Source of the DNA: Hemiscyllium ocellatum
Taxonomy: Eukaryota
NCBI RefSeq assembly: GCF_020745735.1
Contig: NC_083401.1
Coordinates: 78,861,740 to 78,925,739 of the forward strand
DNA: 64,000 nt
Direction: 5' to 3'
Shown here: positions 1 to 64,000 of the stretch, piece by piece
How positions within the stretch are numbered: position 1 is the first letter of the stretch
Layout: every line of letters starts with the position of its first letter
Notes under the pieces: generated by a model
Told to the model about the DNA's origin: nothing
Databases searched by the model: none
What the model saw: only the letters and a program-made list of their open reading frames with translations
Position numbers and translations under genes: made by a program

Positions 1-144
1 AAGAACTATCATAGGCATGATCAGCTGAATTGCCTCCCCGTGTGACTGCTGTTTTGGTCAATTGCACGGAAAATAGACTTCAAATTTTGCAATGTATTTG
101 ATTAGGACAAAAATAAGAACAATTCTCATTTCTGATTCATTAAT

Positions 145-310
145 GAACTTTAGGGAAGAAAACATACCATCCTTACCGGGTCTGGACTACATGTGACTCC
201 AGACCCAAGGCAATGGGGTTGACTCTTAACTGCCTTCTGGGCATTTGTGGATGAGCAACAAATGCTGGCCTAGCCTACAATGCTCAAATTTTACAAATGA
301 ATAAAAAAAA
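145..310 (+). mobile_element. 3' half of a shark tRNA-derived SINE (here 'family S2')
   Basis: TTAGGGAAG..CCTTACC.GGTCTGG.CTACATGTGACTCCAGACCC..GCAATG.GGTTGACTCTTAACTGCC..AAATGCTGGCCTAGCC..ATGAATAAAAAAAA; reverse-complement match to the copy at 40798-41127. Confidence 0.75.
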
Positions 311-340
311 TGAAGAAGCCATAAAGAGTGTGATTATGGG

Positions 341-527
341 TACATGTATGGAATGAGCTGCCTGAGGAAGTGGTGGAGACTGATACAATTGCAACATTTA
401 AAAGGCATCTGGAAAGGTTTTTGAATAGGAAAGATTTGAAGGGATATGGGTTAGGCTATCTGGTCGGCATGGACATGTTCGACCGAAGGGTCTGTTTCTG
501 TGCTTACATCTGTATGACTCTATGACT
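341..527 (+). mobile_element. CR1 (HER1-like) LINE 3' end fragment
   Basis: WNELPEEVVE-type ORF2 C-terminus, 3'UTR GGACCGAAGGGTCTGTTTC-like motif and TATGACTCTATGACT tail. Confidence 0.9.
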
Positions 528-654
528 AGGACTCTACCTTAAAAATATTCTATGATCTTGCCTGCATTGCCTTCTGAGGCATTGGGTTCCAAGGTCAATG
601 CTCTGAAAGAAAAGGAACTCTCCTTCTCTCTACCCTAAAAGAGTGACCTGGCCT

Positions 655-755
655 ATTGAAGAAGTCATAGTGAACACAAAATGTCAACTTTAGTTCTCTC
701 TCTGTACGTTCTGCCAAACCTGCTGAGGTTTTCCAAGATTCTCTGTCTTTGTTAG
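655..755 (+). mobile_element. Old PLE terminal-repeat fragment
   Basis: Decayed hammerhead-like start (TTGAAGAAGTCATA..AAAATGTCAAC) then CTGCCAAACCTGCTGAGGTTTTCC; similar to copies at 1973 and 11720. Confidence 0.55.
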
Positions 756-840
756 CATTCTATTAGTCCTCTTGCTCACTTGGTGTATCTGCAAACTAAT
801 GTTTTGTCACTCATACACCAGAGCACCTAGATTCCTTTTT

Positions 841-1170
841 TAGATTAGATTACTTAGTGTGGAAACAGGCCCTTCGGCCCAACAAGTCCACACCGACCCG
901 CCGAAGCACAACCCACCCATACCCCTACATTTACCCCTTACCTAACACTACGGGCAATTTAGCATGGCCAATTCACCTGACCTGCACATCTTTGTGCAGG
1001 TCAGGTGTGGAGGAACTGTGGGAGGAAACCGGAGCACCCGAAGGAAACCCACGCAGACACGGGGAGAACATGCAAACTCCACACAGTCAGTCGCCTGAGT
1101 CAGGAATTGAACCCGGGTCTCAGGCGCTATGAGGCAGCAGGGCTAACCACTGTGCCACCGTGCCGCCCAC
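841..1170 (-). mobile_element. HE1 (V-SINE) SINE, full length, young
   Basis: Minus strand: tRNA-like head GTGGGCGGCACGGTGGCACAGTGGTTAGC, B box GGGTTCAATTCC, V-domain GGGTTTCCT.CGGGTGCTCCGGTTTCCTCCCACAG, CR1-derived tail and (AATCT)n. Confidence 0.95.
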
Positions 1171-1199
1171 AACATTTAGTGCAACATTGTGCAAAAAAA

Positions 1200-1950
1200 A
1201 TCATAGAAGGATCAGCAGAATGATCAAAGGTTAAAGACAAGTTGCAAATATTGTGGAAATCATCACATGAAACAAATGAAAACCCTATAGGGATGATTAA
1301 TGCAGAAATATCAGATTATAATTCTTACAAATTAAATATTGGTACTGAAGAGATGTTGGCCAAAAATTTCAGATAATTCAATTTACACCATAGTGCCAGT
1401 GTCAAATCCAAAGCAGAAAATATGATTTGTAAAAATTACAATGAAGACAGCAGAACAACAGCATCAATCTAATCTGCATTGGCAGGCAGACACTAGTGCT
1501 TTCAGCAACATTATGAGCTTCAGGGATCTGTATACATTTACACCAGAAGGCAATCTTCAAGGTGATGCTCTGCGATGGAACGATACTCACCCTGAGAGAA
1601 CAATTTATTTTACAGCCCAATGCAATGACAAGACTGAAGAGCTGGAGTTCTGGATATTAAACATAAAACTAAAGTCACACACCTCAGCAGAAGCAAGTCG
1701 GCAGCTCAGACTGATTACCCCAAACCCACCAGAAGAGATTTATAGTACTTCACAAGGTACATTTACTGATGATCAGCCAAACAGCACGAGGTAGAGAGTG
1801 TCCAAGTGTGGGACCACAAAGGGCACTTAATGCTGAAGTCTAAAGAAGTGCCAAAAGATTGTTTATGCCCAGCAAATCATTGTGACTAGAAGAAAGAGGT
1901 ATTTCAGCCAATGGTAGAATCAACACAGGAAGCTGAGAAGGTTTTGAAGC
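1200..1950 (+). mobile_element. Possible heavily decayed Gypsy-type gag/pro remnant
   Basis: CKYCGNHH at 1243-1266 (zinc-knuckle-like) and YKLNIGTE at 1326-1349 (resembles FKLDTGA); no LTR seen; weak. Confidence 0.25.
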
Positions 1951-1972
1951 AGAATCAGAATAGATATGTGTG

Positions 1973-2110
1973 ATGTGAAAAGGTCACTGGATTAAAATGT
2001 TAATTCTGTTTTCTCTCCACAACTGCTGTCAGGCCTGTTGAGTTTCTCCAGTAATTTCTGTTTCTGTTTGTTTCAGATTCCAGAATGTGCAGTTTATTAT
2101 TTTGTTTTAG
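1973..2110 (+). mobile_element. Old PLE terminal-repeat fragment
   Basis: AAGGTCACTGGATTAAAATGTTAATTCTGTTTTCTCTCCACA..CCTGTTGAGTTTCTCCAG..TTTCAGATTCCAGAATGTGCAG; decayed hammerhead region followed by the typical pLTR body. Confidence 0.6.
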
Positions 2111-3864
2111 AATCATGAGCACTCTGTTAATGCATGGGAATAATTGGTTGCACATTGAGCAATTTACGTAATTCACAGTGTAAGTTGTGTATGCAAATTT
2201 CTGTTTGTTTTCAATGAAATGGGGACATTTGGATGGAAATTATGTTGACACTCTTCCTGGGTTTGTTGTCGTCGTGTGATTTCTGCCATGAGGCACTCAC
2301 TGTAGGCAGCCATTTTTCATCGTCTCTAATAAAGACAGGGTACAAGCCATTTTGTATTTCTTGCATCTCTGGAACTTACACTCCTCATACTGCTACAAAC
2401 TCCAATCTTGTTTCACTTTTAGGGAAGGAAAATTTCCCAGTATTCCCAGATAACCACCTAGTCCCACCCAACCCCACCTCCAAACCTTGGCATTGCTCAA
2501 ATTTGACTGTTTTGATACCTGGTTTGTGCTAAACGTTGCTAATGTACATCACTTCATGTGATACTGATATCCAAAAGAATCTGTTTTATTGTGCTGCTGC
2601 CAACTGTGATGCTCAATTTCAATTTATAAAACCAATTTGAAGTTGGCACAAAAAGCACAAGTAAATTAGTAATATATTAACGACAAAGCTCTCTATTTCT
2701 TTTTCAACAAACCTCAAGAATCATGTCAACAGATCAAACACATTTCTTCACCAGACTGGAGAACAGTTGCACATAAATCTGTCTGTCACATCATAGCCCC
2801 AGAGGTTAGAGATAACAGATGATACTATAGCACCTAAGGGAATTTCAAAGCCCAGTACAGATGTTCCTTTCTCTTGCTACATATAGAAAGCTGCGAGTGA
2901 CGTAAGGAAAAAAAATTAACATGGTCACGGATGGATCTATAAGAATCTATGTCTGAAAATAAATCCCTGCATTGAATTTACTTTTCAAAACGATATACTT
3001 CAAAAACTGCAAAAAATTAGTTTAAAAAGTCACAGATAATATGCAAGAATTATAATCACGCTTAATTCATGTTGTAACTTCCTATTCAATGGGTTTGCCA
3101 TTTTAAATATCTGTCAGTATAATTATAACATGCAGAAAAGTCATTTATTCAGATCTTAACCCTTATTCATCTTATTATTAACTGCTATGGTTTTAGAGTC
3201 AGCCTCAGATTTTACTTCTCAAATCATAATGCTCCGGATTTCTGACATCCTTTATTGATCTCACATTTCCTGCACACACACTCAAATACCATGGGCAAAT
3301 CTTATTTATTTTGGCTATAGCATGTGCCTCTTGGGTCCCCACCAAAGTTCCAGGGCCCCAGATTCCAAAGTAAAGCAGGATCTCTCCAGCCCAACTCCGG
3401 AACAAAGGAGTACACTGAGATGGAGTGGGAGGGTGAGAAAGAAGAAAACTTATTGAGTACACTTTGGCAGCACTGGTACAACAGTCTTTTATTTTGTAAA
3501 TATCCGTTTTTCTTTAAATGATTCGGCAGCACCTTTCATGTGGGTCTGTCTATGGAGGCGCTAAATGTATTTTTACATCATTTGGCAGCAATTCATGGCC
3601 ACATGTAATGGATGGAAGTTTGCACTGAGAACCTATTGCACCATGTACAAGTCGAGGGAACAATTCATACGCATGGCAATGGCTCATGGTGACATTTCTG
3701 TCCCTCTTCATCCGGTGTCTTTGCTGGACATGTTGGCAGGCCTCAGTTAAAAGGGTTGGCAGCCAGGATTAACAGGATGGAGGGGTAGTTGCAGAGTTAG
3801 GGGCATACTCCATAAATGGGCCTTTAACAGGCACACAACGCACAATGCCACTAGGTTTTAACTG

Positions 3865-4445
3865 GTTAGAGTCATAGCATCATAGAGATCAACAGAACTG
3901 AAAAGTGCCACTTATCCTCCTTTCCTGATGAAGGGCTTATGTCTGAAACGTCGATTCTCCTGCTTGGATGCTGCCTGACCTGCTGTGCTTTTCCAGCACC
4001 GCACTCTCGAGTCTGATCTCCTGCATCTGCAGTCCTCACTTTCTCCTTTGTCCGATCATGTCCATCAAAACAGCCACCTAACTATTCTAAGCCCACTTTG
4101 AAGCACTTGACACTTGTCTTGACATCATGAGTGCACACCTAAATACTTCTCAAATGTTACGGTAGTTTCTGCCTCTACAACTTTTACAAACAGATTCCCA
4201 CCACTCTCTGGGTGAAACAGTTTTTGCTCACATCTCCTGTAAACCTCTGTCCCGGTCTTAGATCCCTCCATCAATTCTTCCTCTTTACCCTATCTATTTC
4301 CCACATAATTTTATACATCTCAATCATGTCCCCTCTCTACAGAAAACAACCTTATCCATCCAATCACGCTTCAGACTTGAAACGGTCCAGCCCCAGCAAC
4401 ATCCTGGTTAATCCACTCTGAACCCCCTCCAGAGCCATCATATTA
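3865..4445 (-). mobile_element. Old CR1 3' fragment, interrupted by a PLE piece
   Basis: AGAGTCATAG tail on plus strand; CAGATTCCCACCACTCTCTGGGTGAAA motif (reverse of the WN-LP region). Confidence 0.65.
3922..4047 (+). mobile_element. PLE family A terminal repeat with hammerhead core
   Basis: TTCCTGATGAAGGGCTTATGTCTGAAACGTCGATTCTCC..GGATGCTGCCTGACCTGCTGTGCTTTTCCAGC..CATCTGCAGTCCTCACTTTCTCCT. Confidence 0.85.
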
Positions 4446-5231
4446 CTTAGAGAATATAGATTCCAGAATTATAAAATCATAGAATTTTACAGTACAGAAG
4501 TCCATTGTGTCTGTGCTGGCTCTCAAAAGAGCTAGCCAGTCCCATTCTCCAGCTCTATCTCTGTAGCTCTCTAGGTTCATCATGTTCAAATTTCTATCCA
4601 GTTCTCTTTTGGAACCTCCTCTGGAATCTGCCTCCAGAACGTTCCCATGTAACACACTTCAAATCCTAACAATCTCTGAATAAAGAGGTTTCTCCTCATC
4701 TCACTCCTAGCTCTCTTGCTGACAAACTTGAAATTGTGAGCCCGAATTATTGACATACCAAATAGTGGAAACAGAATATCCTACTTTACCGTATCAAAAT
4801 TGTTCATAATTTTGAACACCTCAATAAAGTCACCTCTTAATCATCTCTGCTCCAAGCAGAATAAAACCAATCTCTCTAATTTTTACCTGTATCTAAAATC
4901 CTTCATTTCTGGTATCATTCTATTAAATCTCATTTGAACTTTCACCAAGACTTCAGCATCTTTCACTAAATAAAATGTTCAGAACTAAACATAATATTCA
5001 AATGACCAGCACAGGATCAGATAGCTGTGTAGTTTTTAAAGTGTAACCTTGCTGTAAGTCTACAGTAGTGAGTAGAGTGGACTCTTTATGTTTATATGTT
5101 TTATTGAGATCTGTCGCTGGATTAAATTTTAAAAACATAACCTAAAAGTACTATGCTAGCCTGGAGCACTGTTTCCTTAAGAGCAAAATAACGGTGCTAT
5201 TTTCAGAGTCTGCAGACTATGAAGGAGCAAA

Positions 5232-6151
5232 GATGGCCTTTAGTAGAGTGATATGCTCTTCCTGTCAGATGTGGGAGTTTAGGGAGAGTTTCCATGTTAC
5301 TGAAGATTATGTCTGCAGGAAGTGTCTTTGGTTGCGAATCCTATCACATCGCATAGATTGGTTGGAGCAACAGTTTGAGCCAATGAGGTATGTACAATGA
5401 GGGTGTGATGGATGGCAGTTATAGGAAGGGAGTAAAGCTGCAGATATAGTCAAGTAGATGGGTTAACTCCAGGAAAGGTAGGAGAAGAAGGCAAGTAGTG
5501 CAGGAGACTTCTGTGGCTAACTCCATTTCAAACAAGTATGTTGTTTTGGAAAATGTATTGGGTGATGGACTCTCAAGGGAATGTAGCACAAATAGCCAAG
5601 TTTCTGATATCGAGACTGGCACTACTGCAATGAGCAGTATGTCAGTTTCTAGGTGATCAATTGTGATAAGGGACTCTCTAGTCGGAGGCACAGACAGACA
5701 TTTCTGCGGCCTGCAGCGAAAAATCAGAATGGTTGCCTCCATGGTGCCAGGATCAAGGATATCTCAGAATGTTCCCAAAAGGGTGAGGGACCAGCAGGAG
5801 ATCATTGTAGATATCAGAACTAATGACATAGCAATGTAAAAGGATGAGATTCTGAAGGGACAATATCGAGAGTTTGGCAGAAATTTAAAATGGAGGACCT
5901 CTAAGGCAGTAACATCTGAATTACTCCCGGTGCTACGAGCTCGTGAGGGTATGAATAGGAGGATAGAGCAGATTAATACATGGCTGAGGAGCTGGTACAG
6001 GGGAGAAAGATTCACATTTTCGGATCATTGGAATCTCTTCTGGGATGGACATGACCTGTACAAGAAGGATGGACTGCACCTGAATTGGAAGGGGACTAAT
6101 ATACTGGCAGGGAGATATGCTAGAGCTGTTCGGGAGGGTTTAAACCAGTAA
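5232..6151 (+). pseudogene. CR1 ORF1 (zinc finger, coiled coil, SGNH esterase), disrupted by stops and frameshifts
   Basis: MAFSRVICSSCQMWE..YVCRKC; IVIRDSLV (GDS block); RIEQINTWLRSW..KDGLHLNWKGTNILAG (DxxH block). Confidence 0.85.
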
Positions 6152-6270
6152 TGTGGGGGGTTGGGACTCAGGGAGATAGTGAGGAAAGAGATCAATCTGA
6201 GACTGGTACAGTTGGGAAAGAGAGCAAGTCAACCAGTAAGGGCAGGCAGGGACAAAATAGAAAACCATGT

Positions 6271-8397
6271 AGGAGAATTGCACACAATATTCCAACAGTG
6301 GCCTAACCAATGGCCTGTACAACCGCAACATGAACTCCCTAGTCCTGTACTCAATACTCTGACCAATAAAGGAAAGCATACTAAACACCTTCTTCACTAC
6401 CCTATCTACCTGCAACTCCACTTTCAAGGAACTATGAACCTGCACCCCAAGGTCTCTTTGTTCAGCAACACTCCCTAGGACCTTACCATTAAGTGTATAA
6501 GTCATGCTAAGATTTGCTTTCCCAAAATGCAGCACCTCGCATTTATCTGAATTAAACTCCATCTGCCATTTCTCAGCCCATCTGGTCAAGATCCTGTTGT
6601 AATCTGAGTAACCCTCTTCGTTGTCCACTACACCTCTAATTTTGATGTCATCTGCAAACTTACTAACTGTACCGCTTATGCTCGCTTTGAATCATTTATG
6701 TAAATAAGACAAAGTAGAGGGCCCAGCACTGATCCTTGTGGCATTCCACTGGTCACAGGCCTCCAGTCTGAAAAACAACCCTCCACCACCACCCTCTGTC
6801 TTCTCCCTTTCAGCCAGTTCTGTATCTAAATGGCTAGTTCTCTCTGTATTCCGTCAAATCTAACCTTGCTAATCAGCCTCCCATGGGGAACCTTGTAGAA
6901 CACCTTACTAAAGTCCATATAGATCACATCTACTGCTCTGCCCTCATCAATCTTCTTTGTTACTTCTTCAAAAAACTCAATCAAGTTTGTGAGACATGAT
7001 TTCCCACGCACAAAGCCATGTTGACTATCCTTAATCAGTCCTTGCCTTTCCAAATACATGTACATCCTGTCCCTCAGGATTCCCTCCAACAACTTGCCCA
7101 CCACCAACGTCAGGCTCACTGGTCTATAGTTCCTTGGCTTGTCCTTACCACCCTTCTTAAACAGTAGCATCATGTTAGCCAACCTCCAGTCTTCCGGCAC
7201 CTCACCTGTGACTATCGATGATACAAATTTCTCAGCAAGTGGCCCAGCAATCACTTCTCTAGCTTCCCACAGAGTTTTCGGGTACAGCTGATCAGGTCTT
7301 GGGGATTTCTCCACGTTTAACCGTTTCAAGACATCCAGAACTGCCTCCTCTGTAATCTGGACATTTTGCAAGATGTCACCATCTATTTCCCTACAGTCTA
7401 TATCTTCCATATCCTTTTCCACAGTAAATACTGATGCAAAATATTCATTTAGTATCTCCTCCATTTTCTGTGGCTCCACACAAAGGCTGCCTTGCTGATC
7501 TTTAAGGGGCCCTTTTCTCTCCCTAGTTACCCTTTTGTCCCTAATATATTTGTAAAACCCCTTTGGATCCTCCTTAATTCTATTTGCCAAAGTTATCTCA
7601 TGTCCCCATTTTGTCCTCCTGATTTCCCTCTTACGTATACTCCTACTCTTCTAAGGATTCACTCGTTCTATCCTGTCTGTACCTGACATATGCTTCCTTC
7701 TTTTTCTTAACCAAACCCTCAATTTCTTTGGTCATCCAGCATTCCCTATAGTTACCAGCCTTCCCTTTCACCCTGACAGGAATATACTTTCTCTGGATTC
7801 TTGTTATCTCATTTCTGAAGGCTTCCCATTTTCCAACTGTCCCTTTACCTGCGAACATCTGCCTCCAATCAGCTTTTGAAAGTTCTTGCCGAATACCGTC
7901 AAAATTAGCCTTCCTCCAGTTTAGAACTTCAACTTTTAGATCTGGTCTATCCTTTTCCATCACTATTTTAAAATGAATAGAATTATGGTCACTGGCCCCA
8001 AAGTGCTCCCCCACTGACACCTCAGTCACCTGCCCTGCCTTATTTCCCAAGAGTAGGTCAAGTTTTGCACCTTCTGTAGTAGGTACATCCACATAGTGAA
8101 TCAGAAAATTGTCTTGTACACACTTAAGAAATTCCTCTCCACCTAAACCTTTAACACTATGGCAGTCCCAGTTGATGTTTGGAAAGTTAAAATCTCCTGC
8201 CAGAGGATGTGGTGGAGGCTAGTACAATTGCAACATTTAAGAGGCATTTGGATGGGTGCATGAATAGGAAGGGTTTGGAGACATATGTGCCAGGTGCTGG
8301 CAGGTGGGACTAGATTGGGTTGGGATATCTGGTTGACATGGACAGGTTGGACAGAAGGGTCTGTTTCCATGCTGTACATCTCTATGACTCTATGACT
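6271..8397. mobile_element. 5'-inverted CR1 nested in the larger CR1: minus-strand ORF2 segment (6271-8200) plus plus-strand 3' end (8201-8397)
   Basis: Minus-strand ORFs 7643-8092, 6826-7590 and 6140-6628 encode endonuclease end to RT (GASDHNSI, NYRPVSLT, QHGF, YMDFSK, EYCVQF); joined directly to a plus-strand 3' end with CTATGACT tail; host ORF2 resumes at about 8398. Confidence 0.88.
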
Positions 8398-10858
8398 GGT
8401 AAATTAAACTGCATTTACTTCAATGCTACAGGCCTAATAGGGAAGGCAGATGAACTCAGGGCTTGGCTTGGAATTTGGGACTGGAATATCATAGTAATTG
8501 CAGAAACATGGCTTGGGGATGGACAGGACTGGTAGCTTAATGTTCCAGGATGCAAATACTAAAGAAAGGATAGAAAGGAAGACAAGAGAGGAGGGGGGAG
8601 GGGCGGCGGCATTTTTGATAATGTATAGCATTACTGCTCGCCTAAGGGAGGATATTCCTGGAAACATTCAGGAAAGTTATTTGGGTGGACCTGAGAAATT
8701 AGAAAGGGATGATCACCTTATTGGGATTGTATTATAGGCCCCCTAATAGTCAGTGGGAAATTGAGAAACTAATTTGTAAGGAGATTTCAGTTATCTGTAA
8801 GAATAATAGGGAGGTTATGGTAGGGGATTTTAAATTTTCAAACATAGACTGGGACTGATAAACCTTCACAAACCTTGTACTGCCATAGTGTTATAAGTTT
8901 AGATAGAGAGGAATTTTTTCAGAATGTACATGAAAGTTTTCGGATTCGGTGTGTCTATGTACTTACTGGAGAAGGTGCAAATGTCAGGTTTAGACAGAAG
9001 AAATCGAGTTGAATCCTTAAAAGAGTATAAAGTCAGTAGGAGTATACTTAAGAGGGAAATCAGGAGGGCAAGAAGGAGACATGAGATAGCTTTGGAAAAT
9101 AGAGTTAAGGAGTATCCAAAGGGTTTTATAAATACATTCAGGACAAAAGGATAACTAGGGAGAGAATAGGGCCCCTCAAAGATATAAGCAAGGCAGCCTA
9201 TATGTGGAACCGCACAAGATGGGGGAGATACTAAACAGGTATATTGCATCAGTGTTTCTTGTGGAGAAGAACATGGAAGATATAGAATGTGGGGAAGTAG
9301 ATGGTGATATCTTGAAAAATGTCAGATGAAAAGCTGCTGAATGTTCTGAAATGCATAAAAATAAGTAAATCCCCAGGATCTGATCAGGTGTACACTAGAA
9401 CTCCGTGGGAAGCTGTGGAAGTGGTTGCTGGGTCCCATGCTGAGATATTTGTATCATCAATAGTCAATTGTTACAGGTGAGATACTAGAAGACTGGAGGT
9501 TGGCTAACATGGTGCCACTATTTAAGAAAGGGTAAGGACAAGCCAGAGAACTCTAGACAGGTGAGCCTGACATTGGTGATGGGCAAGTTGTTGGAGGGAT
9601 TCCTGAGGGGCAGGATTTACATGTATTTGTAAAGGCATGGGCTGATTAGGGATAGTCGACATGGCTTTGTGCATGGAAAATCATGTCTCACAAACTTGAT
9701 TGAGTTTTTTGAAGAAATAGCAAAGAGGATTGATGATGAGGGCACAGCGGTGGACGTGATCTATTTGAACTTCTGCAAGGCTTTCAACAAGGTTCCTTGT
9801 GGGAGACTAGTTAGCAAGGTTTGATCTCATGGAATAGAGGAAGAACTAGCCATTTGAATACAAAACTAGCTCAAAGGTAAAAGACTGAGGGTGGTGGTGG
9901 AGGGTTGTTTTTCAGACTGGAGGCCTGTGACCAGTGGAGTGCCACTATGATCGGTGCTGTGTCCACTACTTTTAGTCATTTATATAAATGATTTGGATGT
10001 GAGCATAAGAGATATAGTTAGTATGTTTGCAGATGACACCAAAATTGAAGGTGTAGTGGACAGCGAAGAAGGTTACCTCAGAGTATAAAGGGATCTTGAT
10101 CAGATGGGCCAATGGGATGAGGAGTGGCAGATGGAGTTTAATTTCAATAAATGTGAGGTGCTGCATTTTGGAAAAGCAAATCAGAACAACACTTATACAC
10201 TTCATGGTAAGGTCCTTGGGAGTTTTGCTGAACAAAGAGACCTGGGAGTGCAGGTTCATAGCTCCTTGAAAGTAGAGTTGCAGGTAGATAGGATAGTGAA
10301 GGAGTCATTTGGTATGCTTTCCTTTGGTCAGGACATTGAGTCTAGAAGTTGGAAGGTCATGTTGGTGCTGTACAGGACATTGGTCAGGCCACTTTTCGAA
10401 TATTGTGTGCAATTCATCCTATTTATCCTATTCATCCTATCGGAAGGATGTTATGAAACTTGAAAGGTTTCAGAAAAGATCTACAAGGATGTTGCTTGGA
10501 GGATTTGAGTTATAAGGAGAGGATGAATAGGCTGGGGCTGTTTTCCTGGGGTGTCAGAGGCTGACGGGTGACCTTATAGATGTTTATAAAATCATGAGGG
10601 ATAAGGGATAGGATAAATAGACAAGGTCTTTTCCCTGGAATGGGGGGAGTCCAGCATAGGCTTAGGGTGAGAGGGGAAAGATATAGAAGGGACATAAGGG
10701 GCAACTTTTTCATGCAGAGGTTGGTGCGTGTATGGAATAACCTGCCAGTGGAGGTGGTGGAGGCTGGTACAATTACAACATTTAAATGGCATCTGGATGG
10801 ATATATGAATAGGAAGGATTTAGACGGATATGGGCCAAGTGCTGGCAAATGGGACTAG
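8398..10858 (+). pseudogene. CR1 ORF2 (APE endonuclease and RT), disrupted, internal deletion near 8980
   Basis: KLNCIYFNA..KADELRAW..IAETWL; YRPP; WQMEFNFNKCEVLHFG; RGNFFMQRLVRVWNNLP; many stops. Confidence 0.88.
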
Positions 10859-11719
10859 ATTCAGTTCAGATATCTGGACTGAAGGGTCTGTTTCTGTGCT
10901 GTACATCTCTCTGACTCTATGACTCTATGACCAATGATTTGTAGAGGTATAGCATCATCTTTTATTCTACTCCTATGTTTATTATCCCAAGGATCCTATA
11001 AAATCCCTTAACAACTGTTTCAACTTGCCTGGCCACCTTAAGAGAGTTAGGCGTGTGAACCCTGAAGTCTCTCTGCTCCTATTCCCCTCAATGTTGTACC
11101 ATTGAACCTGTATTGTCTCTCCATGTCTCTTCTCCCAAAATGCATTACCTCACATTTCTCTGCATTGACATTCATTTGACAGGTGTCTGCCCATTTGGCC
11201 AACTTCTCAATAGCTCTCTGAAGTCACTCAGTATCATCCTCACAATTCACTATTCTTTGTAGCTTAGTGTCATCTGCACATTTAGAGTTTTGCCTTCAAC
11301 ATCCGTCTCCAAATTGTTTATATAAATCCAAAAAAAAAACGCTCCCTGGGGAATACTACTTTCAACTCAACACTAATCTGAAAAATGCTCTTCTATCCCA
11401 AACATTTCTAATTTGCTAACCAACCTGCCATATGGCACTATATCAAATATTTCTGAAAGTCCAATGTGCAACATCTACAACACAACTACCTGTGTAACCT
11501 TGTCAAATAATTCAATTAAACTTGTCAGACATGATCTGATCTTGACAAAGCCATGTTGTCTGTCTAGTATTTACATATTTTTCTCTAAGTGTACATTTAC
11601 TTTATCTTGTAATATGGCCTCCATCAGTTTTCCACTATTGATGTCAAGTTGACAGGTCTGTGTTTTCTTGGATTATCCTTTGTCCCTTTCTTAAACAATG
11701 GTGTCACACAATTCTTCAA

Positions 11720-11815
11720 TTCTGAATAAGGGTTATTGTACTCAAAACATTTACTCTGCTTTCCTCCCACAGGAGCTGCCGGACCTGCTGAGTCTCTCCA
11801 CAGGAATATTTGAGT
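11720..11815 (+). mobile_element. Old PLE terminal-repeat fragment
   Basis: TCTGAATAAGGGTTATTGTACTCAAAACATTTACTCTGCTTTCCTCCCACAG..GGACCTGCTGAGTCTCTCC. Confidence 0.55.
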
Positions 11816-11889
11816 ACTATTCCTCTTCAATGGACTGTCTAACCTAAATTGTAAGCACAACTATGTGTACCTTAGTCCTTTGTTCATGA

Positions 11890-12272
11890 TAGCAGCAACA
11901 ATGTGTACCATTTACAAGATGCACTGCTGATATCCACCAAGGATCCTTAGACAACACCTTGTAAACCCATGATCATTATCATCTAGATGCTTTAGAGCAG
12001 CAGGTACATGGGAATGCCACCACCTGCAAGTTCCCCAACAAGCCACTCAGCACCCTGACTTGGAAATATATCCCCATCCCTTCAGTGTCACTGGGTCGAA
12101 ACCCTGAAACTCCCTTCCTAATGGCATTGTGCATGTACCTACACCAAATGGACAGCAGCGATTCCAGAGGACTGTTCATCCCCACCTTCTGAAGGACAAC
12201 TAGTGATGAGCAATAAATGCTGGCCCAACCACAAATGCCTACATCCCAATGAGTGAATAGAAGAAAGAAGAA
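11890..12272 (+). mobile_element. 3' end of a second CR1-group LINE (here 'LINE family B')
   Basis: CACCACCTGCAAGTTCCCC..CCTGACTTGGAAATATATC..AACTCCCTTCCTAA..GCAATAAATGCTGGCCC..ATCCCAATGAGTGAATA; repeated elsewhere in the window. Confidence 0.75.
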
Positions 12273-12374
12273 TCCACAGATATCTCTAACATCAATAATA
12301 ACAGATCCCAGCACATCAGTGCAAAAGAAAAGGCTGAAGTGTTTGCTTTCATCCTCAGCTAGATGGTCTTCCTA

Positions 12375-13430
12375 AGACCATAAGACATGGAGCAGAAGTA
12401 GGCAACAAGTCTGCTTCTGAACCCCCACTTTCCTGCCTGTTCACCATAACCTTGATTCGTTTATTGATTAAAATTCTGTCTCTTAGCCTTGTACATCTAT
12501 AATGAGGAGAAACTGAGGTCTGCAGATGCTGGAGATCAGAGCTGAAAATGTGTTGCTGGAAAAGTGCAGCAGGTCAGGCAGCATCCAAGGAACAGGAAAT
12601 TCTGTTCCTTGGATGCTGCCTGACCTGCTGCGCTTTTCCAGCAACACATTTTCAGCACATCTATAATGACCCAGTCTCACCAGTTCTCTGTAGTAAAGAA
12701 TTCCACACATTTGCTATGCTCTTAGAAAAGGAATTCCCTCATCTCTTACTTAGATATGCAAACTCTTACTCATGCCTTGTGGTCCTAGACTCCCCAACAA
12801 GGGGAAAAACCTCTCCAACACCATAAATCTAATATGCTTCAATGAAGTTATCTCTCATTTTCCTTAATTCCAATGAGTTCGGGCTCAGATTACTGAACCT
12901 CTCATCATAAGACTCTTAGCCTCCATACCCCTGTGAGCTTTCTCTGGACTTCCTCCAATGCTAGTATATTTTTGCTTTGATAATGGGACTAAAATGATAA
13001 ATTATATTCTAGTTGTAATCTAGCCTCTTGTACAGTTTTAGCAAGATTTTCCTGTATTTATATTGCACTCCATTTGCAATGAAGCCAATTGTCTTCCCCA
13101 TTTCCTGCTGAACTTGGATGCTAGCTTTTTCTAACTCATGCACAAAAAACTCTAAATACCTTTTCCTTCAGGTTTTTGCAGTTTTTCTGCATTTAAATAA
13201 TATTCAGATCTTTATGCACCTTTGGCAGTTTTTCATGCAAAAGTGCATAGCCTCACATTTTTCCAACGTTGAATTCCGTCACCCAGGTTTTTGTCCGTTC
13301 ACTCGCCTGTCAATATTCCCTTTGTATATTCTTTGTGTCATCCTCATTATTAACCTGTCTATATATTTCTGTGTCATCCGAAAACCTGGCAATAATACAT
13401 TCACTTCCTTCATCCAAGTCATTATATTGT
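12375..13430 (-). mobile_element. Old CR1 3' fragment, hosts the hairpin PLE at 12506
   Basis: CATAAGACAT.GGAGCAGAAGTAGGC terminus; GAATTCCACA and TGGTCCTAGACTCCCC motifs shared with other old CR1 copies. Confidence 0.7.
12506..12656. mobile_element. Hairpin PLE-derived insertion (family A), 13-bp TSD
   Basis: Arms 12541-12595 and 12602-12656 (55 bp, 1 mismatch); TSD ACATCTATAATGA at 12493-12505 and 12657-12669. Confidence 0.92.
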
Positions 13431-13444
13431 AAATAATTACAGCC

Positions 13445-13660
13445 AGAGTCAGTTGCAAGTCAAGATGGTTTATAGCCTGGAGGACAACTTACAAGTGATG
13501 GTTCTCCCATGGTTAAGAATGTGCTATCCAAGGGATCCTTGGAGTTGCTGCTGTGCATCTTGTTGACGGTACACACTGTTGGCACTATATATTGATGTTA
13601 TAACATGGTGGTGAGATGCCAGTCAACACAACTTCTTCATCTTGAATGGAGTCAACTTTT
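13445..13660 (-). mobile_element. LINE family B fragment
   Basis: CAAGTCAAGATGGT..GGACAACTTACAAGTGATGGTTCTCCCATG; reverse of 11890-12272. Confidence 0.55.
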
Positions 13661-14174
13661 TGATGAAGTGAGGGAAATCAGGGATGCACAAGGTGCCAGA
13701 ATGCAAAGGTCTCAGAGTGTTGTAAATTTAGAGGGGATCACAGCCACAGAGAAATTTGTACATGTGTTCAATCAGCAAGAAGCAGGTGATTGGAGAATGT
13801 AACTTGATGCAAGTGAGGATACAAACAGTGAAGCTTTGGATGAGCTTAAGTTTAGGGAGGCTGCAATGTGGAAGTTCAGCAAGGAAAATACCCAAGTAGC
13901 AAAGTCAGATCATAACAAAAGGCACCAAACTAACATATCAGGAAAAGAAATGAAGCTAGGTATAACTCGGATCATCGTCATTTATCAGGCATGTTTCCAT
14001 GCCAACCGTCAGGGAAAAATGCTCATCCACCCTCAGCAGAACAACACACATCATCAGTGAATTCTTTCTGGTTACACAAGTCATCTTTAATTCAGAATCA
14101 ATAACATAGATGCAAAGGCGTTAAACAGAACGAATAAATTTCAGGACAGTCACCAATGAGACACACGTTCATAA

Positions 14175-14274
14175 GTAACCATGGAAATGAAAAGTAGAGC
14201 CCAGCAGTGAGCATGGAATACAGATTAGCCATCAGAGCTTCACAGCATGACATCAAAACAGTTCCCATGGTAAC
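14175..14274. promoter_or_regulatory. Two RFX X-box-like palindromes in unique sequence (candidate enhancer)
   Basis: GTAACCATGGAAAT at 14175-14188 and GTTCCCATGGTAAC at 14261-14274 (consensus GTNRCCATGGYAAC). Confidence 0.35.
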
Positions 14275-15066
14275 AGACATCTAGTGAGAAATATGGTCAC
14301 AGCATATGCATCGTGAAATTATGTTCTTTAAGTACTCACCATTTATAACATTATTGATGCAATTAGTTTGCCTAACGACAAACCTCGAGTGTATTTAAAC
14401 TTTAATATTTTTATGGGCCCTTCGACGCGTTTAAAGGAGAAGCTGTGGCATTAGAATCCGTTTGGAAGACATGTATCTAGTAATTTCGTATGGAATCAAA
14501 ACAGCTGAAAATTGCTGACTGTTTATAAATGAATTAAAAGCAGAGAGAAAGGAATACCTTCTACTGATTTGTCCAGGAATCAGTCACTGATACTTAACTA
14601 AGGCATGATGGAAAATTAAATATATCAATTTGGCAGAATGGTTGAAAGGATTCACTTTTATTAAATGCAACAACATACTTAAGAATCAAAGTCTATAAAT
14701 TATTGATGCAAAAATCTTGGACTTTTGGATTTTAATGAAGAAGTTATCCTGGATAATTGAATGGCAAAGGAATGACAGACAAAGGAACATCACATACAAG
14801 CATATTAAACATCTACCTACTAATATCACAGAGACAACATCTCCAAACAGAAAGCTCTCTGTTGGTCATGCACTGGTGTGCTAACCTTGTGTCTATGCTT
14901 AAGAGCTGAAGTGGGATTTGAATGCAATAAAAGTGCCTCCAGAGCCATGGCTGATACCCTCTGTGAATCATCACTTTGACTTGCTGGAGAGGATGGGAGG
15001 TTCTGATGATGCTTGCAGTGATGCCCTCAGGATAACTTTGCTACTGCCGCAGCCACATATGCGACT

Positions 15067-15812
15067 AGGAGAAAGTGGATGTTGGAGATCAGAGTCGAAA
15101 AGGGTGGTTCTGGAAAAACACAGCAGGTCAGGCAGCATCCGAGAAGCAAAAGAGTCGACATTTTGAGTGTAAGCCCTTCATTAGAAATATGGGGTGGGGG
15201 TGGAGTGTAGACAAGGTAGTTGAGACATAAATAGGAGGGTGGAGTGTGGTAATGGTAGTTGGGAAGGCGATAGTTAGATGCAGATGGTGGGGGGTGATAG
15301 TGATAAGTTGTTGGGGAGGATGGAGCAGATCAGTGGGCGGGAAGATGGACAGGTAGGACAGTTCAAGAGGCCGGTGCCAAGTTGGAGGGTTGGCTCTGGG
15401 ATGAGGTGGGGGGAGTGGATGTGGAAACTAGTGAAACACCTCTGGGATGCACACACCAAACAACCCCACTGCCCTGTGGCTGACCACTTCAACTCCCCCT
15501 CCCATTCTGCCAAGGACATGCTAGTCCTGGGCCTCCTCCACCACCAAGGCCAAGCCACCCAACACCTGGAGGAAGAACACTTCATCTTCTGCCTTGGGAC
15601 TTTTCAACTATATGGCATCAATGTCGACTTCATCAGTTTCCTCATCTCCCCTCCCCCCACCTCATCCCAGATCCAACTCTCCAACTGGGCACAGCCCTCT
15701 TGACCTGTCCTATCTGTCCATCTTCCTTCCCACCTTTCCGCTCCACCCTCCTCTCCGACCTATCACCATTACCCCCCACTCCCCACCCCCCAACTTGCAT
15801 CAATCTATTGCC
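15067..15812 (+). mobile_element. PLE fragment: GIY-YIG endonuclease C-terminus with an inverted terminal repeat on its 5' side
   Basis: ORF 15278-15703 tail PVADHFNSPSHS..MLVLGLLH..LEEEHFIFCLGTFQLYGINVDF is a typical PLE GIY-YIG end; about 15270-15415 is the reverse complement of about 15650-15810. Confidence 0.88.
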
Positions 15813-16167
15813 TTCACTTTGCTGTTCAAAGTGCAATTTCAAACCCCTCAATGGCAATGTTACGATACAGGGTTAGCAAGCCCAACTAAATCAGTCTGTT
15901 GACCACTGCATCTACAACATACTAAAATTAAAATATTCAATAACCCTCAAAATTATCCAATTGTTCCTAATCAGACTTTATGAATAACAGATCTTGGACA
16001 CCAAGCTTAGAACTTAAACAAAAGAAAAACAACATATTATTAACACTGCAAGTTCAGCACAACAAATCTGAACAACAAAGTGATCCAATTAATATCTAGA
16101 ATGTAAAACTAACCTTCTTTTATCATAATCCCCACTGACACACAGACAGATTGACTGGCAGATACAG

Positions 16168-16523
16168 TTTCATAGAATCATAAAATTCCTACCATATAGA
16201 AGCAGGTCATTTGGCCCAACAAGTCCACACTAACCCTTTGAAGAGTCTCCCACCCAGACACATTTCCCCTCCCCTATTACTCTACATTTCCCTTGACTAA
16301 TGCACCTAGTCTACACATCCCTGAACACTATGGCAATTTAACATGGCCAATTCACCTAACCTCCACATCTTTATACTGTGGGAGGAAATTGGAGCACCCA
16401 GAAGAAACCCATGCAGAAATGGGGAGAATCCGTAAACTCCACACAGTTGCCCAAGGCTGGAATCTAACCCAGGTCCCTGGCACTGTGAAGCAGCAGTGCT
16501 AACCACTGAGCCACTGTGCCACC
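16168..16523 (-). mobile_element. HE1 SINE
   Basis: Head GGGTGGCACAGTGGCTCAGTGGTTAGCAC on minus strand, V-domain, CR1-type tail. Confidence 0.92.
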
Positions 16524-18706
16524 CTCTATATTTAAGGAATAAGTTAAAAAATAAAATGAAAGAATTGCATTTTGCCAATTGAATTAAACAGTTTCAAAAG
16601 ATGCATATCAAGTCTTTATGCAATCATTTGAGAATAGGTTATCCTCAGGTATATACCAGTATGTCTAATTTGAAAGTTATCAGTAAGTGAACAGATTCAG
16701 TAAACGTCCATAAGTATTTACTGACTTCTCATGGACTGGGATTCATTTCTCAGAACATTCAACAATTCTTTAACTGGAAAAGACCCAAAGCTTCCAAAAT
16801 CATTTTGTACCCACCAAAACCAATCAGAACCAAGTTTATTTGTTTTTCCTTTTTAATCAATATTCTCTGAAGTTAGCTGGTTAGTATCAGTCCTCCTTGA
16901 TTGACTAACTCAACATCCAACCAGATGCCAACTCTGGACACATGTATTCTTTAGCTTGGTAATAAAGTTGCACTGTTTTTCAGGCCAGTCACCAACAGCA
17001 AACATCTGTGTTTGTTTTCTTCTCTTAAAACATGCAACTGTTCAAAATTCACTTCTGACATCATCACAGTTCCACCAAAAGAATTGCAAAAAGAGAAGAA
17101 AAGATAGTGAGGGTCTCAACAGCAGACCTGTGAGCAAAGATTATGTATCTCATTTTGCTGCAAAGGCATCAGAAGTCTACAGCAGTTTGGAGGTCCAGTT
17201 GTTTGTGGTTTGACATGTCACCAGCCTTTCAATATAGTGTGGACAATGACAATGCCCCAAGGTCTTCTCTCTAAATAAAGTCACAAGCAGGCTTCTACCA
17301 AGGTCCTTTTGAAAATTTCTGTGGCAATAGAGATTGGAGATATGAATAAAGTGTGAACCTATGAGTCCCCAATCATAAATCTGTATACACACGTTGGATG
17401 CCTGAAGGCCGCTGGACATTTGCATTGGGATAGAAGTGGCTCTGAACAGTGACTTAATAATCTTTTTCAAGATATCTACTGTTCACTCCAAATGGGGAGG
17501 GACTAGAATAAATTCTTTCTTCTGGCTGGGGAACTACACCCCTTGGCAACATGACTTTTGAGGTGAAAAAAGAACTTATTTACTATTTTCAACATGGAAT
17601 GCTAATGTATTCATGTGTAATCTCAAGTGTGATTGTTAAGTAGACCAACATTAATCCTATCACCTGAGCTTTCATGGCACAAAATTGACATTGGCATTCT
17701 CTGTGAGACTCACTTTACCTGAGAAGGTCAGCTAAAGAACGAGTAGGATGATATTTATCTTCTACTGGAAAGGAAAGGCTGACAATGACCCTCATATTAA
17801 AGAAGTTGTTTCTTTTCTCCAAAGATAGGAACTTTGAGATGCAACCCGAACTCCTCAATTGTACAAATGAAAGACCCAGGACCCATTTCATTTCCTACAT
17901 AATCCATAAGCCACTGTTGTTAGTGCTTTTCCACCGCCCTCTTCCTTTCACTCCAATAAAGATACTAAAGAAATTTTTATTCTAACCTTGATACGTCGTC
18001 ACTGCCATATTTTTGGGAATTTAATTCCAGGACTTCTTGTGTCTCAAATGTGTGGAGAGTAACTATTGGTAAAAGCATCTACAAATTATTGCTTCCTGCT
18101 GACAAAATGACTTCAGTATAATCTCATTATAACAAAAACACTTTTTGACCAACAGGACAAATTCAGAACCACACAGAAGCATCCTAGATCCTAGATTCTC
18201 ACTTCCTGGATTTTGTCAATGCTTGAGTCAAAGATGGAAGGGGTGCCTGTATCTCACAATCTTTCCAAGAGACTGACTCCTATTGGGAAGGCCATCAACT
18301 TGTTCAATCATGATGAACATCCAATGAGCACCAAGAACCTCACAAGGTTCAAAGGCCCAAGAGGATGCAGATCAATGTCATAGCCCTAAAATGCAGATCA
18401 TGCCCAATTTAGAAAAAAAAGGTATGCCCACCTCAATTCCAGAGCATTGCAATAAAAAATAGGCCTGTTTTACTAAATCCCTGTGTCTAAATCATCGGAT
18501 GTGAGGATCGTTGTCACCAGGAAAGCTGAAAAACATCAGCAGAAGTAGGTCCTGTTTGTTCAACTGGCCAAAATTCCAAGTGAAGACAAAGAAAATGGTT
18601 CAAAATCACTCTGACAGCATTGTGAGTAATGTCCGGGAGGAGTTTTCTAACAATCGTTAGTACGGCAGCAATTTGTCATTTATTGATTGCAAATGCCTTA
18701 AAAACG

Positions 18707-19521
18707 GAGCTATGGAAGTGATTGCTGGGCCCATTGCTGAGATATTTGCATCATCGATAGTCGTACGTGAGGTGCTGGAAGACTGGAGGATGGCTAATGT
18801 GGTGCCACTATTTAAGAAACGTGGTAAAGAAAAGCCAGGGAACTATAGACCGGTGAGTCTGACATCAGTGGTGGGCATATGTTGGAGGGATTCCTGAGGG
18901 ACATAATTCATATGTATTTGGAAAGACAAGGACTGATTAGGAATAGTCAACATGGCTTTGTGCGTGGGAAATCATGTCTCACAAACTTGATTAAGTTTTT
19001 TGAAGAAGTAACATAGAGGATTGATGATGAGGGAAGAGCAATGGACATGATTTTTATGGACTTCAGTAAGACGTTTGACAAGTTACCTCATGGTAGACTG
19101 GTTAGCAAGGTTAGATTACGTGGAATACAGGGGGAACTAGCCATTTGGATACAGAACTGGCTCGAAGGTAGAAGACAGAGGCCTGTCATGGAGGGTTGCT
19201 TTTCAGACTGAGGCCTGTGACTAGTGGTCTACCACAAGGTTTGGTGCTGGGTCCACTACTTTTTGTCATTTATATGATTTGGATGTGAACATAGGAGGTA
19301 TAGTTAGTAAGTTTTCAGATGACGCCAAAATTGGAGGCACAGTGGACAGTGAAGAAGATTACCTCAGAGTACAATGGGATCTTGATCAGATAGGCTAATT
19401 GGCTGACATGTGGCAGATGGAGCTTACAAATGGGGCTAGATTAATTTAAGATATCTGGTCGGCATGAATGAGTTGGACCAAAGGGTCTGTTTCCATGCTG
19501 TATATCCCTGAGATACTATGA
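18707..19521 (+). mobile_element. CR1 ORF2 RT fragment with an internal deletion to the 3'UTR
   Basis: EVIAGPIAEIF..NVVPLFKK..PGNYRPVSLTSVVG; HGF; jump from WQME to CAAATGGGGCTAGATT at about 19425. Confidence 0.9.
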
Positions 19522-20147
19522 TCTAAGAGACAGAGAGTTGACAGAGGTAGAAACAAAAGGAAGCAAATCCTGCACTCTGGGTCCCATTCTTCTATGAAAC
19601 ACCCTGACCCAAGTGCCGAAAAGCATGTGGATCATGAATTGGCCTATTCAGCCACATGAAGAGCAACAGCAGAATCCTACAATCCTGAGCAGACAATAGG
19701 TTAAATCTTTCATTATTGTTGAGGAATTAATACTTTATTTGCACACAACTTTTCACTCCTAAAATTAATGATCTCATCTGTTCCTCAATGTTGCTGTTTG
19801 TTTCTGTTCATTATTGTTCACATCATTCCTGAACACATCTGCATTGAGAACATTAGTCTGTTACTGAGCCCACCTTCATCTTACATATTTATCAACCAAA
19901 TCCTGTCTTTAGATCCTTAAACAGACCAGTGAATCAAAGAGTATTCATTGACAGAAAGTTTGCTACTCTGTATCTGAATAAAATATTCTTAAGGACTCAG
20001 TTTTCAGCTCTTGGTCAGAAGCTGAGAGTTGGTAAAATGTATTGGCTCTGCAAACCCTGGATGTTCTGATTTTGGATCCAGGGAGTGCATGCTGAAATGG
20101 TAGTCATGTTGCTGGGGGCTTAGGCTGTCTGTGACAAAAGTTTGTAT

Positions 20148-20688
20148 AAGTGCAATTCTGGTCTTCTTCCTAACGGAAGGATGTTGTGAGACATGGAAGG
20201 GCTCAGAAATAATTTGCAAGGATGTTGCCAGGGTTAGAGGATTTGAGCTATAGGGAGAGGTTGAATAGACTGGGGCTGTTTTCCCTTTAGTGTTTGAGGC
20301 TGAGGGGTGACCGTACAGAGGTTTATAAAATCATGAGGGGCATGGATAGGATAAATGGACAAGGTCTTTTCCCTAGTGTGAGGGAGTCCAGAACTAGAGG
20401 GCATAGGTTTAGGGTAAGAGGGGAAATATATAAAAGAGTCCTAAGGGGTAACTTTTCCACACAGAGTGAGGTACACATATGGAATGAGCTACCAGAGAAA
20501 GTGGTGGACGCTGGTACAATTACAGCATTTAAAAGGCACCTGGATGGGTATATGAATAGGAAGGGTTTGGAAGGATATGGGCCAAGTGTTGCCAAATGGG
20601 ACTAGATTAGGTTAGGATATCTGGTTGGCATGGACGAGTTGGACCAAAGGGTCTGTTTTAGTGCTGTACATCTCTATGACTCTATGAC
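20148..20688 (+). mobile_element. CR1 3' end
   Basis: RLRGDRTEVYKIMRG..RGNFST..WNELPEKVV; TCTATGACTCTATGACT tail. Confidence 0.92.
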
Positions 20689-21039
20689 TGTGAGTGATCT
20701 TGGTTTTGTTTCAGCTTTAACAAAATAATTGAAAAGCATTATGCTGAAACAATCCTTACACCTTACACCCTCCATGCACTCCCATGGCCTCTCATACCTT
20801 CCATGCCAACATGTGCATTTTCAACCACCCTCTAGGCCCTCAATGATAGGTTGTCAAATTAGCCATGCAGCACAAATCCTTTAATAATATCCCTCAAGCT
20901 TATATCCCCAATAGACAGAATTAAATAGTGAGCATTGACTTTTCTTTGTATTACAGATAGTTTTGATATTCAAAATATGTATAGCCGAGGACAATTAGAT
21001 GTTTTGCCAGTTTGATAGTTTATTTTATTGCTTCACAAT

Positions 21040-21200
21040 TAGAACATAAAACATAGAACATTACAGCACACTACAGGCTCTTCAGCCCTCAATGTTGTGT
21101 CAACCTGTGAAACTAATCTGAAGCCCATCTAACCTACACCATTCTATTTTCATCCATATGCCTATCCAATGACCATTTAAATACCATTAAAGTTGGTGAG
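21040..21200 (-). mobile_element. CR1-type 3' tail fragment
   Basis: AGAACATAAAACATAGAACATTACAGCAC..CAGGCTCTTCAGCCC. Confidence 0.6.
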
Positions 21201-21614
21201 TTCTAATGGTTTTGACAGTTCCAGAGCAGTTGGTGAGCAATAATCCATACTAATAGCTATTCCCATCTCGAAGTCCAACATCTGTTTGGAACTTTGAACT
21301 TCTTATTCTTGACTCTGAGAAAGTGGATATCTCACCTGATTTTCCCAAATTTATTGCAATGGGCCCCATTCTTCATGAGCTGGGAAGATTTTGTCCTTTA
21401 ATATTATATTTCTTAAGCAAACTGAGCTTGTCAAGATCCCAAGGACGATGATGAATAATTAGTAATTTGATCACATGAACACCAGATCATCAAACTTCTG
21501 ATGATTTTACATTTGTCATAATGTCTTCAGGAATAACCACCATTGGCTAGAAAGTATTTTTTGTTCCTAAAATATATGTCTGCTAAAACAAAATCTGTTT
21601 ATACTCTTTTACTG

Positions 21615-21662
21615 TACATATGTGTTTGTGTGTACATGTACGTGTGCGTGTGTATGTGTGTT
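21615..21662. repeat. Degenerate (TG)n microsatellite
   Basis: TGTGTTTGTGTGTACATGTACGTGTGCGTGTGTATGTGTG. Confidence 0.7.
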
Positions 21663-22039
21663 TCTTTGGATGTGTATTTGTTTTTGTTTTTTTTACAAAT
21701 TAAACAAATGCTTAATTTAATTGAATACATTTTGCTTTATAATAAATTTATATTTTGCACATGGAAATCTAGTGGATTAATTTTTTTCATCCAAAATCTG
21801 TGATAAAGAAAGCATACAATTGGTGTACTCTTATATCTACCATGTTATTCCAACCATTTGGTTTGTCTCCAGCACCATCATATTTTTGAATTTTTGCAAT
21901 TATCTCTCTGCCTTAATTAATCAGATCATGGGTCATCCCTTCACTCGCTATACAGCTATTGACAGTTTACTTGCACTGCTTTTCACTTTTGATCATCTGA
22001 AAAGACTTGTTATTCAGCCTGTCAACACTCTACTCACAC

Positions 22040-22520
22040 TACTTGTACTATCTTTGGCAGAATTATCTTGCAATGATCTCTCTGCCAATAAATTTGGTGC
22101 CTATGTGCTTTCCTCCATTTCACCTGATGACCGAGTAGTGCTCCAAAAGCTTGAGATTTCAAATAAACCTGGGGTGGCTCAGTGGTTAGCACTGCTCCCT
22201 CACAGACCTGGGTTCAATTCCTGCCTCAGGTGTCTGTCTGCGTGGGTTTCTTCCAGGTGCTCTGGTTTCCTCCCACAGTCCAACAATGTATGGGTTAGGT
22301 GGATTGGCCATGCTAAATTGCCCAAAGTGTTCAGGGATGTGTTGTTTTGATGCACTAGTCAGGATAAATATAGAGTAGAGGGGATGGGTTTGGGTGGGTT
22401 AATCTTTGGAGTGTTAGTGTGGATTTGTTAGGCTGAAGGGCCTGTTTCCACGCTGTAGGGATTCTATTCTATATTAAAAAACTGTTGAATATCACCTGGT
22501 GTCATGTGGCCATTTCAGAA
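22040..22520 (+). mobile_element. PLE family C 3' terminal fragment with decayed hammerhead, split by HE1
   Basis: CACCTGATGACCGAGTAGTGCTCCAAAAGCTTGAGATTTCAAATAAACCT (22121-22170); resumes CTGTTGAATATCACCTGGTGTCATGTG after the SINE. Confidence 0.6.
22171..22472 (+). mobile_element. HE1 SINE with internal deletions
   Basis: GGTGGCTCAGTGGTTAGCACTGC..GGGTTCAATTCC..V-domain..GAAGGGCCTGTTTCCAC..(ATTCT)n. Confidence 0.9.
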
Positions 22521-22694
22521 CTTGGGTACAATATCTTTATTTAAAACATTAGCTTAAAATGCCACAGTAATCAGCTGACCACATGTGAAATAAACAAAAT
22601 CATCTGAGCTGTGCTGAGATTACTATTTTATTAACAAACATTGACACTAGTCCAAGCATTATGATATGCAAAGGCCCTTATCTTCTTCTTGGAA

Positions 22695-23285
22695 AGGAAC
22701 TTGCAGGTAGTGGCGTTCCCATGTACCTGCTGCTTTTGTGCTTCTAGATAGAAGTGGCTGTGGGTTTGGAAAATGCTGTTGGTGGATTTCTGCATTGCAT
22801 CTTGTAGATACTGCTGCAACTGAGCATTGGTGGTGAAGGGATGGATGCTTGTGAATGTGGTGACAATTAGGTAGGCTGCTATACCCTGGATGGTATCAAG
22901 CTTCTTGAGTGATGTTGGAGCTGCACCCATCTAGGCAAGTGGGGAATATTCCATCACACTCCTGACTTGTGCCTTGTAGATAGTGGATAGGCTATGGGAT
23001 TAGTGGGTTTTGAGAAGACTTGTAGCTGTGGTTGAGGTTCTGAATGTAAGTTTGCTCGCTGAGCTGGAAGATTCATTTTCAGATGTTTCGTAACATCTTC
23101 AGTGAGTCTCTGAATGAAGCCATCATTCGGAAGCTCACTGAAGATGTTACCTAGTACGGTAACAAAATGTCTGAAAACGAATCTTCTAGCTCAGCACGCA
23201 AACCTACATCCAGAGGCTATGGGATGTCAGAAGGTGAGTGACACAAGTTAGTATTGCAAGCCTCTGACCTGCTCCTACATATTTA
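22695..23285 (-). mobile_element. LINE family B fragment, hosts the hairpin PLE at 23001
   Basis: GGAACTTGCAGGTAGTGGCGTTCCCATG; minus ORF MGAAPTSLKKLDTIQ. Confidence 0.7.
23001..23213. mobile_element. Hairpin PLE-derived insertion (family B), 12-bp TSD, decayed hammerhead
   Basis: TSD AGGCTATGGGAT at 22989-23000 and 23214-23225; inverted arms; TCA-CTGAAGA-T-GTTACC/TAGTAC/GGTAAC-AAAA-TGTC-TGA at 23135-23174. Confidence 0.85.
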
Positions 23286-25799
23286 TATGGTGTTTCTGAA
23301 TTTTTACTACATCAATAAAACTACATTATTTTCTAAGGACATCCTTAAGATTTTAGACAGCATATTCATTGTTTTTTTCTTTTTTTAAGGACACTACCTT
23401 TTTTTTTAACTTTGTACCTTTGAGTATAGATGCTTGATATCATATCTTCATTGGTTATAATTATATATTAAGTATAGATTAAAAAATGCCCTTTTCCCCT
23501 CAAGAAATCCCTTTTAATTGACTCCTTATTAATGCAGTGGACAATGAATGACATCTAAAAGCACAAGAGCAACAGACACATGGGAACCTACAATTTGTTC
23601 TTCAACTTTATTGTGTTCCTAAACTAACACTGGGCCAAAATTCTGGAACTCCCTGCTTAACAGCACTGTGGTGCCTACTTTAGTAATTCAAGAAAGTGAT
23701 GCAGAAATTAGTAGCATGGTTCAGTTACAATGCAAATTTTTGTATTAAGGTCTAACTTCTGTTGGTGGGCAACCAGCTTTAGAATTATACAATTTCTTTG
23801 GACGTTTATCGCTTACGATTGTAAGAAACAAATATATAATAATACTTGAACTGATCTATCTTGTAGATACTGAGGATTGATATGTAAAACTTTATGTATT
23901 ATGCTCTGCTTAATCCTCAGTATTACTTTGACTTTGCTTTGTTTAATGCTGCAAATAACTTTGTAATCTATTTTCAGAACTAAAATAGCCACTCCAAACA
24001 CACCAGCCAGAGTAAAACATGTGGAAGCATCCAAAATGTAGCCAGTCATTTAAAGGTGACTGATCGAATCAACAACACACAGGTAAGATATGTGTATGAT
24101 TGAATTAAGAATTCTGACTAAATAAGCAAAATCTGACAATGAGTTCCTGTCTTGGAAGAATGGATATTAGTAGTCATTCAATGTAACAAGCCTTGCTTAG
24201 CTAATAAGAATCTAATCATGCACTGTTGCACCTCTCAGAGTTCAGGAAGATCAATGGTTATGATTGGGAAAAGCTTCATAAAGTTTGCTTTTCAGTGGCA
24301 TAGTATGCAGAATGCAGAGAAATTAAAGGAAATCTTTCAAAGTGACAGTATAATAGATGACAGAGGGCCAGTAGTCCATTGAATTGGCTGGGTCTACTGC
24401 CTTGTTAAGTGTCACTTCTGTTGTACTTATTTTGACGATTTAATAAGTTGGTGAATCTTGTCTATATACACTTGTACCCACAATGGCTTCACATTGGGCT
24501 AGACCTCGAGTCTTACAATTAATATTCAATTGGATTTCAAAATCCCAAAGTTCAGTGTTTCACTAGCATCTTCTCAAGAGCAATGACGGTTAGATAATAA
24601 ATACTGGCCCATCCAGTGTAATCCACATCCCATGAATGAATAATCAAAAAACACATTTGCCTAGCAATTGCCTTAGCTATTGCTTCATTAAAAGCCACCT
24701 GAACGCATTGTCTTCTTTGTATGAGAGTCATTCTGCCAAATGCCGGTGTGATGACAACTTTTCAGGAACAGCAAGCTGAGAAACTGATTTTTTTGGTATG
24801 CTTTCCAAATGTTCTTTAATCACACATATTGTTCTTTTGAAAGAACAGGTGTTAGATCTATAACACATAAGCGCTACTTTAATATTCCATATTCCTTTCT
24901 GAATAAATCAGATAAAACTAACAAAAAAAAGACAGGCTTGCTGATTATAAGGTTTAAAAGTATTCTCTGACCACTAGAGTTACAAATAATTTATAGAGAA
25001 TAATAGCTGAGTGGGAATGGGTTGCAAGAAGTTATTCAGTGAAACAGTTCAGATGATACTGTGAACTGCAGCAGTGAAAATTAAGTGGTTATCATCAGAA
25101 ACGCTGAGATTATGTTACGTTTTGAGACATACTCCTCACCATCTGCTGCTTTTTGTAATATATTTGATCCTTCCCTTTCTCTGTTTTGCTATACAAATTA
25201 ATTTTTGTTAGCACCATTCATCTTTGAAAGAAAGGATCTTATCTTCTACCATAATATGAGCTCAATAATGAGCTGCATATAACTAGTTCTATCTGGTTTC
25301 ACCAGTAAACATGAACCTGACATTGAGTCCTGCAAAATAGAGCTTCTCACATGAAGTCCTCTGATAACTTTAAGAGTCTGACCACCTCTAGGCAATCAAT
25401 GGTGTCACTTCTCTTAACCACTTAACACCCTGAATGAGCATCTTGAAAACTATCCACTTCTGGATTTAAGAGATTGATTAATGTCACAACTCCAGCTTGA
25501 GAAGTAATAAGCTTGACTTGATGAATATAGGTGGTTGCCAAGGCCATGAGGAATGAATCTTGAACAATTGTCACCTCAGCACACATTGATTGCTAGCATC
25601 ATCTAAAGCTGAAGACACCCACTTGCAGTTCAATTTCCCAGTTTATTTCAAGTATAATTTCATTTTTTGCCTGGCCTTGGGACCAAGTAATTGTGAAGGA
25701 GTATGCAAGCAATTGGGGGGGGGGGGGCAGCCCCAGCCTGAAAAATAAAAATCCAGATCTGCAAAAGGTCCAATTGATGTTAAGCTGGGACAATAATCC

Positions 25800-26230
25800 A
25801 TAGAACAATTATCGCACAGATGGAGGCCATTCAGGCTGCCATCTAGATACTGTCTCCGTGTAAGAGCAATTCAATAAGCCTCCATCCTTTGTCTGTAGAT
25901 CCAATTGCTACTTCTTTTTCAGATGATTATCCAGTTCCTTGTTATTGGAAACTCTGCTTAAATCAGCCTGCACTACACACTTAAGCAGTGCATTCCAGGT
26001 TCCAGCCAATTGCAGCATACAAAAGCCTTTCCTCATATCACTATTGTGTCTTTTGTCAATTACATTAACCAGGCATCACCTAATTCTTGATCTTTCCTCC
26101 AATGGGAACAGTTTGCCCCAATTACTCTACCTACACCTCTCATGATTCTGAATACCTCTATCAAATCTTCTTTCAGATTTCTCTTCCTTAGGGAGAAAAA
26201 TCTCAGGTTCTCCAATCCAGCACAAGTCCT
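25800..26230 (-). mobile_element. Old CR1 3' fragment
   Basis: CATAGAA..CACAGATGGAGGCCATTCAGG terminus; GCAGTGCATTCCAG; CATGATTCTGAATACCTCTATCAAATC. Confidence 0.65.
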
Positions 26231-27008
26231 GAAGAACTGGAGTAAACTGTAAAAAAACTGCCATTTATGCTTTTAGCTTGATGGATTCTATTATCTCTGA
26301 ATGAATTTAAAGGCAGTGACCAGAACAACTCTTTGGAAATCTATGGCCAGTGTGTTGTCTTCAAGTGGCCAACAGCCTAAGCAACCAGGCCCAGTGTAAA
26401 AGTGAATACTCTAAATTAAATACAGCTTCTGCAAGCAAGTCCTGATGGATGGAAAGAGGCAAGATTACCACAGGTCAAAACCAACAGGGACCAGCTTAGA
26501 CACATTTTGCACATCCAACAGAGGAGGTCAATCTTAACAAAGAGAGAGTCTTTATGACCTGAAACCCACCAACGGGTACTTAGCCAGAACAATAGGGAGA
26601 GACATTATGTGCATTCAGTTTCAACCTTGGCACCTTGGAGCCATACCTTGAAAGGGGACATGTGCACCTGGGATAATCTGGCCTAAACTTACTGGTGCTG
26701 TGAGCTCCTTCCCCCATTGGCTGAAACTAGAGGACATTCCAGAAGGGTAAAGGGATTAAAATCAGACAACTGGAGACAGCTCTCAGCAAAAATCTGACTG
26801 ACCTGCGGAGACCTGCCACCCAAGACAATGGAAGAAGGACATGTGAGAGCCACCTTTATACTTAGAAGATCCTGAGTGCTCTGTCAATGGAACTCAGTGA
26901 ATTGAATCCAGCAGGCCAATCAAGTTCTCCACAGTGAGTAGTATATGTGTTTTTCAGGCAGCCATCCTGGTTTATGGAAAAGTTGATTTAACTTGTTGCA
27001 TAAGACAG

Positions 27009-27338
27009 GGGGTGGCACGGTGGCTCAGTGGTTAGCACTGCTGCCTCACAGCGCCAGGGATCCGGCTTCAATTCCCGCCTTGGGCAACTGTCTGTGTGGA
27101 GTTTGCACATTCTCCCTGTGTCTGCATGGGTTTCCTCTGGGTGCTTCAGTTTCCTCCCACAGTCCAAAGATGTGCAGGTCAAGTGAATTGGCCATGCTAC
27201 ATTGCCCGTAGTGTTAAGTGCATTAGTCAGGGGTGAATGTAGGGGAATGGGTCTGGGTGGGTTGCTCTTCGGAGGGTCGGTGTGGACTTGTTGGGCCGAA
27301 GGGCCTGTTTCCACACTATAGTGAATCTAATCTAATCT
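27009..27338 (+). mobile_element. HE1 SINE, full length, young
   Basis: GGTGGCACGGTGGCTCAGTGGTTAGCACTGCTGCCTCACAGCGCCAGGG..V-domain..GGGCCGAAGGGCCTGTTTCCACAC..(AATCT)n. Confidence 0.95.
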
Positions 27339-27801
27339 TAAAAAAGAGAGTTGTTTCCCTGACTTCCACGATAATCCTCAACCCACACAACTATATACTC
27401 AGCCCCTCACTGTACTCCTTATACACTCACGACTGTGAGGCCACATTCAGCTCTAACTCCATTTACAAATTTGCTGATGGTACCACTGTAGTGGGCAACA
27501 GCAAGACAGAGTACAGGAAAGAGATAGACAGCTTAGTTACCTTATGTAAAAATGACAATCTCTCCCTCAATGTTAGCAAAATGAAGGAGCTGTGATTGAC
27601 CTTGGGAAGCAGAGTGGAGGACACACCCTGGTCTGGATCGATGGTGCTGAGGTGGAGGTGGTCAAAAGCTTCAAGTTCCTGGGAGTAAATATCACCAAAA
27701 GTCTGTCCTGGTCCATCCACATCAACAGTCAAGAAAACATACCAACACCTCTACTTCCTCAGAAGGCTAAGGAAATTTGGCATGCCCATGAGATTTTTAC
27801 C

Positions 27802-27872
27802 GCTGCAAATGTGTTGCTGGTCAAAGCACAGCAGGTTAGGCAGCATCTCAGGAATAGAGAATTCGACGTTTC
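27802..27872 (-). mobile_element. 71-bp PLE family A insertion, 12-bp TSD
   Basis: Identical to 62183-62253; TSD GAGATTTTTACC at 27790-27801 and 27873-27884. Confidence 0.92.
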
Positions 27873-28026
27873 GAGATTTTTACCAATTGTTATTGATGCA
27901 CCACCGGGAGTATCCTATCTGGATGCATTATGGCTTGGTATGGAAACTGCTCTGCCCAAGGCCCCTAGTTATCACAGAGAAGCCTGAATGCAGCCCAGTC
28001 CATCACAAAAATCAGCCTTCCTTCCA

Positions 28027-28154
28027 GTGAAGGAGTAAATTATCGCAGATGCCGGAATCTGTACTGAAAACAAAACATGTTGGAGATCACAACGGGTCAG
28101 GCAGCATCCATGGAGAGCAAGCTACTGTTTCAAGTCTAGATGACTCTTCATCAG
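28027..28154 (-). mobile_element. PLE terminal-repeat insertion with hammerhead-like core, 13-bp TSD
   Basis: TSD AGCCTTCCTTCCA at 28014-28026 and 28155-28167; minus strand begins CTGATGA-A-GAGTC/ATCTA/GACTT-GAAAC. Confidence 0.8.
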
Positions 28155-28939
28155 AGCCTTCCTTCCATTGGTTCTGCTTATATTTCCCAATCCTCAGGAC
28201 AGCAGCCACATAATCAAAGACCTCTCCCTCCCCAGTTATACTCTCTTCCACCGTCTTCTGTTAGGTAGATGGTATGTAAGCTCGAAAATGTACCAACAGG
28301 TTCAAGAAAGGCTTCTTCACTGCAGTTATCAGACTTATGAATGGACCCCTCATAGATTAGAGCCGATCTTTCTGTGCACCTTCTCTGTAGCTGTAACACT
28401 ATATTCTGCATTCTGTTCTATTACCCTGATGTTCTTAAGTAAGGTATGCTTTGCCTGGATAGCTCGCAGCACAATACTTTTCATTGTATCTCGGTACATG
28501 TGACAATAATAAATTAAATCAAATCAAATCAAATACAAGTGTTTTATCAAATCCAAGTTTGAACAACAGTCCCCCATTTGTCTCATAAGTTAACAGTACC
28601 TGCATAAATGCATCTTGAGTAATAAACTAGTCGAAGAGTCTGTATAGAATATTTCATAAGCAACAGTGTCCATCTGAATTCTTTCTCTCCTCAGTTTTAG
28701 CAGAAATACCGACTTTTATGAAGTGATTGAGCTAATGCCTCTCATTAAAATGCTGCTATACGTTGGTACCATTGAGGGCCATGGTTAAAAAATAAAATCA
28801 ATTTAAAGTTTAAATGTGTACTATTTGTAACTTGAAATAATTCCATTAGTGTAAGGTGAGAATTCCATTATTACGAGATGAGAAATGTAATTTGGTCAAA
28901 GGACCAGAGAACAGATACAAATCTTGGAGTTGGGGGAGG

Positions 28940-29165
28940 GGTTTTGGTTAGCTCAGTTGCCTGGATGGCTTGTTTGTGATGCAGAGTGACACCAACAGAA
29001 TATGTTTAAATTCTGTTTCAACTGAGGTCATCATGAAGGCCCCAGCTTTTTAATCTCATCCTTCATCTGAGGTGCGGTGACCCTCAGGTTAAACCACCAT
29101 CAGTTGTTCCTTTCTAATGAAAGCAGCCCTTTGGTCCTTTGGGCCTATGTGACTTTAGCTTTCCA
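28940..29165 (+). mobile_element. tRNA-derived SINE (here 'family S3')
   Basis: GGTTAGCTCAGTTG.CTGGATGGCT head; CTGAGGTG.GGTGACCCTCAGGTTAAAC..TTTCTAATGA; second copy at 57755-57952. Confidence 0.7.
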
Positions 29166-30534
29166 CTTGTTGAACAGAGCATGAGAGTGAAGCACCTCAT
29201 GGGTACAGCCAATATGTTTCACAGAATAACATTGAACCCTGAGTTGAAATTAATATTGACTTCAGCATAACTAACAATTAAAGCATTTTAGACTTTTTTT
29301 CAAATTCTGAGTTCTATAATTACTTTAAACATTGTTCACTGCATTTTAAAGATCAGGTGCTACCTGAATTCACTTGCTCAATTTCCTACCATTTTTCCTG
29401 TGAATAAGTAGGGAATAAAAGTATGTTTATCGTGGCAAGATAAAGACATCAAAGTCATTTAGCATTGCTTTGATCACAGGGCAGTCACAGTGAAGAGTAA
29501 TATTTCTTAAATTAGTGCTCTGCAGTATTGAATAGGTTATATGAAAGTAATATGTCAAGGGATTGTGATCAGAAGAAAAGCTTCAAAGCCTTCTTTCAGA
29601 ATTTGCTCCCGTGATCAGTGAATTCAATAAGCTGAGTTTCGGTATGCTAGTGAGTCACCAAGGGTGGTGAACTCTTTCTGGTCACTGCATGACTGGCATT
29701 CCAAATGTTCACTGGTGCAAAACTGTTTAAAGAACATGTAAAGAGATATCCGGAAGAATATAAGGTCAGGTGTTTGGTGAAATAGTGCTGTGTTCAGAAC
29801 TATATTAATGTCATCATTTTAATCATTTCCAAATAGAGTATTAAAAGACAAAGATAGAATAATAAAGGAGTAAGTAGTTGAGTAGGTTAAAAAAGGGAAA
29901 TTGCAGGATGTTTGGACAGCTAAAATATATTTCAGGTGGATATTAGTAGTGAATGTTAATTATTTCGCAGAGGTGTACAGACTATTGTGGATTAGCTAAA
30001 CATTTGTTTAATGATAAGCCATCATCAGAGGCACAATCATTTACTTTTGCAAAATTGAATTGCTGAGTTGCTTCAATGGCTCATTGAGTAATAAAAAGAA
30101 CTAATGTCCCAAGATCGATTGGACACAAGAGCTCCAGAGGTGTGTCATAACATCTTTGAACAGTTGATTAGAAGAATATCTAGGAAGAGGAAGGCCAGCC
30201 AGTGATCTCGCACTAAATACAATGCAGTAGTTTCAGTTCTTGACCCTGTGTGAGGGCAGTGCAGGTGTCACACTAAATAAACTGCTGCTGAGGTGCTCAT
30301 TAAAACAAGACTTGTGAACCATACCACAGCACAGGAACAGAGAGAAAAAGAATTTCAGAAAAATACTGAAACCAATGGTGCATAGGTCTATCAGCCACTA
30401 ATGATAAGCAGTTATAATGATGTAAACTTGAAGAGAGAACTAACAAATAAAAGCTTTCCAGAATTCTAACAATGCAAATATAAACACTGTCAGGTTGGAT
30501 TTCATCAACTCTGAGATGACTATGAGGTAGCCAG

Positions 30535-31828
30535 TAGCTAAGTTACAAAGAAAACGATTCCAGTAATTTCTTGTAAAATCATCATTCCTATAATGTTACA
30601 TATTTTCCAGTTATTATTTTCTTGTTATTCAATCAAAAATTACCTTTAAATTATGAGGTTTAGGGAACTCTTTATATTTAAAAATGCTAAATCCACTCCA
30701 GTAAAATATCCTAGGAACTAACTGCACCCAAGTATTGAGTCATTAGTCAGTAGATATTGGTATCAGTATATGCATAGCTCCATAGAAATCCATTGTATTT
30801 ATGAGACACTGACCATAATTGTATTCTCATGTTTTGGAGTGTTGATGATGAGCCCATACATAAGGCAACCAGACTTTGTTTGTTGCAGGACTTTTGCTGA
30901 ATTTTACAGGCATCAAACAAGTACCTGTTTACCATAAATGGTGTGTGTCTGCTGGAACTGCACTAGGATGAGGAGAATGTAAAAGGGCAAAGCAAAGTGC
31001 AGAGGTTCGCGCTCATTGTTCTCTCCAAGACATTTTGCCAGCATGGAAAAGGCAAAGGTTAACCTCTGTGCAGAACTTACTTCAGTGACTGGATCAGGGC
31101 AATTAACCAGGACTTATAAGGTCTTAATAGTCATTCTTAATAGTTAATAATTCTTTGCTCACCCCACCTCTCCAAATCCCCAACATCTCAGCAACACAGT
31201 CATACTGGCAGAAACAGCTGCCTTCACCAGCCCTCACATCATCAGGGAGCCTGATTGGCCCCACTACCCTCAGACCACATATGATTGGAGGAGTAGTGAA
31301 ATAATATGGAATTCTCTTCATCCTGGTGCAGTTCCAGTAGATAGACACCATTTCTGGTAACTAGTTATTTGCTTCATGCCTGTAACATGCAGCAAGGCCG
31401 TGCAATGAACAAAGTCTGGTAGCCTTACCTTTGAGCATGTTGTCAGGACTCCAAACTTGAGAATACAATTATAGTCAGTGTCTGATAAATTCAATATATT
31501 TCTAAGGAGTTATGTATATACTGATACCATCACCATCACTGAGTGAGGACTCAATAACCCTTTCCAGTTGGTTCCCGGGACATTTTAGTTGGATAGATGA
31601 CCATCCCAGTGAAACATACTCCTGGTAAACAGTCTCCTAGCTTCTTCAAGCATTGCCTCTTGTACCATTTTCAAACAGAAAATTGTTCCCTAAATCAGTA
31701 AAAACTCATTTTTCAAGGATAATTCTTGATTTTGGAACAGGAAGACAATAACTAGGAAATTTGTACATTACAGGAATGATTATTTTACAAGAAATTACTG
31801 GCAATCTTCTCTTTTTGTAAGTTAGCTA
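30535..31828. mobile_element. Old long-inverted-repeat (foldback or large MITE-like) element
   Basis: Arm 30535-30978 is the diverged reverse complement of 31311-31828 (e.g. GCTGGAACTGCACTAGGATGAGGAGAAT vs ATTCTCTTCATCCTGGTGCAGTTCCAG); ends TAGCTAAGTTAC and GTAAGTTAGCTA. Confidence 0.8.
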
Positions 31829-34462
31829 TTTCCCCATAATATTATTCTAAAATTTCATCTCATGTCATGGTCCCTAGGGATGGAGCCTCAAGTTGCCACA
31901 TATTCAACATATCTGGGCAATACTTCAATGCAACAAAGCAGACTTTCTAATGCATTCTAAATGCTTTATAATTTGAGTATGCAGTTCTCTGTTTTCTCAT
32001 TCCCTTTGATGCTGACGTCCCAGTTGAGTATATCAGTTTAATGTTGGGTGCTTCCAAGTATTTGAGAGGAAACTTTGCCCTTGCATGAGAACCTACCAGC
32101 AAATTGTCATCATGATTTGTCATCTCAAAAGCTGAACTGCAAGTGTCATCAATTATACACTTTGTCATTTGAAATTCGAAACATAAAGGTTTTGATCAGA
32201 TTTTGATAAGGAAAGTTATGTTCTTTTGTAACACCTTAAAAATAACCAATAATATCATTATTTACAGAAAGCAATTTTAATCAGATGAAATTAGCTGCTA
32301 ATCTGATTAAAATGCACAATCTAAGTAATGCTGAGCATCTAAGCTTTTTATTGACACGTTAACTAGTCTAAGTTAGGTGGACCATGGGATGGAAAAATGT
32401 GGTCTGATCCAGTACTGTCAGTTGGTGGGATCACATTAATAAAGAGGAATGCTAAGGAAGGGATACAATTAGGAATGTGGTACTGAGTGGAAAAGAATGA
32501 ATGTAGAGATGGACCAGGAATGAGGTCTTTTAAGGAATTGTGACAATTGTATGTGCTTGTTATTCAATATAATCTACCACGAGGGAGTGCAGTGGAGTGA
32601 ACAGGAAAATTTACTAACAGCTGTGTTTCAGATTTTCTTTGTGAAAATAATTGGATTACTTTGGAGCATGTGTTTGGTTATAAAGTATTATATCATTATA
32701 ATGAATGCTGATAAAAATAAATAGCCTTCTGCACTAATATGATCCTTTGTTATGATCCTAGCTAATGGCAAAAGCGAACAGAGTGAAATCTGACTTTAAA
32801 TAGACTGCATGTTATTTATTTTCTTCTTGTTTATCGTGGAGATTGGTTACTGTACACATTCACAAGAAGATGTCAGTGTACTCTTAACAGAAGAACATAG
32901 AGGTTTGTGACACAAAAGAAAAATACTTATAATGTTACACTGGATAAGAACAATTAGAATCATCGCATTCCAAATATTAGAAAGAATGATTCTTCTCTTT
33001 AACCACACCATTAACCTCAAATAACACTTAAATATCATTGAGGCATGGCATGACTGTAACTGTTTCCTTTGGGAAAATTTCTGCACATCTACCTGAGGCT
33101 ATATTCTTTATAATAAGTTCATAAGATATAGGAGCAGAATTAGGCTATTGGATCCATCAAATCTACTTCAATATTCAGTCATGCCTGTTATGCTCCTAAC
33201 CCCCATTTTCCTGCCTTGTCTCCATAACCCTTCAACTCATTACCAAGTAAAAATCTGTCTAACTCCTCCTTAAATTTCCTCACTGTCCCAGCATCCACCA
33301 CACTTTGGGGTAGTGAATTCCACAGATTCCCAACCCTTTGGAAGAAGTAGTTTCTCCTCAACACTGTTTTAAATTTGCTACCCTTTATCCTAAGACTATG
33401 ATCTCTCATCCTAGAATGCTGCACAATAGGAAGCATCTGATCCATGGCTATTTTATCCATGCCTTTTATCATCTTGAATACCTCAATTTGATCTCCCCTC
33501 ATTCTTCTAAATTCCAGGGAATATAGGCCTAAATTGTTCAATCTCTCTTCATATGACAAACCCCTCATCTCTGGGATGAATCTAGTTAACCTCCTCTGAA
33601 CTACCTCCAATGCCATTACATCTTTCCACAAATAAGAGGACCAAAACTGTGCACAATACTCCAGGTGCAGTCTCACCCAATATCTTTGCAACAACACTTC
33701 CTTACCTTCATATTCTATTCCCTTACCTACAAAAGCCAACATTCCATTCACTTTCTTTATTATTTACTGTATTGCATTCTGGTTTTCTGTGACTCATGAA
33801 TGAGTACACCCAGATCCCCCTGCACCAGATCACCCAAAGTCTCTCCCCATTAGGATAATAAGATGTCTTCCCATTTTTTCAACCCAAATGCATGAGTTCA
33901 CATTTATCCATGTTCAACTCCATCTGCCACATTTTGGCCCACTCTCCTAACTGATCTATATCCGTTTGTAAGATTCTTATTTCCTCATTGCAATTTACGA
34001 TCCCGCCTATTTTTGTGTCATCTGCAAATATGGCTATAGACCTTTCTATCCCTGTGTCCATGTCATTAATGTAGATTGTAAATAGTTGGCATCCAAGGAC
34101 AAAATCCTGTGGCACCCCATAAGCTACATTTTGCCATTCATCAAAAAAAATTCTAACTCTCCGTCTTGTGTCCATGAGCCAGTCATCAAACCAGGCTAAT
34201 GAATTATCCTAATCACATATGATTCAACTTTGTGAATTAACCTTGTGGGGCACCTTACCAAACATTTTCTGGAAGTCAGGATAAATCACAGCATCCCCAT
34301 TATCTAATTTGCTTGTTACTTCTTCAAAGAACTCTAGCAAATGAGTCAAACATGATTTGCCTTTTATAACATCAAGCTGACTCTGATAGATAGCATTTAG
34401 ACTTTCCAAATGTCCTAATATTACTTCCTGGAAAATTGATTCCAACACTTTCCCAGCAAAAG

Positions 34463-34700
34463 ACACAGTGGCACAGTGGTTAGCCAGAGATCCGGGTTCA
34501 ATTCCCACCTCAGGCAATGCTCTGTGTGGAGTTTGTACATTGTGTCTGTGTGGGTTTCCTCCCACAATCCAAAAATGTGTAGGTTAGGTGAACTGGCCAT
34601 GCTAAATTGCTCATAGTGTTAGGTGAAGGGGTAAAATGTGGGTTGGTGTGGATTTGTTGGGCCAAAGGGCCTGTTTCCACACTGTAAGTAATCTAAACTA
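34463..34700 (+). mobile_element. HE1 SINE with internal deletions
   Basis: CACAGTGGCACAGTGGTTAGC..GGGTTCAATTCC..GGGCCTGTTTCCACACTGTAAGTAATCTAA. Confidence 0.88.
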
Positions 34701-34970
34701 ACAGATGTTAAACTAACTGGTTTGTAATTTCCCACATTTTGCCTCCCTCTCTTTTTGAATATTACCCATTTTACAATCCACCATAACCTTTCCTATGTCC
34801 AGGGAATTTTAGAATATTGTAACCAATGAATCTACTATCTCCGTTGTCACTTCCTTTAATATGCTACGATGCAGGACATCAGGCCTGGGAGACTTGTCTG
34901 TCCTCAATCCTAGTTTTGCTTAGCACCTTTTCCTTATCGATGTTGATTATTCTAAGTTCTATTTTATCTC

Positions 34971-35766
34971 AGAGTCATTGAGTCATAGAGATGTACAGCA
35001 TGGAAACAGACACTTTGAATCAACTTGTCCACACCGACCAGATATCCCAACCCAATCTAGTCCCACTTGCCAGCACCTGGCCCATATCCCTCCAAAGCCT
35101 TCCTATTCATATACCCATCCAGATCCCTTTTAAATGTTGCAATTGTACCAGCCTCCACCACTTCCTCTGGCAGCTCATTCCATAAATGTACCATCCTCTG
35201 TGTGAAAAGTTTGCCCCTTAGGTCTCTTTTATATCTTTCCCCTCTCACCCTAAACCCATGCCCTCTAGTTCTGGACTCTTCAACCCCAGGGAAGACTTTG
35301 TCTATTTATCCTCTCCATGTCTCTCATGATTTTATAAACCTCTATGAGGTTATCCCTCAGCCTCCGACGCTCCAGGCAAAACAGCCCTAGCCTATTCAAC
35401 CTCTCCCTACAGCTCAAATCCTTCAAACCTGGCAAAATCCTTGTAAATCTTTTCTGAACTCTGCCAAGTTTAACAACATCTTTCCGATAGGAAGGAGATC
35501 AAAACTGCATGCAATATTCTAACAGTGGCCTAACCAATGTCCTGTACAGCTGCAACATGACCTCCCAATTCCTGTATTCAGTATTATGACCAATAAAGAA
35601 AAGCATACCAAACACCTTTTTCACTACCCTGTCTACCTGTGACTCCACTTTCAAGGAGCTATGAACCTGCACTCCAAGGTCTCCTTGTTCAGCAACACTC
35701 CCTAGGATCTTTCCATTAAGTGTAAAAGTCCTGCTAAGATTTGCTTTCCCAAAATGCAGCACCTCA
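34971..35766 (-). mobile_element. Younger CR1 3' fragment nested in the older CR1
   Basis: AGAGTCATTGAGTCATAGAG tail; LHFGKANLSRTFTLNG..EYCMQF; WNELPEEVVEAG. Confidence 0.9.
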
Positions 35767-37712
35767 TGTTAATCTATAGCCTCTGACTTGCCCATTCCAA
35801 CAGGAATGGTACTATTGTCCTCCACTGTGAAAACTGAGGCAACGTATTGATTGAGCATCTCTGCCGTCTGAGTGTTCTCCACTAATAACTCTCTGGTTTC
35901 ACCTTCCAAGATACCAACATTCACATTAGTGGCTGTCTTTCCTTTTATATACCTATTGAAGCTTTTTCTATCCTTTTTGATATTTGTGCTACTTTTCTTT
36001 TGTAATTTACCTTAGCTCTTTTTATTAATTATTGGTATCTCTTTGTTTATGTTTAAACGATTCCTAGTCTTCCATCCCACCAGCTGGTCTTTGCAATATG
36101 GTATACCTTAGTTTTTGACTTTATATTGTCCTTGACTTCCTTGTTTAGCCATGGATTTTTCTTTTATTGCCCTGACCACCTTTCTTACCCACTGAGATGT
36201 ATTTTAGTTGTGAGGAATTGAGTAGCCTCTTAAAGATCTGCCACTGCTCATCCGCTGTCTTACCACTTAGCCTTCCTGCTCAATCTGCTTAGACCAAATC
36301 TGTCCTCATTACTATATAATTGCCTTTGTTTAATTCCAGAACACTACTGTGGGATTCCAATTTCTCACCCCCAAACTAAATTTTGAATTCTATCATACTA
36401 TGGTCACTACTCCCTAGAGGATCCTTAACTATGATGTCATCAATTAATCTTTCCTCATTACGCAATGCAAAATCCAGAGTAGCCAGTTCCCTGGTAAACG
36501 TCTCTTTCTGAGACCCCTAAAACAAACTGCTAACTTGTCAATGCATTATTTATCATGGGTTCCCCAACTCATATTTTCAAAGGTCTCACCGGATGTAATT
36601 GTTTCTGACACTTTCCCAAATTTTCTACACTGAAGTTAATTTCTCAGGACTTCTCCCCAGTCCTGGCTGTTTGGAAACTGCTATTAACAGTACTTCTGCT
36701 ATTATGGACCTTTTCTCTCTGCATGAAATTGCTTCTGGCCTCTATCATTCTCTCTCAGTCCTGAAATATAAATCAGCAAACGCCTGAACAATTATTTCCT
36801 CAGATGGTCTCTCAAGCTAAAATCACATGATATCTTGTAAATGCTTTTTTGAACTCACCATTAAAAGCTATTTTCTAACTTATATAAAAAACACAAATCT
36901 GACTTTCCCAGGACTGATAACTTAAATTCCTTATCTCCATCACTTTGAAGTCCAATTTCTGAAACAGTATGAATATAGTATAAACATTCATCAGATCTTG
37001 TTTCAATGCCTTTTTCTCATCACAATAACAGAAGACACTTTTTCACAATGTGGATATATAAATTCTCCAGCTCCCTATTCCTTACTATTTTTTCAGACCA
37101 TTTATGATACTGCCACATGAGAAGGTAGAAAGACTCTCAGAAAAACTGAATGTGAATCAAATTCAAATTGCATCAAATTGAATTGCATTCAAAAGGCAAA
37201 TCAAATCCATCTAATGCATTTACCACTTCATTGAAGAGATATTAATCTTATGTACATAGAATTTATTTTAAATGTGAGCCATCAAACTTCTACCTTATTA
37301 ATGTTGATGCATAGCCATTGTTTTTAAGGTGGTATTTATTGTCTAATAAATGTCATTCTTGTCAGTAAAGCCAACACTGATTTTATAAAAGAGCCTAAGT
37401 TGATCTCACATGTAAACTGGCATAAAGTTATGAAGTCTGAAGAAAAACCTGTAAGTATTTTTCTTCAGAATCAACCCAATTTCAACATAGATTGAAGCTG
37501 ATCGGTAATGCATGGAGCCCTCCACATTTAACAACACAGGGGGGCCACTGGCTTTGTTTTAAGACTGAGACAAACATTGTATGATATATCCTAATTACTG
37601 CTCACCATGTTTTATGGGTGGTTGGACTCTCGGCCACCATAAAGCAGATTTTCTGCCACCTCCTTCTTTTAGGATGAGAGCCTACTTTGGCTTACTTTGT
37701 CTTATGTGAAGT

Positions 37713-37767
37713 TTGGTCAGACTCATTGACATTGCCTGTATTGGTGGATCTGATACTTCCCACTAGG
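37713..37767 (+). repeat. 55-bp direct duplicate of 44224-44278
   Basis: TTGGTCAGACTCATTGACATTGCCTGTAT(T/C)GGTGGATCTGATACTTCCCACTAGG; 54/55 identical. Confidence 0.95.
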
Positions 37768-38654
37768 AAGATTGGGGCTAGTTGGGTGGTTGCGAGGGAG
37801 ATAAATGGTTGATCAATGGGATATTTGGGAGGAGATTAGTCAGGCCTTGTTGGGGTGTTAGTTGAGTTGGCTCAGGAGATAGTTGGATGGTCATAGGGGT
37901 AGATGAGCTAGGGGAATGGTTGAGTGGTCAGGAATTTGGTTGTTAATGTAGGTTTTAAACTGTCTAATATTTCCTAGATAGCTAGACAAATAAATCACAT
38001 TGGTCTGGCTTGAGCCTCACACTCTAAGTTCAGAAACGTTTGAGAACAGACTTTGGCAGTATAGAGTCAGCTCACTAGAACATCTGAAGCAATTCCGATA
38101 TAAGTCTGCAAATTAGGATTTTCACAGGCTCTTGATGAACTTCTGTCTTATATGATTTGGCGACAGGAAGATTTGAGCCTTCATATAGTGAAGTAGTGGT
38201 TATGGCGTAAACAGAATTCTGCCAACTCTTGTGGGAGCTTAAATGCTTCCTTATTGAGAAAGAAGGCAATGCCCCTGTGCTGATCCACTCCACATCACAT
38301 TCTATCAGCTAGTGATAAGTAGAACGAAGCTCATCATACATTTACATTGTGCTGTATTAACTTCTCAGTGCAAATGTTTCACAGCTGTCTTTTTATTCTA
38401 TTATTGTTTTAGTTTTTATTAATTTTTAAAATTGTCACACATGATTACTGCTTTAATTGCCCAATTGTCTTGTCATTTACATTGTAGCATCCTCCTAGGT
38501 ATGCACACATACTAAAGAGCTTTACAAAGTAATGGCCAGGCCATTTAAACTATCTCATTGTTCATTCATAAATGGCACAGCTGCTTCATACTTGTGCGAT
38601 TCTGTGGAAGAAACTATAACCTCAGAGATTATTTCCTGCCTGTTGGTCATCGAT

Positions 38655-38860
38655 CACAGAAACATAGAAAACAGGTGCAGGAGTAGGCCATTCAGCCCTT
38701 TAAGCCTACACCACCGTTCAATATGATCATGGCTGATCATGTAATTTCAGTATCCCATTCTCACTTTCTCTCCATACTCCTTGATCTCTTTAGCTGCAAG
38801 GACCACGTCCACCTCCCTCTTGAATATATCTAACGTACTGGGCCCAGCAGCTTTCTGTTC
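38655..38860 (-). mobile_element. CR1-type 3' tail fragment
   Basis: AGAAACATAGAAAACAGGTGCAGGAGTAGGCCATTCAGCCC..GATCATGGCTGATC. Confidence 0.75.
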
Positions 38861-40797
38861 CATGGACAACCCTTGGGCAGCATTACAGATCTTTGCCCTG
38901 TCTTAATTGCTCATCCACAAAATTTACATTGAATTTTATTCTACAGGAATGAATAATGCATCTAAAATTAACAATAAAAATACCATAGATGTTTAAATTA
39001 TCTGCAATGGACAGCCCTCATATAGAAAGTTGCAGAGTTTATTGGGATTACATTGAGGATTTATCTACCGTTATGGAAAAAGGAAAATGTCCAACTAAAT
39101 AGACTTCTGGTAGTCCATTATCACTGCTGACAAAATCTTTGTGCTTTAACATTCTAAAGCACTGCCCAAAAGGCAGAACACTAGAAGTCTCAACCACTAT
39201 ACATAATGAAGTATTCACATATCTTCAGGGTATAAAAGGCAGTTAATTAGTTGTCAGATACCAATGTTCTGATGTAAAACCTAACAGTATTTTCACAGTG
39301 TGAACTCATTGCAACATTTTATACCATACAGTAATGAATGAATGATGAGCGATCAACAATATCTTAGAAGTACCTTTGCTTGCAGGTTCTATTCTGCAAA
39401 CAAATGAGCTATTCAATCACTTTTCCGCTTCTTTTAATATTTCTTTGCAGAGGCCATTGGTTAATGTGGAGCAAAGAATGATTTCAGCATACAGCGATGG
39501 AATCATGGACAAGCCTTTTCCAGTTGGATTTAGGGCAATGCAGAAGTCACAGATGAAAGTCAAAAGGCCATTGTTGCATGCAGTGAAAGACCTGGAGGCA
39601 ACTTAAAAATTACAGTCAGCTACAGATAGTGGTACTCAATACATGATTAGCTAGCTGAATTGGCTACTGGTTGCTCGTGGGCAAGATGCCCAACTGATAA
39701 TCCTCACAAATCCTCCCCTATCCCAGGGACAATGGCCTGGGGGATGGTTCCAAGGTAGCTCCCAGCTGGTGATGTAAATTGTCCACCATCTCCTGCCTAC
39801 ATGTCATGAACAGTTCCTCACATGACAGATTGTAAGCACTTCAGCAATGAAATTTTCTCTTTGCAAGAGGTCAGTTCAGTTTCACCATTTGGATTGATTA
39901 ATTCTATGAGGTTAAGATGTAAATTAAATCTTACAAGTTAATCACCCCAACAGAGCACATGTCTGGATTTTGGGAATTTGATTGTAGCTGATTCACAGCC
40001 TACATGATTCCTACCCATTCATTTCAATTGGTGATCAATGCATGTTGTACAACCTCTGAAATAAATGCACTCATGTCTATGCCCAAACTAAAAAAAGAAA
40101 GACTATATTAAAAGCATTAACTTGGAAATCTTTCCCCATGAAAATCTTTTCCTGTTGAATTTTACTTTGATACTTGTGAAATGGATTTTCCTTTATAAAT
40201 GATAGGTTCCTGCATATAGTGGGTATATGCATATTCATATTTGACAGAGGATGCAGTGAAAACTAATGATTTGTACTACACTGTAACTCATTTACATGTA
40301 TTATGTTAGCATAATAGCTATGAATTTTTAAAAAGCTTCTGATGAATATACATATTGGTTGCCATGGATTTACACCTTATTGCAAACCTGAGCTGTCTGA
40401 GAAAATACATTAGCTTGCATACAGCAAAATCTGAAAGAATGTGCAGCCTGATGCAGGTCAATACACAGGTTTAATTTTTCGCATTGTTCTGATTTTTAGT
40501 GAATTTAATGATTTATTTGTAATGAGATGCTGTAATGAATCAAAATTCAACATGATGGCTAAATAAAATCAATTCATGACTATAATACATGGTTTTCTTA
40601 TCGAATCAAATCTCTAAGAATGTAAAATACATGATACCCACCATTGCCCCTTGTACTGACTGTCTGCAACAGAATCTCAGGTAGTTATTGCTTATCCTTA
40701 AGAACAATCTGAGCAATGCTATAAAATTTAACCAACCTTTGCCATTCAACTATTATGGAAATAAACATATTCAAAAAATAAAATGGTGTCAGATTTT

Positions 40798-41127
40798 TAA
40801 AAAAATTCATTCACATGATGTGGGAATTTAGCTAGACCAGCACTTATTGCCCATCCCTATTTGCCTAGAGGGCTGTTAAAATTCAACCACATTGCTGTGG
40901 GTCTGCAGTCACATGTAGGCCAGACCAGGTAGGATGGCAGTTTCCTTCCCTAAAGAACATTAGTAAACCAGATAGGTTTTTCCAACAATCGACAATGGAT
41001 TCATGGTCATCATTAAATTCTTAACTCCAGATTTTCATTAAATTCAAATTCCATCCGCTCCCCAGAACATCAGTGAGTTTCTGGATTGATAGACTAGCAA
41101 TAATACTACTAGGCCATTCCCTCCCCT
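40798..41127 (-). mobile_element. tRNA-derived SINE family S2, near full length
   Basis: ATTCATTCACATGATGTGGG..CCAGCACTTATTGCCCATCCCT..CACATTGCTGTGGGTCTGCAGTCACATGTAGGCCAGACCAGGT..TTCCTTCCCTAAAG. Confidence 0.8.
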
Positions 41128-41904
41128 TGGTTTCTTTCTGTGGTTTCTTTCAATAATCTTTTGGCTTACTTGCTTTGGATTTTAAGGGCTAGAATTCCAT
41201 CAGTATGGCAGGAATTAGGACATGACTTGGAAATTTTGCCTACTTTCAAATTTCCTAAAACTTTTTCATCCTTTTCAATGACCTCTGATGTCACTCACAT
41301 TGGGACCATGTTGTCATGGCTTGGAGGGTCTTCAAAACCTAATCTGCCATATTGAAAGCACCAGAAACTCTGTTTTAGCAATTAACACAATGGCACTGCT
41401 GTCACATCTAAAATAACTTGTAGGATTTCCCTGTGCTCCCCCCCCCCCAACACCTGATCTGCCCATTGCCCTATATGCCTGAAATGGCTAGTATCAAACA
41501 TTAGGCCAAGAGTTCCAGATTGGTGCTCAGCCATCATTCTCTTTGCCCACGTGACTCCACCAAGTTCCATTTTGACACTGCAAAACCTGATTCCACAATT
41601 CCAACAGGCCAAAACACTGCACTGTGTACTTTGAAGATTCACCCACCATAACTAAAACTGAGATCAGAAAGTATGCCATTGCTTACACTCACGTTGAACG
41701 AACTGAATCACTTTTCATAGCTCCATCTAAAACAAACTTTCTGCATTGGTGCAGGTGTTCAATGAAATGCTGCAGATGTTTACAACCTCGGCTGGGATTA
41801 GTGATGGTCAGTTCGGCAGAAGAAGGTTTATCCCCTTAATACCATTAGCTGTTCCACTTTCCGTCTCATCTGGAGAAACAGTATTCCAAGAGTTGCTTAA
41901 GAAA

Positions 41905-42175
41905 GTAGGGTGCAGATATGGTGGACTGTTAGCACTCTCACTTCTGTCAGAGTTTGGGGTTTAAGTCCCACTCCAGAGTTATTGAGCCCAAAAGCTAGCC
42001 TGACAATTTGTAGCAATGCTGCACTTTTGGGGTGTCCCCTTTCAGATGTGATATTAACCATTAAACAGCACCTGCTCTTTCAGCTAGACAAAAAATGGAT
42101 CAGAAAACATTCTTTGAAAGATGATCAGAAGGATTTCTGACAATATCCTGGCCCAATATTTATCCTCAAATCCAT
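41905..42175 (+). mobile_element. Decayed Deu-domain SINE (SacSINE1-like)
   Basis: TTAAGTCCCACTCCAGAG..TGCTGCAC..CTTTCAGATGTGATATTAACC..TCCTGGCCCAATATTTATCCTCAA, matching the Deu-domain consensus as I recall it. Confidence 0.65.
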
Positions 42176-42866
42176 GGATTGTAAACCGTTTGACTGGTTG
42201 TTAATTTGATCATTAATAATAACAATTGATAGCAACAAGTAGAAAACACAGTGCCCACAGAGAATCAATGTCATCTGGTAGTACCATGACAAATCCTTCC
42301 TCAAGGTCTTATACCCAGCGTTCAATGTTGACTGTAATTAGGTTACAGAATATGTTTCTGAGCGTAGTATTTGGAACTGATAATCCCTGTTGAATTGATG
42401 GGACCTGCAGAAGGTCAGAAACTTAATGACAGCTGCAGTGGCTTTACTGAGGCTCTTTAACTAAACCATGGCATTAACATCTTGCTTCAAGCTTCCCCAG
42501 TTAATCAGGGATGGCGGAAGGATCATGCACTGGATTTATCAAAGGAAGGATTTCTAATTAAAGGAACCCAGCCAGGGAGTCAGATGTATGAATGATGTAT
42601 CAACGTTTTGAAGCAGCAATAGCCACAGGAATGAAATGTTAAGTGGTCTGACATGGCCCATGTTAACTTTTCTCATGCAACAGTCTGCACTTCAGCTTAT
42701 TAATTATGTAACTGGCCTCTTTGGCACCCTGTTCATGGAACTGTACTGCAGGAATGGTAGGAACACTCACTGTTTGGATGGTGTCAATCTTCTTAAGTGT
42801 TGTTTGAGCTGTGCCAATCCAGGCAAGTAGCGAGTATTCCATCACAGTCTGGACTTGTGCCTTGGA

Positions 42867-43039
42867 CAGAGGAACCTCAGCTATCTGGCATTCAATTAAC
42901 CAAATTTTGGGTGATCCAAACAAGTTCGTAAAATCCTGATGTGTGGCTAACTTTGTTATCCAGCATCAATTATCTGGCATTCGATTAACCGAACGAAATA
43001 CACCCCACCCATGTCCTTCGAGCAATCAAGGTTCCTCTG
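42867..43039. mobile_element. pogo/Tigger-like MITE
   Basis: TIRs CAGAGGAACCT and AGGTTCCTCTG; TA on right (43040-43041), GA on left; internal TATCTGGCATTC.ATTAACC repeats. Confidence 0.8.
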
Positions 43040-43154
43040 TAGATAGCGGAGAGACTTTATGGAGTCAGGAGGTGAGTTACTTTCCACAGAATTCGTTGAC
43101 TCTGATCTGCTGTCATAGCCATTGTATCTTTATGCTGGTCCAGTTTAGTTTCTG

Positions 43155-43367
43155 AGGTAAAACAATGACTGCAGATGCTGGAAACCAGATTCTGGATTAA
43201 TGGTGCTGGAAGAGCACAGCAGTTCAGGTAGCATCCAACAAGCAGCGAAATCGACGTTTTGGGCAAAAGCCCTTCATCAGGAATGCATTCCTGACGAAGG
43301 GCTTTTGCCCGAAATGTCGATTTCGCTGCTCGTTGGATGCTGCCTAAACTGTTGTGCTCTTCCAGCA
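43155..43367. mobile_element. Hairpin PLE-derived insertion with two divergent hammerhead cores, 15-bp TSD
   Basis: Loop-less palindrome centred on GAATG|CATTC (43281-43290), arms about 85 bp; TSD CCAGTTTAGTTTCTG at 43140-43154 and 43368-43382. Confidence 0.92.
43287..43322 (+). ncRNA. Minimal type I hammerhead ribozyme motif, slightly decayed
   Basis: CTGACGA-A-GGGC/TTTT/GCCC-GAAA-TGTC; C-to-T change in stem III. Confidence 0.6.
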
Positions 43368-44223
43368 CCAGTTTAGTTTCTGGTTAATGATAGTCAGAGA
43401 TTCAATTACAGTAGTGTGATTGAATGTTAAAGAATGACACTTATATTCTGTCTTATGAGAGATCTTCATTGTCTGATATTTCCATGAAACAAGTGTTGCT
43501 TTGTGATATTTCAGCTCACGTCTTGATATTGTACAGATCTTGCTGCAGTTGGACACAGCCAGCTTTGATGTCTAAGGAGTCATGAATAGTGCAATTATCA
43601 ATGAACATCCTCACTTCTGACTTTATGATGGAGAGAAGGTCATTGATGAAGCAGATAAAGCTGGTTGTGTCTAGGACATTTTCCTGAGGAATTCTGGTAG
43701 AGGTGCCTGACCATCAACAATTACAATGGAAACAATCAGTTCAGAGGATGTGTTTGTGCTGTAATGGAAGGAGTATGCAATGCACTTTATAATGGACTAT
43801 GCTGCTCCCTAATCCATTCAAAAGGTGATCCTCAAGGATATTATATGTATGGCAATAGTTACTCACATGACTGTTTTCTAATAGCACAATCATAAATATC
43901 CTCCATAAACAGGGAACATTATGGTTGTTGGCTGTTTTAACCTCGCCCTTTGTTCTGATTCTTTTACCTCACAGTCATATTACTTCGCAGAGCTGTGTAA
44001 GGGTCTATACCTGAAACAATGACTAATTGGTGTTCTTTTGCCAGCTGTTGCCTGAGCTGCTAAACATTCTCAATGGTCTTCTGTTTCTGCCTTTAAACTC
44101 AAATGCGATATATCCTGCATTGGGGGATTTGAAGCTGAGGAAATTTTCCTTGATGGGCTGCGTAGTTAGTAACTCAACCAGACAGGTTCATATCATTCAG
44201 AACAACAGTTGTTAATTGACCAA

Positions 44224-44278
44224 TTGGTCAGACTCATTGACATTGCCTGTATCGGTGGATCTGATACTTCCCACTAGG
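44224..44278 (+). repeat. 55-bp direct duplicate of 37713-37767
   Basis: 54/55 identity; left end lies in the palindrome TGACCAATTGGTCA (44217-44230). Confidence 0.95.
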
Positions 44279-44408
44279 TCCTAACTCACTAAATTTATTT
44301 CTGATGTCTGCTGGTAAATTGCATAATTTTAGTTGGTTAGACACAAGCAATAATCCAACGTAGAGGCAGCTGTTGCCAATTATTATATTAAGATAAGTGA
44401 AGGACCCC

Positions 44409-44531
44409 TGGGAGCTCTCCTGTGGCGCAGTGGTAATGTCCCTACCCCTGGACCAAGAGGCCTGGGTTCAAGTACCACTTGCTCTAGAGGTGTTTAATAA
44501 TGTTTCTGAGCAGGTTAATTAGGAAAAGATA
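44409..44531 (+). mobile_element. Short tRNA-derived SINE
   Basis: A box TGGCGCAGTGG, B box GGGTTCAAGTACC, then GCTCTAGAGGTGT.TAATAA..CAGGTTAATTAG; partial copy at about 30131-30182. Confidence 0.7.
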
Positions 44532-44584
44532 GGGTAAATGAAACAAAAAGCAGGCTCTGTTGAAGTTTTTTTGATAAAAAAAAG

Positions 44585-44683
44585 ACCATTTAGCATTTCC
44601 TATCCACCTAATCTGCACATCTTTGGACTGTGGGAGGAAACCGGAGCACCCAGAGGAAACCCACACAGACACGGGGAGAATGT
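44585..44683 (-). mobile_element. HE1 SINE central (V-domain) fragment
   Basis: CTGCACATCTTTGGACTGTGGGAGGAAACCGGAGCACCCAGAGGAAACCCAC. Confidence 0.88.
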
Positions 44684-45257
44684 GCTACACAGATCATTTA
44701 CTGATGGTGGTTGACAGTTAAGAGCAAAAAAAGAATTCTCAGTGATTTGGTGGTGGGGAAGCCATTCGGTTGTGTGTTGCAACACTGCCAGATACAGAAA
44801 GAAAAAGTGAGGCACTCCGTTTCAACTCCATTTTGATTGAGCCCCTTCGCACTCTCCCCACCTTTCCTTTGGTGTCATTGCACTGCCTTTATGGGGCTCA
44901 GCACATATACTAATCAATTGGAAAACACTGGTGATCTATTGGTGGTAGCTAAAAGGTGGAAAAATGCCATGGGTGATTTGGTGATGGGTTGGGGGTGGGG
45001 GGTAAGCAAAGAAACACTCAGCTGTGAGTCAGAGCACTTGTAGATGTAAAAATAATAAAGAAAAGAAAGAACACTGCTGGATTTAAATAACAGAAAGAAA
45101 AAAAAGCCAATGATGTACACACCTACGGACGGAGCAATAGGTATTCTCATTCAAGATTCTCAATTTAACCTAATTTTGAAGCAATTTGTTTTGATGACAC
45201 TTAAGTGTAAGCATTTTAGCAAACTAACTCTGTTCTTTTTAATCTCCATCTCCGTAA

Positions 45258-45690
45258 GGCCATAAGAGATAGGGACCAGAAGTAGGCCATTTTGTTCATT
45301 AACTGTACTCCATCATTCACTGAGAACAAGTCCAATAATCTGATTTGATAATCCTCAACTTCACTTTCTTGCCTTATTCCCATAATCTTTGACTCTCTTA
45401 TTGATTAAAAATCTGCCTATCTCAGTCTTAATTATACTTGAAGACTCAACCTTTAAACTCTCTGTGAAAACAAATCCCACAGATTCACAACTTTAAGACG
45501 AAAAAAATCTTCCTCATCTTTGTCTTAGTAAGGGTGACCTCTTATTCTGAGATGATGTCCTCTGGTCCTAGACTGTCCCACAAGGGGAAACAACCTCTCC
45601 ACATCTACCTTGTCAATCTCCCTAAGAATCACTTTCATTTCCATAAAGTCATCTCTCATTCTTCTAAACTCCAATGAGTACAGCTCCTTG
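45258..45690 (-). mobile_element. Old CR1 3' fragment
   Basis: CCATAAGAGATAGGGACCAGAAGTAGGCCATT; CTGGTCCTAGACTGTCCCACAAGGGGAAACAACCTC. Confidence 0.72.
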
Positions 45691-45777
45691 ATCCTACAGT
45701 TGGGCAGAAGATTTGAATTTTGATGGTAAAGTGAGATTGATCGGCTTTTATATTAAGGCAGCATCTGATAGGCAATT

Positions 45778-46045
45778 TTACCACATTACTGATAGTCTGC
45801 AGACCAAATCAGCTAAGGATGGCAGATTAACTTCTCCAAAGGGCATCAGTGAATGAATTGTGTTTTTCATAAAAATCAGTGATCATTGATTACTAGGACG
45901 AGCTTTATATTCTAGACTCCGAGTGAATTTAAATTCCCATCAACTGCCAGCATGGATTTGAAGCCATGATTTCAGAAATGCTAATCTGGGCGTTTGATTA
46001 TAAGGCCAGGGACATTACTGCATTAGTACTTTACCACCATTTCCC
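45778..46045 (-). mobile_element. Decayed SINE family S2
   Basis: AAGGATGGCAGATT..AAAGGGCATCAGTGAA..GAATTTAAATTCC. Confidence 0.55.
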
Positions 46046-47777
46046 CTTAATGCTTAATGCTCTATTGCAAATAAAATAATAAAATCAAACAGCATTTAAA
46101 AGAAAGATTAAATTCGCTATGCTTTATTATTCTGACTTTGTGTGAATTGTTTTAAAATTAATACCTAAGGTAGTTACTTGAAAATTAAATAAAGCACTTT
46201 TGAGATTTTGCATGTTGCCTGATTCACTAAAATTATATGAATTTGTTTTTTACACAGGATTCATAAAAAATATTGGCCGTATTTCCATCAGCCTAATCCC
46301 ATAAGGTTGCGTGCAAATAATGTACTTAATTTGAAATCATAAAAATTCCTATATTAAAAGACCTCCACATTAATGTCTGCCTGCAGCAGTAGTCTCTCTT
46401 ACTGACACCACAGTTTAAAACATTTTCAAATAATTACAACTCGTTTGAGTTCTGAAGCAGACGTTAATGAGGGTCAGTGCACTGTCAGTACTATTTTGTT
46501 TCTATATAAAGTAAGATTAGAGATAGAAAGTAATTAACTGACACAAAAGGATATGATAGACGTACTTGAAACATTCGGCATGGGGAGATGGTCTGATTAA
46601 GGTCCCTCTGTTTCGTTCTTCACAATCTGATCAGCATCACTTTCACATGGAATTAAACAATTGTGGATTTCACTGCATTCAACTCATTGAAACTTTTCAG
46701 AATCTGACAGAGTTTTCCACTTACTTGTATTGGGAGAAATTTAATGCCCTCCTCCAAGATGGAGTTTGGAGGCAGATGACATTTTAATCAGACAGGAGTC
46801 TGCAGAGTGAAGTATTCACCAACTTCCATCCTTCATGGACAATTCATGCACACTTATGGCCTTCATCCCATCTCTGCCATCATTACAGCAGAGGCGGGCG
46901 GAGCAGTCGCCATGTATGGAGCTCCCTGCGGATTGGGGGAGGGGTAACATGACATTGGAAGAGCAGCCCCAGCACCACCAGCGCAACTCCTGCCCCAGAC
47001 AGTGACCATCTCTCTCCCCTCCTGGTTGCAGTGCTTGGAATAGAGATGGAAGGGTTCAAAGGCAGGATCTTTACCTGAGGTCCTGAACTCGAAAGGCCCC
47101 ACTGCTAGCCACTTAATGGAAAGATTTTTGTCACCTGAATTAAACTCCACCATTCACTGCATCTTTCCAATTTTCTTTTTTTTCAAAAATAAAATCAGCT
47201 CTTCATTTAAGCATTATACAAGTTTTTTATTTTAAAATGGACTTGTCCTTGTTTCTCAGGTGGTATGCACATACGGATTAGGAGTAGGAGTGGGTCACTG
47301 TGTTCACTTACCCCTGGGTATTCTTTGTTTGGCAGACCTGGGCAGTGCAATCAGTAAATTGAAACACGGGGCCAGAACCACTGCTTGGTTCTGTAGAAAT
47401 GTTGGAGGTGTGTGCCTAATTCTCAGGGGAGGACATGGAAAACAAAGGACATATAGCAAAACAGAGGTCTGATTTTCTGGCCATTCTCTAGGCACAAAGG
47501 TAGCTCTGGGTGAGTCACAATGCTCAGGCAAGGAGGACAAGTGGTGGTGACAGAGAGGAGTCAAAGATTGACTGTCAATAGCTCCCAAGCTGCCATCAAT
47601 AATATGTGGAACTTGCTGAAATGCAATATAGTAAATGGATCCCAATCCAGCAACATATGCAGGCCTTCAGTTTACAAACATAATCTATTTGCTTTCAAGT
47701 AACTGACTTCTGTTGCTCTTAAGCCAAATGTGGACTCTGATTGCTTATTTTTGTCAGGATACAAGACTATCAGAAGT

Positions 47778-47970
47778 AAGTTTTGAGAAGATTTGTAGCT
47801 CAGGCTGAGGTTCTGGATGTAGGTTTGCTCGCTAAGCTGGAAGCTTCATTTTCAGATGTTTTATCACCATACTAGGTAACGTCACCAGCAAACCTCTGGA
47901 CGAAGCCTCCAGAGGTGATGAAACATTTGAAATCAAACCTTCCAGCTCAGTGAGCAAACCTACATCCAGA
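47778..47970. mobile_element. Hairpin PLE-derived insertion (family B), degenerate 12-bp TSD
   Basis: TTCTGGATGTAGGTTTGCTCGCTAAGCTGGAAG vs CTTCCAGCTCAGTGAGCAAACCTACATCCAGAA; TSD ACTATCAGAAGT (47766-47777) and ACTGTCATAAGT (47971-47982). Confidence 0.82.
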
Positions 47971-48204
47971 ACTGTCATAAGTGTATCCATGATTTTCCAT
48001 AAACTACTTTTGTGTGAAAATTGGAACTATTCGCTATCACCAGATGAGAAGCAGTGAGATAGCTCTGAAATCAAGCCTCTTGGTTTGTCATGACAAAGGT
48101 TCACATTCTTTTTAATATGAAGCTATAATTTATTCCAATCTTTAAAATAAAACTCAGAGGAGTCTGTATTTTGCCAGCTGGGTCAATTATGCTCAGAATT
48201 ATGC

Positions 48205-48440
48205 TCAGAAGCTGGTTCGAGTGTTTGAACTGCTGCAGTCCATGGTGCAGGTAGATCCACAATGCAGTCAGGGAGGGAGTTCCAGGATTAAAACCCAGCC
48301 ACAGTTTAGGAACGGCCATGTATTTTGAAGTCAGGATAATGAGTGTCATGGAGAGGAACTTTCAGGTTGTAATGTTTGCATGTATTGGCTGCTGTTCCCC
48401 TTCTAGATGGTTTGGAATGTCCTGTCTAAGGAGATGACTA
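48205..48440 (-). mobile_element. LINE family B 3' fragment
   Basis: TTGAACTGCTGCAGTCCATG..GGGAGGGAGTTCCAGGAT..AAGTCAGGAT. Confidence 0.65.
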
Positions 48441-48639
48441 TGTCAGACTGATGCTGAATTGATCTGTGGAACAGCTCTCCTAATTTTGATATCAGATCCC
48501 ATATTTAAGGAGGGCAGATAAATAACAGGATCAACGAGGCTGAGTTTGCCATTGTCTTTCTGGTATCTAGACTGATTTGAGGTGATCCTGCAAGTTTCAT
48601 TCCATTTCTGAGACTTTCTAGTGGTTGATACAACTGAGT

Positions 48640-49110
48640 GGCTTCCCAAGAATCAAATACAGCACTATGGGAGTGAAGTAGCATGCAGCTCAGACCAGGT
48701 GAGGACAGCACTTATCCTTCCTCAAGTGAAGTGGATAGGTTTTTTTTATGGACAATCAATTATGATTACATAATCATCATTGGCCTTTTTAAATCCAGAT
48801 TTTATTTGAACTCAGATTTGACCATCTGTCTTAGTAGGTGTGAATTTGGGTCCCTATGTCATTACTTGGGATCTCTGGATTACTTAGGAGAAAGTGAGGA
48901 CTGCAGATGCTGGAGATCAGAACTTAAAAATGTGTTGCTGGAATAACACAGCAGGTCAGGCAGCATCAAAGGAACAGGAGAATCGACGTTTCGGGCATAA
49001 GAAGGGCTTATGCCCGAAACGTCGATTCTCCTGTTCCTTTGATGCTGCCTGACGTGCTGCGCATCTCTGGATTACTTGTCCAGTAACAATACCATTATGT
49101 CATTCCCTCC
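48640..49110 (-). mobile_element. SINE family S2 copy, hosts the hairpin PLE at 48886
   Basis: CAGACCAGGTGAGGACAGCA..AATCCAGATTTTATTTGAACTCAGATTTGACCATCTG..CTCTGGATTACTTGTCCAGTAACAATACC. Confidence 0.65.
48886..49062. mobile_element. Hairpin PLE-derived insertion (family A), 15-bp TSD
   Basis: TSD ATCTCTGGATTACTT at 48871-48885 and 49063-49077; arms meet at CATAAG-AAGGG-CTTATG. Confidence 0.92.
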
Positions 49111-49282
49111 ACTTAATCAAAATGTAGGTATCTATTATTATTGTAAAGAATAAGGAGACAATCAAATATTTTCTTAAGTTAAAGAAACAACAAATACACT
49201 ACCTGCTAAATCTGAAAAAAATGTTACATCAAACATAAAGCATTTGTACAGTCACTTGAGTGCATTTGTAAATACATGTACA

Positions 49283-49424
49283 NNNNNNNNNNNNNNNNNN
49301 NNNNNNNNNNNNNNNNNNNNNNNNNNNNNNNNNNNNNNNNNNNNNNNNNNNNNNNNNNNNNNNNNNNNNNNNNNNNNNNNNNNNNNNNNNNNNNNNNNNN
49401 NNNNNNNNNNNNNNNNNNNNNNNN
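49283..49424. other. Assembly gap (142 N)
   Basis: Run of N. Confidence 1.
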
Positions 49425-51081
49425 GCAGTGAGCATCAAAGTGCTCTATCATGAGTTAATCTGAAATGTGCCATAATGATGAGATGAGACTGATTCTTTGC
49501 TGACGTCAATCTACATGATGAGAGGGTGTAAGCAGTCACTGCCAATGGAGCATGCCCAGAGATGGTGAGAAATAGTGGGCTAATGGATTGCCAGAGAAGA
49601 TGTTGGCCACCTGCAAATGCCAAGTAACATCTCTGGCTCTCGTGTCAGGAAATTTGTGTCATCTACACTGTCTCTGCCACCTGGAAATTAGTAACCTGCA
49701 CATAAATAAGCTGAGGTGAGGTAATATTGAGATGTTAGTGCAAGAACTAGGCCCCTCACCACTCACTAGCAGGATTCTCATCAAGCCAACAAAACCTTCT
49801 ATGGAAAGTTGGAATTCATCTCTGTCAACACCTAGAATGTCAATTTCCATTTTCACCTATTTAACTTAATTGCCCATCATAGCTCATATTGCTCACATTG
49901 TGCAGAAGCTTGAAAAATTCAGCCCAAAGTCAAGATCCAGCTTATTTTGCCTGACACACTTCAGATAGTGTTAGATTTCAGGTACTGTTTATACAGACCT
50001 GGTAATTGCATTCAAACCTATTTTCTCCAAATGCCATTAACAGTCCAGAATGTCTGCAGACACATTGGATCGCAACACTGAGTGAAATTTATTGAACTCC
50101 AATGGAAAGTTGAGAATCAGATATAAAACCACTTTACAGAGAAAACAAATCCTGCAATTATAGCTAAGGGCACTTCATGTACTGCACTGCTCTTTAAATT
50201 TAGAAAAAATCAATTTCTTACATTAAACAGATTTCCCTGTAATGCTAAACAGAAAAGCAGTTTACTGATCCAATAACATATTGCACATTTGAGACATAAT
50301 TGCAACACTTCCTTCGAGAGGTACAAATGAAGATGCAATTGAGAACAATAATAATGAATATTTAGAAAGCATTTCTGTAAATTTTTCATTGCGATATGAA
50401 TTATTCTTAACAGTTTGGTTCTGAGCTTGCACTCATTTGTGCTTAGTGAAAGATCATACTGAGATGGTTTTAAGCAGGACGAGAAAATGCAGTCAGTTTG
50501 CTCATCTTTCAGGCTGGGAAGCAAGTCGGATGGTAAGCTGACTACTTGTCTCTTTGTGTGTGTTGTCAGCATCAAGATAGTGGCCAAAGATGGTCAATCA
50601 TGCATGCAGAGACAGTGGAAATAATATCTCACCACCGTGATAGAACCTTTTGGCTGACCCCAGGAACATGTTGGTCAATGACCTAACTACCTTCACCACT
50701 GATGTTGTCACGCTGGTCCCTTCAACTTTCCTCACCACAGAGCAGTGCCTCCAATCCCTCACTGATGGCCACTCTCCCCCACCCCCTGTTCTCCTCTCCT
50801 CACCCCCCCACCACTTTTGCTACTGGCTGTTGCCCCTCCTTCTGCCCTGCAATACTGGCCACATCCCTCACTGCCTCGCTCAATACTTCACTCAGGGAAT
50901 GGGGCAATGAATGAGGTGGCAGGTGAGGCGCACAAAACTGTTTGTGAGCGTGCCTCTGGCTCAGCGGTTTTCTTATTCATTTCAGGGACGTGTCTTGCAC
51001 AGGTGCCTTACCAGTCCTGCGCCGCAAATTTAGTACGACCACACATCAAGAGACAAGTCAATTTTGCCATATCGTAATGTT

Positions 51082-51166
51082 TGAGTTGAAAAGGGTGGCA
51101 CTAGAAAAGCACAGCAGGTTAGCTAGCATCCGAGGAGCAGAAGAGTTGACATTTCAGGCATAAGCC
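51082..51166 (-). mobile_element. PLE family A terminal-repeat fragment
   Basis: GAAAAGCACAGCAGGTTAGCTAGCATCCGAGGAGCAGAAGAGTTGACATTTCAGGCATAAGCC. Confidence 0.75.
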
Positions 51167-51574
51167 TGAATGTCTCTGGATTTTGGTGAGCCTATGCAGA
51201 GGAGTTTGACTACAAAGTTGTGTTTCCTTGCGTGCATGATCACTGCTTCACCAAGGCTTGGCATCATAATAGGCACAACCTTAAACTTACAGATAGTACT
51301 GTAATGACATCATTGGGCTTGATCTTCCATTTTCTGAACAGAAGGATATTCACGGTTTCTCCACCGGGTATAAACCTGTTAGGAACAGCAGCTAGGGCCA
51401 CAATGTATATAGAAAGGTTATGTCTGGGGACAGGAGGAGCACAAGCAGCTGCTCCAGGCTCCATGAGGAAACTTTGGGCTTCCACTCGCCAACACTTTGT
51501 CTCCCCATGATTCCCTTTCTGTTAAGGATTCTATTCCAAGTGGGTCTTGCCCACAACCTGCGTTAAGACAATCA

Positions 51575-52000
51575 GGCATAGCAGTAGAATCAGGCCATTT
51601 AGTTCATTGAATCATTGCCTCATTTGATAATCCTCAACACCACTTTCCAACCACTACTTTCCCATTTTTTCCACATTAATTGTCTTACTCATGGAAAATC
51701 TGTCTATCTCAGATTTGCATATAATTAACAATCCAGCTTCGACAGTCTTCTGTGGCAAAATATTCCCCAGATTTACTGACCTCTCAGGGAAGGAAGTTCT
51801 CCTCACCTCTGTCTCCCTTATTCTGAGATAAAGCTCTCTGGTCCTAGATTCTCCCACAATAGGAAACAACCTATCTGCATCTACCTTGTCAAGTCCTCAA
51901 ATCTTCTCAGTGTTTCAATAAGGTCACCTCTCATTCTTCTAAATTCCAATGATGACAGGCCCAATCTTCTCAAACTCTCCTCATAGGGCAATCCCTCTGT
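51575..52000 (-). mobile_element. Old CR1 3' fragment
   Basis: Minus ORF MFPIVGESRTREL..SVNLGNILPQKTVEAG. Confidence 0.72.
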
Positions 52001-55000
52001 ATTCCGAAATGGAAGGCATGCCATTTTAAATACAAATCAGGCACTGATGTGGCCACCAGTGTGTTTCTCCAAAGTCAAGACACCGGAAACAGAAGTCCCA
52101 TCACCATGGGGCTATCAGAGGCCAAAGATTCCTCATTTTCATCACTGTCACTGGGGGATGTGGCACTGGCTGCTGGCAATGTATCAGGGTTCCAGACTAC
52201 AGGTGAATGGGGCAAGGATAGGGGTTCAGAAGGAGGGCTCCCTGGCTGCCAATGACCTACAGTTTAGAACGAAAGGGCAGAGAATGGCTTTCAACTGGAT
52301 CTCCACTTTCTGATACTGCATCCCTCAATGAAGCACTGAGTATCTGACAATGAGGGACCTCACCCCAAGTAAGTACAACAGGTTTAGCTTTGCATAATGT
52401 CCCACCTGCCACTGGTTGAATACCAGTAATGCTGTGTTTATGTGGGCTATTTATATACTTTCTGTTGATATAACAGCAACATTTGTTTCCTTGAGCTATT
52501 GCTTTAATCTAACTATGTTAAGTTGGACACTAGATTTTATTGTCCACTTTTACCATAGAATCTCCTATCTTCCACTTACTTTTGCTGGCAGACAACTCCC
52601 TGCATTTACAATCAATTTAAATTCATTTTATATCTACGCAATTAATGATGTCCAATAAATCAACTTACTGGGTGTGATGCGTATAGGAAACCACACCTTC
52701 GTAAGCATAAGATAAAAAGCAATCCTGCACAAGTCATTTCAAAATTATGTTTTAAAATGATCTGAGGTCAAAAAAGGTCATATTGACTCCATAATTATTA
52801 AGACATCTGCCTATCTAGTAAGAAGAGAGGTGAAAGTGATCTGTGGGCTGTATTTATGACAGAACGTTCCTATGTGTTTGCATCTTTTTCTGCTTTTTGT
52901 TAAAATACAATGGACCCAAATTCTATCAGGTATAATTAAAAAGGTTTGTAAATTCATGTAGTGCAGTGGAATATTGAATGAACTGACAGCCCATTTTACA
53001 TCTTCCTGTATCCTGATTTTTATTCCCATTGACTTTGAAATTGATCACAAGATACAACATATGTCAGAATTGTCTGCCTTAGATTTGATTGCCTAAAGAG
53101 GTCAAAGAGAAATTTTCCAGCTTTGTTTTTTTCCTCACTGGCTTAGACTTTTATCTTCTGTCATTGTCCAGAAGCTTACATTCTGAGTGTGGATTGTCTG
53201 TATCACGGTGGTCAAATCATCTCGACGTATGTAACAGGGTGGATAGATCCTGTTGATCTTTCCCTGTCCAACATTTTTATATGTTTACAAGTCATCTATT
53301 ACTGTCCTGTTTTTGTGGCTTTTTGAAGTCCATCTTTTATGTTCCTTTGTTCCATTTCATTTTAAATGTCATTCATCAGGGAAACCTGCCAGCTCTGAGG
53401 AGACGTACATATTGAAACTTGTGATTTCAGATCTCTCTGAACTGTTTCCTGAACCACGTTGAAGCATTTCCAGGATTTTAGATTTTCGAGTTAAACAGTC
53501 AGAATATTAGCCTTCAAATACAAGGCAATGAGGATTGTGCAATTGCTCAGCTGTGTGTTACAATGAATGGTAATGTGCAGAGTTTCTGGTTATAACATGC
53601 TGGAACTAACTTTAAACTAATTGCATTCTTTAAGATAAATCAGAAATATCGGAAACTAGATTGAATTCTTTACACCTACAATTGCTCCATTCCTCCGGAA
53701 ATTAAGAGAAATTGAAACATGAATTGACAAGACTGTCCAAAATTGAAAGCTGTTCATGTGATAACAATCTCAAGTATGCAGTCTGGAGGCATATACATGA
53801 CAGACAGTGCCAATAAATTTGCATTCAATGTAGCTGAGTAGGATGTTTCCTGATACACGTCAGCAACTAAGCGACTAGTAGTAAATGACAAAGCTGAAAA
53901 ATAGAAACCTGAAGAAAGAGCCTAACATGCTGGAAATATTCTATTCTGACAAAAGACCCCACAACATTAACTCTATATTAATTAACTTAAAGTAAAATAA
54001 AACAAAATTACCACAATTCAGTCAAATAAGAAAAAGCTATGGCAACAATATCCCCCATCAGTTCTGAATCCTTGCATAATAGAATGGTTACACCATTTAC
54101 CACATTATTACTGAACCCGAAGCAATGTTCCAGAGAAACTAATGCAATTAAGTTTCTGACAGGATGAAGGAAAATGGGACATTTTGGGGTTGAAATAGGT
54201 TATCATGCCTGATTTAGCAAGTTTTCATCACACAGACCATAAACGGTACAAATTACAAGACAACAATCAGTAATTTAAATCTGAAGAGATATGCTATTGT
54301 AGTCAAATGCACATTATAATTCTGCAATTCTGGAGTATTTGCAATTTATTATACATCATTCACGCTATATAGTTTTCCAACCAATAACCTCTGCAATTGT
54401 GTTCCCTTTTCATAGTGAGGCTTGCCTATAGTTAAATATAGAATTTTCTTTAATGAGGTGAATTTTATGAGCTAATATATTGTGTGTGTATTTAAATAAT
54501 AGCACAATTTTCATGTCTATCCACATCTTAACTGAATATGAAGGAACCTTGGTTATAGCAGGCTTGTCAGAATATTTAGTAGTTTGCTGCATTTTATCTA
54601 TTGCTTGTATGTGTGACTAACTTGCAGTCAGTTTTTAATCTTGTTTTAGCTGTATCATTCTAGCTTAAACTTCATTAATTTTGTTGTGCTAATTGTTATT
54701 CATGCTTATTACATTTCTTGCTTGTAATTCAATAAATCAATCTGTGGTAAGTATAGTATCATTATTAAACACATATTTAAAAAACTGGTTTATTGCACTC
54801 ACTCATGGCTTACACCCAGCCTCCAGATGTGGCAATTTTTATTTATTCACTCACACTCCAAGTCTTGAATTTGCATTTTAACTCAGATTTACCTTGCATG
54901 TAACTCCAGTCTGGTCTCTTAAGTAATGATCGCTTTACCTTTACCTTTAAGGTTTTGTGATATTTCCTGTCAACATTTATCCTACTTTTGCAACATCTAT

Positions 55001-55811
55001 TATGACCTGCATCTTTTGACCTCTTAATCCTTTTTCCTGATATCTGTTTTTTTCATTTTGTACAAAAAGCTAAGACTACCTGGCTTCATTCAAAGCTGGA
55101 GAAGCAAGATAAATGCAAAATAACATTCTGACGGTATCTAGGAAGTCTTTTCTCCACAGCCTCTCACCTCAATATCTTGAAGAAACTGATCTGTGCATGT
55201 CTTAACTGTAGGAGAATGATAGATTATTGTGTGTTTCGATGGATTTTCTTTCTGACCAACTTTGTCAACCTATAGGCACTCCCATGGCACACATCAACGT
55301 AATGGAAGAATGATGATTCGTTATAGTTGTCATGAGCTCAATCATTATTTTGAATCTCTTTCTTTACTGCTGAAGAAAGCAACATCAATCGTTATTGTAG
55401 CACTGAAAACTGAAAAAGGCAATTAATCTGAGAGGCATTCACATTTTGAGTCCTTTACAATTTTGCTAGCCAACTCATCCTTATTGTTTAATCTAACATG
55501 AACTGTGAACTCCTAAGACTGAGTAATTGTAGCCAGGTTTAATGTATTGCTTCAGGTATTACTTTGCATAATGAGTACATTATTAGGCCTTTGATGGCTC
55601 AGCAGTAAAGAAAGCTTCTAGCAATAATGTCCAAACCTATAATTAATTAAGTTGATCTCAATCCAGATAGAGCATTTTAATTTTCCTCAAGGAGTGGAAA
55701 CTATCTAGGGTTCCTTCTCACTGTTGATCATTATCCCATTTAAAGTACAATTAAGAGCAAGTGTATGTAACTCAAGGATTGGCAGAAATTATTTTGATTG
55801 CGAAATTTGAT

Positions 55812-57218
55812 TGTGGTGTCACCGTTTAATAAAAGTGGTAAGGAAAAGCCAGGGAACAATAGACCAGTGAGCCTGACATCAGTGATGGGCAAGTTGTTAG
55901 AGTGAATCCTGAGTGAGACAATTTAAATATATTTGGAAAGGCAAGGATTTGTTAGGGATAGTAAACATGGCTTTGTGCATGGGAAATTATGTCTTACAAA
56001 CTTGATTGAGTTTTTTGAAGAAGTAACAAAGAGGATTGATGAAGGCAGAGAGTTGGACATGATCTATACGGACTTCAGTAAGGTATTCGACAAAGTTCCT
56101 CATGGTAGACTGGTTAGCAAGGTTAGATCACATGGAATACTGGGAGAATTAACCATTCTGATACAGAACTGGTATGCGAATAGAAGACAGAGGGTAGTGG
56201 TGGAAGGTTGCTTTTCAGACTGGAGGCCTGTCACCAGTGGTGTTCCACAAGATCAATGTTGGGTCCATTGCGTTTCATAATTTATATAATTGATTTTGAT
56301 GTGAACATAGGAGGTATGGTTAGTAAGTTTGCAGATGACACCAAAATTGGAGGTGTTGTGGACAGTGAAGAAGGTTACCTCAGAATACAACTGGATTTTG
56401 ATCAGGTGGGCTAATGGCTGAGGAATGGCAGATGGAGTTTAATTCAGATCAATATGAGGTGCTACGTTTTGGAAAGGCAAATCAGGGCAGGACTGATGCA
56501 CTTGTTAGTAAGATCCTAGGGAGGGTTGCTGAACGAAGAGACCTTGGAGTGCAGGTTCATAGTTCCTTGACAGTGCAGTCACAGGTGGATTGGATAGTAA
56601 AGATGGCATGGTATACTTTCCTTGATTGGTCAGAGGATTGAGTATAGGAGTTGGGAGGTCATATTATAGGTATACAGGTCTACTATTGGAATACAGTGTG
56701 CAATTCTCGTCTCCCTTCTGTAGCAAGGATGTCGTGAAAGTTGAAATGGCTCAGAAAATGTTACAAGGATGTTGTCAAGCTTGGAGGGTTTGAGCTGTAG
56801 GGAGAGGCTGAATAGATTGGGGCTATTTTCCCTGGAGTGTCAGAGGCTGAGCTTTATATAAGTTCATAGATGTTTACAAAATCATGAGGGGCACGGATAA
56901 AGTAAATAGATAACGTCTTTTCCCCAGGGTGAGGGAGTGCAAAACTAGAGGGCATAGGTTTAGGGTCAAAGGGAAAAGATTTAAAGGTGACTTAACAGGC
57001 AATATTTTCATGCAGAGGGTGATACATGTATAGAATGAACTGCAAGAGGAAGTGATGGAGACTGGTACAATTGCAGTATTGAAAATACATCTGAATGGGT
57101 ACATGCATAGGAAGGGTTTAGAGTGGTATAGGCCAAGTGCTGGCAAATGGGTCTAGATTAATTTAGGATATCTGGTCGGTATGGACAAATTGGACCAGAG
57201 GGTCTGTTTTCGACTCTA
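55812..57218 (+). mobile_element. CR1 ORF2 RT to 3' end, 5'-truncated, disabled
   Basis: KHGFVHGKLCLTNLIEFFEEVT..YTDFSKVFDKVPHGRL..GVPQ; SKFADDTKIGG; 3'UTR motif. Confidence 0.92.
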
Positions 57219-57407
57219 AAAGGCTTGTGGTGGAATAGCAAGAGATAATCAACATCAGAAGTTACGAAAGAATGGCCACTTGGCATGATACCAGACAGCA
57301 AATGTAGAACCACCACCAAGTAAAGATAAATATTTTCAAGAAAGTAGAGAAGATAACTAGCAATTAAAAAAAGGCTGTTTTGAAATTTTCTTGAAGCAAA
57401 ATGATTC

Positions 57408-57562
57408 CGGCATGAAACTCCCTCCCTAATGTAGCTATTTCTACACCAACTGATTGCAGTGGTTCAAGAGGCAGCTCACCACCATCTTCTTCAGGATAGC
57501 TAGAGATGGGCAATGAATACTGGCACAGCCAATGATGCTGACATCTTGAGAATGAATAAAAA
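57408..57562 (+). mobile_element. LINE family B 3' tail
   Basis: AACTCCCTCCCTAA..GGTTCAAGAGGCAGCTCACCACCATCTTC..GATGGGCAATGAATACTGGC..GAATGAATAAAA. Confidence 0.7.
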
Positions 57563-57754
57563 CAATCATCGTGTGTATAAAATGGAGAGAAAATTAAGAG
57601 GCCAAGTAAGGGATACATTTAAGCAGTTAGCAGGGAAAAGAGGAGTTATGGTTTTGATTAACTAGGGCAAAAAAAAGACAAATATATTGTACAGATTGAG
57701 AATTTATATTGTGGAGTGGATTTAGATGAGCACAAACCCAAATTATAGAATGTA

Positions 57755-57952
57755 GGGTTAGTTAGCTCAGTTGGCTGGATGGCTGATTTAGGACATAAAA
57801 TAATGCAAATAGTATAGTTTGGATCCCTGCACTGATGAGATTACCCACTTTCTGAGGTGTTGTGACCCTCAAGTTAAACTACTACTGGCCATTTTCTCTC
57901 TTTCTAATGAGAAAGTAACCATTGGTCTTTAGGACTCTGGCAATTTTACCTC
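57755..57952 (+). mobile_element. tRNA-derived SINE family S3
   Basis: GTTAGCTCAGTTGGCTGGATGGCTG..CTGAGGTGTTGTGACCCTCAAGTTAAAC..TTTCTAATGAG. Confidence 0.65.
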
Positions 57953-58649
57953 TTATTGCAGAATAAATTTGCAATCACATCAGAGAATGTCAATGGAATG
58001 AACCTAGCAAGGCTGTCTGGATAAATGGAAGGACTGTTACACATATTTTCCCAGGAGAGATGGGAGGATCCCAATGGCAAATTATGCAACTATATGATTA
58101 AACCACACATTAAGAATTTATAGCCAAAAAATAATCAACAGATTAGAAAGGGAACTATTGTAACTTGATGGGGTGCAGGTCTCTGTGTATATCCAACAGC
58201 CTCTAAACATGCTGAAGCTGGCTGTCTATGCCTGGTGCCAACCTATCCGTATTGATTGTGTTGCTGCAATCCCAGCAAGCTTTGTGTCAGGTTACCCAGT
58301 GTCCACCTGCTCCTCCTCTGTCTACTTGTGTATCTCAATTATATCATGAATTAACCATCAATACAAGGCCTTCTCCTTCCTGGGCTGAGCAGCTGGTCTC
58401 TGGCAGTCCTACATGTGCCATGACCCTGGGTGTCTCTGTGGCGATGTGGCAGTGTTGTGCGCAACAGCAAGTATTACTGGTTCTAATGAGGCTAACCTTC
58501 CCATTGAGCAGTAGTACCTGAACTGGTTGGGGATACAGGGGACAGCTTTACCGACGCATCTATGCTCTTTTCCACAGAGGGATAGGAGAGGACTTCTTCA
58601 GGCACTATCTTTTTTGACTCCAGAAACTGTTGAATTTGGATCATAACCT

Positions 58650-59020
58650 CACAAGAAATAAGCACAAGATGAGGCCATTCAGCCCCTTGAGCCTGCCTTG
58701 TCAGTCAATAAGCACATAACTGATATGGCCCTGGTCTCAATTTCACTTTTGTGCCAACTCAGCATAGTCATTGACTCCTTAATGTTTCAAAAAATCTAAT
58801 TCATATTTAAATACTACCAGTTATCTAGCCTCCATAACATTCTGGTTTATACAATTTCAGACACTGACTATCCCCAGAGAGAAGAAATTCCTTTGCAATT
58901 CAGTTTAAATGAATGTCTCCTTACTATGCCACTAGTGGAAACATTTTTTTCAACATCTACCCTATGACACCCTCAGAATCTCATATGTTTCAATAAGATT
59001 ACCCTTCATTCTACTAAACT
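58650..59020 (-). mobile_element. Old CR1 3' fragment
   Basis: GGCCATTCAGCCCCTTGAGCCTG; GTTTCAATAAGATTACCCTTCATTCTACTAAACTC. Confidence 0.65.
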
Positions 59021-60329
59021 CAGACACAACCACAGGTTAGGTCCTTTTAACAGTGTTTGTTGCAATGTAGAACCTATTCTCACAGCATGTAAATACATGC
59101 ATACAGCTTACATTACAAGAATCTTCTCATTTGACCACAAAGTCCTGCACACAGTAGACCATATAAGCCCCTAATGCACATAATTAGATGATATGGACGG
59201 CAGCACAAACAACAGCTATCATCAACATACAACACAATCCTTTTCAAGGGCTTTATCATACTGGACACTTGGTTAAAGTTGATGCAGATAACTTTATGAT
59301 TAAAATTGAAGTGACATTGCAAACAACTGCCTGAGTCCCTACTTTATAAAGGGAGATATGAATTTGAAAGGACATAAGGTCATGTTTGGAAATAAAACAG
59401 CGTACAATCTGAAAGCTGAATGTGAGATTGATGTACTTTGTACCAGTGCAGATGATTTGCGTGTTGCAGGAGCAGATGCAGATGCAGATGCCTGAGGAAA
59501 TAAGTTAGACAGAAACGTGAAGCACAGATTTAATTTAGCATGAAATAAAGCTATGGTAAGCCCTTTGATACAGTTGTTGTTGAAACGTCTTCCTCCCCTT
59601 CATGCAGTTTGTAAACAGTGCAGAATGAACTCAGAAACAAATGTGGCCATCACTGTTAGCTGAACACAAGCCCACTAGTCATTTTTCTCTATAGAAAACA
59701 AAAAGTGCTAGAAATGTGCAGCATTGCGATCACCACCTAAAAATAGGTTACTGTTTTGGAACAGCCATTTTCACCCTCACCTTTTCAAAAGTCCATTTCT
59801 AATGTTAAATGTCCTTGGAGAATTTGCTCGTCAAGGTGAGAGATGTCAGTGAATTCCATATCAAGCAATCTGAGACTCATTATGATAGGAAAGGTGACTT
59901 CATTAACCCAAGAAGCCTAACAGAGGACAATTAAAATGCTTGGGTGACTTATCATCCAATATCCCATCTGTTTTGCCTGATTTTCATTTGCTTTTCTGGT
60001 CAGATCCTTATTTGAAAACACAGAATAGTAACATTAGACCCAATTACAATCCTAATCTAAATACGGAAATCATGTTGTTTTACTACCCAAAGGAGCTTGC
60101 CAGAAGTGGATTTGCTGTGAAGACTGGAACAGAAGAGTGTTCTTCTGAGCTGAACAAAGATAGTAAGCCTCCCTGACTTAGACCCCATTCCTGTACAACC
60201 CTTGGCCCTCCTTTCCTGACATCTACCTGAATGCATATTGGCCTGTTTTACACAAGTCAATAGTTGTTTCGACCTGAAGAAAATTTTGCAATCATTCAGT
60301 TCATGGCCTCCAGCAGCCCCTTTGTGAAC

Positions 60330-60590
60330 TTTGTATGGACTGAAACTGACGGACAAAAGAAGTACAGGTGAAGTAAGAAAAGTATTTTTTCACACAACGA
60401 GGAGTTAGGGCATGGCATGAACTGCCTGAAAAATGTCATGGATGTAGGTTCAATGGAGATATTGAGAGGGCAATGGATAGTTATTTTGTTCGAACTGGGG
60501 TGAAGAGATATGAGGAAAAGGCAGTAGATTGGCAATAGCTAATCAAACCTGTGCAAGCATGATGGGGCAAATAGCTTCCATCAATGTCAT
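60330..60590 (+). mobile_element. Old CR1 3' fragment
   Basis: TTTTTTCACACAACGAGGAGTTAGGGCATGGCATGAACTGCCTG (FFTQR..W.ELP). Confidence 0.6.
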
Positions 60591-61147
60591 AACAACACTG
60601 GACATTTTTCTTATGTTTTTGTCTTCTTTTATTTCTGCTGAGTTTTTTAAATTTTAGTTTTGTAACCAGGATGACTCTGGAGAATGTGACATTGAGCACT
60701 TTTACTGTACTCAGCTATTCCTGTACTTGAGTAGGTGTGACAATAAAATCTAATTCGAATTTTATAATCATGAATCCTTAGTGCAAGTAGTTAGAGTATG
60801 CACTTGAATGTACGTATGCAAATATCACCAGCAAGAGCCTTTGATTTAAACAGACTCCCACCTGTTTAGGGCAGATATTTTTCAGACACAGGAGATTCAT
60901 TTCCCTACTCCTCAAAGTTTCTAACATCCTTCTTGTGAATGTTATCAATCCCAATATTATTAAAGATTCTATTCATAATAAAAGGGAATGTTTCTGGGGA
61001 GGAAATTTTTAGTTAGTCATTTTCATAAATAAATCCTGAAAAATTGACCATAATTGTTATTTAATGGCACCAAGATGTGGATTGTTAGTGAAACAATTGC
61101 AGGACTTCAGTTCAACAGCAACAAACAAATAGAAAGTAGGGCCCCTT

Positions 61148-61990
61148 TTTGTTTTGTTCACTTGTGAGATCTGATGTCGCTGGTCAAAATAACATTATTG
61201 TCCATTCTTAATTATCCTTGAGAAGGTGGTAGTGAACTGCATTCTTGAACAACTCCAGTCTGTGCAGTGTAGATATGCCCACAGGAGGCTGCTCTGGGAT
61301 TTTGACCTTGTGTCAGTAAAGGTTAGTGCTACAGTTCTAAGTCAGAATCATGAATGACTCGGAGAAGAATTTCCATATTGTGGTGCTCCCACATGCCTCC
61401 TGCCCTTGTTCTTACAGACTGTAGAGTTTTGACAGGGGTTATAATAAAGTGCCACACTAAATCCTGTAGTTGGGACAAATTGTAACTGCTGTGCAGGGAT
61501 GGTGAAGGAATGAATATTTAAGATGGTGGATAGGGTATCAATCAAGTGGGCTGTTTTTTTTATTCCCAGATGGTGTTGAACATATTGAATAATGTTTGGG
61601 TTGCAACCTTCTGGGCCAGATGGAGTATTCAATTCACTTCTGATGTGTGGTTGGTGGACAGGTTTGGGAGCCAGAGAAGAGATCTTTTCTACGGAATTCC
61701 CAGCCACTGATCAGCATTCAAATTACTTTAGTTTCCTTTTGTTCAGGCCTCCGAAGTCTGTGCATGGCAGTGTAGAACCAGAAATCATCACTGCAAAGGA
61801 CGTTGGCACACAGATCACCATGCATGGACATGGACCTTCTGAGTGTCTACACAGCTTAGAAGGAGTGTTGTCTCTGACCTTCTCTTGTTATTTATATGGA
61901 TGATCTGATTCAGTTGAGGATCAATGGTAAGATCTAAGATTCAGATGGTGGAAGATTTAGTTTTGGTAATAATATTGAACGGCCAGTTTA
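61148..61990 (-). mobile_element. LINE family B fragment, decayed
   Basis: CTTGAGAAGGTGGTAGTGAACTGC; CCCAGATGGTGTTGAAC; GATCAATGGTAA. Confidence 0.6.
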
Positions 61991-62147
61991 GTCCTTCCAA
62001 ACTTCCAAGAAAGCTAATAAAGCCACACAGCATATTGGTGAAAGCTGATGAATTTTCCTTGGTTGGTACCTGAGAATTAATTAATAGAGTTTAGTAATAT
62101 CTCTCGCTTGCACCCATCCTTCTCTCTGTGAGTCTACTCATCAATGA

Positions 62148-62354
62148 GTAAAAAATGAGGTCTGCAGATGCTGGAGATCACAGCTGCAAATGTGTTGCTG
62201 GTCAAAGCACAGCAGGTTAGGCAGCATCTCAGGAATAGAGAATTCGACGTTTCGAGCATAAGCCCTTCATCAGGAATTATGCTCGAAACGTCGAATTCTC
62301 TATTCCTGAGATGCTGCCTAACCTGCTGTGCTTTGACCAGCAACACATTTGCAG
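62148..62354. mobile_element. Very young hairpin PLE-derived insertion (family A), 14-bp TSD
   Basis: Perfect 80-bp arms 62182-62261 and 62277-62356, 15-nt loop; TSD CTACTCATCAATGA at 62134-62147 and 62355-62368. Confidence 0.95.
62240..62278 (-). ncRNA. Minimal type I hammerhead ribozyme with intact core
   Basis: Minus strand AATTC-CTGATGA-A-GGGC/TTAT/GCTC-GAAA-CGTC-GAATT: 5-bp stem I, 4-bp stem II, palindromic loop-less stem III (ACGT); predicted GUC cleavage between 62246 and 62245. Confidence 0.78.
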
Positions 62355-62422
62355 CTACTCATCAATGACCATGAAGAATCTGCTTTGTGGATTCGAGAGG
62401 TCAGTATAGTACGATTGACAGA

Positions 62423-63020
62423 TCTGAGTATAGGTGTTAGGAGGTCATGTTGCTGCTGTACGAGACATTGGTGAGGTCACTTTTGGAATATTGTGTGCAA
62501 TTCTGGTCTCCCTGCTATAGGAAGGTTATTGTGAAACTTAAAAGGGTTCAGAAAAGATTTACAAGGATGTTGCCAGGGTTGGAGAATTTGAGCCATAGGG
62601 AAAGGTTGAATAGGCTGGGGCTGTTATCATTGGATCGTTGGAGGTTAAGGGGTGACCTTATAGCAGTTTATAAAATCATGTGGGGCATGGATAGGATAAA
62701 TAGACACGATCTTTTCCCTGGGGTGGAGGAGTCCAGAACTAGAGGGCATAGGTTTAGGAGGAGAGAGGAGAGATTTAAAATGGATCTAAGGGGCAACGTT
62801 TTCATACAGAGGGTGGTGTGTGTATGGAATGAGCTGCCAGAGGAAGGGGTGGAGGTTGGTACAATTACAACATTAAAAAAGCATCTGGATGGGGTATAAG
62901 AATAGGAAGGGTTTAGAGGGATATGGGCCAAAAAATGGCAAATAGAACTGGAGAAATTTAGGATATCTGGTCAGCATGGACAAATTGGTGTGTTTCTGTG
63001 CTATATATCTCTAAGACTGT
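62423..63020 (+). mobile_element. CR1 3' fragment
   Basis: ORF 62447-62899 LYETLVRSLLEYCVQFWSP..RLRGDLIAVYKIM..WNELPEE. Confidence 0.92.
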
Positions 63021-63680
63021 ATCTGCAACAACACCCAGAACCAGTTTATAGCACAGGGAAAGGTTAATAATTCTGTCAAATTTTCTTCCATCAGCCTTAA
63101 TACACAATTGATGATTGATGCCCTGGGCTTTGCCAAAAAGAGTACCACCCTGAAAACTACATTATTCCCCAGTATCTCTACTTTGCCAGTTATCGAGTAG
63201 TTTTGATTTTGTGTCAGCCTATTTAATTTCTAGATTTTTTTGATGCTGCATTTATTTTTCCATGCATGGTTTTTGGCGGTTATATTTTGTGACTAAAACA
63301 CTTTCAGAAAAGCTGAAATATGTGAGAAAAATGCAGACAGTTTTATTATTGATGTTATTTTGCTCTTACCAGAAGGCAAAAACCAAGGGAAGGTGATTTC
63401 CTGTCCCACCCTCTTTCGACCCTGGGGGAATAATATTGGAAAAACCCTTGGAAATTCTGGTCTTCACCTTTTCTGGAAAATGTCCAGTGTTGACTTACTT
63501 CACTCTGCTCCACAAGTTCCTGTAGGCCATGGATGATTTACTCTGTGGTATGCTGACTTTTCATCTATGATATTCTGCCAGAAGTAATGAATTGAATCAC
63601 TGTCACCCTATCACACTCAGGATCAACTTTCACTCACCATCAACTAAAGAAAATTCAGAAACAGTTGAAATAAGATGACT

Positions 63681-64000
63681 AAGATCTCTGAGGATGAAAG
63701 ATCAGTCCTCAGCAGAGGCCTCACCTTCATTCCCCTACGTCCTCGGATCAATGAGTTCAACACGCAGCGAGATATTGAACAATTCTTCCGCCGCCTTCAC
63801 TTCCGTGCCTACTTTTACAACCAAGACTCCCGCCCACCCTCTGACGACCCCTTCGCCCGCCGCCAACACACCCCATCCACCTGGACACCCCGTGCTGGCC
63901 TCTTACCCACCCTCGATCTATTTATAGCCAACTGCCGCCGCGACATTAACCGACTCAACCTGTCCACCTCTCTCACCCACTCCAACCTCTCATCCTCAGA
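63681..64000 (+). mobile_element. Young PLE ORF, N-terminal region upstream of RT, open to the window end
   Basis: Frame from 63681: KISEDERSVLSRGLTFIPLRPRINEFNTQRDIEQFFRRLHFRAYF..STWTPRAGLLPTLDLFIANCRRDI..HSNLSSS; no stops; CpG-rich. Confidence 0.85.

What the first reader, a model, noticed from the sequence alone, without database searches (positions are those of the whole stretch)
12493..62368. Recurrent class of TSD-flanked asymmetric PLE hairpins with fixed short-arm endpoints
Seen: six hairpins (12506, 23001, 43155, 47778, 48886, 62148) from at least two unrelated PLE families, all with 12-15-bp TSDs, variable centres and a left arm carrying about 35-60 extra nt. Short arms end at the same base in independent copies: CACATTT(T/G)CAGC in family A (12656, 62355, and the solo insert at 27802) and AACCTACATCCAG(A) in both family B copies (23213, 47970). 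Inference: reverse transcription starts at a fixed internal site about 35 nt before the RNA end, and a second priming or template switch adds the longer inverted arm. Each hairpin would then be a de novo product rather than a MITE. Inverted pLTRs with tails are known for PLEs, but this density of minimal TSD-bearing hairpins gives a clean mechanistic readout.
Basis: partly seen in the sequence, partly recalled or inferred. Interest (0 to 1): 0.72.

Follow-up and report, generated by a model that had tools for sequence, protein, structure and literature searches.

The report
Penelope retrotransposon fold-back insertion scars
The six small hairpins are real. They are the known insertion scar of Penelope-like retrotransposons in a shark genome: two truncated end-copies joined head to head, a roughly 35-base tail on one side only, and a short target duplication.

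Summary
All six hairpins sit at the stated coordinates with target-site duplications (TSDs) of 10-15 bp. Each has its own centre and an outer extension of 33-60 nt on one arm only.

Four of six tail-less ends of family A fall on one base, 33/34 nt from the tailed end: A1, A6, the solo insert and a fragment at 51084. The two family B ends agree within 1-2 nt. A3 (44 nt) and A5 (58 nt) are exceptions.

A larger inverted copy at 15068-15826 joins a diverged family-A-like terminus (75-83% identical) to the C-terminal part of a GIY-YIG endonuclease. The full-length relatives of that remnant are RVT_1 + GIY-YIG proteins, which is the Penelope-like element (PLE) plan.

The architecture is already described: an inverted 5'-truncated copy with a 30-40 bp tail at one end (Arkhipova 2013; Craig 2021). 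Frangieh et al. 2024 showed that a PLE protein nicks and extends both target strands and starts reverse transcription at two adjacent internal sites, with the tail lying between them.

The scan reached the same verdict on at least nine other pieces of this genome. A genome-wide endpoint plot could not be made with these tools. The N gap (49283-49424) lies outside every element and was not filled.

The parts
12493..12669 (.). Hairpin A1. TSD 12493-12505 and 12657-12669 (13 bp, exact). Insert 12506-12656. Tail 12506-12540 (35 nt). Tailed arm (sense on the minus strand) runs to about 12598; tail-less arm is 12602-12656. Both arms begin at the first base after the min-hammerhead cut site.
22990..23224 (.). 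Hairpin B1. TSD 22990-22999 and 23215-23224 (10 bp, 11 with an ambiguous A). Insert 23000-23214. One-sided tail 23000-23037 (38 nt). Arms about 87% identical, with two indels.
27790..27884 (-). Solo tail-less insertion. TSD 27790-27801 and 27873-27884 (12 bp, exact). Insert 27802-27872 (71 nt), 100% identical to both arms of A6. Its 3' end lies at the same base as the A1 and A6 tail-less ends. It sits inside a LINE reverse-transcriptase ORF.
43140..43382 (.). Hairpin A3 (diverged subfamily). TSD 43142-43154 and 43370-43382 (13 bp, 15 with a shared CC). Insert 43155-43369. One-sided extension 43155-43200 (46 nt). Arms 43201-43285 and 43286-43369. The centre is a perfect palindrome about 6 nt upstream of the CUGA box.
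47767..47982 (.). Hairpin B2. TSD 47767-47777 and 47972-47982 (11 bp, 2 mismatches). Insert 47778-47971. One-sided tail 47778-47810 (33 nt). Also present at the orthologous site in organisms B and C.
48871..49077 (.). Hairpin A5. TSD 48871-48885 and 49063-49077 (15 bp, exact). Insert 48886-49062. One-sided extension 48886-48945 (60 nt). The turn lies in the helix II loop of the hammerhead motif. Also present at the orthologous site in organisms B and C.
62135..62368 (.). Hairpin A6. TSD 62135-62147 and 62356-62368 (13 bp, exact). Insert 62148-62355. Tail 62148-62181 (34 nt). Arms 62182-62266 and 62272-62355. At the centre the tailed arm runs about 20 nt further in than the other arm.
3922..4047 (+). 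Linear (non-hairpin) 5'-truncated family A copy with the tail at its 3' end. It starts about 5 nt upstream of the CUGAUGA box. The TSD is not resolvable (possibly 7 bp).
15068..15826 (.). Large old inverted copy. Tailed arm 15068-15429 (sense on the minus strand). Sense segment 15430-15634 with the GIY-YIG C-terminal remnant (peptide 15428-15649, plus strand). Second arm 15635 to about 15826. Arms 83% identical. No TSD found. The second arm stops about 170 nt short of the end.
51084..51166 (-). Old family A fragment whose outer end again lies at the tail-less site (33 nt from the tailed end in A6 coordinates). The TSD is only weakly recognisable.
49283..49424 (.). Assembly gap (N). It lies outside all elements, was not filled and is not needed for the finding.

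Best explanation
These are dead-on-arrival insertion products of Penelope-like retrotransposons (PLEs), not hairpin transposons.

Proposed steps:
1. The element's protein (reverse transcriptase plus GIY-YIG endonuclease) nicks both strands of a target 10-15 bp apart.
2. Each 3'-OH primes reverse transcription of element RNA at one of two fixed start sites 33-38 nt apart near the end of the pseudo-LTR.
3. The cDNA started at the distal site carries the 'tail'; the cDNA started at the proximal site does not.
4. Both cDNAs run only 60-130 nt, to or just past the minimal hammerhead motif.
5. Their 3' ends pair through a short palindrome and are filled in. The result is a head-to-head pair inside one target-site duplication.

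When only one strand is extended, the product is a linear copy. It carries the tail (3922-4047) or lacks it (27802-27872).

Shown here: the anatomy, the TSDs, the recurrent tail-less endpoint, the absence of primer-template homology at the outer junctions, the link of a diverged family-A-like terminus (75-83% identical) to a PLE endonuclease ORF, and the very high copy number in three related species.

Inferred from published biochemistry on an Anolis element: nicking and extension of both strands, and two internal start sites.
For: Structure and TSDs.

Recurrent tail-less end: 4 of 6 family A ends fall on one base, and the 2 family B ends agree within 1-2 nt. The simulated chance for family A is 5e-4 or less.

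The tail-less site acts as the terminus of a single-arm insertion with a perfect 12-bp TSD.

In all 6 clean hairpins the outer extension is on exactly one arm. If each arm chose its site independently, the probability is at most 0.016.

Outer junctions share 0-2 nt with the template (read). This fits initiation without homology to the target.

PLE identity:
- Peptide 15428-15649 lies upstream of a diverged family-A-like terminus, 75-83% identical to the hairpins.
- It matches whale-shark fragment P0001 (56% identity, E 9e-24).
- It matches residues 744-809 of P0075, an 813-aa RVT_1 + GIY-YIG protein (E 1e-10).
- The same order (GIY-YIG ORF end, about 300 nt, hammerhead-like motif, core, tail) occurs in a sevengill-shark locus.

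Hammerhead: the motif fits the min-HHR descriptor of Cervera & de la Pena 2014 (PMC4209133). It has CUGAUGA, an extra nucleotide, a G10.1-C11.1 helix II, GAAA, a palindromic CG and a UC cut (sequence).

Copy number and terminus: 50,000-100,000 contig pieces per run match A5/B2. About 3,000 contigs per run break at 48885-48887 into unrelated, AT-rich flanks, which marks a sharp tailed terminus.

Literature: PMC11167929, PMC8557442, PMC3846280.
Against: - A3 and A5 end 10 and 24 nt inside the common site.
- The large copy has no TSD, and its second arm stops about 170 nt short of the end.
- Rfam calls no hammerhead anywhere in the window, even at E up to 10 on single copies.
- No intact PLE ORF lies in the window.
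- Family B is tied to PLEs only by its architecture and a decayed hammerhead-like motif.
- In vitro, start-site use did not differ between the two strands (PMC11167929), whereas here every clean hairpin has one arm with and one without the extension. That strict pairing is not explained by the published data.
- The genome-wide endpoint distribution could not be read, because the loose-end table was cut to six rows per run.
Confidence: 0.85

Rival explanations
1. Single-cDNA snap-back. One target-primed cDNA starts at the tailed end, folds back on a short palindrome at its 3' end and copies itself. The second arm stops short, and the end is joined to the target by repair. This is the self-priming idea of Arkhipova et al. 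2013.
For: Palindromes or small hairpin-prone sequences lie at the turns: a perfect palindrome centre in A3, the helix II stem-loop in A5 and a GAATTC-like site in A1. PMC3846280 proposes self-priming from the same kind of junction palindromes.
Against: - A self-templated second arm has no reason to stop at one fixed base, yet 4 of 6 family A ends and both family B ends do.
- The same base is the terminus of a single-arm insertion with its own TSD.
- The arm that runs further at the centre is the tailed one in A6 but the tail-less one in A5 and in the large copy. There is therefore no constant 'first' arm.
- Both target strands are extended in vitro (PMC11167929).
Confidence: 0.09
2. Short non-autonomous template. 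The minis are full-length copies of a short RNA and not extreme 5' truncations of PLE mRNA. The RNA would be a pLTR-only or retrozyme-like transcript, or a run-off from a start site in the upstream pLTR, and PLE protein would mobilise it in trans. The insertion chemistry is the same as in the best explanation.
For: - Inner ends cluster at the hammerhead motif. The long arms of A3 and A6 and the linear copy end 4-8 nt upstream of the CUGA box. A5 and the 51084 fragment end in helix II. Both arms of A1 end at the predicted cut site.
- Only one of nine family A copies extends into the ORF.
- A 2026 preprint (10.64898/2026.07.22.740005) argues that animal retrozymes are non-autonomous PLE derivatives.
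Against: The sample is nine copies in one window. Reverse-transcriptase stalling at a stable helix II would give the same clustering. No RNA data were examined. In Anolis, no reads began or ended at the ribozyme cut site (PMC11167929).
Confidence: 0.3
3. A foldback or MITE-type DNA transposon whose hairpin is copied as a unit by a transposase.
For: The inserts are short, palindromic, TSD-flanked and very numerous.
Against: - Every copy has a different centre and different arm lengths.
- TSD length varies from 10 to 15 bp.
- The ends are asymmetric (one-sided tail), so there are no matching terminal inverted repeats.
- Linear single-arm copies exist.
- The sequence continues into a PLE endonuclease ORF.
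Confidence: 0.01

Closest known systems
Penelope-like element insertion signature: inverted 5'-truncated copy plus a 30-40 bp 'tail' at one end (Arkhipova et al. 2013, PMC3846280; Craig et al. 2021, PMC8557442)
   Same: Head-to-head inverted arms inside one TSD. An optional 31-40 bp extension on one arm only. Palindromes at the inverted junction. TSDs of variable length. A hammerhead motif in the repeated terminus.
   Different: Here both arms are cut down to 60-130 nt, so no ORF or direct pLTR remains. Copy number is very high: tens of thousands of matching contig pieces per run.
Poseidon element of Anolis carolinensis, in vitro system (Frangieh et al. 2024, PMC11167929)
   Same: Two reverse-transcription start sites 30-40 nt apart, downstream of the hammerhead. 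Both target strands are used. There is no homology between the primer and the start site. Targets are AT-rich. The region just upstream of the proximal site is AC-rich in both families here.
   Different: In vitro, both strands used both sites alike, whereas here each clean hairpin has exactly one arm with and one without the extension. The distance from the hammerhead cut to the proximal site is 43-63 nt here, against about 85-92 nt in PAc. No biochemistry exists for the shark elements.
LINE-1 twin priming (5' inversions)
   Same: The second target strand primes a second cDNA on the element RNA. The two cDNAs are joined by microhomology, which gives an inverted 5' part inside one TSD.
   Different: In L1 the two segments cover adjacent parts of the RNA. 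Here both arms cover the same part, and the second primer starts at a fixed site rather than at a site of chance homology.
Minimal (dimer-type) hammerhead ribozymes of metazoan PLEs (Cervera & de la Pena 2014, PMC4209133)
   Same: CUGAUGA, an unpaired nucleotide after position 9, a G10.1-C11.1 helix II, GAAA, no helix III apart from a palindromic CG, and thousands of dispersed copies per genome.
   Different: Self-cleavage was not tested. The Rfam models do not score the motif.

Membership tests
Penelope-like elements (EN+ PLEs) | [quoted passage not shown] | tested here: inconclusive
   Only the C-terminal roughly 70 residues of the endonuclease survive (15428-15649). They lie upstream of a family-A-like terminus. 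They match residues 744-809 of an 813-aa RVT_1 + GIY-YIG protein (E 1e-10) and whale-shark fragments. The long relatives carry RVT_1 + GIY-YIG. Pfam does not call the remnant itself. No RT belonging to this element lies in the window. Family B has no ORF link.
Penelope-like elements (EN+ PLEs) | An inverted 5'-truncated copy adjoining the element (head-to-head arms) | tested here: met
   Seven inverted structures were found, six of them inside intact TSDs.
Penelope-like elements (EN+ PLEs) | A 30-40 bp 'tail' extension present at one end only | tested here: met
   A1 35, A6 34, B1 38 and B2 33 nt, each on one arm only. A3 (46 nt) and A5 (60 nt) are longer than the canonical range.
Penelope-like elements (EN+ PLEs) | Short target-site duplications of variable length | tested here: met
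   10, 11, 12, 13, 13, 13(15) and 15 bp.
Penelope-like elements (EN+ PLEs) | A hammerhead ribozyme motif in the repeated terminus | tested here: inconclusive
   The sequence fits the published min-HHR descriptor by inspection (PMC4209133). No Rfam hammerhead model scores it. Cleavage cannot be tested with these tools.
Penelope-like elements (EN+ PLEs) | Direct pseudo-LTRs from a partial tandem arrangement | tested here: not met
   No direct repeat of the terminus flanks any copy in this window. This is expected for copies truncated to less than one pLTR, so it does not bear on origin.
MITE / foldback DNA transposon | Matching terminal inverted repeats, a fixed TSD length and copies that share the whole unit including the centre | tested here: not met
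   The ends are asymmetric, TSDs range from 10 to 15 bp, and every copy has a unique centre.

The most novel reading that the evidence does not exclude
The strict one-of-each rule (every clean hairpin has one arm with and one without the outer extension, and the arms of young copies are near-identical to each other) would mean that the two cDNAs are not independent events. A single dimeric PLE particle would sit on one RNA with its two active sites in register with the two start sites about 34 nt apart, each site serving one nicked target strand. The very many 100-200 nt minis would then be run-off copies from a start-site pair close to the RNA's 5' end (upstream pLTR) and not extreme truncations. 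In that case the hammerhead region marks the 5' limit of the template.
Probability: 0.25. Interest if true: 0.5.

Novelty: new member of a known kind. Interest (0 to 1): 0.2.

Why it matters
The result confirms, in a shark genome and in two unrelated families, that the genomic 'tail' of Penelope-like elements marks two fixed reverse-transcription start sites, as the 2024 in vitro study of a lizard element proposed. It also shows that the proximal site can be the terminus of an insertion by itself.

For annotation, tens of thousands of small palindromes in elasmobranch genomes should be labelled as PLE insertion scars and not as MITEs, miRNA-like hairpins or new ribozyme elements. Rfam miRNA models give spurious sub-threshold hits on them.

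One point goes beyond the literature and needs a whole-genome census: the strict pairing of one tailed and one tail-less arm, together with the clustering of inner ends at the hammerhead. This window alone cannot settle it.

Tried and rejected
- Rfam at gathering thresholds on the whole window gave no family. Rfam at E up to 10 on A3 and on the linear copy gave only spurious miRNA or snoRNA-like hits and no hammerhead.
- Pfam on the endonuclease remnant gave nothing, even at E 10. Pfam on P0001 also gave nothing.
- PDB sequence search with the endonuclease fragment gave no meaningful hit.
- The ESM Atlas feature search gave GIY-YIG clusters at 0.88, which is only a lead.
- The metagenome scan for a 19-nt tail motif, meant to collect more copies, returned 44 loci. 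All matched over only 19-27 nt and are chance hits.
- Read laying was meant to give the genome-wide endpoint profile. It confirmed the sharp tailed terminus and the copy number. Its loose-end table was cut to six rows per run, and A5's subfamily-specific block after the tail breaks alignments at 48921. The peak at the tail-less site could therefore not be read.
- No empty site was found in organisms B or C, because both A5 and B2 are already present there.
- The look-up of encoding contigs for the whale-shark fragment P0002 found it not on record. The closest relatives are EukProt whale-shark models without contigs.
- The sevengill-shark locus L045 holds one family-A-like linear terminus and no hairpin, so it added no endpoints.
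- RNA folds of the terminus are no more stable than shuffles, with z from -1.5 to +0.2.
- The MITE reading was rejected for the reasons given under rivals.


Full report
**The observation**

All six hairpins exist at the stated places. The repeat finder gives arms of 53-85 nt at 92-98% complementarity for A1, A3, A5 and A6, and 59 nt at 86% for B2. B1 is an older hairpin with gaps.

Exact string matching fixes the inserts and their target-site duplications (TSDs):

| Copy | Insert | TSD |
|---|---|---|
| A1 | 12506-12656 | 13 bp |
| A3 | 43155-43369 | 13 bp (15 with a shared CC) |
| A5 | 48886-49062 | 15 bp |
| A6 | 62148-62355 | 13 bp |
| Solo | 27802-27872 | 12 bp |
| B1 | 23000-23214 | 10-11 bp |
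| B2 | 47778-47971 | 11 bp, 2 mismatches |

A scan of the whole window for short-range inverted repeats returns eight pairs, and seven of them are these elements. Families A and B have no detectable similarity to each other.

The assembly gap at 49283-49424 begins 205 nt past A5's right TSD. No element touches it and no claim needs continuity across it. 

BLAST of the inserts against the window finds three more family A copies:
- a linear, 5'-truncated copy at 3922-4047 with the tail at its 3' end;
- an old fragment at 51084-51166;
- a large inverted structure at 15068-15826.

**Orientation and endpoints**

The strand that carries CUGAUGA ... GAAAC is the sense strand. In every hairpin of this window the sense strand is the right arm read on the plus strand. 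The left arm is therefore the antisense copy, and it carries the true element end. I call that end E.

I aligned every arm to one real copy, the A6 long arm, without building a consensus. Outer ends of the tail-less arms, in nt from E:

| Copy | nt from E |
|---|---|
| A1 | 34 |
| A6 | 33 |
| Solo | 33/34 |
| 51084 fragment | 33 |
| A3 | 44 |
| A5 | 58 |

The difference between 33 and 34 is a one-base ambiguity, because the flank begins with the next template base. Four of six ends therefore fall on one base. A simulation gives 5e-4 or less for that if ends were spread evenly over 30-90 positions.

B1 ends at CCAGA and B2 at CCAGAA(C), which is the same site within 1-2 nt.

A3 (a subfamily only 75-80% identical to the others) and A5 are exceptions.

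The one-sided extension is 35 nt in A1, 34 in A6, 38 in B1 and 33 in B2. It is 46 nt in A3 and 60 nt in A5.

**Identity**

The large copy links a family-A-like terminus to a coding remnant. This terminus is 75-83% identical to the hairpin copies.
- Its left arm (15068-15429) is an antisense copy from E inwards.
- At 15430 the sequence turns to sense and reads the end of an ORF.
- It then runs on through a 3' UTR that pairs with the left arm (15287-15419 with 15647-15779, 83%).

Evidence on the 74-residue remnant:
- Pfam does not recognise it.
- A word search finds one relative, P0001, which one search's neighbouring models identify as a whale-shark gene model (E 2e-13, 56% identity).
- An exhaustive search with the P0001 endonuclease part finds 1273 cluster representatives. 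The closest are whale-shark, skate, stingray and sevengill-shark models.
- The long hits (609-883 aa) carry the match at their C-terminus, and Pfam calls GIY-YIG in them. RVT_1 is also called in P0075, P0112 and P0054. P0070 has GIY-YIG only.
- The window's remnant aligns directly to residues 744-809 of one such 813-aa protein (E 1e-10).

This is the defining ORF plan of endonuclease-containing Penelope-like elements.

A sevengill-shark locus shows the same order independently: GIY-YIG ORF end, about 300 nt, a hammerhead-like motif, the conserved core, then the tail.

Family B is assigned to PLEs only by its identical architecture and a decayed motif of the same kind.

**The hammerhead motif**

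Rfam never reports a hammerhead here. By inspection the sense strand fits the minimal, dimer-type descriptor that Cervera & de la Pena 2014 defined for metazoan PLEs. It has:
- CUGAUGA;
- one extra nucleotide;
- a helix II that opens with G10.1-C11.1;
- GAAA;
- no helix III beyond a palindromic CG;
- a UC cut.

I count this as met by inspection only, and as inconclusive for function.

**What is known**

- Arkhipova et al. [quoted passage not shown] They also describe an inverted pLTR 37 bp shorter than the full ones, 8-10 bp TSDs, and palindromes at the inverted junction.
- Craig et al. [quoted passage not shown]
- Frangieh et al. 2024 purified an Anolis PLE protein. They showed that it cleaves and extends both target strands. 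[quoted passage not shown] The genomic tail is the sequence between those two sites.

The one correction is that E need not be the RNA's 3' end.

**Mechanism as read from this window**

In each hairpin the plus strand of the left TSD copy runs straight into the antisense copy starting at E. The minus strand of the right TSD copy runs straight into an antisense copy starting at the proximal site. Both 3'-OH ends of a staggered cut have therefore been extended by cDNA.

The outer junctions share only 0-2 nt with the template (A3 two, A6 and B1 one, the rest none). This agrees with initiation without homology.

The solo insert (perfect 12-bp TSD, 100% identical to both arms of A6) shows that the proximal site is a start site in its own right. 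The linear copy at 3922 shows the same for the distal site, although its own TSD is not resolvable.

A simple snap-back of one cDNA is disfavoured for two reasons. A self-templated arm has no reason to stop at one fixed base. Also, the arm that reaches further at the centre is the tailed arm in A6 but the tail-less arm in A5 and in the large copy.

The turns lie at short palindromes: a perfect palindrome centre in A3, the helix II stem-loop in A5 and a GAATTC-like site in A1. Such palindromes would let the two antisense cDNA ends pair.

**Two regularities beyond the published description**

1. All six clean hairpins carry the outer extension on exactly one arm. In four of them it has the canonical tail length, and it is longer in A3 and A5. 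If each arm chose its site independently, this would happen with probability 0.016 at most. In vitro, the two strands did not differ in start-site use.
2. Eight of nine family A copies have their inner ends within or a few bases upstream of the hammerhead motif. Both arms of A1 begin at the first base after the predicted cut.

Both points were also raised by earlier notes on other pieces of this genome (s1-191588, s1-147033). With nine copies I can only say that this window agrees with them.

**Reads**

Contigs of four runs from three organisms were laid on 47700-49110.
- 50,000-100,000 contig pieces per run match B2 and A5, so both families are very abundant in all three species.
- About 3,000 contigs per run break at 48885-48887 into flanks with no consensus (agreement 0.33, AT-rich). 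This marks the tailed terminus sharply.
- Contigs of organisms B and C run from unique flank into A5 (48616-48911) and into B2 (47947-48298). Both insertions therefore predate the split of these species, and no empty site is available.
- The pile of loose ends at 48921 is a subfamily-variable block just after the tail and is not an end.
- The table was cut to six rows per run, so the peak at the tail-less site could not be read.

**Verdict**

The feature is real, and the mechanism reading is correct. It is ordinary for this transposon class and already explained in print. The scan has reached the same conclusion on at least nine other pieces of the same genome.

I rate it a new member of a known kind, with low interest.

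Noticed in passing
window 27233-27987 (+) and 6140-8092 (-): These are LINE-type reverse-transcriptase ORF remnants (RVT_1: E 7e-6, below Pfam's cut-off, in 27233-27595; E 5e-9 in 6826-7590). The solo PLE fragment is inserted into the first one at 27802-27872.
   Followed up: partly
window 48886-48918 (joints): In 1-9 contigs per run the first 33 nt (the tail) occur twice in tandem ('goes back 33', 48918 to 48886). This is a tail duplication at the distal start site. It could be a re-initiation or slippage between the two start sites.
   Followed up: no
window 47779 and 48887 (joints): In 4-9 contigs per run, in all three organisms, the tailed end of family B is joined directly to the tailed end of family A on opposite strands. 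This tail-to-tail arrangement is the reverse of the hairpin plan and is unexplained.
   Followed up: no
alignment A1; window 62148-62232 (-), 12506-12590 (-): The tail's CAGCAUCU and the core's GGAUGCUG are complementary. Both are among the most conserved blocks, including in a sevengill-shark copy, and they enclose the proximal start site, whose immediate upstream block is the most variable. MFE folds pair them in A6 and A1, but the folds are no more stable than shuffles. No covariation is available.
   Followed up: partly
window 43220-43351: Rfam miRNA-precursor models (MIR475, mir-90, mir-722) give sub-threshold hits with small E-values on the A3 hairpin. Such PLE scars could be mistaken for miRNA genes.
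   Followed up: no
P0001, P0027, P0034 (public gene models): Public gene models from a whale shark, a stingray ('mucin-2 isoform X2') and a sevengill shark ('receptor-transporting protein 3-like') end in a PLE GIY-YIG fragment. These models look chimeric with transposon sequence.
   Followed up: partly
L045 11400-12075: The sevengill-shark locus has a PLE endonuclease ORF end followed, about 300 nt later, by a family-A-like terminus (77-87% identical over the core). The lineage therefore predates the split of hexanchiform and other sharks.
   Followed up: partly
window 6001-10000, 34001-36000, 56001-58000: These blocks show strong GC skew (-0.26, +0.30, -0.25, +0.30 in 2-kb windows). The first overlaps the LINE RT remnant. 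The others were not examined.
   Followed up: no
window, all PLE copies: All seven inverted copies have the tailed arm on the left of the plus strand. Only the linear copy at 3922 has the opposite orientation. This may be chance (about 0.07) or an orientation bias within a transcription unit.
   Followed up: no
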